Of a stretch of 64,000 nucleotides of DNA, positions 1 to 64,000 are shown one piece after another. The DNA comes from Takakia lepidozioides (Eukaryota > Plantae > Bryophyta), in assembly GCA_030704615.1 (NCBI GenBank), contig CM060734.1, positions 37,324,001-37,388,000 of the forward strand, given 5' to 3'. Position 1 is the stretch's first letter; every line of letters begins with the position of its first letter. Both the position numbers and the translations under genes were made by a program. The notes under the pieces were generated by a model. That model had not been told where the DNA came from. It saw only the letters and a program-made list of their open reading frames with translations, and searched no databases.

Positions 1-2074
1 CCCCCCAACACATGCATCTTAATGAACTGGTTACAAATGTCTTCTGAGTGTCAAGTTGTGTGTGGTCAGTTGCAAATGGTCTTTGGCGCCCTCCACAAAA
101 GTGTATTGAGGTTATAGGTCATACAGAAGAATTAACAGCTGTGACAATTTGGACAACTAACATGAAAATGTGTTCCCATCTGAACAAATCAGTGCTAAAT
201 GTCTCTGGCTCCTTGCTTGTTTCAGAGAGTCTGGACACGCCAGTTATGCGGGCGATTGCTAACCGGGATTGGCGGTTTAGCAAGTATGTGCCACCCGGGC
301 TTTTGGTGTATGCATTGCGTTCGGTTGAGGTTGTAGGAATTTTGCTGAAGGAAGCTGTGCGCTTGTTCATGGGTGGCCAGCCTATGGATGTGAGCCTTCC
401 CCCTGAAATCATCTCTGGAGAGCTATAAGTGTTGTACATATGTTTATTTCAATACTTCAGTATGTTCTGGCATACTGTATCCCTGAAGGTAGTAGTTTGC
501 TAAGGGCCCCACTTACAGTTAGACAACCCAATAGTCTAAATGAAAATCTAGCCCCACTTGTAATCAGTGCATACAGGTTAAACTAGCTAATGGAAGCACT
601 AACTCGAGGATAGCCTCTTTTAATTTTCATTAAAGATTGAGTCATGTGGTTTTTCTAGGGCGCTCATCTTTCTTGCATTTTGGCCTTTTTTTTGCACTTT
701 CCATTTTTCCTACTTTCTTGTGACTGAGTGTTGTTCATTTTAGCATGGAGAAGGAACTAACACTGACATTACCAGCCTCCCTACCACATAGGTGTTGAGC
801 AGATGTGGATGCTCTTGCCATATCCACATCATGTTCAGCGATATGCCCCAAGCCAGCAAGCAGCTCACACCTCCTTGAAAACCCTCTTGCTCATGCCTCC
901 GAACCCTCCTTACTGCTCAAATTCTTGGCCCTTCCTCACCCTCTCAATCCCGGTCTCATCTCCTCTCCTCTCCCTCATAGTGGAAGCTCACCTGTTTCTA
1001 GTACTTAGTTTAGTGTAGTCTAACTATTGGGTGCCTAATGGCAAGTGCACCCACCCCACCCTCCTTAAATAAGCTGCATGGTATTAATCACCAACTTATT
1101 AGAGTGGCTGAGAAAGTTGAGCATAAGTCACATTGATGGAGATTTTTAAGCAATGGGGCAAGCAGTTAACACTTGGTCACACATAGTTTAGAGCTGGGAA
1201 GAAAAAGAGATGGAAAACAGTTTATCAGGGCAACCTAAAACAGTGTTCATGCTGCAGGCGCCCTACCCTCTTAAAATAGGAGTTGTCGCCGCCCTAATGA
1301 GGTTTAAGAGACTGCAGAATTAGTAAGAGATGGTCTCTTCTAGTTGTGCATGCGGACATGGTATTTCACACATTAGTTTCAAATCCATTCAGTGGATTGT
1401 AAGTGAGAGCAAGAGATAAACTTACAGCAATACCTTATTGATAATACACGTGGTCAAAAGCACCAAATGCACCATGCAGATAGAAGATGAAATGGTAACT
1501 GAGAGGTGGGCAAGCTCATTCCAGGTCCCTATGTAGAGTATGTAGCATTCATAATCTCTATAGCTGGCCTGAAGGCTTAATATCATAATGCTAGCAAACT
1601 AGCTAACCATCCAATTTTTCTTCCAGAATCATGATAGTCGGTGTCCAGTTATTGAAACTTGTTACACAGTGACCCAGAGCAGTACTTAGTAATAGATGAA
1701 GACATGAACTTGCTAGACATGTTAATTTGATGGGGGTCTAGGGGGCAAAGAAGGGAAAAAGAATCTTGGGATGAATCTCATGTTATATATCCAGGTCAGT
1801 TAGATTAATCTCTGCAAGGGATAGCTGCATCTGCTTCCTCAACTAATTTGTGGACTCACTCTTCATTTGACTTCCTTCTTGCTTTGAAAGCTCAACTTTG
1901 CATATCTAATCGTAGTAGTATGCAGGCCAAGGGACAGCAAAACAACAAATCATTCCTTGCACAATAGGAGAAGTAGACAGCTAGTAGCTTATTAAGATCC
2001 TAGCGTAAATCTCTTTGTTCTCCTAAATATCCTATGCACTTGTATGTTGTACACACTGCTCGTTCACTGGTCAA

Positions 2075-2530
2075 AATCATAGACAGATCACTCGGTGATA
2101 GTGATAGTGAGTGATCTGCATATAGATGTAGATAAACGAGTTACAACTAGCAAACTTTGAAAAAATTGAAATCTTAAGTTCTACGTCAAGAACTCACCAA
2201 CATAAGCTCGATCCTTCTCCCCACTGCATACAGAGAGAGAGAAATTATTTAGCCTGGAGATGAGAAAGAGACATGTGCGGTCGAGAGGAGGGTGTCCGCA
2301 GGCGCCGCCTAAGGCTTTTGCGGGGCAATCGATCCGCGACCGCAGTTTGCTCATATATTAATGCTATCCTACGGTCACGAGCTTCTTCAGGGTATCCTAT
2401 TTTGGGAATTCTCTCTTACTGTTTTAAAATAGACATTATTATTATTATTATTATTATTAAAAAACAGGGGTAACGGTTATTTCGAATTGTAGGTAATTTT
2501 TGTGACTCTCTACTTCAATATTTTCTTTGT
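2075..2530 (-). repeat. Conserved divergent exon-like module upstream of AP2-like copy 1 (homologues 7315-7700 and 27100-27525)
   Basis: TAGCCTGGAGATGAGAAAGAGAC...GGCTTTTGCGGGC.AT.GATCC...T.TCCTACGGTC.CGAG is present upstream of all three copies. On the strand opposite the AP2 gene it ends in a donor-like TG|GTGAGT (GTCAGT in copy 3). Confidence 0.7.
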
Positions 2531-2734
2531 ATTTTTGTTGGAAGCTGTTTGTAGTTGTGATATTCACAGAATCTCAAGAAAGGGCATTGAGAGTAAGAGG
2601 AGTCAATTATCCGAAGGATTAAAATATTAATTAATAGGTTTGTAAAGTTCTTTAATGAATAATTGTTTTTCCTCGAGTCATTTTTGAGAATCTGGTCTTT
2701 TCCGAAAAACAAAACGATAAAATAAAATAATTGA

Positions 2735-2895
2735 ACTACCAAAATAGTAAAGCTGTTGAACGGAAGCCGATCGAAAGGAAATAGCATATGCTCAAACAGA
2801 CGTTACAAACGTTAAGCGCGCAGTTCGCGGAATTGAACGAAGTAGTCTCGGTATGTCCCCTCGAGGCTCGAGTGTCCCTCCCAATATAAGGACCT
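2735..2895 (+). promoter_or_regulatory. Conserved proximal promoter of AP2-like copy 1 (homologues at ~8635-8770 and ~26420-26590 on -)
   Basis: Block ACCAAAATAGTAAAGCTG..GAA..GAAATAG.ATAT followed by CCAATATAAGGACCTG (TATA-like at ~2885), about 150 nt upstream of the ATG. It is conserved in all three copies while flanking AT-rich DNA diverges. Confidence 0.5.
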
Positions 2896-3039
2896 GAGCT
2901 CTGCTGTTGCAGGGATGGGCAGTCTTTTGCAGGTTGTGCATGGGCGTAGGAGTGTGGGTGCGCTTTTGGATTTTCGGTGGTGAATCTGAACTGGTTCCTG
3001 CTGCGGCCGCTCTGTACTTGTTGCCTACAAGGTGGAAGC

Positions 3040-4690
3040 ATGCCGTAAGTGATCCTAGTGCTTTCTACATGAATTGCAAGAGTACTTCAGGGACGGTTTG
3101 AGCTGTAGCTAATGTAAGCTTCTTTTTGGTTGTCTTAACAGCCCAGAAAACTCTATGTTGTAGTTGTCTCAGCTTCTCCTTCTGATAAGTATTATCGTAG
3201 TTGTGATTTCATTTTTTAGCTGATGATCGGCTGGTTAATGAGAGATGCACCTTATGTACGGTTCTAAGTTATGGCTGTCCTATTATAAGCATGTGTGCAG
3301 TCGTAAGGGAAATGTTTCTACGGCGGCGTCAACATCTAGCGGCCTGGTGGTTGACAATGTCGATCAGGCCGAGGAATCAGTCTACTATAACATTTCCCAA
3401 TACAAAACAACAAAGAAATGGGGTGCATGGTTGAGGCAAGTAATTTGTCTGATGTCTTTGCAAAATGCCCAGGAGAAAATCAGATCCTAGTACAGGATAG
3501 TCATCTAGGTCGATTATGCTGCTTGATGGATAGGTTTGGAGACTTAATGAGTGGATTTGCTGATCAGTCACACTCTCTATATATTATACACTCATTATAC
3601 ATGCTAACCAGTTGTGTATGTTTTTCTGTGTGCTGTTCGGGCTGCAGTCACGGAAACAAGCGTCATTACATTGGTAAGCTCCTTTCTTCTAAGCTTCTTT
3701 CACCAAGTTAGATCAATTTTTTTGTGAAAATGGGCCTGATATTTATATTTCTATCTATGTGTACACAAACTTCCTTTCCTTGATAGAGCTTGCCTGAATT
3801 TTAACCAATGAAATTGGTGGGGAAATACAGGATCTTGGGATGACCAAGAGCTTGCAGCAAGGTAATTACACCCTGACTTCAAGTTTCATTGGCTACAATT
3901 TTTCTTCCATCTTGACTTGGTTTACTGACCGAAGATCAGGCAAACCAGGAACCCCCAGTAACTAATTCTTTAATGCACATGTCTATCTTGCAGAGCACAG
4001 GACAGGGCAGCTCTCAAATTGAAGGGACCAGAAACCAAAACCATCTTCAATCCCCGTGATTACAAAGATGATAAAAAACTTGTAAGCTTGCACATACATT
4101 CACCCAGTTCAAGGATCAGTTTGGAATCTTCTACAGATGTATCCACCATTTGAAGCTCATGCAGTCTGCAAATCTGTAGCAAATCTAGGTAGGTGACTCC
4201 TGTGTATTGCTACTTTCGTGCAGTGGGCCATAATGGGAGACACTGCCTTTGTGGAGATGCTCGTAGGCGAGAGCAGGAACTACTATAACCCAACCCCCAA
4301 GTCCAAATGTAAGTGCATCCACATGCTTGGACCAAGAGAATCCAGTTTTACAATCTACTTAATGTATAGTCCTTTTTTATACTATAGCATGTTCTAATCC
4401 TGAAAATTCTTCTCATCCTATTGTCAGGTTTGATACGGATCCTCCAGAGAAGAAGTGAGATGGGGGCTGCCCCGGTGGACGTGGAACCTGCACCTCAAGA
4501 CTCTAAAGTGCAGGGATTGGAGATCGACCAAGACGAAGACTCAGAAAAATCTCTGGAATGTGTCATGCTGAGAGACTTCAGGAAGGGTGAGGGAGCTTCG
4601 TTCTCCTCTATCCCCCGCCGGCCCCGCACTCCACTGCATGTATGCGACCTGCCAATCTGCACTCACGTCGTCAAACCAAGCGTAGGTTAA
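3040..4690 (+). CDS. Divergent single-AP2-domain transcription-factor-like protein, copy 1 (7 exons, 210 aa)
   Basis: Hand-spliced exons 3040-3044, 3301-3435, 3648-3673 (26 nt), 3831-3861 (31 nt), 3994-4081 (88 nt), 4224-4308 (85 nt), 4428-4690. Phases join into one open frame: MPRKGN...SVYYNISQYKTTKKWGAWLSHGNKRHYIGSWDDQELAARAQDRAALKLKGPETKTIFNPRDYKDDKKL-WAIMGDTAFVEMLVGES... This aligns with the AP2 consensus (Y..WLG.F...E.AARAYDRAA.K.RG..A..NF). Intron 2 needs a GC donor at 3436. Confidence 0.88.
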
Positions 4691-6179
4691 CGCGCATCGC
4701 AGTGAATAAATTAGACCAATATTAGTTATTTGTTGGCCGTGCCTTCTTATAGGCAGGCAGGACTATTTCAGGAGTCTCCAGGTTTGAGAAATTTTCACGA
4801 AGCCATTCAATGGACAGATGCTGGATGAAGTATATGGATGAATTCAGTAAATGAAGTGTGTAGATGAAGTCTGTGGACGAAGTTCTCGGTTTTCATTCAC
4901 ATTCCCATACTGACCACAAATAGTTTCCACTTAAGACATGTGTAGATTGAATATTTCATCCATATAGATGAAATGCGTAAATAGGATGTAGTTCATCCGG
5001 TCAAGTTGGTGCATGTGGTCAAGATATACCTTGTTCAGTAATGTGCCAATTTAGGGTTCCATCCAGCACGAACGAAGGTGCCACCTAGATTAGTGTGTGG
5101 AATTTGGGATCACTTTAAAACCAGCTGCTAATTATTTATACAACAAGGCAGGGCTTCCATAATTTCCATCCATTTGTTATCTCCCTTCTTTAATTTTCTT
5201 GGGTCAATAGCATAGTTAATTAAGTTTAATCTAAGTTGTCAGGGTGTGTGTGCAGTGTATATGCGCAGAGGAATGCTTGAGGAATAACGGTCTCATTTCT
5301 CGTGTAAATATGAATGGAGGATGAATGTGGCCCACTTTGAAGATGATAGTGTAGTCTGTCCATTAATGTGTGAGGATTGCCTCTGGACACATACTGTAGA
5401 AAGGTAATTGAAAGTACAGGCACAGATAAGCACATATTAACGACAATTGGATTGAATAATCATGTGCTGGACATGACCAGTATCAGTTACTTCCCATCCA
5501 GCCAGTTACAAATGAACTCGCAATCAAAGTCAGGACAGTGACAATACGAATGCAAGTGCACATTAACATATTTGAGAAATTCTGCGACCCGGTGCATTTT
5601 TTGGAGCAATGGTAACTTCTTTGAACGTTGAGTGCCATATTCTGGAGGCGATGGGGCGAATCAAGAGTCCTTTTTATCCGTGGCTTATTTCTCTCCCTCA
5701 ATCTTCCGGAAGTCGACTCGTGCAGTAAGATGCATTCAAGACAGTTTTCTTATTACGGTACTCTTACTAACTGGTAAAATGGAACTGGTTGGAAGGCCCG
5801 CAATTGAGACTTGAGTAGCATTGAGACCATATTTGGGTAACTGCTTACCGGTTGGCGAGGACACCTAAACAATGAAGGTGTTGATAGAGGAGAGCAACTG
5901 AAAGAACGGACACGGAGATGGATAAGCCGACAGGCTGGTTTTTGTGATGGTAGTCAGGGATGAGTGACAAGCTATGACATGTACAGATGATGAATTTGAC
6001 GTTTGTCAAAGCATGGGACCTAGAGCTAGCTCTAAGGAGTTTTAATGTACTTAATGTGATAGAGTAACAGTTGATATATGTATTGGACTTTTGAGTTTAC
6101 GAACGATTCGAATGGCATAGTTATGAAACTTTTCCATAGATGCTACAGAGTGTGCACTGTGACAGAGTGTTGTTATAAA

Positions 6180-6600
6180 TGGTATCAGAGCCAAGTTAAG
6201 CAATAAAGCGGTGAAGGTTTCTTATGAGCCAACTCTCGTTTGGGTCAGAGAGTAGTTTACCCCGGCGCTTGTAGTTCCCAGCATAAGGAGTGTCAAGAAA
6301 GTCAACCTTTCTCCTTGAAGCATAAATTGAAACTTTAGGTGCTCTTATTCGTTCTGAAGCTCAAGAATTAGCATCTGGAAGGAGGAATCTACTACGACGC
6401 TACCGAGCTAGAGGTCGTTAGATGAATAGCGGAACCAAGCTAAGCTACAGTTAGATGTCAGTTCATTGGAGTTCAGGACAACAAAGATATTACTCGTGAA
6501 ATCAAATGGAGGGTGAAGCTACCGGAGTTTTTGGGTAAGTCGTCCAGCTGGCTCTCATCCAAAGTATGGAGATTCTTGAAATTTCCTTGGGCATAGATAC
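6180..6600 (+). mobile_element. Degenerate LTR-retrotransposon remnant (tRNA-Met primer-binding site plus possible gag trace)
   Basis: TGGTATCAGAGCC at 6180-6192 is the canonical tRNA-iMet PBS. Downstream GTGAAGCTACCGGAGTTT encodes a gag-like KLPEF motif. No intact ORF. Confidence 0.4.
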
Positions 6601-6905
6601 AATTCGCGGGTAGCAAGCTATATATACCTCTAATTTGGCAAAGAGACACAATGTGCTATACAGACGGAGTAGAGAAAGATTATATACGCTTTGATAGTTC
6701 CCTGATTACCTATTCTCCCCACTTCTACACTAGATGCAGCAGTCCCTTCCAGAGAATCTAACTGACTTGGTACAAATGAGATCCATCCCAATATCTCCGT
6801 GTATCTCACTCGCCCCTGCAACCAAAGAATCACTAAAATGAGTACATCTGATGTGTGAGCTGGTAAACTCAACATCATTCGTCACATAGAGACTCATATA
6901 ATAAA

Positions 6906-6997
6906 GAAATGAAATGAAATGAAATGGTGCTTTATAACGTCCGCGGAAAGCTCGTAGAGCTTATGGGACAAAATGGAAGAAAACATGAGAGAGGAAA
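6906..6997 (-). repeat. Orphan LINE-A 3' tail (further copies 15543-15584, 32946-33061, 46636-46732, 59105-59132, 61200-61302)
   Basis: Matches the LINE-A 3' end TTGTCCCATAAGCTCT...AGCTTTCCGCGGACGTTATAAAG.ACCATTTCATTTC. Confidence 0.85.
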
Positions 6998-8929
6998 ACG
7001 AAAAAATTAAACATCCGTTGGAAGCCCATCACAGATCAACAAATGAAAGTTTCCCTATCGTCTGTGGGATTCCCACAGCTTCACAGCTAGAAGCTAGAAG
7101 ACATCTTCCAGGAATGGAGAATCTCTAAGGAGACATCAGTATGGCCGCTCATACTACGTAGGCCAAGGGACAGTAAATCAATGAATCAACACAATTGAAG
7201 AACTACTCAGATCAGCTTAAGGCGAGCACAAACCTGGAGAGCTAGTAGCAACGTATTCAATTATTAGAGTCCTGGCTTAGATTTTTTCCATCTCGGTTTG
7301 TATTCATTCACTAACCATAGACAGACTCTGGATGAAAAAACTAAAATCTTATGATCTAGAGAAAAAAGAGGAACTCACCCACAAAACGTCGATCCTTCAG
7401 AGAGAGAAAAAATAGTTAGCCTGGAGATGAGAAAGAGACGTGCGAAGTTCGACAGGAGGGTGGCCGCAGCCACCGCCTAGGCTTTTGCGGGCAATTGATC
7501 CAGACCGTAGTTTGCTCAGATTTTAATGTTATCCTACGGTCACGAGATTCCTCAGGGTATCCTATTTTGGGAATCCTCTCTTTACTGTTCTAAAATAGAC
7601 ATTATTTCGAATTGTAAGTGATTTTTGAGACCCTTTAGTTAAATATTTGCTTTTTACTTTTGTTGGAAGACAGTGGTAAGTTTGTAGTTGTGATCTTCAT
7701 AGAATCTGGAAGAAAAAGTTGGAAAGGGGATTGATACTAATAAGAGAGACTCAGTAATCATGATTTATTATCGTAATTAGAATATTTTGTATCAATATTA
7801 AATAGTTAAAAAAAATCCCCTTGGGCTTGTATTTTAAAGTTAAAAAACAAACTGGTGTTCAATCATTTTATAAATCTGGGTCATGGGCCGGTGTCCCCTT
7901 CATCAGCCTCCACTGTGGCATGATATGTAAGGTTACTTTCAGTGTTGCACAGATATTTGAGCCTCACCCCCCCCCCCCCCCTTGGGAGCCCAACCTGGAA
8001 CCTGGATATGTATATGTAGATCTACCCGAGGTCAAAAAATCAAATATCCACCTCCATTAAGAACAGCCAGATATGAAGAGATGGGATAACCGAAATCCGG
8101 TTGAGAACCGGTGGTTTTTTATTTTTTTTATTTGATTTGAACTAGAACTAGTGGTCCAAAAGAAGCAGGTTATGAACTATGAACCCATATATCCGGCATT
8201 TAAAACCTGATGTTATAATCAGGATAATAGCTGGTTATTAGGGTCACTCCACATAAACTAGACAGGTGCACATATTTATAACGTCATGTTCTATGATGCA
8301 CTCCCATTTTCTGAGATTTGAATCGACACTTGCATTTTCTGTATTATCTACACTAGAAGATTTCCGAAGAGCACTTTTCTATGTTCTACCCAATAATTGT
8401 AATTACTTTTTTATTAGTATTCTGCTAAGAAAAACAGGATTTGGGTGTGTGGATCAATTATTCCCAAGCTCCCATGTCTTTCCCGTACATCATTAGTTGC
8501 CTAACGGCTTCATCGAGGTTATTTTTTCCTCGTCAATGGACTTTGGTCCCCTTCAATCCTTTAAAATAAATAAATAAATAAATAAAATCTTGTGTTTTCC
8601 AAAAAAACAAACAATAAAAAACAGAATAATGGAAGTACCAAAATAGTAAAGCTGTAGAACGGAGAACCTGTCGAACGGAAATAGCATATTCTCGAACGCA
8701 CGTTACGAACGGAGTTCTCGGGAGTGAACGCAGTTGGCTCGGGCATATCAGCGTGCCTCCCAATATAAGGACCTGCGCTGCTCTTGCAGCGATGTGCAGT
8801 CTTTCGCAGTCTTGTGCGCGCGCGCGTTGGGTTGTGAGTGCAGGATTGTGAGTGCGCTTTGGGTTCGTGGTGACTCTGAACGGGCTCCTGCTGCTGCTGC
8901 TCTGTACTTGTTGCCTACAAGGTTGAAGC

Positions 8930-10624
8930 ATGGCGCCGTAAGTGATCCTAGTGCTTGCTACGGCCTGTAATTGCAGGAGTACTGCAGGGAAAAAGGTTTT
9001 AAGCTGCAGTTAATGTAGTCTTGGTTTTTGGTCGTCTTAACAGCTCAAAAAACTCTATGTTGTTGGTTGTCTCAGCTTCTTCTTCTGGAGGATCAATATT
9101 ACCGTAGTTGTGATTTCGTAGTACCATGAGGATCAACTGATGATGGGCACCTTCTGTACAATTCTTCTTCGATAAGTTATGGCTATTCTATTATGAGCAT
9201 GTGTGCAGTCGCGGCAAACTAAGGCTTTCTAAGGCGTCAACATCTAGCGGCCTCGTGGATGGTGCTGTCGATCAGGCCTCCACGAAATCAGCCTACAAAA
9301 ACATCAGCCAATTCAAAAACTCAAAGAAATGGGGTGCATGGCTAAGGCAAGTAATTTGTTTTGATGTCTTCGCAAAATGCCTAGGAAAAAATCATGAGAT
9401 CCTAGTATATGATAGTCATCTAGCTCAATTAAGTTGCTTGATGAATAAGTTTGCAGACTTAATGAGTGGATCTTCTGATCAGTCACACTCTCCTGCACCA
9501 TCTATATTACACGCTAACCAGTTGTTTATCTTTTCCTGTTGTGCTGTTCGGGCTGCAGTCACGGGGGCAAACGTTTTTACATGGGTGAGCTCCTTTGAGC
9601 TCCTTTCCTTTAAGTTTCTTCTTACCACTAAGTTACATCAATGTTTTGCGAGAATGGGCCAGAGTTTTATATTTTAAACTATGTACATACTCATTTTCTC
9701 TGACAGATCTGGCTCAAGTTTAAACAATGAATTTTGTGGGGAAATGTAGGTTCGTGGGTTGATGAGGAGCTTGCGGTAAGGTAATTACACCCTCACTTTT
9801 AACTTTTCCTTGGCCCCAAATTTTCTTGACTTGGTGTACTGGCCCAAGAGGCAAACCCCCAGTAGCTAATCCTTTAGTGCACATGTCTATCTTGCAGAGC
9901 ACAGGACAGGGCAACTCTCAAATTGAAGGGACCAGAAGCCAAAACCATCTTCAATCCCAGTGATTACGAAGATGATAAAAAACTTGTAAGCTTGCACATA
10001 CATTCACCCAGTTGGATCAGTTTGTCCAGAATCTTCTACATTACATTTGCAGCTCATGCAGTCAAATCTACAGGTAGCAAATCTAAGTAGCTGACTCTTG
10101 TGTATATTTGAAAATTTCGTGCAGTGGCCCACAATGGGAGACACTGCTTTTGTGGATATGCTTAAAGGCGAGAGCAGGAATTGCTACAAGCCAACCCCCA
10201 AATCCAAATGTAAGTGCATCCACATCCTTGGACCAGAAGAATGCAGTTTGATCATCTATAATGCTGAGTCTTTTGTATATAGCATGTTGTAATCCTGAAA
10301 ATTCTTCTCATCCTATTGTCAGGTATGATACGTATCCTCGAGAGAAGAAGTGACATGGAGGACGCCCCCATGGCACCAAACGATCAGCTAGTCGAAACTG
10401 AACCTCAGGATCTGGAACGTTCACTGCAGGGGTCTGAGAGAGTGAGGCTCGACCAAGACGAGGACTCAGAAAGCTCTCTGGAATGTGACTATCTGCGAGA
10501 ATTCAGGGAGAGCGAGGGAGAGAACGAGGACTCAGAAAGCTCTCTGGAAACTGTCTATCTGCGAGAATGGGCAAGATTGGGCGAGAATTCAGGGAGAGTG
10601 AGGGAGAGAATTAGCCCGTATTAA
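8930..10624 (+). CDS. Divergent single-AP2-domain protein, copy 2 (7 exons, 225 aa)
   Basis: Exons 8930-8937, 9209-9346, 9559-9584 (26), 9750-9780 (31), 9898-9985 (88), 10125-10209 (85), 10323-10624. Open frame MAPRGK...SAYKNISQFKNSKKWGAWLSHGGKRFYMGSWVDEELAVRAQDRATLKLKGPEAKTIFNPSDYEDDKKL. GC donor at 9347. Confidence 0.86.
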
Positions 10625-11665
10625 AGGACTCTCAGCCTCCAAGGCTTCGGATGACATTGAGAAGTTCGAAGAAGAAGTTACCATGGTCGCTCCACTCTGG
10701 GCAGCTGCATTTGCCAGTCGAAGGAGTTGACAAGACTAAGAGGCAGTAGCTTTCAGCTCGCCCTTCGCCCTCGCTGCGACCTGCCACGTTAGTTCAGAGA
10801 ATCGCAGGGAATAATTAATGCGTCGGATGACCATTATCGCCGGTTAATAATTGTTACCCAGAGTTAATTAAGTTGAAGCTTTGTCAGCCAAACACTGATC
10901 AGTGTGTACACTGTGTGCACAGTGACCTAATGAGGAATACTTCTACTCCTTGATCAGGGAATAAGGCTCCCGAGTCCCCTTGCGACTTTCTCCCGTAATC
11001 CTTTGTACATATCAACTTTCCTGTAACCCTCTGTACAAATGAAAGTACTTGTGCAAAATTTTGAAAGGTCTGTCTTGTCTGTCTGAAACTTTTGTTCCAA
11101 TTTTGTTGCAAGCGACACGTGGACTTCATCGTCTCAATTATGCCCACCAAAGCCTGAACAAATGAATGTTGCCCAAATTTGAAGATAGTGCCTGCAGTCT
11201 GTCCATTAATGCGACTCGGATGTGTTGGGTTTGCCATAGCTGGAGCCTGGACCAATATTGTAGAAATGGACTAATGAGAGAATGTAGTCATGAGTTGTTT
11301 GGCGTAGCCTTGTGGCCACATAGACTTTGTGCCCAGTTTGGTCGGAATAAGAGGGAGGGAGGGAGAAAGATAGATTTCCATATCCGGTCCCCAACTGGGA
11401 TAACAGCCTGTTACAAATGAACTCACACCAGTAAACAATGAAAAGCTGACCAACTTTAGTTGTAATATCTAGACGGCTACAGTACAGATGTTGATGAGTA
11501 CTTCGCACATTCAAAGTCCAGATTGAGAAAAATTCTCTGGGCTCCAAACTACAGATTGAGCAGCTAATGTAACCCTGAGCCATAGTTTCTCAGTATCTCT
11601 CTCTCGATGGAAGTTCAAAGGGCATAGAATAAATGCAGAAAGAGTGTGGGAGGAGACTGATAGAT

Positions 11666-14600
11666 CTAAGATTTCCTCTTAGCCCCAAAGTGTTCAATCA
11701 AGAGCTCTTGTACAACTGGCAGAAGATTTGTGGCAGGAACACTACTACTGACAATGTCCCCCAAGTGAGAGTCAGACCCCACTCTCCCACCAAGAAAGAT
11801 GTCAAATCCTTCCACTGGCTTCTTGTTTTCGTCACGGGCCATAGTACCCATGAACCCAATGTCAGCCACCTGCATAAGAATATTATTCAGCGTCGTTCAG
11901 TTCGAATTCACTGCAAGACCTAAAGTACCAGAAGATCATAAAATTTCATAGTATTTTGATGGACATCATGGAAGTGGTAGAGGAAATGTAAGACTTTGCT
12001 TGAACCAAGTGGACCCGGAAAAACCAAGCCTCATTTTGACAGGAATCACCGACCAGACTTTTCTTCAACAGAGTTTCTGTATATCACTCACTTGGCTTAA
12101 CCTAGCCTAATCACCTATACACCAAACCTGCCTTTGCAATTGCATGAGAAGCAGCACTCGATCGTATGTCCATGTCTTCATACTCTCTAATTTCTTCTAT
12201 CCTGTGCAAGACCTGTAAACTCCCTTTCCAGCAAACGATTTAAAACCAATGTGGGCATAAGTACAGACCTGAACTTGGGCACAACTATTGGGACACCCTG
12301 TGAAGTGCATTCGTACTGGCCGAGACAGCTCCATTGTCTCTTCAAGATCCTTAGTGAGCTGCAGCGAGCGGGCCTTAGTCTCTACTATTGCCATCCCACA
12401 AAATTGACTCCCAGTGCAAGCCACCAAATTGGCCAATAAAGGAGTTGGGTTCGTAGAAAACTTCGCTAAGATAGGCTCTTGGAGCAAAGATGAAACCTTC
12501 TCAGTTGATACATTGGGAAGTATCAAATTTTGCTCAACCGTTATCCGGAGTTCACCTGTCCCATAATCATCCGCAAGGCGTGCGAGCTCATACATTTCGG
12601 GTGCCTGGAGGCGGCCAACCGGGACATGGATACCCACAAAATTCAATCCTGGTTGCTTTTGAGGGTGCACTCCATAGAAGTCCCGCCGCTTCCAAGCAGG
12701 GTCAACCAAATCCTTTCCAGCTCTTTGAAGGGGAGTTCCTGTGGACATCCGTTTCTCCACTTCGGTTCTGAACTCTTCAATTCCCTGTATTGCAATTCAG
12801 AGGTAATCAGTCTGTCTCTTTCAGTAACGTATTTAATGGGAAATTTCAAAAGAATGTAGTTGTATAGTGTCTATGATTATGCCCAAGAGCCGATTCTGCA
12901 TCGAAGATGCAAATACACATCCTACTGAGGCAAGCCAAGAAGGGAGAATCAGAGGTAGATTAGCAGTGCTGAGCCATTGGCACTACAGAGTTGAAGCCAC
13001 ACCATCTAAAAAATTCAAGCTACCTCACCATTCACCATTCACAATCTGGAAGGGGTGACAGTCATTCACCCAACACAATTAGAATAATTGCAAGAAATCA
13101 ATCCATCTCAATTAAAGTGAACAAGCCTGCTAAAATCTTACCAGCTCATCAATCAACCACATCATGCGAGTTTTTTGTCGGTTACCCCGTGACCCCAGAT
13201 CCCTATATGCCTCAAGCACGGCTTTACAAAGAGGAACAACATCCCTCTCCGGAACCCAAGCATCCATCTTCACGGCCTCAGCACAGCGCTTGGGGCTGAA
13301 GAACCCCCCCACCAGCAGATTGAATCCAAATTCTCCATCTTTTGTTGCAGGTATGTAAGCAAGGTCATTTATATGGGGATGCTCGTATAGGTCATGACTC
13401 CCCACCACGCACACATTCCACTTGCGAGGCCTGCAACAAGCATCCACATGTTAGCACTCTTAAAAGTGCACATAGAGGTGCCCAAGAGAAGTGGGAACAC
13501 AGTTCTAGGTATGTACATCACATAGCTCTTTCATTTGCCACAAATCCTGACTGAATCCCCTGTAATCCATTTGACTGGAGCTGTGGAATATTGGATTTGT
13601 GTCTCATTACCCTGGTGAGCTATAACCAAAAGATGGCTAGTTTGCTGTGAGCACTATGCCTCAAGAGTACATCATACTGGACATCATAGCCAACTTTTGA
13701 GGGGGGAACATCATAAGGTACCTAGAAGTCTAGTGATATAAAAACCCAATGCCACACCAGTCAAAAGAACATTTCTGTTTGGCAAATGGAGATGTGATTC
13801 AATCTCAACATTCTTACAGATTAAATGTGCATCTCTCCATGAGTAGAATGAGGATATATACTGCTAAGAAAAGCACCCTCTTGCACCACCTGTCTCTTCT
13901 CAAAGGGAGCTGAGGCACTCTGATCTCTAATCCTGATTAAAATCCGTAGTAGAAGTAAGTACTGCATCTACAAAACAGACATCTCTCAAAGGCTACAATC
14001 TGTACAGTGGAGGCAGAAAGACGTACAAATTGGTGATGGACGTGTTGCCACGTCCACTGCTGATGACATAGTCTGTGATTGCCTGACAATATGGTCTTGT
14101 GTCAACGATCTCGTCAGGGTCAATACCCGCAAGTGGATTCCCGACTGCATTTCTCACATTATCCATCCCACTCTGTAGGCTTGAGAGACCGACCCTCCGA
14201 AGCCCATCGAATATTGCAGGTGCGTCTTCAAGTGTAACCCCCCGGATTTGCCAATTTTGTCTCGTGGTCAAGTCCGCACACCCATCTTCTCCATACTTTT
14301 CGATGACACTTGCTAGGTAGCGTGTATGTTCACTTGTTGTTACCCCGTTGGGCAGCTTCAGCCGCATCATGAACCTCCCATCTGCTCACACATCTCATTT
14401 CACATGTGTTGTTGAACCCAGCTCTGTGTCTTAAAACAGGAACAACAACCACTAGCCGAGCTCTAATTATTCGACATGTAGGCAACCATCTGTCTCAAAG
14501 TTGACTGCCTGTCAAATGCAATCATGGTTGATCGCCACAAGGAAATCACAAGTGGAGTTACTTACACTGACGCTTTCGGCGGTGGAATAATCCCAGCCAT

Positions 14601-15228
14601 TTGAGACGCGAGTCGATGTCATCCTTGCCAGATTTTGAATTGTCGATTTCAGCAAATGGGATCTTGGCGAGCTGCTCGATCTCATTCTCAACAAAAAACT
14701 TCATTGGATCCTTCTCTAACTTTATCTGCATGCAGTATAACTGCCACAATCAGACCTGAATAAATGTCATTCCAGCTACAACCATCGCGAGGACTAATTG
14801 TCCTCCACACACACATACCTACACTTTCTCTCTTTTGCAGTTCAACCACAATTTGACTTGACAAAAACCTTTTCAGCAGAATTGATGCCAGTCCGGAATT
14901 CCTCTCGCAAAACCCAGTACCCATCTTTCTCCTCAACTCTTGGTATCAATCGATCATTCTCGACAGTCGCTGATGGTACGCTGGCGATGGTTCGCGCTGT
15001 CACTTGCCGGGGGGTCGACTCAAGTCGGAGGGCGGAAGCACAACATACGGTGCGATCACTGTTGCAAGGCCTCAATTTTGTAGATGGGTTTGTAGAACAC
15101 TTCTTGAGAGAGATGTACTTGAGACCCGAGAATTCGGAGGAGTGGGGGTCATGTGTGCCAACATTCCAGTGTACATGTGTCTCCAAGACTCCATGGTTTC
15201 CCAATTGGAGCTGAACTGTGCCTTGCAT
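11666..15228 (-). CDS. NIR1: Ferredoxin-nitrite reductase, chloroplastic (6 exons)
   Basis: Exons 15228-14869, 14725-14566, 14381-14027, 13430-13142, 12784-12269, 11869-11666, all GT-AG. Motifs RLKWLGLFHRRK, MMRLKLPNG, TTRQNWQIRG, SGMDNVRN, sirohaem/4Fe-4S cysteines ACTGSQFC and TGCPNSC, and an N-terminal transit-peptide-like region. Confidence 0.96.
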
Positions 15229-16323
15229 CCTTCCTTCCTTGTCTCTCTCGCTCAACAAGATATGAGGCCAGTGATAGCCGGAAATTCTTCCTCCTCTCTT
15301 TGGTACCTACCGATCAACGCAATCTACAACGGAAACTAACTAACGCTTTGGTGTGGATCTCAGGGCCCGTTCTACAATCTCTCTCCTTCTCACACTCCCA
15401 CATACGTCAATTCAATATCTTGCCAACAACACCATCCCATTCCTGCACAATCCTCATTAACAGAGCTCACATAATTGCTCCGCCATCTATAAACGCAGCC
15501 AAGCTTGTCGCCCACACTTCACCATTCTCTGAGTCTGTCTTTCAGCTTTCCGCGGACGTTATAAAGTAGCATTTCATTTCATTTGTCTGCGCGACGCGGC
15601 GGCGTGGAGCTTGCCTTGCCACGACCCCTCAGTTCAGCTTGCTCAGCTCGCCACGTCCAAGCCCAAGTGGATTTTGTCTTTATGTATTTTAGTAAGAAGA
15701 TGACCCTTTACAGAAAGTCTCTCGAGTCTCAATCTAGATTCCATTGTCTGCCCCGTTCCCCCACCCTCTGGATGATGGAGCCCACGCATGTACTGCTCCA
15801 GAAGCAGCAGCAGCAGCGGCTACCGGCAGCCGCCTCCTACTTGTCCTTTGGTTGTAGAGAGATTGTTAAGAAAGAGTCGGGGCATTTGAGCCTCCTCATC
15901 GAGACGGGTTTGAGGGACTCGAGTGCTAGCAACATTGCAACGACTGGGGGACCCAGGGAGCATCTCATGTGAAGTTGAAAGGTGCTCTAAATCCTGCTCA
16001 GCGAGCTTGAGCCTGTCGTGGAAACCTAGTTTTACAAGCTGTCCGCTTGCGTCCACTTCTTCAGACTTTACTTGCATTGTAGTGAGAAGCTAAGGTTGAA
16101 CTATGTTAGATCTTTGCACTAACAAATGGGAAGTGCTTGAACCTTGCCATATCTGTCTCTCTGTCTCTCTCCATCTGTGTGGCTCTATGGCCGCAAGGCT
16201 AACAACGTCTTGCGAGTAGGTTGCGAGGAGGTTGGGTATCGTTCGAGCATACGAGCACCCAATGTAAGCATGCTCACACAAGCAAACAAGAATGTTTATA
16301 GACTTTCGAAATATCCTGAGAAT

Positions 16324-16373
16324 ATGGCCACAAGGCTGTGGCAAACATCTTATGAGTACATTCTCTCTCTCTC
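16324..16373 (+). repeat. Orphan LINE-B 3' tail (further copies 11277-11365 on -, 24000-24088, 54617-54701, 54794-54842, 58950-59025)
   Basis: Matches the tail of the element at 34324-35246: CAAACTGGG...GCCACAAGGCT...CAAACAAC.TCTTATGAGTACATTCTCT. Confidence 0.8.
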
Positions 16374-16677
16374 ATATGCTGTGCTTCTTGAGATTTACCT
16401 CGGATGCAATTTGACTTATTTCATCCATGTAGAGTCCTGAAGAGGAGGTTCTTAGTAGGTTCTCGTTCCATTCCTAATTCAAGTTCGTATGACGAATATT
16501 CCCACAACTAATTCGATAGCTATGAGATGTCCATGATACAAGGATAAGTAGTCGGGCACAAAAAGATTGCCATCAACTGCAAACAAAACTAGCTCTACAG
16601 AGGATAGCTCTACACATCCAGATTGTCGACCTTTGTCACAAGATGCAATTAATAGAATCAGAAGTCAATGGGAGTAG

Positions 16678-19600
16678 CTAAGCATCATGGTAGAGTCGAC
16701 GTAGTTGGTTCGTGCCGGCAGGCGCTAGCGTAACAGGACATCGTTTGTACTGCACAGAAACCAGTAGTCACTAGAGGCACCAGAACGAATTTTACAACTG
16801 CGAAGGCACTGAAACCATAAATATACAAACACAGCTGGAGATCTGCCAATGGGGATGAGAGAGAGGGAGAGAGGGAATGTATCCCTACATGCTTCTACCA
16901 TTTACCGTTATCCACAAAAACCCCTTCAAAGCCAGACATCAGTTCTTAATCCATCTAAGAAGGAGATATAAGGGCTGGAAAGCTTACCTGAGATACATAG
17001 CTGAAAATACAAGGATAACAGAACACAAAACCAGATACAGCTATTAAGGCAGGGTTGGTGCGCTGGCGTGTGCAAAGAGGACAAATTCTTCGATCTGATG
17101 GCAACTGAATTCCTTCCTTAGCCACCTGCCACAGTCACTGGCCTCTTTGAGCAACTCAAGGATATTATGATGCACATAGCAGCACCTACAGCTTTAAGAA
17201 TGAGAAAAAATCCAGACATTTGAATACAACACGCTATTTATCTTTCTCTTGGGATACAAAACTCAAAATGCTACTCTTTGCATCTGACCACCTTTGGACA
17301 CAACTCAAACCAGGATTACTAAAGTAACGAAAGAAGTAGTGGACCTTAGGTGGTGGGGGTGGAGGAGGAGGGGGATAAATGGATGGTGTGGTGACCCGAT
17401 GCTCTGCTGACTGATACCACCACTCTACCATCTGCACCAACCAAGAGCAACTCTGTGAATAGTGCTTGAATTTAAACCCATTTACATACTTTGAAGTAAA
17501 GCAGTTCAGAGAGATTTGAGAGCCCACTCAGTCCATGCATATGCTCAACTTAAAAGTATCTGAGTGGGACCTCACTTTAAACAGAAAGACAGAAGCAATA
17601 AGGCCTGTCTGTGCATAGTCCAGCATTGCATATGCCGTTCGGAGGAAGCTCCTCTGTATAGCCTGTCATACCAAAGCATATTTGTGAGCAACAACCAAAG
17701 AGAATTGATTGACAGAAAATGACACTGACCTGAGGTGGAAATATGGGTGTGCAAAGAGCGTATCTATGAAGAGTACAAGACTAAACCCTTGGAATGGTCA
17801 GGACAGAGGGAAAGAGTACAGTAGAGAGGTCACCTGAGCAAAAGGGGGTCCCCTCAGTCTACCAAACTCACGGTTTCTTCTCTCTTGAATAACCTTCGTG
17901 GCATCCATCTATACCTTGCAAAGACAAGTAATCCTTGAGCCAAAACTTTTAGCATGAGCAAATACAAGCACTAAATTATAGAGAGCAAAATTCCTTTCCC
18001 ACAGTCAAGATGAGACCATTTACTAAATTGTTGTGACATCTGTAGCTAAAACAACTCTGTGTATCGTCACAAGAGAGTCAAGCAGAGGGCATAGTTATGT
18101 GGCTCCTTGAAGCTTCCTCCAGATTTTGCCTCCACAACTTATCTCAGATCAAAATGAAATCTCAGAACCCCTGACATTATCACCCATTATCCCTCCCCCC
18201 CAGAAGTATCCATATGAGTATTGAAATATCTCCATACTTGCAATTAAGGGTAACCAAAAAAGAAGTACTGCGAAGATCTGATCTATTGTTAGAAGGATTT
18301 TCAGAAGAGAAAACCAGAAACAAACAGCAAAGAAAAGACAAACAGGAGCAAGGAACAAGAAAATAGAAAGAAAAAGAAGCAAGGACAGAAAAGACAAGGA
18401 TACGAACAAAGCAATGAACGGATTCATATTGAACCCATAAGCTGAGAATAGCAATATAGACTTGGCGACCAAGAACAACAACAACATGAATGGTAGTGAC
18501 AAGCTACCATCACTTCCCTACAGACTTTGTCAGTTCCCAATAGTGGGTATAGGTTTATGCACTAAGAACCAACGTACCGAGTTTCTGTCAAATTTCCGGA
18601 AGTACCGGGAAAATCCCCCCAAAAAGTAGACACTCATACAAACCTTTAACCTGAACAAAGAGAGATTGTTACATTGAAGGTAAGATATGGACTATTGTAA
18701 CTACAATTCTGGAGAGATTGCTCCACCACCAAGACAACTTTTGACTGGCAAATTTCCATACCAGCTCCTGACCTGAGGAACGCCGAACATGGAGGCGCAG
18801 GATATGGAGGGCAGGATTGTAGAACTGTGTGACGTCTAGCAAGTACAGCAGCTGATATGCAAACGTCACCCCTGCCCATTCAACCCAATGTTAGCAAGCA
18901 CGTAAATACCATGTTAGTATGGACAATTCTGTATTTAAACACACATCGATGTAATTAGATCATCACAGGATAAAGTGGTGTACATTCCACATATATCTTC
19001 AAAGACAACACCATACTTGAAAATGGGGACAAGATTGTAAGAAGCGGAAAACACATTTTAGTTCAGGTCCCCCTACCCTCATTAGTGGCGTGTAGCCATG
19101 GATAGAAGCGCACCAGCGCTTGGGTGATTTTCTCCCTGATATGCAGTCTTACAGAGGTATTGTTCCCCAACCCATTCTCGTTACTTGGTATCTCTCTGTC
19201 ACCCCTATCTTCTACCTCCACCAGCTCAGCATCCTGAGGATCACCCCTGCCCCACAGGGCAGCCTGGAGCACACCTCCTCTGTGGGAGTTATAAGCTGCT
19301 TGCAGTTTGGACTTCAGATATGGTAAACCCACCTGGCAACCAACAAAATTTGTACAGATGAGCAGGTAATTCCAAGGCTGCAGATAGAGGTTGGAATTAT
19401 AAGTTTATGAAAGAGGAAACTCTGTTGAGGGGACTAGCAAATGCAATCATGATACTCTGCATACAAAGAATTTGCAAGATTGCCAAATGAGAGATAATCT
19501 TACTAGAAACAAGACAGACAGCTCCCTCTGACGTCGACTTAGGGGTCTAGTTACTTGCGACTGCTGGTTTCCAGCCTCCTGTGTTAGAGCAAGACCTGTT

Positions 19601-20791
19601 GAAGAAATATCCGCGGGTGCCCGCCTGAGCCCATAAAGTGCCTCAGCGAATGATGCATCTGGAATAAAATTGAACCCCTGTTAGAATTTTTGGGCCCTTG
19701 GTAAGAATCAAGAGCACAGTAACGACAAACTACAATCAATGCGAGTATGGCCATGCTACTTCAAGAATAACATGTTAGCGTAGGTGGGTCAAGAAGCTTT
19801 TCAAATCAGTGGAAACACAGACCTAGCCAAGCTGCGCTTCTGTTTCTCCCATCCAAAAAGCTGATTAACACTGCCTTATATATTCTTAGAAGGGAGTGGA
19901 AGAAAGAGGATGAGAGGGAAGCCACGACAGACCTGCAGTGCGCAGGCTATGCAGCTCCAAAAGCAGCATGAGGAGGGAGTAAGCTTCCTCGCTGTGATCC
20001 AATACTCTATGCAGAATAGGCCTCCGCTGAGCCATCACCTAAAAAACCATAACCCAAACCTCTTCAAGACATTGCGACATCTCTCTCGAGAACTCATTCC
20101 ATGCCCCAACTGCTAAAGTCATTGTCCCGAACCTAAAACCTTACCCAATTTATAGAACCCTGAAGAAAACAGTTCAGCCAGATTTTTACTTCAATGGGAG
20201 CGTGGAGCAGTTCATCTGAAAGAAGACACAGGTTCCCTGGAAAATAGCCTAAGGAACCTCCAGTAATTTTGTGCCTAAGTCGATTCCACCCCATCACTGG
20301 CGGTTCAACTGCAGTCACTGTCAACTAATGCAAAACTAGATCTACCAATCCTCCCCATTTGTGTCCGACGAAGCAGAACACCCTAAAAATTTTCAGGAAA
20401 TTTTGAAACCATGGCGATCCCTTGACTGGAAATTAAACAGCCGCTCGTGATTGAATCGATTACACAGAGATAAAACCCTTTAGAGCTTGAAATCAGTGTC
20501 GGCATCACAGGCAAAAAAAACCCTAACAAACTTATCTCACGATAGTGCAAGATGCCGTTGCCAGGGAGCTCCAACAGTAGACAAGAAGGACTGACAAATC
20601 CTCCAATTGTGAGAGTGAACCTCCAAGTAGAAGTCGACAGAAAAACAATACTTTTGGAAAGTGGAATGGCAAGAGTGACGAACCCCAAGCGAATACATCA
20701 GGGCAGCACGCAGGCTGGTGGGTAGATGCTGGGCTGCTGACATTTCAAAGAAGGTGGGGCGGCTGCCCTCACCCCCTACTTGCATCAACAT
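16678..20791 (-). CDS. PEX12: Peroxisome biogenesis RING protein PEX12 (multi-exon)
   Basis: N-terminus MLMQVGGEGSRPTFFEMSAAQHLPTSLRAALMYSL; internal LPYLKSKL and MVEWWYQSAE..PPPPPPPP; RING exon 17125-16988 (ICPLC..RTNPA...SGFVFCYPC); last exon YKRCPVTLAPAGTNQLRRLYHDA* ends at 16678. Confidence 0.93.
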
Positions 20792-20957
20792 CTTTCCCAA
20801 GTAATCTCTCTCTCTCTCCCTCAATCCCTCCTTTACTCTCCTCTCTCGTTCTAAGAACAGACGATTTTTCCTGGAACCTCGTCTCTCACAGTAATCCTGC
20901 AACACGAGAGAGAATTGCTTGCGCCGAAGCCATGAGGAGATGAAAGACTCTCCATCA

Positions 20958-21205
20958 GGTATGATGGATGGACAGAAGAGGATGAATAACGTTGGGGCTT
21001 GTGGATGAATGTCTCGAGCAGATATGATGGATGGACAGAAGAGGATGCATAACGTTGGGGATTGTGGATGGATGTCTCGAGCAGATATGATGGATGGACA
21101 GAAGAGGATGGATAACGTTGGGGCCTGTGGATGGATGTCTCGAGCAGATATGATGGATGGACAGAAGAGGATGGATAACGTTGGGGCCTGTGGATGGATG
21201 GATGT
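20958..21205. repeat. 63-bp minisatellite, about 4 copies
   Basis: Unit GCAGATATGATGGATGGACAGAAGAGGATGGATAACGTTGGGGCCTGTGGATGGATGTCTCGA recurs at 21018, 21081 and 21144, with a further partial unit from ~20958. Confidence 0.95.
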
Positions 21206-21398
21206 CGTCCAAGCGGTCGTCTCTGCCGGCCTGGAAACCCTAGAAACAGGGAAGAAGAAGATGCTGCAGACAAGGGAAGAGGAGGGAGGTCGTTTAGGGT
21301 TTGTACGTCTTTAATGTTGCAGTGATTCAGCGGGCAAGCTCAGACCTTACGAAGTGGCCGTGCTCAGTTTTCTTCGTCTTTCTTCGATTTAGTCTGCC

Positions 21399-23523
21399 AT
21401 GCATGTAGGGAATGGGGTCAGAAGGAACGGGAAGAATGATAGAGAGCTCGAGTTTGCAGGAGAGGTGGCGCCAAACGACGACCGGACGGCAGACCCATTG
21501 GCGCAATTGAAAGCTGATGGTATGGGAAACTGGCTCCTTTTCGAACGTATGTGGTTAGGAAATGTTAAGTCTCATGTGCGGGTGGTTGATTTTGTGTCGG
21601 CATATGCTCTAGGGTATTGAGCTTACTTTTTTATTGGTGGCAAGCTTCGCTTGAGATGTCTTGGATTAATCAAAAGAAGAACTTGATTTGTAACGGCTTC
21701 ATGCCGAACTAGCCTCGTGGAGCAACTTCCGCTGCGGGACTGGCCGTCTCGAATGTCCTTGCACGGATTGTTTCTACTTTGCAGGATCAGAGTCTGGCTT
21801 AATTGATCTCTCCAAGTGGTTCAACCGTTATCTAGGATCAATTCATGTTTTACTAGTTGTTGTAGTTGGTGATGGAAACTTCCCAGCATGTAGCACCTGC
21901 CCCGGTTAGGTTGGCCTTGGCAACTGATGATCACAAGGGTGGTCTGATAAAGCTTCTGTGTTGACACGGGAGTTATTGGTTAGAGAGATACTGTGTAGTG
22001 CCTGGTCAGGCGTCACACCTTTTGCAGACCTTTTACAGATTTTAATTGTGTAAGGCTGATTTTTTTTGGGGGAAGGGCAGCAAAAAGGGCCAAGATAAAT
22101 GCCATTTGGGAGCAGCTCAATGCCAAGAATCCAACACTTACCGCCAAGGCTGGCCGCAGCCATGTGCAGGCCCCTACAAGCAGGTCGAAGCCAGCTAAAG
22201 TTATCCCTGTAAGTTGAACCGTCTGTCCCTCTCTCTTGAGCACAGGAGGTTCTTGGGCTTTGCAGGCACACTTGCTCATGAATAGTTTCAGTTGGCAACT
22301 ATGGCTGAAGGGTCTAGGATGTATAGGCTGCACATGTGAATGCGTGTGTTTAGTTTTTTGAAATTCGCACCCAGCAGTCAGAAAGAATGATGATGACATT
22401 CGCAGCTACGTACTGAGATGATTTGAGAATGGACCTGCTACACAGGTTTTGTTCACTCAATAATAACATATCCATGCTGTGCTGAGATATTCTCGTCTTG
22501 ATTTGTGCAGGGATGGATGGTGAGTTTAGGCATAGCTCCATCAAAGACAACATCCAGTGCCAAGCCACCAGCAGGGAACCAGGTCACTGGTACTGAAGTT
22601 TCAATAAGCAATGCAGCAAGCACATGGAGCAGGGAAGATACTAAGCTTGAAACTGCGGGTGTCGAACGAGAAGGGGAAAAGGAGGATGCCCGAAAGATTG
22701 CAGCTGCCGCTCTGGCAGCAGCCAAGGCAGCAGCAGTGGCAGTAAGCACTGAAGGAAAGGTTGAGGTAAGAGATGTCAGCTGCTATATGAAAGAGGCATA
22801 ATCAGTTCCCGCACATATTTCAACACAGCCTTCTACCTGCTTATGCCACTCGTGTCAACCTGTGCACATGCCCTACGCTTTTAATGTGGAGGCTCTGTTC
22901 CCAATGCTCACTGTCCCCGCGACCTTGTGAATGCATTGGAAAGTAGGTGGAAACCTGACCAAATTTCATGTGGAAGTAGCTAAAATAGATACCCCTGGAG
23001 TGTCCAACAGTAAGAGCATTGGCATGTGCCTTCTTCTTTTATGGATCAATGGATTGTGGCTGGTAAGTAATAGTCATGACCTTTTAAATGGTACCCAGTC
23101 ATGCCTTCTAGTTTTCTGATCTCTCTGGTCTTATTGTGTCTATGGCAGATCAGTGAGGTTCGTGAATTTGCAGGGGAAGACATACAGATTACAAAATATG
23201 TGGACCCTAACTCCAAGGCAGCACAGGCCTCTAGGCGGAAGGCAGAAATGCAAGCTTCGTCCTCCTCGGGTCTGGACGCGTTACTGGAGCAGATTAGTAA
23301 GAAACAGAAGTTAAATATCTTAGATAAATCTAGAAAGGATTGGGGGGAATTCAAAGAAGAGAAAGGGATTGATGTGGAGCTTGAGGCGTATAAGAAGAGT
23401 GGAGATAAGTACTTGGATAAAGTTGCATTTTTACAGCGAGCTGATGTACGGGAATATGAGAAAGAGAGGGATGCCCGGCTAGCACTGCAGTCTAAGCGCC
23501 GGGACTCGACCCTCATGGATTGA
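21399..23523 (+). CDS. SWC5: SWR1-complex protein 5 / CFDP1 (BCNT-C domain) homologue
   Basis: Exons ~21399-21519 (start uncertain), 22081-22208 (AKRAKINAIWEQLN), 22511-22765, 23149-23523. The last exon encodes BCNT-C: EVREFAGE...GLDALLEQI.KKQKLNILDKSRKDWGEFKEEKGI..EL...KSGDKYLDKVAFLQRAD.REYEKER. Confidence 0.88.
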
Positions 23524-24581
23524 TTAGCTGTGGATTTTACTTGTCTTCAGAAAATTTACTGCATAAGAAAAGAAGTTCACAACTCCTAGATGCCCTCACG
23601 GTCACCCTGTATGCTTGCCATAGCTTCATTTGTCATTCTGTCATACAGAAAAAGAGATTAGACTTGACTGGCAAATGAAAATAGAGAGTGAATGGGTGCA
23701 ACTGTGTAACATTATCCCAGACCGATGGGATATCCCGGATGTATATCTGGCTTAATAGATGAGTGCCAAATTGTTTCAGGCGGGAGTTCAATAAAGATCA
23801 CTCGCAAATTGTGACATACCTGTCTCATTTCTGTCTATTGGTAAGAGTGTGTTCACAGTTGCTTGGATGGAGTTCGGTTATCACAAGCAAAGAAAATCGG
23901 GAGATTGCAGAGTGTGCGAGTTCATTTGTAACAGGCTGTTATCCCAGTTGGCGAGCTGATACTTATGGCAATCTATCTTTTATGGCAATCTATCTCCGTC
24001 CCTCCCTCCCTCTTGTTCCGACCAAACTGGGCACAAAGTCTATGTTGCCACAGGGCTACGGCAAACAACTCATGACTACATTCTCTCATTAGTTTTAATC
24101 ACATTTCTACAATGTCTGTCCAAACTTCAGCTCTGGCAAACCCGACACATCCTCACACATTACTGGACAGACTTCAAATTTGGCCCACATTCATTTCTTC
24201 AGGCTTTGGTGGGCATAATTGAGTCAATGAAGAGTCGCTTGCAACAAAATTGGAACAAAATTTTCAGACACCCAAAAGTTGCAGACAGGTCTTTCAAAAT
24301 TTTGCACAAGTTTCAGAAGGGTCACAGGAAAGTTGATTTGTACAACGGATTACGGGAGAAAGTGGGTTCGCAAGGGAAGCCAAATTCCCTTGGAAGTTGA
24401 GGACTCATTAAGTCACTGTGTAAGTATGTTGTGCACACACTGATTAGTGTCTAGCTCACTAACTCTTAATTAACTCTGGCTAATGGCCCAAGAAAATTAT
24501 GAACCGATACTGGCTATCCAAACTCACTGCCATGCTCGCGACGCACATTCAACTGCTGCAATGCTGCTAACCGACGCTTCG

Positions 24582-26261
24582 TCAGTATAACTTGACAACA
24601 TGAGTGCAGATTGGCAGGTCGCATACATGCACGGGAGTGCGGGGCCGGCGGGGGATATAACCTCCCTGCTTCTTCCACTCTCTCAGATATCTACCTTCTA
24701 TAGAGGTGTCTGATTCGTAGTCTTCGTCGAGCCTCACTTTCTCCAATCCCTTCAATCCCTGCACTGCACATTCCAGATCCTGAGGTGCAGGTTCGACTGA
24801 CTGAACCCATCCCTGCACAGCTTGAAATTCCAGATTTTGAGGTGCAGGTTCGACTGGCTGAACCCATCCCTGCATTACTGGGCCTTCCAGATTTTGAGGT
24901 GCAACGGCGACTGGCTGAAGGTTTGGTACCACCGGCGCGGCCCCCATCTCACTTCTTCTCTCCAAGATACGCATCAAACCTGACAATTGGATGAGACGAA
25001 TCCTCAGGATTACAACATCCTATATACCAAAGGACGGACATTATAGATTATCAAACTGCATTCTTCTGGTCCAAGGATTTGGATGTACTTACATTCTGAC
25101 TTGGGGGTTGGCTTGTAGCAGTCCCTGCTCTCGCCTACAAGCATATCCAGGAAGGCCTGATCTCCCATTGTGGGCCACTGCACGAAATTTCCAAATATAC
25201 GAAAGAGTCAGCCTACTTAGACTTGCTAAAGATCTAACTGTATGAGCTGCAAATCCTCCATAGAACTGAAAATCCTCCAAACTGATCCAGCTGGGTGAAT
25301 ATATGTGTAAACTTACGAGTTCTCTATCATCCTTGTAATCACGGCGGTTGAAGATGGTTTTGGCTTTTGGTCCCTTCAATTTGAGGGCTGCCCTGTCCTG
25401 TGCTCTGCAAGATAGAATGTGCACTAAACATGATTAGCAGCTAATGAGGGTTTGCCTATTCCGTCAGTACACCAAATCAAGAAAAAATGTAGCCACTTTC
25501 TCAGTACCTCCCGAGCCAATCTCTCGTAGTTTCTAGGCATTAAGTGCTCAGGGTGTATTACCTTGCTGCAAGTTCCTCGTCCTCCCAAGCTCCTGCATTT
25601 TTCCACAAAACTCACTGGTTAAAATCCAAGCAAGATCGATCAGGAAAATAAATCCTCCATAGATTAAAATTTAGAAATCTGGCCCATCTTCCCAAAACAT
25701 TGATCTAACTTAGTGGTAACAGAAGCTTAGCGGGAAGGAGCTCACCGATATAAAGACGCTTGTCCTTATGACTGCAGCCAGAAACAGCACAATGGGAAAA
25801 GATAAAGAACTGGTTAGCATGTGTATATGGAGAGTGTGACTGATCAGTACATCCACTCATTACGTATGCCGACTTACTCATTCAGCAACTTAATGGAGCT
25901 AGATGACTATCATAGACAAGGATCTAATTCTCTTCTAAGCATTTTTCAAAGATATCAAACAAATCACTTGCATTACTTACCTAAACCATGAACCCCATTT
26001 CTTTGAGTTTTTGAATTGGCTAATGTTTTTGTAGGTTGATGTCTTGGCCTTCTCCACATCACCATCGCTCGTTGACGGCTTAGAAACTCTTACTTTGCGT
26101 CTGCACACATGCTCATAATAGAGCAGCCACAATTCGCTACGGTACTCTTGCAATTAGAGGACCCAAGAGAAGACCACAATAACTGCAGCACAAACCTTTC
26201 TCCCTGCACTAGTGCTCCTGAAATTAGAGGGAGAAAGCACTAGGATCACTTACGGCGCCAT
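24582..26261 (-). CDS. Divergent single-AP2-domain protein, copy 3 (7 exons, 251 aa)
   Basis: Exons 26261-26254, 26100-25981, 25771-25746 (26), 25592-25562 (31), 25404-25317 (88), 25177-25093 (85), 24979-24582, all GT-AG. Frame MAPRKV...STYKNISQFKNSKKWGSWFSHKDKRLYIGAWEDEELAARAQDRAALKLKGPKAKTIFNRRDYKDDREL. Confidence 0.88.
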
Positions 26262-28667
26262 GCTTCGACCTTGTAGGCAACAAGTACAGAGCAGCAGCAG
26301 CTGGAGCCCGTTCAGAGTCACCGCGAACCCAAAGCCCACTCACAATCCTGCACTCACAATCCAACGCGCGCTCACAAGACTGCGAAAGACTGCCCATTGC
26401 TGCAAGAGCAGAGCGCAGGTCCATATATGGGGAGGGACACTGATATGCCCGAGACTACTGCGCTCAATCCCGAGAGCTCCCCGAGACTACCGCGTTCAAT
26501 CCCGAGAACTCCGCTGAATCGTAACGTCCGTTCGAGAATATCCTATTTCCGTTCTATAGCACTTCCATTCAACAGCTTTACTTTTTTTGGTACGTCAATT
26601 TCTTAATTTTTTTATTTTTCATAAAAGCTTATCAATTCTAAATGCACTTTGTTGTTTTTTTGGAATAAAGGGAATGACATTGCAGAGGGAAAGAATTACA
26701 ATTTGTTTTTTTATTTACAATTTACATTGCATAATTTTCTTGAGAAGACCAGATTTTATTAAAACGAAAAAACAATTAAAAAAACAATTGGGGAAAATCC
26801 ATTGTTTTTAAATTGAAAAACCCAGGTCCCAAGGGCGGTTATTTGTTCGATTTATTAATTAATATCACAGGGTCAAGTCCGCCTTTCAAGTTTGGAGTTC
26901 CTTACAAAAGCAAAACAATTTACTATTATTAATTTAAACAGAGGTCAGAAGCCCTGGGTAATTATTATCCCCTCGAGGCCCAGTTGCTGGGGCTGGTGTT
27001 ACCTTGGAAAACAATTAAAACTGAAAAGCAAAAAAATTAAAAAAATAATAATAATGCAGATAATAATTTATGAATCTTACTGTCAACGCCTTTCGAATAT
27101 TTTATGACATTCTATGAAAATCATAACTACAAACACTTCCTGCAAAAATAAAGCGAATATTTAAGAAACAGGTCACCAAGAGCTCGAGAGGATAAATAAT
27201 TTCTATTTAGAGCAGTAATCGAGAATTCCTCGCGACCGTAGGATAGCATTAATATCTGTGCAAAGTAGGGTCGTGGATCGATCGCCCGCAAAAGCCTCGG
27301 CCGCCACTCCTCACGACCTCACCTGTCTCTTTCTCATCTCCAGGCTAACTATTTTTCGCTATGCATGAAGTGGGGGCGAAGGAGCGAGCTTATCATGTTG
27401 GTCAGTTTCTCTTTTTGTTCTAGATCTTAAGGTTGCAGTTTGCCAAGGTTCTGCTAGCTGTTGTAACTAGTTCATCTATGTACATGCAGATCACAGCTGG
27501 CTATCACTGAGTGATCTATGACAAGAAGTGGGCCCCAATCTCCGGCAGCGATTTGGAAAAGTGCGCTGGGAGATAGGGGAGAGAAATCACTCTGGGTTTG
27601 CATGTCAATCCTACCCTACCCCAAGATGTGAATAGAGCGCTGCAAGGTATAGAAGATCAATACCTTCGTTGCCTCCTGTTGTGAGTTAAAGAGGACCTGG
27701 AAGAAACCTCTCCCACACGACAGAAGTGATGCACCTACGAACCCAGGACCTTTATCTAACCCGCCCTGGAAACAGAAGCAGAATTCCTTTGCTTAGAAAT
27801 GGATTGAGACTTGGAGATTATAGTATGGAGAGAACTGGTTGTGCTTCATTGGGAGGTCCTACAGACTCTCTCCACACCTCTTGCTGCACTACATGGGGAA
27901 GGGAAGGCCTTCTTCCGAGTCTTTTGTTACGTAAACACCGATGTTTTCATCCCCAACTCAATTCTTCTCCTGGAGTCCATGTATTTACATATTATCTTCA
28001 GGCTTGTGTTGGTTACCTTTACCTGTACTGAGCATTTTTTTGTCTGGCTGAAAGATGTTTGGTTTGTCTACTGAATAAGACATTCTGACAGACCTGTCTG
28101 CTTTCTGTCTATTGATTGATAAGAGTGTGTTCACAGTTGCTTTGATGTAGTTCGGTTATCATATGCAAAAAAATCAGGTGACTGCAAAATTTGTGTGGCA
28201 TGATTCTTAGACAAATTTGGGAAACTGCTATTTTCTGTCTAAAATCACTTCTCAACAGGATGGTTCTATGTACTGGCTTAGCTCAATGAATTTCACCCCC
28301 GTTGATGCATGCAGACATATCAAGCAAGAGAGCAACACTAAATCCATGCAGTAACAAAATGAGAAGTTGCAGCTGTTGACAAGATATATCAGTGTCATGC
28401 CCTTGCCATGTCATTACATTGGTCAGTCACAAATTATAAGGCCAGCAAATAATGTGGAACATTGTACAAACAAGGAGGTACTAGAGCTATGAAATTCTTG
28501 GGAGAGGTCAAAATGGTCACCATCCCAAACGTCAAAGCAGTAAGACAGTAACCCAAAGAGTAAGTCTCCGTATTATATCCACAGAATCTGGCCATGACAC
28601 AAGAAGGAGAGCGAGATCTGCCCAATGCCAGAATGCCAAGGACTCCGCTGCAAAACTGTCGAATAGA

Positions 28668-31600
28668 TTAGTGAGAGTAATGGGGTGGTCTTCGGGAGGC
28701 ATTTAGAGAGGCTGCCCCTGGCTCTTTTCTTCCCTTAACTTGAGCGCGGCTCAAACTGTCCAAACCAGATAGGATGTCGTCCACTGTTGTACACATTGGA
28801 GTGCCTTGTCCCCTCCCCCTTTCCAGATCCTGAAAACAAGCGAAGTCTTATTGGAGTATACAAAAACAAATACTCTGCCAGCTCACAGTTACTTCAAGAT
28901 TGTCTTGCAGATGCCTGATATGACAAAATATGTGGTAGGCTACAGCAACCACTAATCACCGCCACAAAAATTATTCATGACAAAGAGAGCACATAAGAAT
29001 GCACCTTTTGTCTTTTAAATGGAGGTGGTCCACTAGACAATTGGTGCCTCAAAGGAAATGGAGCCTCCTGAATGTTTGAATGTCTTGAGGTTTGAGGCCG
29101 CCCCAATTTGCTGTCCACTCTCGCCTGTGATTGCCCATGTTCGTTGTGGTAGCTGGGTGACACTGCAGAGGCCAGTGGTCTCCGCTCTGATGCTTGGGTA
29201 TCTCCATGCTTCTCCCTAGAGGCAGAAGAACCTGAGATTCATAACAGTGTTACAAGAGCCAAGATCTTGGCTTCCCAGAAAAAATAATTAAGTTGAGCTG
29301 AGGTACTCTTCGAAGTTTTCACAGAACGTCGGAGTGCAAACTGTGCCCAGAGTCCATCCATTTCATATGTTAATCCCTAGTATTCTTGGGTTAACATTAG
29401 GCAAGGACAGGGCTGCACTGGCCAAGACCACCACCCAATAGAACCTTTTTCCAATCGTTATTGGGAGTTTGGGCCTGTTGGAGGCTGGACTTACCCAATA
29501 ACTATTGGAATAAGGGATGTACTCCAACAGAAAAACACAACATCATACTCCAACAGTGGCATCCAACAGCAATAACTAATACCATATTGGCTTACTATTG
29601 GGCTGGTGCCACCATGAGCCATAAGATTAACCAATAAGTATTGTTTTACTGAAATCCAACACCTATTGGCAGTATGGCCTTACCCTTAGAGCAAAAGACT
29701 TCACTCTATATGTACTCGGTGGTAGCCTGGCACTGCTTAATGATCAATACCATTTTAAAACATAAGTGCTCTCCCAAAATCGCACAGCCCCTCGTAGCCA
29801 CCCAGTATATTTCTTGTATTTTTGCAAATCTCTGGGCCAAAGCCCCTAACTTTGTAGCAATAGCCCCTTTAAGAACTGGTTGGTTACATTAAGGCAGTAC
29901 TTATAATAGCATAGAATATTTAACTGGATAGCAATGTTGCCACAAACAAACTGCAAGGAGAGAAAGGAAGGCAGTAGAACGGGACAAGAATGACCTGCTC
30001 TTGGTTGGATCGTATTCCCACTGCCACCTCTTTTTGGCCTGTCTGAAAGGAGAGTTCCAGTTGAAGAGCTTATAAACCCTGAAGGCATAACGGCAGCAAC
30101 CTCCGCCCTCTGTCTCTTGCGAGTCGCTGCAAATTGAGTTTCATGGGCTTGTTGTTTGCCTAAAATTTGACGAGGCCTGGACCCATCATCGACTTCAGAT
30201 GACTTCAACTGAACCCTTGCTGATTTTCCCAACCTCTCAGCCTCAGGGTGCTTCATTGTTCCTACAGGGTTTTCACCTCTGTGATGCTCTATATCTATCT
30301 CTTCAAAACCCGCACTCCTCTTTGATTCTCTTGCGTTTTGATTAGATGAGGGGCCAGTATTAAATTGCAAAGGATTGACCTCTGCACTTGGCTGATTCAA
30401 CCTCCAGTCTACACGTGAGTCACTAGTTCCTGCAGGACTTTCCCTCAGACTCTGCGGCCCTGGGATTCTCTGTGTTCTACTATATCCCTCCTTTCCTCTT
30501 TTGTCCAACTGTAGTCTGTCAGGATCAATTCTACATCCACGTGAGGGCAACTCCCTAGGTGAAGACACATGATTGAAGTTCTGAGGAACAGAATACTCAC
30601 CTTCTCGTCGACTACTCCCATCTACAATTCCGCTTTGGTCTAGAAGAGTTACTCTGTCTTTCAACTCATCCCTCTCCCCTCTGTGTCCTTCCCTGGACTG
30701 ATGCTCTCGAGAGTGTGCCCTACGTCTCCCTCTCCTATCACATTCTTTCGACCTATCTCTATCCTTGTGTTCGCGGCTGCCATCACTGTCACGGTGCCTT
30801 TCTCTCCTATGATCTCTGTTCCTTTCATCGCCGCTGTTTCCTCTATTGCGTTGATTCTCTCTCCGATGCTGCTCACTGAACTTTCTGCCATCAGCTTCAC
30901 AATGTCTATCCCTCGAGACTTCTCTAGCCTGTCCCTTGTTTCCCCTGTGAACACTATCTATTCTATTTTCTTGAACATGTTCCCCATCTTGCCAGGATCC
31001 CTCTGTTGATGTCTTCAGGATTTGTCCATTACAGTGCCCTCTTTCTGTCTGTACATCATTCAGCAAGCCACTATCTCCACACCTTCCTTCAATGGCATTG
31101 TCCAGGCAGGCTTCCCCTTCTCTTTTGCCTCGTTCTTTAAGTTGTCGACCCTCCTCTTTCACTGCATCTTCAGAATTGGATGCAAAAAGCTTGTCTCTCT
31201 CTCTTGTCATGTCTCTCCTTTTACATGCTGTCAATGAGTGCTTTTCACTTGTCATCACGTCCATATGGTCTGAGACCAACTTGGTGGCAAGTGCCGGAAC
31301 ATTCCTTGGGATAAGGCGAGAAGTATCCACCAGTGGTTCTCCTTCAAAAACATAAGGGCGCTTGATTGGAAACAACACATGCCTCTCCTTTGCATTAGAA
31401 AGCAACGCAGCCCAGGGGGGGCTCCCTTGGAGGGTAGCTGCATTCCCAACAATCCACAGTGAAAATCTGGCACGTGTCAGTGCAACATTCATGCGCCGAA
31501 CATCAGCCACAAACCCAATGCTTCCACGATTTACTTCACCATTCCTATTACTCTCTCGCCCTGTTGTCGCCCGGACTGTGGACAAAATTAGAATGTCGAC

Positions 31601-34600
31601 TTCACGTCCTTGAAATCCATCCACAGTATTAAACTCAATGTCACATGCTGCACCAGAACCTAGTGCACGAATAAAGCAATTCCGAAGCAGTGATAGCTGC
31701 TGCTTGTACGGTGTTATGACCCCAAAGCGCCCTGGCCTCACCTCAGCTGAATACCTGGTAAAATTCCACCAAATGCAGCAGCAGCAAAGAAGTTTGAGTG
31801 CCAACTCACAGATGTGAAAGAACAGAAACTACCATGACAAAGACCACCCTGTTGTAGGAGAAAAACCGAGCACCAATCCAGGTCCATAATGAGCCATAGA
31901 GACAACCTCAATTCATCTGACTACATGGTTCCCATCTTTAATCAGAGTAATGCATCTTAGAGCCATCTGGCCTACCTTTTGGATATCTAATCCCAAGATG
32001 GAGGGTAATGGGTCAAAAACATGTGGCAGCCTGGTGATCTCTTGCACCAGTACTTTCCACAAAACTCATCCTAATAGTGTAGCTAAAATCTTTTGTGTGG
32101 TGGTTGAGCCCTGGTCTGTACTGGAGACTCCTTGGTTTTTTAAGGAGCCGCAACCCAGGAATGTATGTCATCCTTGAGAATGGGGTTCATGGTTCCTCTA
32201 CCATATGATAGCTGAACCCCCCCCCCCCGGCCATGGAGGTGAAGCATTCTAATGACTGCTGCTGCTTCAGGGAAGGCAATATGAAAATTCAAACAATTAC
32301 TAACGACCTCAAGGCACACAACTGGAGATACCTGTGCTTTAAAGCCTGAAAAACACCAAGGGCTGCTTCTGCCTCAGCTTCATTGCATAAAGACTGAGAA
32401 ACAGAGGTGGACTTGGTGCGCTCATAGCCCTCGACCACATCAAAGAACACATAGGGACCAAAGCACCAATCCTTGTGAAAGGGCGCACTTCGACTTCCTT
32501 CTCTCAGACCATCTGTCAACTGGTTCTCATAGAAGTGCACTGACGGAAACTGCCGAATCTCTGGGTGCATTCGATACTGCGAGTTTTCCACAAGGTGTCC
32601 AAGCCATCAGCAGTTATAAAACCCAGATGCATATGCTTTAAGATACCTGGAAGACACAATGTAACTCTTCTTGCGATCTTGTTGAAACATATCAGCCTTT
32701 GGAGAATATTAACCTGAGTACTAAGCATCATCACGGGGTAGCCAGCCCGCTGTAGTCGCTCAAACATACTGCACTCATATGACATCTTTGATGCTTCTTG
32801 GGAAAGCACTGTCGCTGGAAGCTGTTTTGGATCTCCAACCTGTGGTAGGACAAGTCAGATCAACATAATACTGCCTCTACATAGACAGAAGATAAAGAAT
32901 GATGAGGAACAGACAGACCCCTGATCCTGAAGGCGCTTCTGCAAGAAATGAAATGAAATGCTACTTTATAATGTCCGCGGAAAGCTCAAAGAGCTTATGG
33001 GACAAGAAAGAAAGAGAGACGAAAAAGAAAGAGAAATGAAATGAAATGGTACTTTATAACGAGAAAGAGAGACTTACCATCACACATCTAGCATGTGTTT
33101 GTGCAAGAAGCTGCAGCGGGATGAGAGTTGCTGGCTCCAGAGCCTGCAAACAATTGACTGGATTTTAATGCCATGCATCCTACACTACAAGACAGCAAAA
33201 AAGATCCAAAGAACTCGGGAAAGTGTGCACAGAAAATAACACTTAATACAGCCAGACAGCTGAAATTAACAAAGGGAAGAATGATCAACTGCCAGCAATG
33301 CGATTGCGAGTCAAAATAACAGAGGCCTGGCGGTGATATGATGTTTGGGCTATTGAGGCACTAGAAATAAGAGAGCTAAGTGCAGTATGTCAAAATGACA
33401 TGCCTGTGCAGCTTCGTCAATAACCACTGCACTGAAAAAACCGTCATCTGAGGGTGCACGTGCTTTCTTGTTCCCCATTACAGATTCCATGCATGCAGCA
33501 TATATATCACCTCCACAGCCACTCAGAGTAGTAACCACCACATCAGCCTCTCGAATTATTGTCTTGCGGATTGCCTGCCACAAGAGTCCCAAGAAACCAG
33601 TATAGAAGGTAAGTCATCACCACTGTGACCCATTGATGTTACCAACCAAAAAGAAGTGCAGTGTGTTGGTGGTGACGCTCCATCTAGGTAAATTCTTGAG
33701 GTGAGTGCTCTGACAGGTTGACACATCCACCATGCCAGATTGAGCTTTACATTCTCAAACCACTCAGACACCTAAACCATACAAGTATTCGGGCTGTCAA
33801 CACAGCTGAAATATAGGATGGCAAGCACCTGAATCCAAAGCATTGGTGCACTTGATCTATGTTGAAACCTTACCTGCCGCTTGGCTCTTCCCTCATCCAT
33901 CAATTTTCTCGCCTCCTTTTCTGCAGATGCTAGCTCCATGGACAGCTCGCGACGCTGCCGATACAAACTATTGAGCTTTGCTTTCACTGCCTCTTCTCCT
34001 TCTTGCATGACTCTGGTTGCTTGTTTCACTGCATCAGATTGACAAACCTCATTGTCTGAGGACCTACTTTGTCGTTCCATCCTGGCTTTGGTCTCCTCTC
34101 CATGGCCACCAGACACATCATCTCCTTTCTCACCTCTCTCACGCTGGGAGTGGAGAGACTCTAGAACCTGGGTTTCACTTTCACAGTGTGAGTTGAACAA
34201 GATCATGATTGAGGAGGCTCATAGTACAAATGAAAAAAAAAAAACATGGAAAAGAAAACATGTACATAGATGAATGGAAAAAATTAAACCTTCCTACTCA
34301 AAATTAAGTCTCTTCCAGAGAATGTACTCATAAGACGTTGTTTGGCGTAGCCTTGTGACATTGACCCTGCGCCCAGTTTGAGCGGAACACAAAGGGACAG
34401 AAACTAATTTTGTCAGGGGCTGATACCGGTAATTGATCCAAGTTTCCCAGATACCTATCCTCTAGAAATCCCTTCACAGAAACATCAATCTGCTTTGTGT
34501 GATTTGCCCAATAACTAGACCCCTAAAGGACCTGGGCTTTTGGCTCAGCCTCAAGATTTTCAAAGTTGGGAAATAGAGGTACAGGAACAATTCTCTTGAT

Positions 34601-37600
34601 GGATTTGAAGAGGGTGTCTCTCTAGTGAGAGTTCCCAGGACAATGAATCAGAAAGTGGCTATTGTCTTCAGGTTGCCCACACAACAGGCATGTGCAATCC
34701 CCCTTTCCTCTCTGCGTCTCTTTGCTGTTCAAATTTTGGCATCCCGCCCTGAGTTTAAATTTCAGTCTGGTGCCAAGAGTGGGTAAACCATTGAGGTCAT
34801 CCATGATGGCCTCACCCATCAAAGACTGGAAAAAAGTTCAGGGAAGTTTTCTGCCTACCTTCATTTTCATCAGACAATTCCTGGCAACAGACATGGCTTT
34901 GGACACTACAGCCTCTAAGTCAAGTTTATCCAGCAGGGTCAAGACTTGCAGACGTAGATTCAGATCCTTGAAAATCTCTTCTACCCTCTTCCACCAGAAC
35001 TTAGCCTGTTTGACAGGGCAATCCTGCTTCCAAGATATAGAGTTGATTAACTTAGTCATATACTTCTGATATTAGTCATACGTTGCAGCTGACCCCACCA
35101 TCTGACCTTGAGTTCATCTCATCGGGAGCTTAAGGGAGGAATGCCAAACTCACCCCGAACAGCCACATTAGCTGTTTTGGAGCATGCTGACATGCACTCC
35201 TTGAGCACCCCCACTTGAATGGATTCTAGAGACTTAGCCTGGTTGGAGTCTCTTCCAGAGAATAATTATAAATAGAAACTCAACGTAGACTAGCACACCT
35301 TCCCTCTTAAACGTTTGCAAACAAAAGCATTACACTCACAAAAGAAAAAACAAAACACCCCTCAGTGCATACAAAGTGAAACTAGCAGTCTATACCTGAA
35401 TGCCCTCGATAACTTCCTCAAGCTTCGTGCGCAGTACTGCAGTTCGTTTTTGCGTGACTTCCTCCATAGCATCTGCTGCACTCTGTTTCTCAGCTCCAAG
35501 GCGCTCTTCGACCAACGTATCCATGAAAACTGGCATCGAATCAGGATGCACAGTTTTCACATTTCCAACCCTCACCAAGGTTGGACGGAAATAGTTCCCA
35601 TCAGCCCCATACAATCCATGCTTGCACATACGGGCTACCAATTCGTCCACAGCCGCGTTGGATTGAGCACAGACCAACACCCTGTGTTTGTGAGGCCCAC
35701 CCCATCCAGTGTCACTGGAAACCCCAACCCCATGGGCCTCATTTCCAGTCGAGTGTATCTCTCTTGCGAGCGCGGCATCTTGCCACGCGCGAGCCAAAGC
35801 AGCAGATTCCTGCATAGATGACCGTCGTGGAAAGGAAACAGATCCATTTGAGTTTCTTTGTTGAAAGGAGATGGATTGATTCTCCTTCCCTGAACGAGTT
35901 GGCAATTGCCGACCTCCAGTTAGGAGAGCACTTACAATGGCCACAATAGTTCTGGTTTTACCTGTGCCTGTCACAAAGATACAGTTACACATGTTCAGAT
36001 TAGCACTACAAATGAATCTCAGATCTGCCATCTCATCAAGATCAAGGCAGGTTAAATCTCTTCAATCAACCTCCTAGACCCTAGAAGCCTAGGAGTTGTT
36101 TCAGAGACAATCCCTGGTCTTCAGTATCGAGATGACCTAAAAAGAATAATCTTTCCCAAAGAAAGGACAGATGTAACATCATCTCATCTGCAATATTTTG
36201 AAATCTCTATCTATTTTGTGGTAGTTCTGTGTTTCTTGGAATTAGGTGACTTATCACAACAAAGGATCCTTTTCATACTAAGGATATTACTTGCAGCTAC
36301 CATAGAATGTCAGATGGAAAACGCAGGCAAGGCAACCAAAACTCTAATTCTTCTCCATATATATTCACACCCATCCATTGGCATGTCGATCAGATGTGTG
36401 CAGAGCTGTACGCTCTGTAAATCACAGACGCTGACCTCTTCTTTCTTTCCTTCAAGTTGCAATCTTCTTTCCTTGCTAAAATCAGATTTTCTCCTCGTTT
36501 TTTTTGGTCCCTCCTTAAACCTCATAGAGACCCTCCCCCACTCACTGACATTCACATCTGGCATGAGTATGCAGTCTTTGTACCATTCCCCAACCCAAAC
36601 TCCCTCTCCTATAACATCTAAACCCCTTCACTTCTCTCTCTTTACTACGGCCAATGTCAGTAAGGCAATCAAGAAGCTGCAAAATGGCAGAGCAGTAGAC
36701 ATTGCAGGACTTCAGAGTGAATTCATCAAGCATGCTGTACCTACTTTAACCCCTTTTATAGCTAACCTCTTCAATGAGGTGGTGCAACGGGGCTTTCCCA
36801 CAGAGTGGACAAAGAGCATCATCCACCCACTCTTCAAGAGCGGTGACAGGCTCGCACCGACCAACTATCGTACTATCATGGTGTCCTCGGTACTTGCTAA
36901 ACTGTTTGGGGCAGTAGTGGCCATGGAACTGGATGATTGGGCTGAGTCCTCTCGCATTCGTGCTGAGGGACAGGCTGGTTTCCGTCGCAACAGATCCACT
37001 ATTGACCACATCTTCACTCTTCAGGTTATGGTGGAAAGTGCACGCTATGACAAAAGAATGGTCTATGTTTGCTTCGTGGACTTTCACAAAGCCTTTGATT
37101 CAGTTCCTCGGGACCTTCTCTTCCAACGGCTCCATAGAGTGGAAGTCCCTCCAGACATCCTTTGTGCCATCTCTTCTATGTATGAGATTGTCACTGGCAT
37201 GGTCCACGTCGCTGGTGAATTCTCAGCCGAGGTCCACAGCAACATTGGAGTCAAACAGGGCTGCCCCCTTTCACCTACCCTGTTCGGGATCTACATTGAC
37301 GCTTTGGAGAATTACATATCCAAAAACCATGGGGTTGGGGTACCATTGGATGGGGGACCAACGCAATCAGATCTCCTCTACGCTGATGATGTTGCCCTTT
37401 TGGCACTATCCCCGGTCTTCCTGCAACGCCATCTCAAAATTTTGGAACAGTTCTGCAAAGACTATGGGATGCAAGTCAATCTTAGCAAGACCAAGATCAT
37501 GGTCTTCAATGGCCAGGCTGATCGTAGATTCATCTTCAACCAGCAAGAAATTGAGATTGTGAAATCATACCGATACCTGGGTCTGGTTATCCACTCCCCC

Positions 37601-40600
37601 AAGTTTCACTTTGCAGCCACTGCCTTGGACAGATTGACTAAAGGTAAGGCGGCCTCCGTCCGCCTTCAGGCCAAATGCAAGCAAATACATCTGCGTCATC
37701 CCCCAACCAAAAAGTGGCTGTTTGACACTGTCGTCAGCCCTGCTACCATCTATGGTTGTGAGTTCTGGGCACCTGGTGTCCCTGTCTCCTGGTGGGAAAA
37801 GAATTTGGAACCATTACAGTCATCTTTTCTCCAAGCAATGCTTGGCGCCAGGAGCACAACTCCATCTCAGATCCTAGGGGCAGAGTTCGCATGTGTACCA
37901 TTGCAATCCGAGGCCCTCTTCCGGCTTACAATCTTTCTCCATAGATTACAGGGCCTTCCACCCAAGGGGCTCGTGGCAAGGGCCCTCACAACATCTATGA
38001 GGCTCAAAGCTGCAGGTTTCAGGAACTCCTGGTATGCTCGAGTGGACAGTTTATTTCAACGTAACGGACTTTCTACTGCTTTCCTATTACCAATGAATCC
38101 AGAGAAGGTGGACATCACGTCCAGACATGACCGCAACAGACTCATTAGGAGAGAGCTTATGGAATTACATGTCCAGACAACTTGGAAGCTACCCAATCTC
38201 ACAACAAAGCTCCACTTCTATCGAGAGACATTCTTGGTGCTCTGCGACAATAGAATCTTGAGACCAAATTACCTTTCAGCATCCTTATCTCCTTCCCTCC
38301 TGAGGGCATTGGGGCAGTTCAGGGTGGGTTCCCACAACCTACGGATAGAGACTGGCAGATGGGAAAACCTGCAACGGGAGGACCGCCTATGTCCAGCTTG
38401 CATAGGGCGCAGCCAGGAAATCGAAACTGAAGAACACTTCTTCTTCTACTGCCCTCTATACTACGAGATCCGTGGGAGATTCCACTGTTTATTCAGTGGA
38501 ACCCAAACTCTCACTGATGTCTTCCACTATGAGGATCAAAAATGCTTGGCAGCCTACCTGCACGAGGCCTTCACCCTTCGACATTCGCTAGAACATTAAT
38601 TGTGGTTTCTGGACTTGTTCCTCTCTCATGTTTCCATTTTGTCCCATAAGCTCTATGAGCTTTCTGCGGACGTTATAAAGTACCATTTCATTTCCTTCTC
38701 AACATAATTTTATTTCCCATAACTCGGTAGCTTGATTATTGATGGTAGCTCCCAATGGTGAGAACCTTGTTTCCCTTCAGAAATGTTGTGAAAGATGAAG
38801 CCCAATCAGAGCACATTCTGATGTTGAAAAATTGACGGCAAGCAGTACAGACAAATTTGTCTCTTAGCATTTAGGGGTTGCGACCTGTTACATCTAAATG
38901 TGGTGCACTTTCCACCAGTCAGCAGTCCCTATTCTGAGACAAAGTAAGCAGATCCTTTTCAAGGATATAAAAGATAGATGCAATTGCTTCTGAGCATATC
39001 CACCCCCTTTGTTACCTGGAGGTCCTTGTACCAAAGCCAGCTGGTGCTCCGTCGCTGCACTTCCTCTCTTCCCTATAGCCGCTGCAATAGCGCAAAGCTG
39101 GCTCTCGTTGTAATCCCCTCTTAATTTGGACTGGAGAGCCATGGGTAAGCTCTGTAAACCAGTCAAGAGGGCAGATGGATCCCTCACCAAGCCTGCTGGG
39201 CACAAAATGGTAGGCAATAGGGGCAGGCTTCCAGCAGCAGAGAGGGCTTGGAATTCACGTAGCTGGGGGGTCAGGGAGAGAATACGGGTAATATGCCATT
39301 TGCTGCGGTCAACCAGCAGTCGTTTTGCCTTGACCAGGCGAGAATTGCCAGTGTGAAGGTACAGCTTCAAAAGTACAATTGTCGCACGGCTCTTGTTCTC
39401 TCTCTCCCTACGCTCCACCTGTGAAAGGAGCAGAAATTTGCTGAGTTTTCAATTAGCAGAGGAATGAACTATATCTTTCCTATGAGCAAGCAAGGCTAAC
39501 AATGTCAAAAAAAGGACATGCATATAACTCCAGAGAAATGACTCTCCACTCAATGATTCTCACTTCTATGATAACAAGAGGTTATTATTGGAGGAACAGA
39601 TTCCAAAACCTTAACATTGCAGGCAGGGAAAAACATGATTTTTGGTGCATTTGGGCTACTCTAGAAGATATACTGCACACAATATTAAATGTTTTCCTTG
39701 GGATTACTCTGCATTGAATGAGTTGACCATACCCCAGCCCATGGACAGAATGTAATTAAAAGAAACTCATTGCATGTCAAGGTGGCCCATGGGACACAGT
39801 TGGACAAGACAGAAAAGAGGGTGAATGAATGAGACGCTGAGAAAGAAGAGGAGGAAGGGCCACGGAACCAAACAGAAAGAGATAAAGAAACTAATGTATC
39901 ACATCAGTCGGAGGCCCAAGGGACACAGGTCGAACAACCAATAACCCCACTAAACCATAGAACCACAAAAGTGGGGCAGGAACAGCAATCTGTACTTGCA
40001 AAGCCTTATGGCCCCACGCACAAGCCACTTTTAAGGGGAAGGAAAAAAGCAAAAACACCTTGGCAAGCATATGGCAGCTTTGAGGTTCACCAAGACGCAG
40101 TGGCTGCCGGGTCAACAACAAGAGATCATTCTCTATGCACGCTCGTGCTGCACCATCCGCCCCTCCGTCAGCCATAAATCGCCCAAGCTGGAAGGTATCC
40201 ACGCGCTCCAGAGACATTAATCTCAGAACCCCAGTTGTCATTCCGTCCGCCAGTGCCAGCTCCCCATGAGAGCGCTGCAATTGAGCCTTGAATTCTTCCA
40301 ACACCAGTGGCTGAAATACCTCTAAATACTTCTGGGTCGACTCAAATGTAAGAGGCACCTTGACTAGTGGCTTAGAGAAGTCACTTTCAGGGCAAAATTC
40401 TCCCATCCCAGTTACAGAAAAATAGTCTATGGCGAGAATCCATTGAAACCACTCGTCCAATCGAGGAGGTGGTCCTCGGGAAGCTGGAGTACGAACACCA
40501 CCACCTAACCGACCTTGCTCTCCAGGCATTTGCAGAGTGATGATTTGGCGCCTTGGTTGATTGACATCTTTCAAGGACTGTGTTGACGGCTTTCGTGCAC

Positions 40601-43600
40601 TATCTAGGGCCTTGGCTAGTGGGTCTGAATCATTATCCATGACCAACTCTTGCAGAATGGGGTCAGTTTCTGGTATCAGGACTGGAGGAGGCCTTCGCTC
40701 AATCAACTCTTTGCGTGGTGCCACCTGCACAACAGGGTGATCACAATAATTTTTAGATGGGGAATTGAGCACACAAAGCCTATAGCAAATCCGTTGATTC
40801 TTTAACCCACTGATGATCAAAGTAGAAGCTTCCTTGTGTTAAAAAACCTGGTTTAGGTTCCTCTGAAGCAGAGAGTACCCTCAGAACTAGCCCACATTAT
40901 CACTTTCCTCCAAAATTAGTACAAACAAACATTGTAACCTACTGTTCACCAATGATACGTGTCAACCAATGCTCCCAACACAAAAGAATAACAATTAAGA
41001 GAAAGAAGATGCAAACCAATGAGTGCAGGTCTCCCTCAACCCTCATGATAAAGTTGACACAAAAAACTGCCCACTTATAACAAGAAGCCATGTGAGATAG
41101 AGAATGTGTACACAAGGAGTATCACACATTTCGACTGCCCACTCACAGGACTAATAAAGTCTCATGAGCAACCACTCAACAGCCAAATGTTTTTCTGCTT
41201 GCAAATAACTTACCTCCTGCAACCTAGCCTTCTCCAACGAAAGACGGGCCGAGACCTCTGGCAAGTGCACAGTTTTGCTAAGAACCCTCTCTCGTACTTG
41301 GCTACGGGCAGAAGGCTCTGCTGCTGCCCGCTGTTCAAGGTCCACCCGATGCTCTGCACGCAAGGAGGCAAGCTTGTTCCCGGCCTTACTGGCATTGGCC
41401 TTGGGGAGTTTTGGGGCCAGTCTGCGGAAGGTTTGCGAGACTCCTCGATTTCCTTCCCCTGTTGCCTGAAATCCTGATTGAGAATCCCAAGAGGCTGACT
41501 TTGGATCCTTTAGTAAAAATTTGTCGAGGGTTGTAAAATTGTTGCGGCCTGCCAAGTGACAATCTAATTTCAAGTCCACAATGAAGCATAGCAGTATTAA
41601 TTATGAAAATGCAGCACAAAACTATCCATATATGGGCCTATCGCAATGTACACAAGAATCATTTCAATACACTGTCACAGAATCTGATGTAACAGCTTTC
41701 ATGTGAAGAGAGGTTCAATCAAGAGAGGCGTCACTGCCAAAAAACAAAAACAGGACGGAGATGCCGAAGTCAGGGTGGTGGTACACGTTTATGGAGCTCT
41801 TATCTGTCAATCTTATATCTGTCAATCTTAGAGCATCCAACTCCGTCCCTACAATCCTTTCCTTTTAGTTCTATTTCAGAGGATTTTCCTCAACCTTTTC
41901 TTTCCCTTTCCCATTCTCAGGTTTTTGCTTTCTGCATTACAGCTCAGATTCCTAATACACGCGTCTCCCTGGAATAACTGAGTTAACTGGAATTAAGTAA
42001 GCTGACATATGACTCAAGGTTAACACCAGCAGTTCCCTATGTCTGATTTTGAGGCTACAGACCAATTCTGTAGACACGGTGATTGGGTTCTGAGCATGTG
42101 GCAATGTGTACAAGGCACTCCCTATGTTCAAGCCTGCTGTCCAGGGGGAGGAGAAAACAACCTGTGCCTGATACATAGGACTTTCTGACAGCTACAGGCC
42201 GCTTCTGTATTGGATGCTGTTGAGAGAAAAGAGATGTCAAGGGGACACTATCCTCTTCTGCAGCTGCCTCTCCTTCCTCTCCTACCACGAATTCCTCCGG
42301 TGGAAATTTCTGCGCAGCCTCCCGCCTCTCTGCCAAACAGTCCCTGGTTCTCAGTGAAGAGGCACCTACTGGACCCAACTCTAGCGGCTCAAGCATCTGA
42401 GATTTATCTGCAAGGGGCCCTGTCTCTATGACCAAGGCCCTGGGCACTGAGGTCATCTCAATGGGAATGTCCTCCTCATCTGAGTCCAAGTCGATGACAT
42501 CAGGTTTCCCAATATTGAACTCAACAGTATCATCAGCCTCTTCCAGAAAAGAAAGAGGCTTTTGTTGACCTGCTCGGACAGGTAAATTCTCCAAATCCCC
42601 CTGGTCCATGTTTCCAGGAGAAAACAATTTGAAGATGGATCCCAGCTGCAGTCTTTGATCATCCTCCAGACAACACCCTGTCATCGAGCCACAAGGAAAT
42701 TATAAACTCGAATGGACAGAACAGAGTCTTTGAGATAAGGAAAGGAAATGGAACTCCAAAGGCAGTCAGTAAGAAGTGAGCAAGTAGGAGGACAGGTAGA
42801 AAATCACATGGTGCAGTAAACAGAGTGACAGCAAGACAATCATTCAATCAGATATGGAGAAGTAAACACCTGGTTGCAGCAATTGACTGATAGTAGCACT
42901 CAACTCTGGAGAGATGGAGGGCCCACATTGTGCCAGATCCTCGACAATGGTAAAAACTGCGTCTTTCCACCATCTATGTATCGATCTCGAAGAAATTCTG
43001 CCCCACTCCACAAGTTGTTGAAACCATTTCAAGCCACCAGAACTCTGAGACATGTTAGAGCGGCGGTTGGGGACCCCAAAAAGCTGAGTCCGTACGAAAG
43101 GGGATAAGTGTTTGCAGACCAGTGGTAGCAGTTGCAGCAAACGTGTGAACGTCAACTGCACACACAAATCACCGTAAACAAATACATGCCTTCACATTCG
43201 GTGGTTCCAAGGTTGTAAAAAATGCTGGGATCTCTAGTCTAAGGCACTTCTGTAAAAGGTATCTCAATACTTCTCTTGCAAGAAAGACGGTAGACGAATG
43301 ACTAGCAGGTAGCTAAGTAGAATGACAATGTAGCTCAGCCGCATGCAAGTTGAAAAAATGGTTAAAAGAAGGAAGGGAAAAAACAACACAGAAAGAGGAT
43401 TTTATCAAACAGCAGATATATGCAAACAACTTTTGAGGATAATAAACAGGAAAAATTACTGATTACCTCCTGTCGAGCATCCTGCACATGCTCCTTGCCA
43501 TCTATAATTGCTTTGGCCAGGAGTGGCAACAGAAAAGATGACACCTGGCCACAAAGTTTTCGCCATGCACTCTCGTCTTTCTGCTGAGTCATAGCAGCTG

Positions 43601-46600
43601 GGTTCCCTTGCTGAGTCAGCAGTGTCTGCTGACTCAGCACCGGTTGTCGAAGAAAGCCCCCATCCTGAGAAGTCTTCACTGGTTGCATTTGGTTGTGGGA
43701 GCTAGAGACCCCTTCTGGAGGTCGTTGACCAAGGGTTAGCAATTTATATCCCAGGAAGAAAAGTTGGCTGAGGGCGCGGGAGCACTTTGGGAAGGGCCAC
43801 GTCAGCAACTGCCACAGAAACAACACATCCCACCAAAGGAGGCTCATAACCCCAGCGCAGGAAAGAAGGTAGAGTATATCTTCCCTTTTCTATCAGGGAA
43901 GCTTTCTTGCCATGGGCCTTTGAGGCACCCTGTGGCACTAAAAAGAATTCTTTCATTCCTTCTTGTCCCTGTCTCCTGGTGGGAAAAGAATTTGGAACCA
44001 TTACAGTCATCTTTTCTCCAAGCAATGCTTGGTGCCAGGAGCACAACTCCATCTCAGATCCTAGGTGCAGAGTTGCATGTGTACCATTGCAATCCGAGGC
44101 CCTCTTCAGGCTTACAATCTTTCTCCATAGATTGCAGGCCCTTCCACCCAAAGGGCTAGTGGCTAGGGCCCTCACAACATCTATGAGGCTCAAAGCTGCA
44201 GGTTTCAGGAACTCCTGGTATGCTCGAGTGGACAGTTTATTTCAACGTAACGGACTTTCTACTGCTTTCCTATTACCAATGAACCCAGATGAGGTGGACA
44301 TCACATCCAGACATGACCGCAACAGACTCATTCGGAGAGAGCTTATGGAATTACATGTCAAGAGAACTTGGATGCTACCCAATCTCACGACAAAGCTCCA
44401 CTTCTATCGAGAGACATTCTTGGTGCTCCGCGATGATAGAATCTTGAGACCAAATTACCTTTCAGCACCCTTATCTCCTTCCCTCTTGAGGGCATTGGGG
44501 CGGTTCAGGGTGGGTTCCCACAACCTACGGATAGAGACTGGCAGATGGGAAAACCTGCAACGGGAGGACCGCCTATGTCCAGCTTGCATAGGGCGCAGCC
44601 AGGAAATCGAAACTGAAGAACACTTCTTCTTCTACTGCCCTCTATACTACGAGATCCGTGGGGCCACTGTTTATTCAGTGGAACCCAAACTCTCACTGAT
44701 GTCTTTCACTATGAGGATCAAAAATGCTTGGCAGCCTACCTACACGAGGCCTTCACCCTTAGACAATCGCTAGAACATTAATTGTGGTTTCTGGATTTGT
44801 TCCTCTCTCATGTTTTCTTCCATTTTGTCCCATAAGCTCTACAAGCTTTCCGCCGACGTCATAAAGCACCATTTCATTTCATTTCATTGTTGCAAGGCAA
44901 TGGGCAGGGACCCTGTATTCAAGACCAAAAACTGCAGACTCTTCCTCTCTTCGCTCTCCCTCATGTAAAATTGTTGGCACAATGAATTAACTGTAGTTGA
45001 CCACTCTTCCATGTGTCAGTAGGTTGTATTGTTTCGAAGTAGTTCAAGGTCGAAGAGGGAGATTGTCTATCTCTTGTTAGTTGCCCAAATGTTTGTGCAA
45101 TGTGAGAATCTAACACAAGGTTCTGAACCTGTCACCTGCACACAGTGCATTGTCTCTCTTCACATATTCCCTACCTGCCCTTCCCAATCTGCAGGAAGAT
45201 GAACAAACCAGTTTGGAAACATGGAGCACCCCACGGCCAACAGCATTAACAGATGACTGGCTGCTGCAAAGAAGCTCAAGACCCATTTCCAAGCTACTGT
45301 CATCGGCATATCGTCGGAGCACATCCCTGCCAAAATTTCTCCAAATCTGTCCTCCAACCATGCAGAACAACACCACTCCAGTCAAACAGATATGACACCA
45401 CAAATCCGACAATGGGATCATAGTAGTCATGTGAACAGCACTGACAATTCAATTGAATTGTTTGCCAGCAGTGATACCATCTTTTAAAGTGATGCCTTTC
45501 TCCAGACAGAGCCTTCACTTAGGTATTGAAAATCTTGTTTTGAACTTCCTCTGGTCAAACCTTATAATATCTCCAGTGGAGTAACTTACTCGTCTCCATC
45601 ATCTCTGCTCCTCCTTTTTCCTGATTTTGCGATGCGGAAGGTGGAAACCACCGCGGAATGGTGGATCAAAGACCTTGCTCACCCACTTGGCCCTTGCAGG
45701 GCCAGCAGGCAGAGCAACACAACAATTTGCAGACAAACCACAGCAGAGAGAGCCCAACCTTGCAGTCATCCTCCTTCGCCCTCACAAGCCTTCTCTCATT
45801 TCATTCCATTTCATTTCTCTTAGAAATAATAAAGTTCTTTCTTTCCTTTTTAAAGCACCAATTAGCACACAGAATAGCAGTGCTGGAAGTAAATGTGCCT
45901 TCTTCTGGGAAAATATTTGAATCACTTTGATGCTAAGGTAAAAAGCTATCCTGGGCATACCAAACCACTGGCGTGTGGTCAGGCTAGGGATTGAACCGAG
46001 GACCACCCCCATTCCAGTGGGGTGCTCTACCACTGAGCTACCCATCCCGTTCTGTTCTCCGAGTGCCGTGCAAGGGCTATAGCCTTGACACCTCCAACAC
46101 TCCCCCCTCAAGGCCTATAGCCCTTATTGCTAATGTCCACCCATTCTGACCACCGCCACGACCTTGGCTCTGATACCATGTCAGAAAACCACTGGAGTGT
46201 GGTCGGGCTAGGGATTGAACCTAGGACCTACCCCATTCCGGTGCGGTGCTCTACCACTGAGCTACCTGTCCCGTTCTGTTTTCAGAGTGCCGTGCAAGGG
46301 CTATAGCCTTGACACCTCCAACAGAATCATTTGGGTGAAGCCCTTTACAGCAGTCAGCCTTCCACAATCATCTGCTCTACTCCCCAAACCCTTCCCATTC
46401 TCTCTTCCTCTCTGTCCCCTTCTCTGTCCATCCACACTGGTGCAAGGTCTATGGACTCTTAAGTACTTAGCCCCCGACCTGTATGAGGCATTCTGCCTTC
46501 CTGAAACGTCTGAGCTTTAATTTGTTCTTGGTCTCTGTATCTCTGCTATGGTGTTTGACTCGTCCCTTCGGGGATTGGCAGGCGAATGAATTGCTTTCAA

Positions 46601-49600
46601 TATCTTTCTTTCTCTGTTGCTTTTGGGCTGTTTTTTGGCTCTGGTTTTGTTTCCTCTCTTGTTTTTTCCATTTTGTCCCATAAGCTCTTCGAGCTTCCCA
46701 TGGACGTTATAAAGTACCATTTCATTTCATTTCTGCAATGGACAGTCTACTTACTGAGTTGGAATCCAGTAGTAAAAGCAGAAGAGGCTCAGCAAATCTT
46801 GGTTCCCACAACCATCCATCCACTAGTTTGCCATCCCGCAGACGACCTATATATCCATCTGCACACCTTTGAAGCACACCATCCCCAACCTTAACTTGGT
46901 GAGTCTTGAGAGAAATCAAAAATCTAGCATTTAAAATAAAGTTTGGAGAAACTTGTAAGTTGAAGGAGCTCATGTGACAGAGAACCCAAGATATCAGGCT
47001 GTATCACCTGAGTGAGCAGTCTGGCACAAAATCACGAATAACATTCATCAGTGCTTTCAAAGATTTTGAATGCAATGTCTCCACATCTCCACACTTCTTT
47101 GTCAGAAAATGGATGATTCGAAAGGGAGAAAAAGATGCCTCCAACCAGAAGGCCAGAGAAGCCCAACTTGGAAATGACCATCTTTGGTGCACCTTGTACT
47201 TCCATACTGAAATCATGTGACTGGTCTGAATAATATCTTACCTTTTGAATATACCCACCAATTCACTGCAACTGGACTCAGCTGGAAAAGCATTCACACA
47301 GGATTTAGAATCACTTTTGTCATCATAGCCTTTTGGTCTTTCCCACTGCAAAGCAGCTGCGAGGCCTTCAGAATAGGCCACCCCAGCATGGGACACCAGC
47401 AGATCATCTGCCACATAAATATGGTTGAATTTAGACCTTGTTCAACTCATTTTGAGCTTTACGTAGGCTACGCTGAGCATAATTAGCTGTTTCTTAGTAC
47501 AAACACCTAGGACTCTAGCTGCTTAGTCTGAAAGACCCAACAAACCAACAAAAGTAGAAACCTGGTGGAGGTCCGGTGGGCGGATCAACAACTGCGAGCC
47601 GTGCCAATGCCCACAAAACAGCTTTAGAAAAGCTTGCCGGATGATGGGATGGCATTGTTCCATCCAATACCTCCATCCAGAGAAGAGGCACACAGGACCA
47701 ATTCTCACTGTCCTCTCCCACTGATTCGCTGACCTTCTTGAATGAGAACCAATATTTGACATCCCCTGCCATGTCACCATCACCAGCTGTCTCCAAATCA
47801 TCATCATCACGGCTGGTATCTAGCAGATAGCTCGATAAAGATGGAGGTTCTCCAGACTTTCCTGACAAGGACGCCAGAGCAGCGGCATCTGCAACCAGGA
47901 TCGATTGGAAGAGCTCAATCGCTGGCTGACGCAGTGATTGATGAAGGCAGGTGTCTTTCAAGGTTGCAACCAACGGGGGACCCCTGTTACACATTACAAT
48001 GTCAGACTATAGGCAGTGCTGAATCACGAAGTGTGCCCGTAGAGCTCAACCCCCATACTTACAAAGTTGGACTGAGATTAAAACTTTGAAATGATGTTAG
48101 ACTATATAGACTGATGCCAATCTTCACAAACCCAATTTGAAGATCTAACATATATACATATATATATATACACATATATGTATCTGTATTTATGTGTTTG
48201 ATTACAAAATTGTGAAGAAAACACGACTGAGCCCGAGGCTGTTTGTGAGGGAAAACTTCCAGTTGGCAAACCTATGTTTCCATCCAAATGACACACTGAA
48301 CATGAAACATGTGGTGCAGTACATACCAAACATGGGCACAGTCTAAGGGTGGGAGAGGAGGGTCCATTGTATAGCCCCGCCCAATTATTGAGAATGCAAT
48401 CTGGCAATGGAAGGTCCATCAGTAATATCCTTCTTAAGAGATCACACTAGAAGTTCCCATGCTTACGCCACTGCTTAAATCTCTCACTCTTTCTCCACCT
48501 TCTACTTGTGCAAATGCCAGAGCGTCACCTGAAGAATGATATATTTTTGAAAGTGATCAAGTACGAGGCAGTCAGCTTTCTAACAATAATCTGCATGGTG
48601 GTAACCACAACACAACACAATGACACGACAGGCATATGCCTAACCATACCCAGAGATGTCATTTCAGATAACCAGCTATGTTACCTTCTTCAATAAGAAC
48701 CTTTCTCAGGTGGAATAAAGAACTGGAGGAAACCTACCACCAACTTCATAACAGATTGGATTGGCCAACAGGATGTCTTGTATAACCACCCTTTGTTAGA
48801 ACAGTTAGGAAAGCTTAGGAATGAACCAACCTGACGGGCCTTTTTGCTCGTCAGAGAAGTAAAGTTGCTGCTACATGGTACTTGCTGCAGAAGGAAGTAT
48901 AGCAGCCGGCGTCGTTGTCTCTCATACTCTCCATCCTGCAGCGCCTCTAATGACTGTCGTGTACCAAGACAACAACAGAGTGAGAGGATATAAAGATAGA
49001 AAGTGCTCATTCTATCCCTGTGCAGAAAGACCAAGCACCCAGTGTCAACAGTGCAGCAAAACAAGAAATTAGGACAAGAGAAAAGTACCCACCTCCAGGA
49101 AAGGCTGAAACAGCTCAAAAATTTTCATATGCATAAGCTCCTCGTGGGAATGAAAGCACTGACTGAGCAATGTATTGCGCATGACACCTGCTGAGAATGT
49201 GGTGCGAAGCCATAACTTGTAACCTGTTGTGCAAAAGAGAACTCTCAGCAGTGATCATCAGCTGGTTAAATCGAAGCTGGTTTGCCCCTGTAGGTCATCC
49301 ACCCTGAATCAACCTACATTCTAAAACATAAGTAGAAGTGTTCCCACACATTTACATAATACAAGCTATGTACCGCAATACTAGCCGCTAATGTGATTGA
49401 CAACCAGCATGCTGAAAATGGGCTCAATTCTGCAAGATCCAGGTGAGGTCTGAAATATAGAATGGTACCATACCAGATGAACTTACACTGTGATATGATC
49501 AGAGTTGTGATAATGCAGCAATGGATTGTCTATTAGGCATAACTAGTAGCCTGCAGGCCAACTTGAATGTACAACCAGATCTTCTACCCCATGATCTAAG

Positions 49601-52600
49601 GATCAATGTGCATTTTGGTGCCACAAACAGTCAAGTCATAGTCCATCCCCTGCCAGACACCAAAACATAGTACACTGTGCAAGGCTGTTTACCTAGAACT
49701 TCAAATAAGAGATGCAGGCATCGAAGAGCCTGCCACAACACCGTCGTGGCCTCACTAACATAATTCAGGACAATGCTCACAAAAACAGGGTACCGCTCCA
49801 CCACGCCTTCCTCGAATGCTCGGGGCTCTAGACGACCCAGTCTGCATCTCAGGTGAATACCCCCACCCGAAGAAACATTGCTCAGCTGTTGGCCTGAGAG
49901 ACCCAACCCACACAGACAACCTAAGCAGAACCAAACCATGTAATGTCTTTTGCATGTCAAATCAACTTCAAGTGGCTGTATAGATTCAAACAAAATGCAC
50001 CAGCATTCAAACAGAGTTGCTCCGTTTGCATGCACCTTTGTTGAATTGCAAACAATCACAGCTGGGCATGCCTGCCCTGCCTTCTCCTCTATGGAGTTGT
50101 TTCATAGATGTTCTTCTCCCAGAAACCTTTCAGTTTTATGTGGACATTACGAAGCTCTCTCTCTTCTTCTCTGTCTCCCAGGCGGCACTCGCTCATTGAG
50201 CAGCCATTAGGCCTCTTCAGTTGTTGCTTTGTTCATCACACAATCTTGTCCCATAAGTTCTTTCCTCAGTCTCTCTCTGCATGAGACACCTAGTTGTTCG
50301 AGCACATTTGGTGTATTTTCCATGTGGGTTGTTGTTCTATTATCCTATGGGCTCCCAGGGCCCCTTGTCGACATTACGAGGTTTCTTCCTTTCTATCTCT
50401 AATTCTATCTCTCAAACAACTCATGGAATAAATAATTTTCTTCTCTCATTATACACTTGCCTTGGCCCATGCTCTTCCTGCTTCAAATGGACAAACTAAA
50501 AAACTGTGTTTCATTCCATGAGGCTGCAAATTTCTCGGATTTTTTCTTGCCCTCCTTTCTTCTCTCTCACTATCTCTCAAGCCAACACAAGGGGGGAGAT
50601 CTGACAGGTGGAAGAGTACATGGTTGGTAGCCCCAGCCATAACCCCTCACGTGTCAAGCCAACCCTTGGCCGGCTAGTCTCCCCACGCAAGGAGTGGGAC
50701 ACTGGAGGGGCATTCCCCTTGACACCCACAGCCACACGCCCTTTTTCACCACCTTTCTTCCCGGAATCAAACACATCATTCTCCAGGCAGTGCATGACCT
50801 TTTGTAAGATGGGTTGGATCGCTTCTAAATCTTGAGCATCTCTGCCAGGAAACCAAAGAGGGTTTGTTAGAGTGTACTGTCCCTGAGACATCCCACCAAA
50901 AAAGGGCTCTTCAGTCTGCATTTTAACCAACTGCACAATCCCAATTCATTCTCACTCTCTATATAATAGGGGGGTCCAGTCAATTGCTGCTTCAGCTCAT
51001 AAGCTACATAAAGATTATGGTTTCCACTCCAACATAGTATCTGGTTAACAAATCCAGATATATTTTTGTTCTCGTTCCCTCAACGTCCAACCTCCGCGTA
51101 CTGGCCCCAATTCAGCCTGGTCAATATGCTGGCTGAAGGAAACAGGGAAGGCAACAGCTATAAGATGTCTGGGTTCCAACAGCAGTCATGTTTTACACCA
51201 TTGCCCTCACTTAAATGCAGATGGAATGCGGTTGGGCATATAAAACAAGCAGATTAAGCTTCAGAACATGCCAAAAAAAGAGGCCTTAAGAAATGTAGCA
51301 TTCATCTGCCAAGTTCAATAAGTAACCTTACTTGAAACTATCAAGTGACTTGGCAAGCCCAGTGGCAATCCGCCGCACACTCTGGTCTGCATGGAGAAGA
51401 AGCGCGTAGACACCCTGGTGAAAGACAACATAAGTATTGTGGTAAAAATGTGATGATGCTGTCCCAATTCCAGACCGCATCCACGCTTAATCTAACCAAA
51501 TTATGCCCCTCTGTCCATGAGACTTTGAATTACAGACATACGACAAATGAAAGGTGGAAATGAATAGGTACCGGATAACGCTGGCCACCTGCCAGAGTGA
51601 GATCGTGTGTTGATTCTACATACTGAAGGAAAGGTCTAAAGGCTTCATTCACTTCTGCATCTTCTAAAAGGGATGGGAACATGAGTATCTGCAACCAAAA
51701 ACCACAATCAAAGTCATGGACGCAACGTAATCGTGGGCAAGGGACGCAAAGAAAGAACCTTTATACCGCCCATGAGACAGGACAAAAATGACCATTTCAG
51801 GATACATCAAGTGACGCCATAAGATGAAGGGCATCAAGCGGGTAATTTGCAAGGCACTTTGGATCTTCAAAGCTGAAGCCTCTGCTAAGGAATGGGAATC
51901 TCTAAAATGACATCAAGATCTAAATATCTCATAATATGCAGGACAGGAGAAGGAGTGGTGGTCTGTTCCACGCCCTCCAGCGTGCGCACTGAGTAGATTG
52001 TAGCGTCTCATGGTTTATCTCTAGCCATTTTCATCCACAACCGACAAGAGCCAACTCAACAGACACCAAGGACTCGTGTGAGGGGTGTAGAAAATTTCCA
52101 AGAGAGGTAGGAGGGCAGCTATCCCTGATTTCAAGAAAGTTATCTCTGTAGAGCTTGAGAGCGGTGGTGCGTGGTCTCTCTGGGCAACATGTGTGTTGCA
52201 CATAAAACTTTGAACTTCTCATTCTTTGTTAAGTATGAGCTTTGGTGGTGGGTTGAAAGGAGGGAGACTAGTGGCATTGAGCATGCAGCGTGCAAAGAAC
52301 TTGCTCATGAGGTAGTACCAGCACATGTGGATCCTTTCTCAAATAAGTGCAGAGTTATGCGCAGTGGCCTCGCTAGCAGCCAGTCTTGTGGTAGGGACCG
52401 GATCAGAAGGAGAAAGATGATAATTCTGAAAATTGCTGAACTACTTCAGGATGCATCAGCGTATAACATCCACAGGGGGTTGGAGGGCCTATGGAAAGTA
52501 GAGAACAAGAAGAACCCACTTCAGAAAACATCAACGACTTCCAAAGACCAATTGCCTCATGCAGCTAGGCTGCCAGGCAATTCAGGTCTTCAAAGCTGCC

Positions 52601-54004
52601 AGCTTCCGCAAAAAGACTCAACGTCCATGACAAGATAAAAGTTTATGATAGAAGGAAGAGAGCCAAGCTGTGAACACAGGTTTTAGTTGTGCCTCCCCTC
52701 TTGCACACAGGAAAACCAGAGGGCAGTCATGTCAAACACACATAAACAACAAGAGACACAGCGGGCCAAAGACAGTAACTACAAAAGGGGATTGAAGTCA
52801 ACCTCAAACATCACACAAATCACTTCTGTGGAATCTGTGTCAGAGTTGAATGTCTTTGTTTCAACTCTTTTCAAAAGTTCTTTCAAATGACATGCCACAC
52901 GCTCCTCATCAAGTTCCTGCAAGAAATGGCAGAAAGAGGAGCTCAAAATCCAGTAATTTCTCATAAATAACCAGGGCCATTTCTCAGTCAAGTCTGAGCT
53001 TGACAGCTGCTGAAGGACAAAACAAACCCAACTTGTACAGGAAACCACAAGCAAAGTTTATTTATGATTACTCTGGTGACATACAATTCACCTGCAGAAT
53101 GGCCAGTAAAGGCCCGACCACATCTTCCAAAAATTCTGTTCTATAGAATTCCTTTGCCTTGTGATGCTGGACGATACAGCGAGTGCATTTCCCAAGCTCC
53201 TGGGACACGCGCCCCCACAGCATGCGAAGAATTGAATTCGGAGACGTGTCCTCAGGCAAGTTATAGAAAGGCTCCAACAGTGGGAGGATGACATCTTTGT
53301 GTGCACACCAGCAGTGCTCATCCTCAGATAGATTATGCAGGAAATTAAATGCATCTGAAAACCTGCCATAAACCCATAGGCCAGTGTCTCAGTCCATGAA
53401 CTGTAAGGGTGGTTTTCAGTCTCTACCATCACTCCAAACTCACCTCTCACAGAAGGAAAGTCTCTGGCACTGCAGACCCCCTTGACTCTGCGCTTCAAAT
53501 TTAAGCCATTTGATTATCTGGTGAAGGTCTATCAGGAAAATCTGCAAAGCCAGAACAAACTACATCCCTACTGTGATCCTAGAGTGGTGATAATATCCCC
53601 ATCATGCAACTCTCTTTGAAACCCTGCTTATTTTTTCACAGAAACTTGGCATGGGGTCTGCTACAACAAGAAGTCAACAAGTACGTCCATCTCCTATCAG
53701 AAGAACTTCTAACTCATAGTGCCACCACAACAAAAAGGGTAAAGCCAAATTGGATGGGCAGCAATGGATCCACTTCGACATGCCACAGCCACCTCAATCA
53801 ACCCTTAAATATATAATACAAACTGGTTCGCTTGTGCCAGTATCAAATCTGGCACGCATTACAGAACAGAACCAACCATTCCTCCTTCAAGCACTTGAAT
53901 TCGTCATCATCATTGTCAGGGTTTTCTTCTGAGCCTTCCAGATCTTCTATTTGCTTCCATCGCTGCACCAGTCGAGTCTTCTGCATCTCCTCTCTTTGGC
54001 CCAT
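28668..54004 (-). CDS. SEN1/senataxin-like superfamily-1 (Upf1-like) RNA/DNA helicase, many exons
   Basis: Motifs LVQGPPG/TGTGKT (Walker A split by an intron), VLVCAQSNAAVDEL, VVIDEAAQ, VGDPKQLPATV, SMFERLQ, QYRMHPEI, GVITPYKQQ, TVDGFQGREVD, RRMNVALTRAR. Putative start MGQREEMQKTRLVQRWKQIE at 54004. The 3' end is uncertain (downstream exons at ~29230-29005 and ~28829-28668). Confidence 0.9.
34324..35246 (-). mobile_element. 5'-truncated degenerate non-LTR retrotransposon (family B) in a helicase intron, with 17-bp target-site duplication
   Basis: Broken ORF ending in LKFKLRAG...CLLCGQPEDNSHFLIHCP (LINE C-terminal zinc-binding motif) followed by a 3' tail ...CTTATGAGTAC. Flanked by identical AGTCTCTTCCAGAGAAT at 34307-34323 and 35247-35263. 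Confidence 0.85.
36450..38692 (+). mobile_element. 5'-truncated LINE (RTE/RTEX-like, family A) with an intact RT frame, antisense in a helicase intron
   Basis: RT motifs NYRTI, QAGFR, FVDFHKAFDSV, GVKQGCPLSP, YADD, YRYLG; C-terminal RIETGRW...CPAC...ETEEHFFFYC; 3' tail ending in (CATTT)n. No endonuclease domain is visible. The upstream linker SPRFFWSLLKP..IWHEYA lies in another frame, implying a frameshift near 36570. Confidence 0.93.
43963..44888 (+). mobile_element. Second, shorter 5'-truncated copy of LINE family A
   Basis: Near-identical to 37777-38692, with small frameshifting deletions near 44075 and 44662. Ends in (CATTT)n. Confidence 0.92.
45961..46323 (-). mobile_element. TRIM (miniature non-autonomous LTR retrotransposon) with tRNA-derived LTRs
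   Basis: On the - strand: LTR 46323-46179 (TG...CA, 145 bp), PBS TGGTATCAGAGCC 46178-46166, ~80-bp internal region, PPT GAGGGGGGAG 46109-46100, second LTR 46099-~45961 (outer end degraded). Each LTR contains TAGCTCAGTGGTAGAGC (A box/D arm) and GGTTCAATCC (B box/T arm). Confidence 0.9.
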
Positions 54005-54535
54005 GCTAAGCGTCCTCTTCTCCTCTTCCTAATCACTGGTTCTTTCTAGAAAAATCAGCCGAGTGTACACACATTGAAGGCACACATATGAACTTATGTT
54101 TATGCGAATGACCCAGTTTCCAGCAAGTGCATTCCTCCTCCTGACCATTCGAAAGGTACACTACTTATCTACTGATTTCATGAAGTTTCCAGTAAAATGT
54201 TATCTGCAAAATGCATATAGAAAAGGGTCGTTATTAATAAGGCCGTATTTTTATCTTATCACAGGCAGAAGCTTAGAGCCTGTAAGTGCAGCTTGATAAC
54301 ATGGAGAGACTAGATGTTAACCCTCCACATGCTGCCCAAGCCCAGTCAGGATGAGAAATGGAGACTTCCAAAAGCACAGTTGGCACACTAGAACCAAAGG
54401 GTCATTCCTACTTCACAATTCATCAAGCCCATGTCAAAAGGGATGATTCAATGGAAATACATCTGAAGAGACCATTCCAGCAGAGTTCAAAAACCTGCCA
54501 GCAGATGGCAGAAGCAGATCCAACACACAGACACA

Positions 54536-54536
54536 C

Positions 54537-54578
<42 letters not shown>
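54536..54578. repeat. (CT)n microsatellite
   Basis: Run of CT dinucleotides with one interruption. Confidence 0.9.
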
Positions 54579-54585
<7 letters not shown>

Positions 54586-56231
54586 GTCTGTTCCAAGGTA
54601 AGTCATACTGCCGGCATCAGCCCCTGATAAAGGTAGTTTCTGTCCCTTTGTGTTCCGCTCAAACTGGCTGCGGTGAAACAAAGTCTTATGAGTACATTCT
54701 CTACACCCTGGAGGGTGCAAACCCCACAAAAGGCTCCAGGAGGTTAGTTTCACTCCCAGACAGTGGGCCCATCACAAAGGTAGTGTATGTTCCCTATGGC
54801 CACAAGGCTGCAGCAAACGTCGTCTTATGAGTACATTCTCTCCTTGGAGGGGGGTGCTCGGAGTTTGCCACTCTGATTAGTACCATACTTTCTCTCTCTC
54901 TACCTCCCTCTATGTGAGCCAAACCACCACCCTCATTCCCAAATAATAGGTCCCATTCCGAGGAATTCATCACTTGACACGTGGGAAACAAACTCAATCG
55001 GGCCTGAATATCTCGCAGAATTGATGTCCCAGCAAAAGAAAACTTCCAGATACTACTCTATACGGGGGCTACCAGTGAATTCAACCATATGAATCTACTG
55101 CCGTATCTACTCACCTTAAAACCCTTGACTATTCCTGTGATTACCAATCGCTACAGCTGCACAGAGCTCCCCAGACCCCTGAGACGGTTTCCTCAGCCTC
55201 CGCCAATCCCAATGGCCTGTATCTTACGCAATCACTTCAGGAGAGCTTTCAAGCCACTGGAGGAATTGTGTCCCAAACCCTCCTTTGGCGACAGTAGATC
55301 CACCGAGCGCCCGTTTTTTACAAACAAAGTAGAATCTCACACACGTATCCAAAACGGGGAATTGAAGACACTTCCGCAGGCATACACAAGGAAGACATTC
55401 CACCGGTGACCTGTCATCAGTCCAGAGCCAGCTCTACCCTTCCAAAAACCCTCAGGGCATCCAATGCAACCCGTTCCATGTAGATTTTCACCACTCTGGC
55501 ACTCCCAACAAGCTGCACCCCCTCCTAATTTGACAACATTGCGGCTCCACGGAGCTCCAATACTTCACTGCACCTCGAAATAGTTTCGGTAATCTCATTC
55601 TTCCCATCACATTACAAACCCAATGCATAAATTCGAAGATTCGGCTGTCCACCGACATAGATTTCCAATCCGGCCACAAATCAACCACCTTGGCCCTTTC
55701 ACATTGATCCGAGCCCTGCCCTTCAATTCACATCGCTGGAGTCCAACTGGCAAATCCATCAGACACTGGGCTCCATTACAAACTCAAAACATTGGAAGCC
55801 ACTAGCATCACTCACGCAATCTGCCATACAATCTGGCACCATCACCTGAATGAGAGGGAGGAGAGAGATGAAGAGAGACACCCCAAGGCATGACTCCCTC
55901 TTTGTGTACGTTGACTACTTTTAGGTTACGTTAAATTCTCTAATTCTAAATTCTAAGCAGATCTTTTTAAATCGTCATGGATGAACGACGTTGTCATCCG
56001 GATTCCGGCGCAACCTGTAATTACATCAGCCATATCTCGTTCATTCATATACTTGTACTGGATACATCATCCATCACCACACTCGCAATCTGTTCATACA
56101 CCAACGCCGGCCTAACGGCCTAACTTCCCGCCACCCGGAAAGCAATTACTTCATAAGTTATACAAGTTATCAGGATCGTGACAGTTTTTTCTTTAAATTG
56201 GAAGGGGAAAAACATAAAACAATTGCACAAG

Positions 56232-56408
56232 AGGGCTGTGGCCCGGTGGTAATAAGTGCATTGACCTGGGGGTCTGGGGTTCAAACCCCTGTAAGCCGTC
56301 TCTCTCTGGGCTGGGGCTCTGCCCCTGTTTGCCGTCATGGCACTGTAATAAGGGGGTTTCTTTTCCCAGTTGCAGGGGCTGATGTTTCCTTGGAGAAATA
56401 AAATAAAA
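56232..56408 (+). mobile_element. Putative tRNA-derived SINE
   Basis: A-box-like TGGCCCGGTGG at ~56239, B-box GGTTCAAACC at ~56278, and an A-rich tail AAATAAAATAAAA at ~56396-56408. Confidence 0.5.
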
Positions 56409-56590
56409 TTTTATTAGAATTAAAAACCTTCCTAAAAATTGATTAACGTTGAATATTTAATTATCTAGAAACCAGGGCCACTGTCCCCTGTTCCTTTTTT
56501 TTTAAACATTAAAAAACAAATCCGTACCAACTTATTAACTAGAAAAACTTTTTTTAAACTATATATATATGTATGTGACGCCTCCGAAGG

Positions 56591-56718
56591 AAGTGTAAAT
56601 TATGGTGTCTCTGGGACCTGAAGGGCTACTCCCTGGCAGGAAGGTGGACACCTTTGTGACATCGATAGGTGGATTGAACCAACTTCCGAGGTGGCATGTT
56701 ACCACTAGGCTACAACTT
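56591..56718 (-). mobile_element. tRNA-derived SINE-like repeat, copy 1 of 2
   Basis: TAGCCTAGTGGTA...GGTTCAATCC followed by GATGTCA.AAAGGTG...CCCTTC.GG...GACACCATAA.TTACACTT, shared with 61444-61569. Confidence 0.6.
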
Positions 56719-58465
56719 GGTTGTCAAAAAACTATTTATGTATATTAAGGATCTTCTTTTCTTTTTTCTTTTTCTTAAGGACCAAGGCGATCATAATTTC
56801 ACCTATACGGGAAATTTTAAACCCCCAAGAAGGCGGCAGAATACACCCCCCAAGTTAGAAGAAGGGTGAGGGACGAGCCCATTCCAAAGAGAGAGAGAAT
56901 GGGTAATATAGCCCAAACCCAGATTAAACCCGGAAAAGACGCGGGGGAGTCTAAAGGAATATGAGGACGTCAAGTAGTTGTTCACAGTGAACGCGGGAAG
57001 TTGGCATAACAGCTGCAAAAACCAATCGACATAATAATTTGGATGTCGACTTGTTATAGGATCAGTCTACGGGTATGTGTTTATGTTATGCTCGCTAACA
57101 GTTGGCACTTTGGAGAAACGACACACACTTAGCTAGATAGTGCTTCATTTCATGCGCCCTCCATTCTCAAGTAGACAATCATGCCAACCAAAGTTAGCAT
57201 AAATAAGAGCCACTTCCCCTTGCGGGTACTGCCCCCTTTATTAAAGAATCATAGCAATGGTGCAGCAATAACAGCAGGTGAGGGACAGATGAGTAGAAGC
57301 TATAGCAAAGTGTGTGTAACCCATGGCCTATGACAAACATGATATGATGACAAGTTGAGGGCCATGGACTTGAAACCCAAAAGCTCCTCATTGTTTTATG
57401 AAGCAATGGACTCCACCGATGATGTCTCCCTTTTCATTGCACGTCTGTCATTGTGTAGTTATTAAAAGACGGCCTAGTCGGTATGGAGACGTTGAGCAGT
57501 CTGGTTATACATTTGCCCTGCCATCAAGCCTCATTCGAACCCAACGTCCATTCTTGTGTACATGTGTTGAGAAATCTGTAATGCTCGGAGGAAATGGAAC
57601 AAGACTCGCGATTCCTTCCTCTGCATGTGCTGTCTCTTTGCGTTGCATGCTCAAGCTCTTTCTAACTACAACCCCCTTAACTTTAGAGCGACACAGGAGC
57701 ATCTGGGTTACCGCTCAATTCAAGCCTTCACAGTTTTCCTTTCACATGTCTCCACTGCAATTCTGGATTTTCCTAGTTCTTTTCCAAAAAAGGACGGCTC
57801 CTCTACACGTGCATTCTCTGAAGAAGGCACAAAGCTCCCACAAAGATGGAGGATCACCATGAGATGGTGAGGACAATATCAATTGGAAGCATCGCCAAAA
57901 CAGCAGTACCAAAATCCAGGCACATCTGAATTTCGAGACACGCGCATTAGTGTAGCTCAATAGACAGCTTCGCCGGATTTTGGTTCCTTACTTTTCTTCT
58001 TTTGGTCTCTAGGTGGCTGTGGCCTCATCACTTCTCTAGTTTACTTTGGTTGTTTGGGACTCGCATGTGGTTGCCCGTAACTAATGAAGCCTCCATGGCC
58101 TTAAGCAGACCATCCCTTTACCAAAGATATATATACATTCACTATCATTACACCATTAAAATTTAGAAAATATTCCTTGTCTTATGAGAACCTGCTGCTA
58201 GGCAAAGTGATTCCTCGGGGCAACATCAATTTGAGCTTACATGCAATTACACACCAAGTCAATCATCAGCCCACCATCTTGCACACCAGGGCTCCCCCTG
58301 CACAAAGCCTAGCTGATCGACAGAGACACTCAGACGAGACTAAACAAGGACAAGAACTGAGTTGAAAGAATGAATATTGCCTTTAAGGGTACAAAACTTT
58401 TATAAAACCTGGCTACTTTCTCCTGGAATGGACCTCACTCTGTTGCATGCTGAGCAACAAGCATA

Positions 58466-64000
<5,535 letters not shown>

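What the first reader, a model, noticed from the sequence alone, without database searches (positions are those of the whole stretch)
3040..26261. Hidden three-member family of highly divergent, micro-exon-encoded single-AP2-domain genes
Seen: three 7-exon genes (3040-4690 +, 8930-10624 +, 24582-26261 -) whose exon phases join into uninterrupted 210/225/251-aa frames despite substantial divergence. They are invisible in the ORF track. Established knowledge (from memory): 26-, 31- and 88-nt exons spanning AP2 repeat 1 are the signature of euAP2 (APETALA2/TOE) genes. Seen: the usual motifs are changed in all copies - YRG to YKN/YYN, WE(S/A) to WG(A/S)W, YLG-F to Y(I/M)G-W, RAYD to RAQD, terminal NF to IF - and there is only one AP2 repeat, followed by an acidic tail. 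Inference: a lineage-specific, locally amplifying euAP2-derived family with altered DNA specificity or a dominant-negative/microProtein-like role. This is the best candidate here for an undescribed system.
Basis: partly seen in the sequence, partly recalled or inferred. Interest (0 to 1): 0.9.

Follow-up and report, generated by a model that had tools for sequence, protein, structure and literature searches.

The report
Cryptic APETALA2-like gene trio in moss
Three neighbouring genes in what is probably the moss Takakia keep the exon layout of the flowering-plant regulator APETALA2, a gene line reported as missing from mosses and liverworts, but they have lost the second DNA-binding repeat and rewritten the first; they are under selection, yet I could not show that they are expressed or what they bind.

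Summary
Confirmed: three 7-exon genes give open frames of 210, 225 and 251 aa. Exons 3-5 (26/31/88 nt, phases 2-1-2-0) match fern and angiosperm euAP2 genes exactly. Exons 2, 5 and 6 fit euAP2 repeat 1 plus linker best at the expected ungapped position; the two micro-exons do so in 4 of 6 cases. An exon-5 profile retrieved 40 euAP2 repeat-1 proteins and no ANT/WRI.

The copies are constrained (core dN/dS 0.43, p=0.002), but copy A's branch is near 1. Repeat 2, the EAR motifs, the euAP2 NLS and the miR172 site are absent, so these are euAP2-derived, not members in the strict sense.

Two same-species RNA assemblies splice the neighbouring nitrite reductase gene but hold no contig of the three genes; one unspliced contig suggests a fourth paralog.

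The host is probably Takakia (inferred). A 2021 survey found no euAP2 outside vascular plants. The domain tree is unresolved, Marchantia MpAP2L4-6 could not be compared, and the microProtein idea is unsupported. First-stage notes list other diverged AP2 genes in this genome, none followed up.

The parts
3040..4690 (+). Copy A, 7 exons, 210 aa; its branch has dN/dS about 1
8930..10624 (+). Copy B, 7 exons, 225 aa; tail has a 45-nt and a 30-nt internal repeat and lacks the C-terminal motif shared by A and C
24582..26261 (-). Copy C, 7 exons, 251 aa; tail has three in-frame 57-nt repeats
3648..3673 (+). 26-nt micro-exon of A (B 9559-9584; C 25746-25771), equivalent to euAP2 micro-exon R1M2
3831..3861 (+). 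31-nt micro-exon of A (B 9750-9780; C 25562-25592), equivalent to euAP2 micro-exon R1M3
3994..4081 (+). 88-nt exon of A (B 9898-9985; C 25317-25404): AP2 helix and start of linker, 15-18 of 29 residues identical to Ceratopteris AP2
4224..4308 (+). 85-nt exon 6 of A (B 10125-10209; C 25093-25177): euAP2 linker; ends at the codon where euAP2 repeat 2 has the Gly of YRG
4309..4427 (+). Intron 6 of A (B 10210-10322; C 24980-25092); its read-through weakly resembles the start of euAP2 repeat 2, a possible relic of the lost repeat
   Evidence: shuffle P 0.004, 0.018, 0.094; copies not independent
2689..3039 (+). Conserved promoter and 5' leader of A with a TATA-like element at about 2884 (B 8586-8929; C 26262-26627)
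   Evidence: function inferred
23808..23916 (.). Left member of a ~110-nt direct repeat (82% identical) flanking the unit that carries copy C
28082..28193 (.). Right member of the direct repeat flanking the copy C unit

Best explanation
A small, locally duplicated family of fast-evolving transcription-factor genes descended from a euAP2-type ancestor in a bryophyte (probably Takakia). Shown: each gene has the euAP2 intron layout across repeat 1, encodes repeat 1 plus the linker, lacks repeat 2 and the EAR/miR172 control elements, was copied as DNA with promoter and introns, and has been kept open and under moderate purifying selection. Inferred: repeat 2 was lost when a splice donor arose at the Gly codon of its YRG motif and joined the linker to a new, freely evolving tail. 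The domain most likely still folds (core aromatic, Gly and Ala positions kept) and still binds DNA (net charge of the beta-sheet region +5 to +6 against +3 in fern AP2), but all four arginines of strands 1-2 are gone, mostly to lysine, so it should read a different or looser sequence than euAP2. With an acidic patch and no repression motif it would act as an activator or a neutral occupier rather than a repressor, in a restricted stage not represented in the two RNA assemblies, most plausibly sporophyte or reproductive tissue.
For: Exon lengths and phases identical to Ceratopteris AP2 and to most of 80 metagenome euAP2 loci (26 nt in 73, 31 nt in 78, 88 nt in 71). Exons 2, 5, 6 place best, ungapped, at the expected euAP2 position in all three copies (P 0.0006 or less); micro-exons in 4 of 6 cases. 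Exon-5 profile: 40 of 48 hits are euAP2 repeat 1, top named ones from ferns, none ANT/WRI. Core dN/dS 0.43, LRT p=0.002; no frameshift, stop or lost splice site over about 0.4 substitutions per site. Fern AP2 is expressed in sporangia (PMC8136505) and MpAP2L5 is up in young sporophytes (PMC6174852).
Against: No contig of A, B or C in two same-species RNA assemblies, even at 80% likeness. Copy A's branch has dN/dS 1.0, although not significantly different from one ratio. Pfam and PDB do not recognise single exons. The domain tree leaves the family on a 2.5-substitution branch in an unresolved fork, with no ANT, WRI, RAV or bryophyte rows. Strand 2 and exon 4 resemble generic AP2/RAV-type domains (WGA, acidic run) more than euAP2 repeat 1. 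Folding, DNA binding, activation and the stage of expression are all untested.
Confidence: 0.55

Rival explanations
1. Formerly functional duplicates now silent or decaying: selection acted during much of their history but the genes (A above all) are no longer expressed and are drifting.
For: No transcript contig in two assemblies; exons 3-6 differ at about the same rate per site as introns; branch A dN/dS 1.0; tails change by repeats and a probable frame change in B.
Against: All three frames, 18 splice junctions and the promoters are intact; neutral survival about 5e-9 or less; dN/dS 0.29 and 0.33 on B and C; stage-restricted transcription factors are often missing from small bulk assemblies.
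Confidence: 0.2
2. The genes are functional but descend from an older stem lineage of the AP2 subfamily (or are orthologs of Marchantia MpAP2L3-7) that shares the introns with euAP2 by ancestry, so they say nothing new about euAP2 proper and belong to an already catalogued bryophyte group.
For: Tree places them outside the euAP2 repeat-1 clade (93/91) in an open fork; generic AP2 character of exons 2 and 4; Marchantia has a tandem trio MpAP2L4/5/6 plus MpAP2L3 and 7; other diverged AP2 genes are noted in this genome.
Against: Exon 5 and the linker match euAP2 in length and sequence without gaps; the 26+31 nt pair is described as specific to one AP2 type and distinct from the 9-nt ANT/WRI type (PMC7714060); long-branch artefacts can pull a derived group out of its clade.
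Confidence: 0.15
3. Dominant-negative or microProtein-like inhibitors that no longer bind DNA and act by titrating partners of a full-length AP2 factor.
For: Loss of repeat 2 and of several invariant DNA-contact and packing residues (YRG Gly to Asn, AYD Tyr to Gln); best conservation is in the helix and linker exon.
Against: Proteins are 210-251 aa; the basic surface is kept or increased; no EAR motif; AP2 domains generally bind DNA as monomers (own knowledge); no canonical euAP2 target is known in bryophytes (PMC8136505).
Confidence: 0.07
4. An intron-containing euAP2 gene acquired horizontally from a vascular plant and then rapidly diverged and duplicated.
For: Nearest named hits are fern euAP2; no bryophyte relative turned up in two metagenome scans.
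Against: Composition and intron sizes are like the flanks; plant-to-plant transfer into free-living bryophytes is rare (own knowledge); the scans looked at only about 500 pattern matches each.
Confidence: 0.03

Closest known systems
euAP2 lineage (APETALA2/TOE3; Ceratopteris KAH6556860.1, Anemia APETALA2 QRN75494.1)
   Same: Four intron positions and phases across repeat 1 (26/31/88 nt); same domain and linker length; 15-18 of 29 identities in the 88-nt exon; no 10-aa ANT insertion.
   Different: No repeat 2, EAR motifs, euAP2 NLS or miR172 site; short N-terminus; YRG, WES, YLGGF, AYD and NF motifs all changed; host is probably a bryophyte.
TOE2 / SMZ / SNZ and similar angiosperm euAP2 genes with one typical repeat (PMC5029118; loci L038, L082, L095)
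   Same: Repeat 1 and linker kept, repeat 2 decayed.
   Different: Those keep a canonical repeat 1, the miR172 site and repressor function; in L038 the 146-nt exon is still in place. Here repeat 1 itself is rewritten and the exon is cut to 85 nt: an independent loss.
Marchantia MpAP2L4/5/6 (Mapoly0144s0031-33) and MpAP2L3/7
   Same: Bryophyte AP2-like genes, three with consecutive gene numbers; MpAP2L5 is up in 13-day sporophytes (PMC6174852).
   Different: Sequences and intron maps could not be fetched, so homology is unknown.
ANT/PLT and WRI lineages (AtWRI1, PDB 7WQ5)
   Same: AP2 repeat followed by a helical linker; acidic run after the YxG motif.
   Different: No 10-aa insertion, no 9-nt VYL micro-exon, different intron map, one repeat only.
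RAV (AtTEM1, PDB 7ET4)
   Same: YK start, WGA in strand 2, acidic run before the helix, VDML-like helix after the domain (compared by eye).
   Different: No B3 domain; strand 1-2 spacing and the post-domain segment follow euAP2 without gaps; euAP2 introns.

Membership tests
AP2/ERF superfamily | Homology to the AP2 domain | tested here: met
   Exon-5 profile retrieves AP2 proteins; exons 2, 5, 6 align in register to euAP2 in all copies
AP2/ERF superfamily | Pfam PF00847 hit above the gathering score | tested here: inconclusive
   Single exons give no hit but are too short; the joined search was left out by operator rule
euAP2 | 26-, 31- and 88-nt exons in phases 2-1-2-0 across repeat 1 | tested here: met
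   PMC7714060
euAP2 | No 10-aa insertion in repeat 1 | tested here: met
   Ungapped fit to euAP2; WRI1 needs the insertion
euAP2 | Linker after repeat 1 | tested here: met
   Exon 6 best placement at the linker in all copies, P 0.0006 or less, though only 4-6 of 28 identities
euAP2 | Second AP2 repeat | tested here: not met
   No repeat 2 in the models; at most a weak relic in intron 6
euAP2 | EAR motifs (DLNxxP, LxLxL) and basic NLS before repeat 1 | tested here: not met
   Absent from tails and from the N-termini
euAP2 | miR172 target site | tested here: not met
Lycophyte euAP2 genes also lack it
euAP2 | Phylogenetic placement in the euAP2 clade | tested here: inconclusive
   Long branch in an open fork; nearest rows by path are euAP2 repeat 1; key lineages missing
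ANT/WRI | 10-aa insertion in repeat 1 and 9-nt VYL micro-exon | tested here: not met
RAV | B3 domain after the AP2 domain | tested here: not met
   Last exon of A has no Pfam hit, that of C no Atlas hit; tails are short and low in complexity
Soloist (At4g13040-like) | Sequence and intron map of the Soloist domain | not tested
   No Soloist sequence was available from the tools; none recognised among the 48 hits
microProtein | Small protein with an interaction domain only, inhibiting a full-length relative | not testable with these tools
   Length 210-251 aa and a retained basic surface argue against; inhibition needs an assay
Marchantia MpAP2L3-7 group | Orthology by sequence and intron map | not testable with these tools
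   Only gene names were found

The most novel reading that the evidence does not exclude
These genes are surviving, heavily remodelled bryophyte descendants of the euAP2 lineage. [quoted passage not shown]
Probability: 0.45. Interest if true: 0.72.

Novelty: new variant of a known kind. Interest (0 to 1): 0.55.

Why it matters
euAP2 genes control sporangium, ovule, seed and flower development, and a dedicated survey recovered none outside vascular plants (PMC8136505). A bryophyte gene family with the euAP2 intron signature gives a direct way to test whether the lineage is as old as land plants: search bryophyte genomes by intron map rather than by BLAST. It also offers three natural variants of an AP2 domain with nearly every signature residue changed, useful for learning how AP2 DNA specificity evolves. 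If the genes prove silent or equal to catalogued MpAP2L genes, the finding shrinks to an annotation gap.

Tried and rejected
Blank searches: Pfam on single exons; word-indexed homolog search with exon 2; PDB with exon 5, its profile and exon 6; Atlas with exon 5 (only a 0.79 lead to an AP2 cluster) and with the tail; metagenome scan with family-only patterns. The wider scan returned only canonical euAP2 loci. No microsynteny: BCNT loci from Marchantia and from JGI metagenome contigs carry no AP2, nitrite reductase or Pex12 match within 10 kb. The Takakia genome paper is not held; a 2026 ERF preprint that samples Takakia deals with ERF groups, and the passages read do not mention the AP2 subfamily. 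Rejected: chance frames; retrocopies (introns and promoters are copied); a contaminant contig (B's flank runs into the RNA-supported nitrite reductase region); ANT/WRI or RAV membership. A liverwort host was my first reading; I now favour Takakia. Left out by operator rule: any database search, Pfam scan or structure prediction of the joined proteins.
Full report
Observation. The three genes are there as described. Models built from window coordinates give 7 exons each and open frames of 210, 225 and 251 aa, with exons 3-6 of 26, 31, 88 and 85 nt in every copy and phases 2-2-1-2-0-1. All introns are GT-AG except intron 2 of A and B, which is GC-AG. Self-comparison finds exactly three copies in the window, 72-77% identical with gaps over promoter, exons and introns. 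The tail is strongly acidic only in B; A and C share just an acidic patch.

Method note. Joined models were built only inside scripts from window coordinates, for the frame check, dN/dS and one domain tree.

What the domain is. Single exons are too short for Pfam or PDB. A profile of the three exon-5 peptides against 1.84 billion proteins gave 48 hits at E up to 0.001. Forty are euAP2 repeat 1, one euAP2 repeat 2, five algal-type AP2 proteins, one a grass multi-AP2 protein and one a spurious zinc-finger repeat; none has the ANT/WRI insertion. These E-values add up two repeats and overstate the single-domain score. The top named hits are fern euAP2 proteins. The Ceratopteris gene has exons of 26, 31, 88 and 146 nt with phases 2, 1, 2, 0 before them and at the same residues as here, and most of 80 further euAP2 loci agree. 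PMC7714060 describes the 26+31 nt pair as one AP2 type and the 9-nt micro-exon as the other. Scored separately, exons 2, 5 and 6 of all copies place best, without gaps, at the expected position of a euAP2 block (P 0.0006 or less); the micro-exons do so in 4 of 6 cases. So each gene encodes euAP2-type repeat 1 plus linker.

Loss of repeat 2. Exon 6 starts like the 146-nt euAP2 exon but ends after 85 nt, inside the codon that is the Gly of repeat 2's YRG motif. Reading on into intron 6 stays open for 27-29 codons and weakly resembles the next euAP2 residues (P 0.004, 0.018, 0.094; copies not independent). I infer that a new donor cut repeat 2 off; this is suggestive only. EAR motifs, the euAP2 NLS and a miR172 site are absent. 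Loss of repeat 2 has precedents in TOE2, SMZ and SNZ (PMC5029118) and in loci L038, L082 and L095, but there repeat 1 is canonical.

Selection. Per site, exons 3-6 differ about as much as introns, which alone would suggest drift. But introns have 43 indel events in 1011 columns and exons 3-6 none. A codon model gives dN/dS 0.43 for the 108-codon core (LRT 9.4, p=0.002), 0.47 for the domain and 0.86 for the N-terminus. Under neutrality the chance of no stop is 0.004, of keeping the splice sites 0.0007, and of no frameshift 0.002 or less. Branch values are 1.0 for A, 0.29 for B and 0.33 for C, not significantly different from one ratio. The family is therefore constrained but fast-evolving, and A may be relaxed.

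How the copies arose. The shared unit includes upstream DNA, promoter and introns, so these are DNA-level duplications. The unit with C is inverted and lies between 110-nt direct repeats that are 82% identical (23808-23916, 28082-28193); the left one ends where similarity to B's downstream flank ends. That flank (to 11428) overlaps transcribed sequence at the 3' end of the nitrite reductase gene (11341-11644). I infer that C was copied from the B position and inserted with a long target duplication.

Expression. Two runs hold the stretch. They splice four nitrite reductase introns and are over 99% identical to the window, so they are RNA assemblies of the same species. Neither lays a contig on B's exons 1-5 at 80% likeness, which should also have caught the 88-nt exons of A and C. 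One 242-nt, depth-3.9 contig spans the end of exon 6, intron 6 and the start of exon 7 unspliced, at about 90% identity, and matches none of the three copies: a probable fourth paralog, as pre-mRNA or DNA. Contigs show presence, not absence, and the tissues are unknown. Only the B region could be laid.

Host. The neighbouring BCNT exon is closest to JGI metagenome contigs (85%; I recall these samples as peat moss, not tool-verified) and to Marchantia (80%), and groups weakly with them (82/80), outside the fern clade. The scan covers 5085 windows of 64 kb, about 325 Mb, the size given for Takakia lepidozioides (PMC13120521); another agent guessed the same, others a liverwort. A bryophyte host is likely, Takakia is my best guess; neither is proven.

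Mechanism. Positions that build the AP2 core are kept or conservatively changed, so the fold is probably retained (inference). In the beta-sheet region fern AP2 has four arginines and net charge +3; the copies have one arginine, four to six lysines and net +5 to +6 (counted). From known AP2-DNA structures, arginines and tryptophans of this sheet read the bases (own knowledge), so I expect DNA binding with a different or looser specificity. With an acidic patch and no EAR motif the proteins would not repress as euAP2 does. A restricted, probably sporophytic or reproductive, expression would fit the blank RNA result, fern AP2 expression in sporangia and MpAP2L5, but this is analogy.

Comparison and novelty. 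It works like a single-repeat AP2-subfamily factor and descends, by intron map and linker, from a euAP2-type gene, but it fails several euAP2 defining features and is not filed as a member. The domain tree cannot place it: a 2.5-substitution branch in an open fork, with ANT, WRI, RAV, Soloist and bryophyte rows unavailable. Some residues look more like generic AP2 or RAV domains, so a stem-lineage origin remains open. PMC8136505 recovered no euAP2 from non-vascular plants; this is where the finding could matter. Against novelty, Marchantia has a catalogued trio MpAP2L4-6 that I could not compare, and first-stage notes list other diverged AP2 genes in this genome, unchecked.

Verdict. Real, selected, euAP2-derived genes in a probable moss: a new variant of a known kind, not a new system. 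Interest 0.55; 0.72 if they prove to be the missing bryophyte euAP2 lineage (probability about 0.45).

Noticed in passing
window 11341-14800 (-): Ferredoxin-nitrite reductase gene; four introns confirmed by RNA contigs. Its 3' end faces copy B.
   Followed up: partly
window 21393-23523 (+) and about 20537-20905 (-): BCNT/SWC5 gene, used to place the host, and the 5' part of a Pex12-like gene (recognised from memory) head to head with it.
   Followed up: partly
window 29846 to about 60000 (-): Large multi-exon senataxin/SEN1-like helicase gene (recognised from motifs, not tested).
   Followed up: no
window 36218-38599 (+) and 43964-44883: LINE-like reverse transcriptase ORF of 793 aa inside the helicase gene, with a 95% identical 3' partial copy: recent activity.
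   Followed up: no
window 6908-6996, 15538-15584, 32945-33030, 38608-38697, 44790-44888, 46640-46737, 61197-61311: Dispersed ~85-nt repeat that also forms the 3' end of the LINE copies; possibly truncated LINE ends or a SINE tail.
   Followed up: no
window 6180-6197: Sequence like an initiator-Met tRNA primer-binding site between copies A and B, suggesting a decayed LTR retroelement.
   Followed up: no
window 4430-4462, 10325-10357, 24945-24977: The first 11 residues of exon 7 fit the euAP2 linker helix better than exon 6 does (P 0.0004-0.0016, noticed after the fact): a second linker-like helix, conserved in all copies, unexplained.
   Followed up: partly
window 10199-10354, run X2 record 7: Unspliced contig about 90% identical to B and matching neither A nor C: probable fourth paralog elsewhere in the genome.
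   Followed up: partly
window 3011-3032, 8901-8922, 26269-26290: A stretch of about 25 nt just before the start codon is identical in all three copies and contains a short inverted repeat; could be a leader element or a splice acceptor, which would make exon 1 an internal micro-exon.
   Followed up: no
window 20939-21200: Tandem array of about four 63-65 nt units between the Pex12-like and BCNT genes.
   Followed up: no
   Followed up: no
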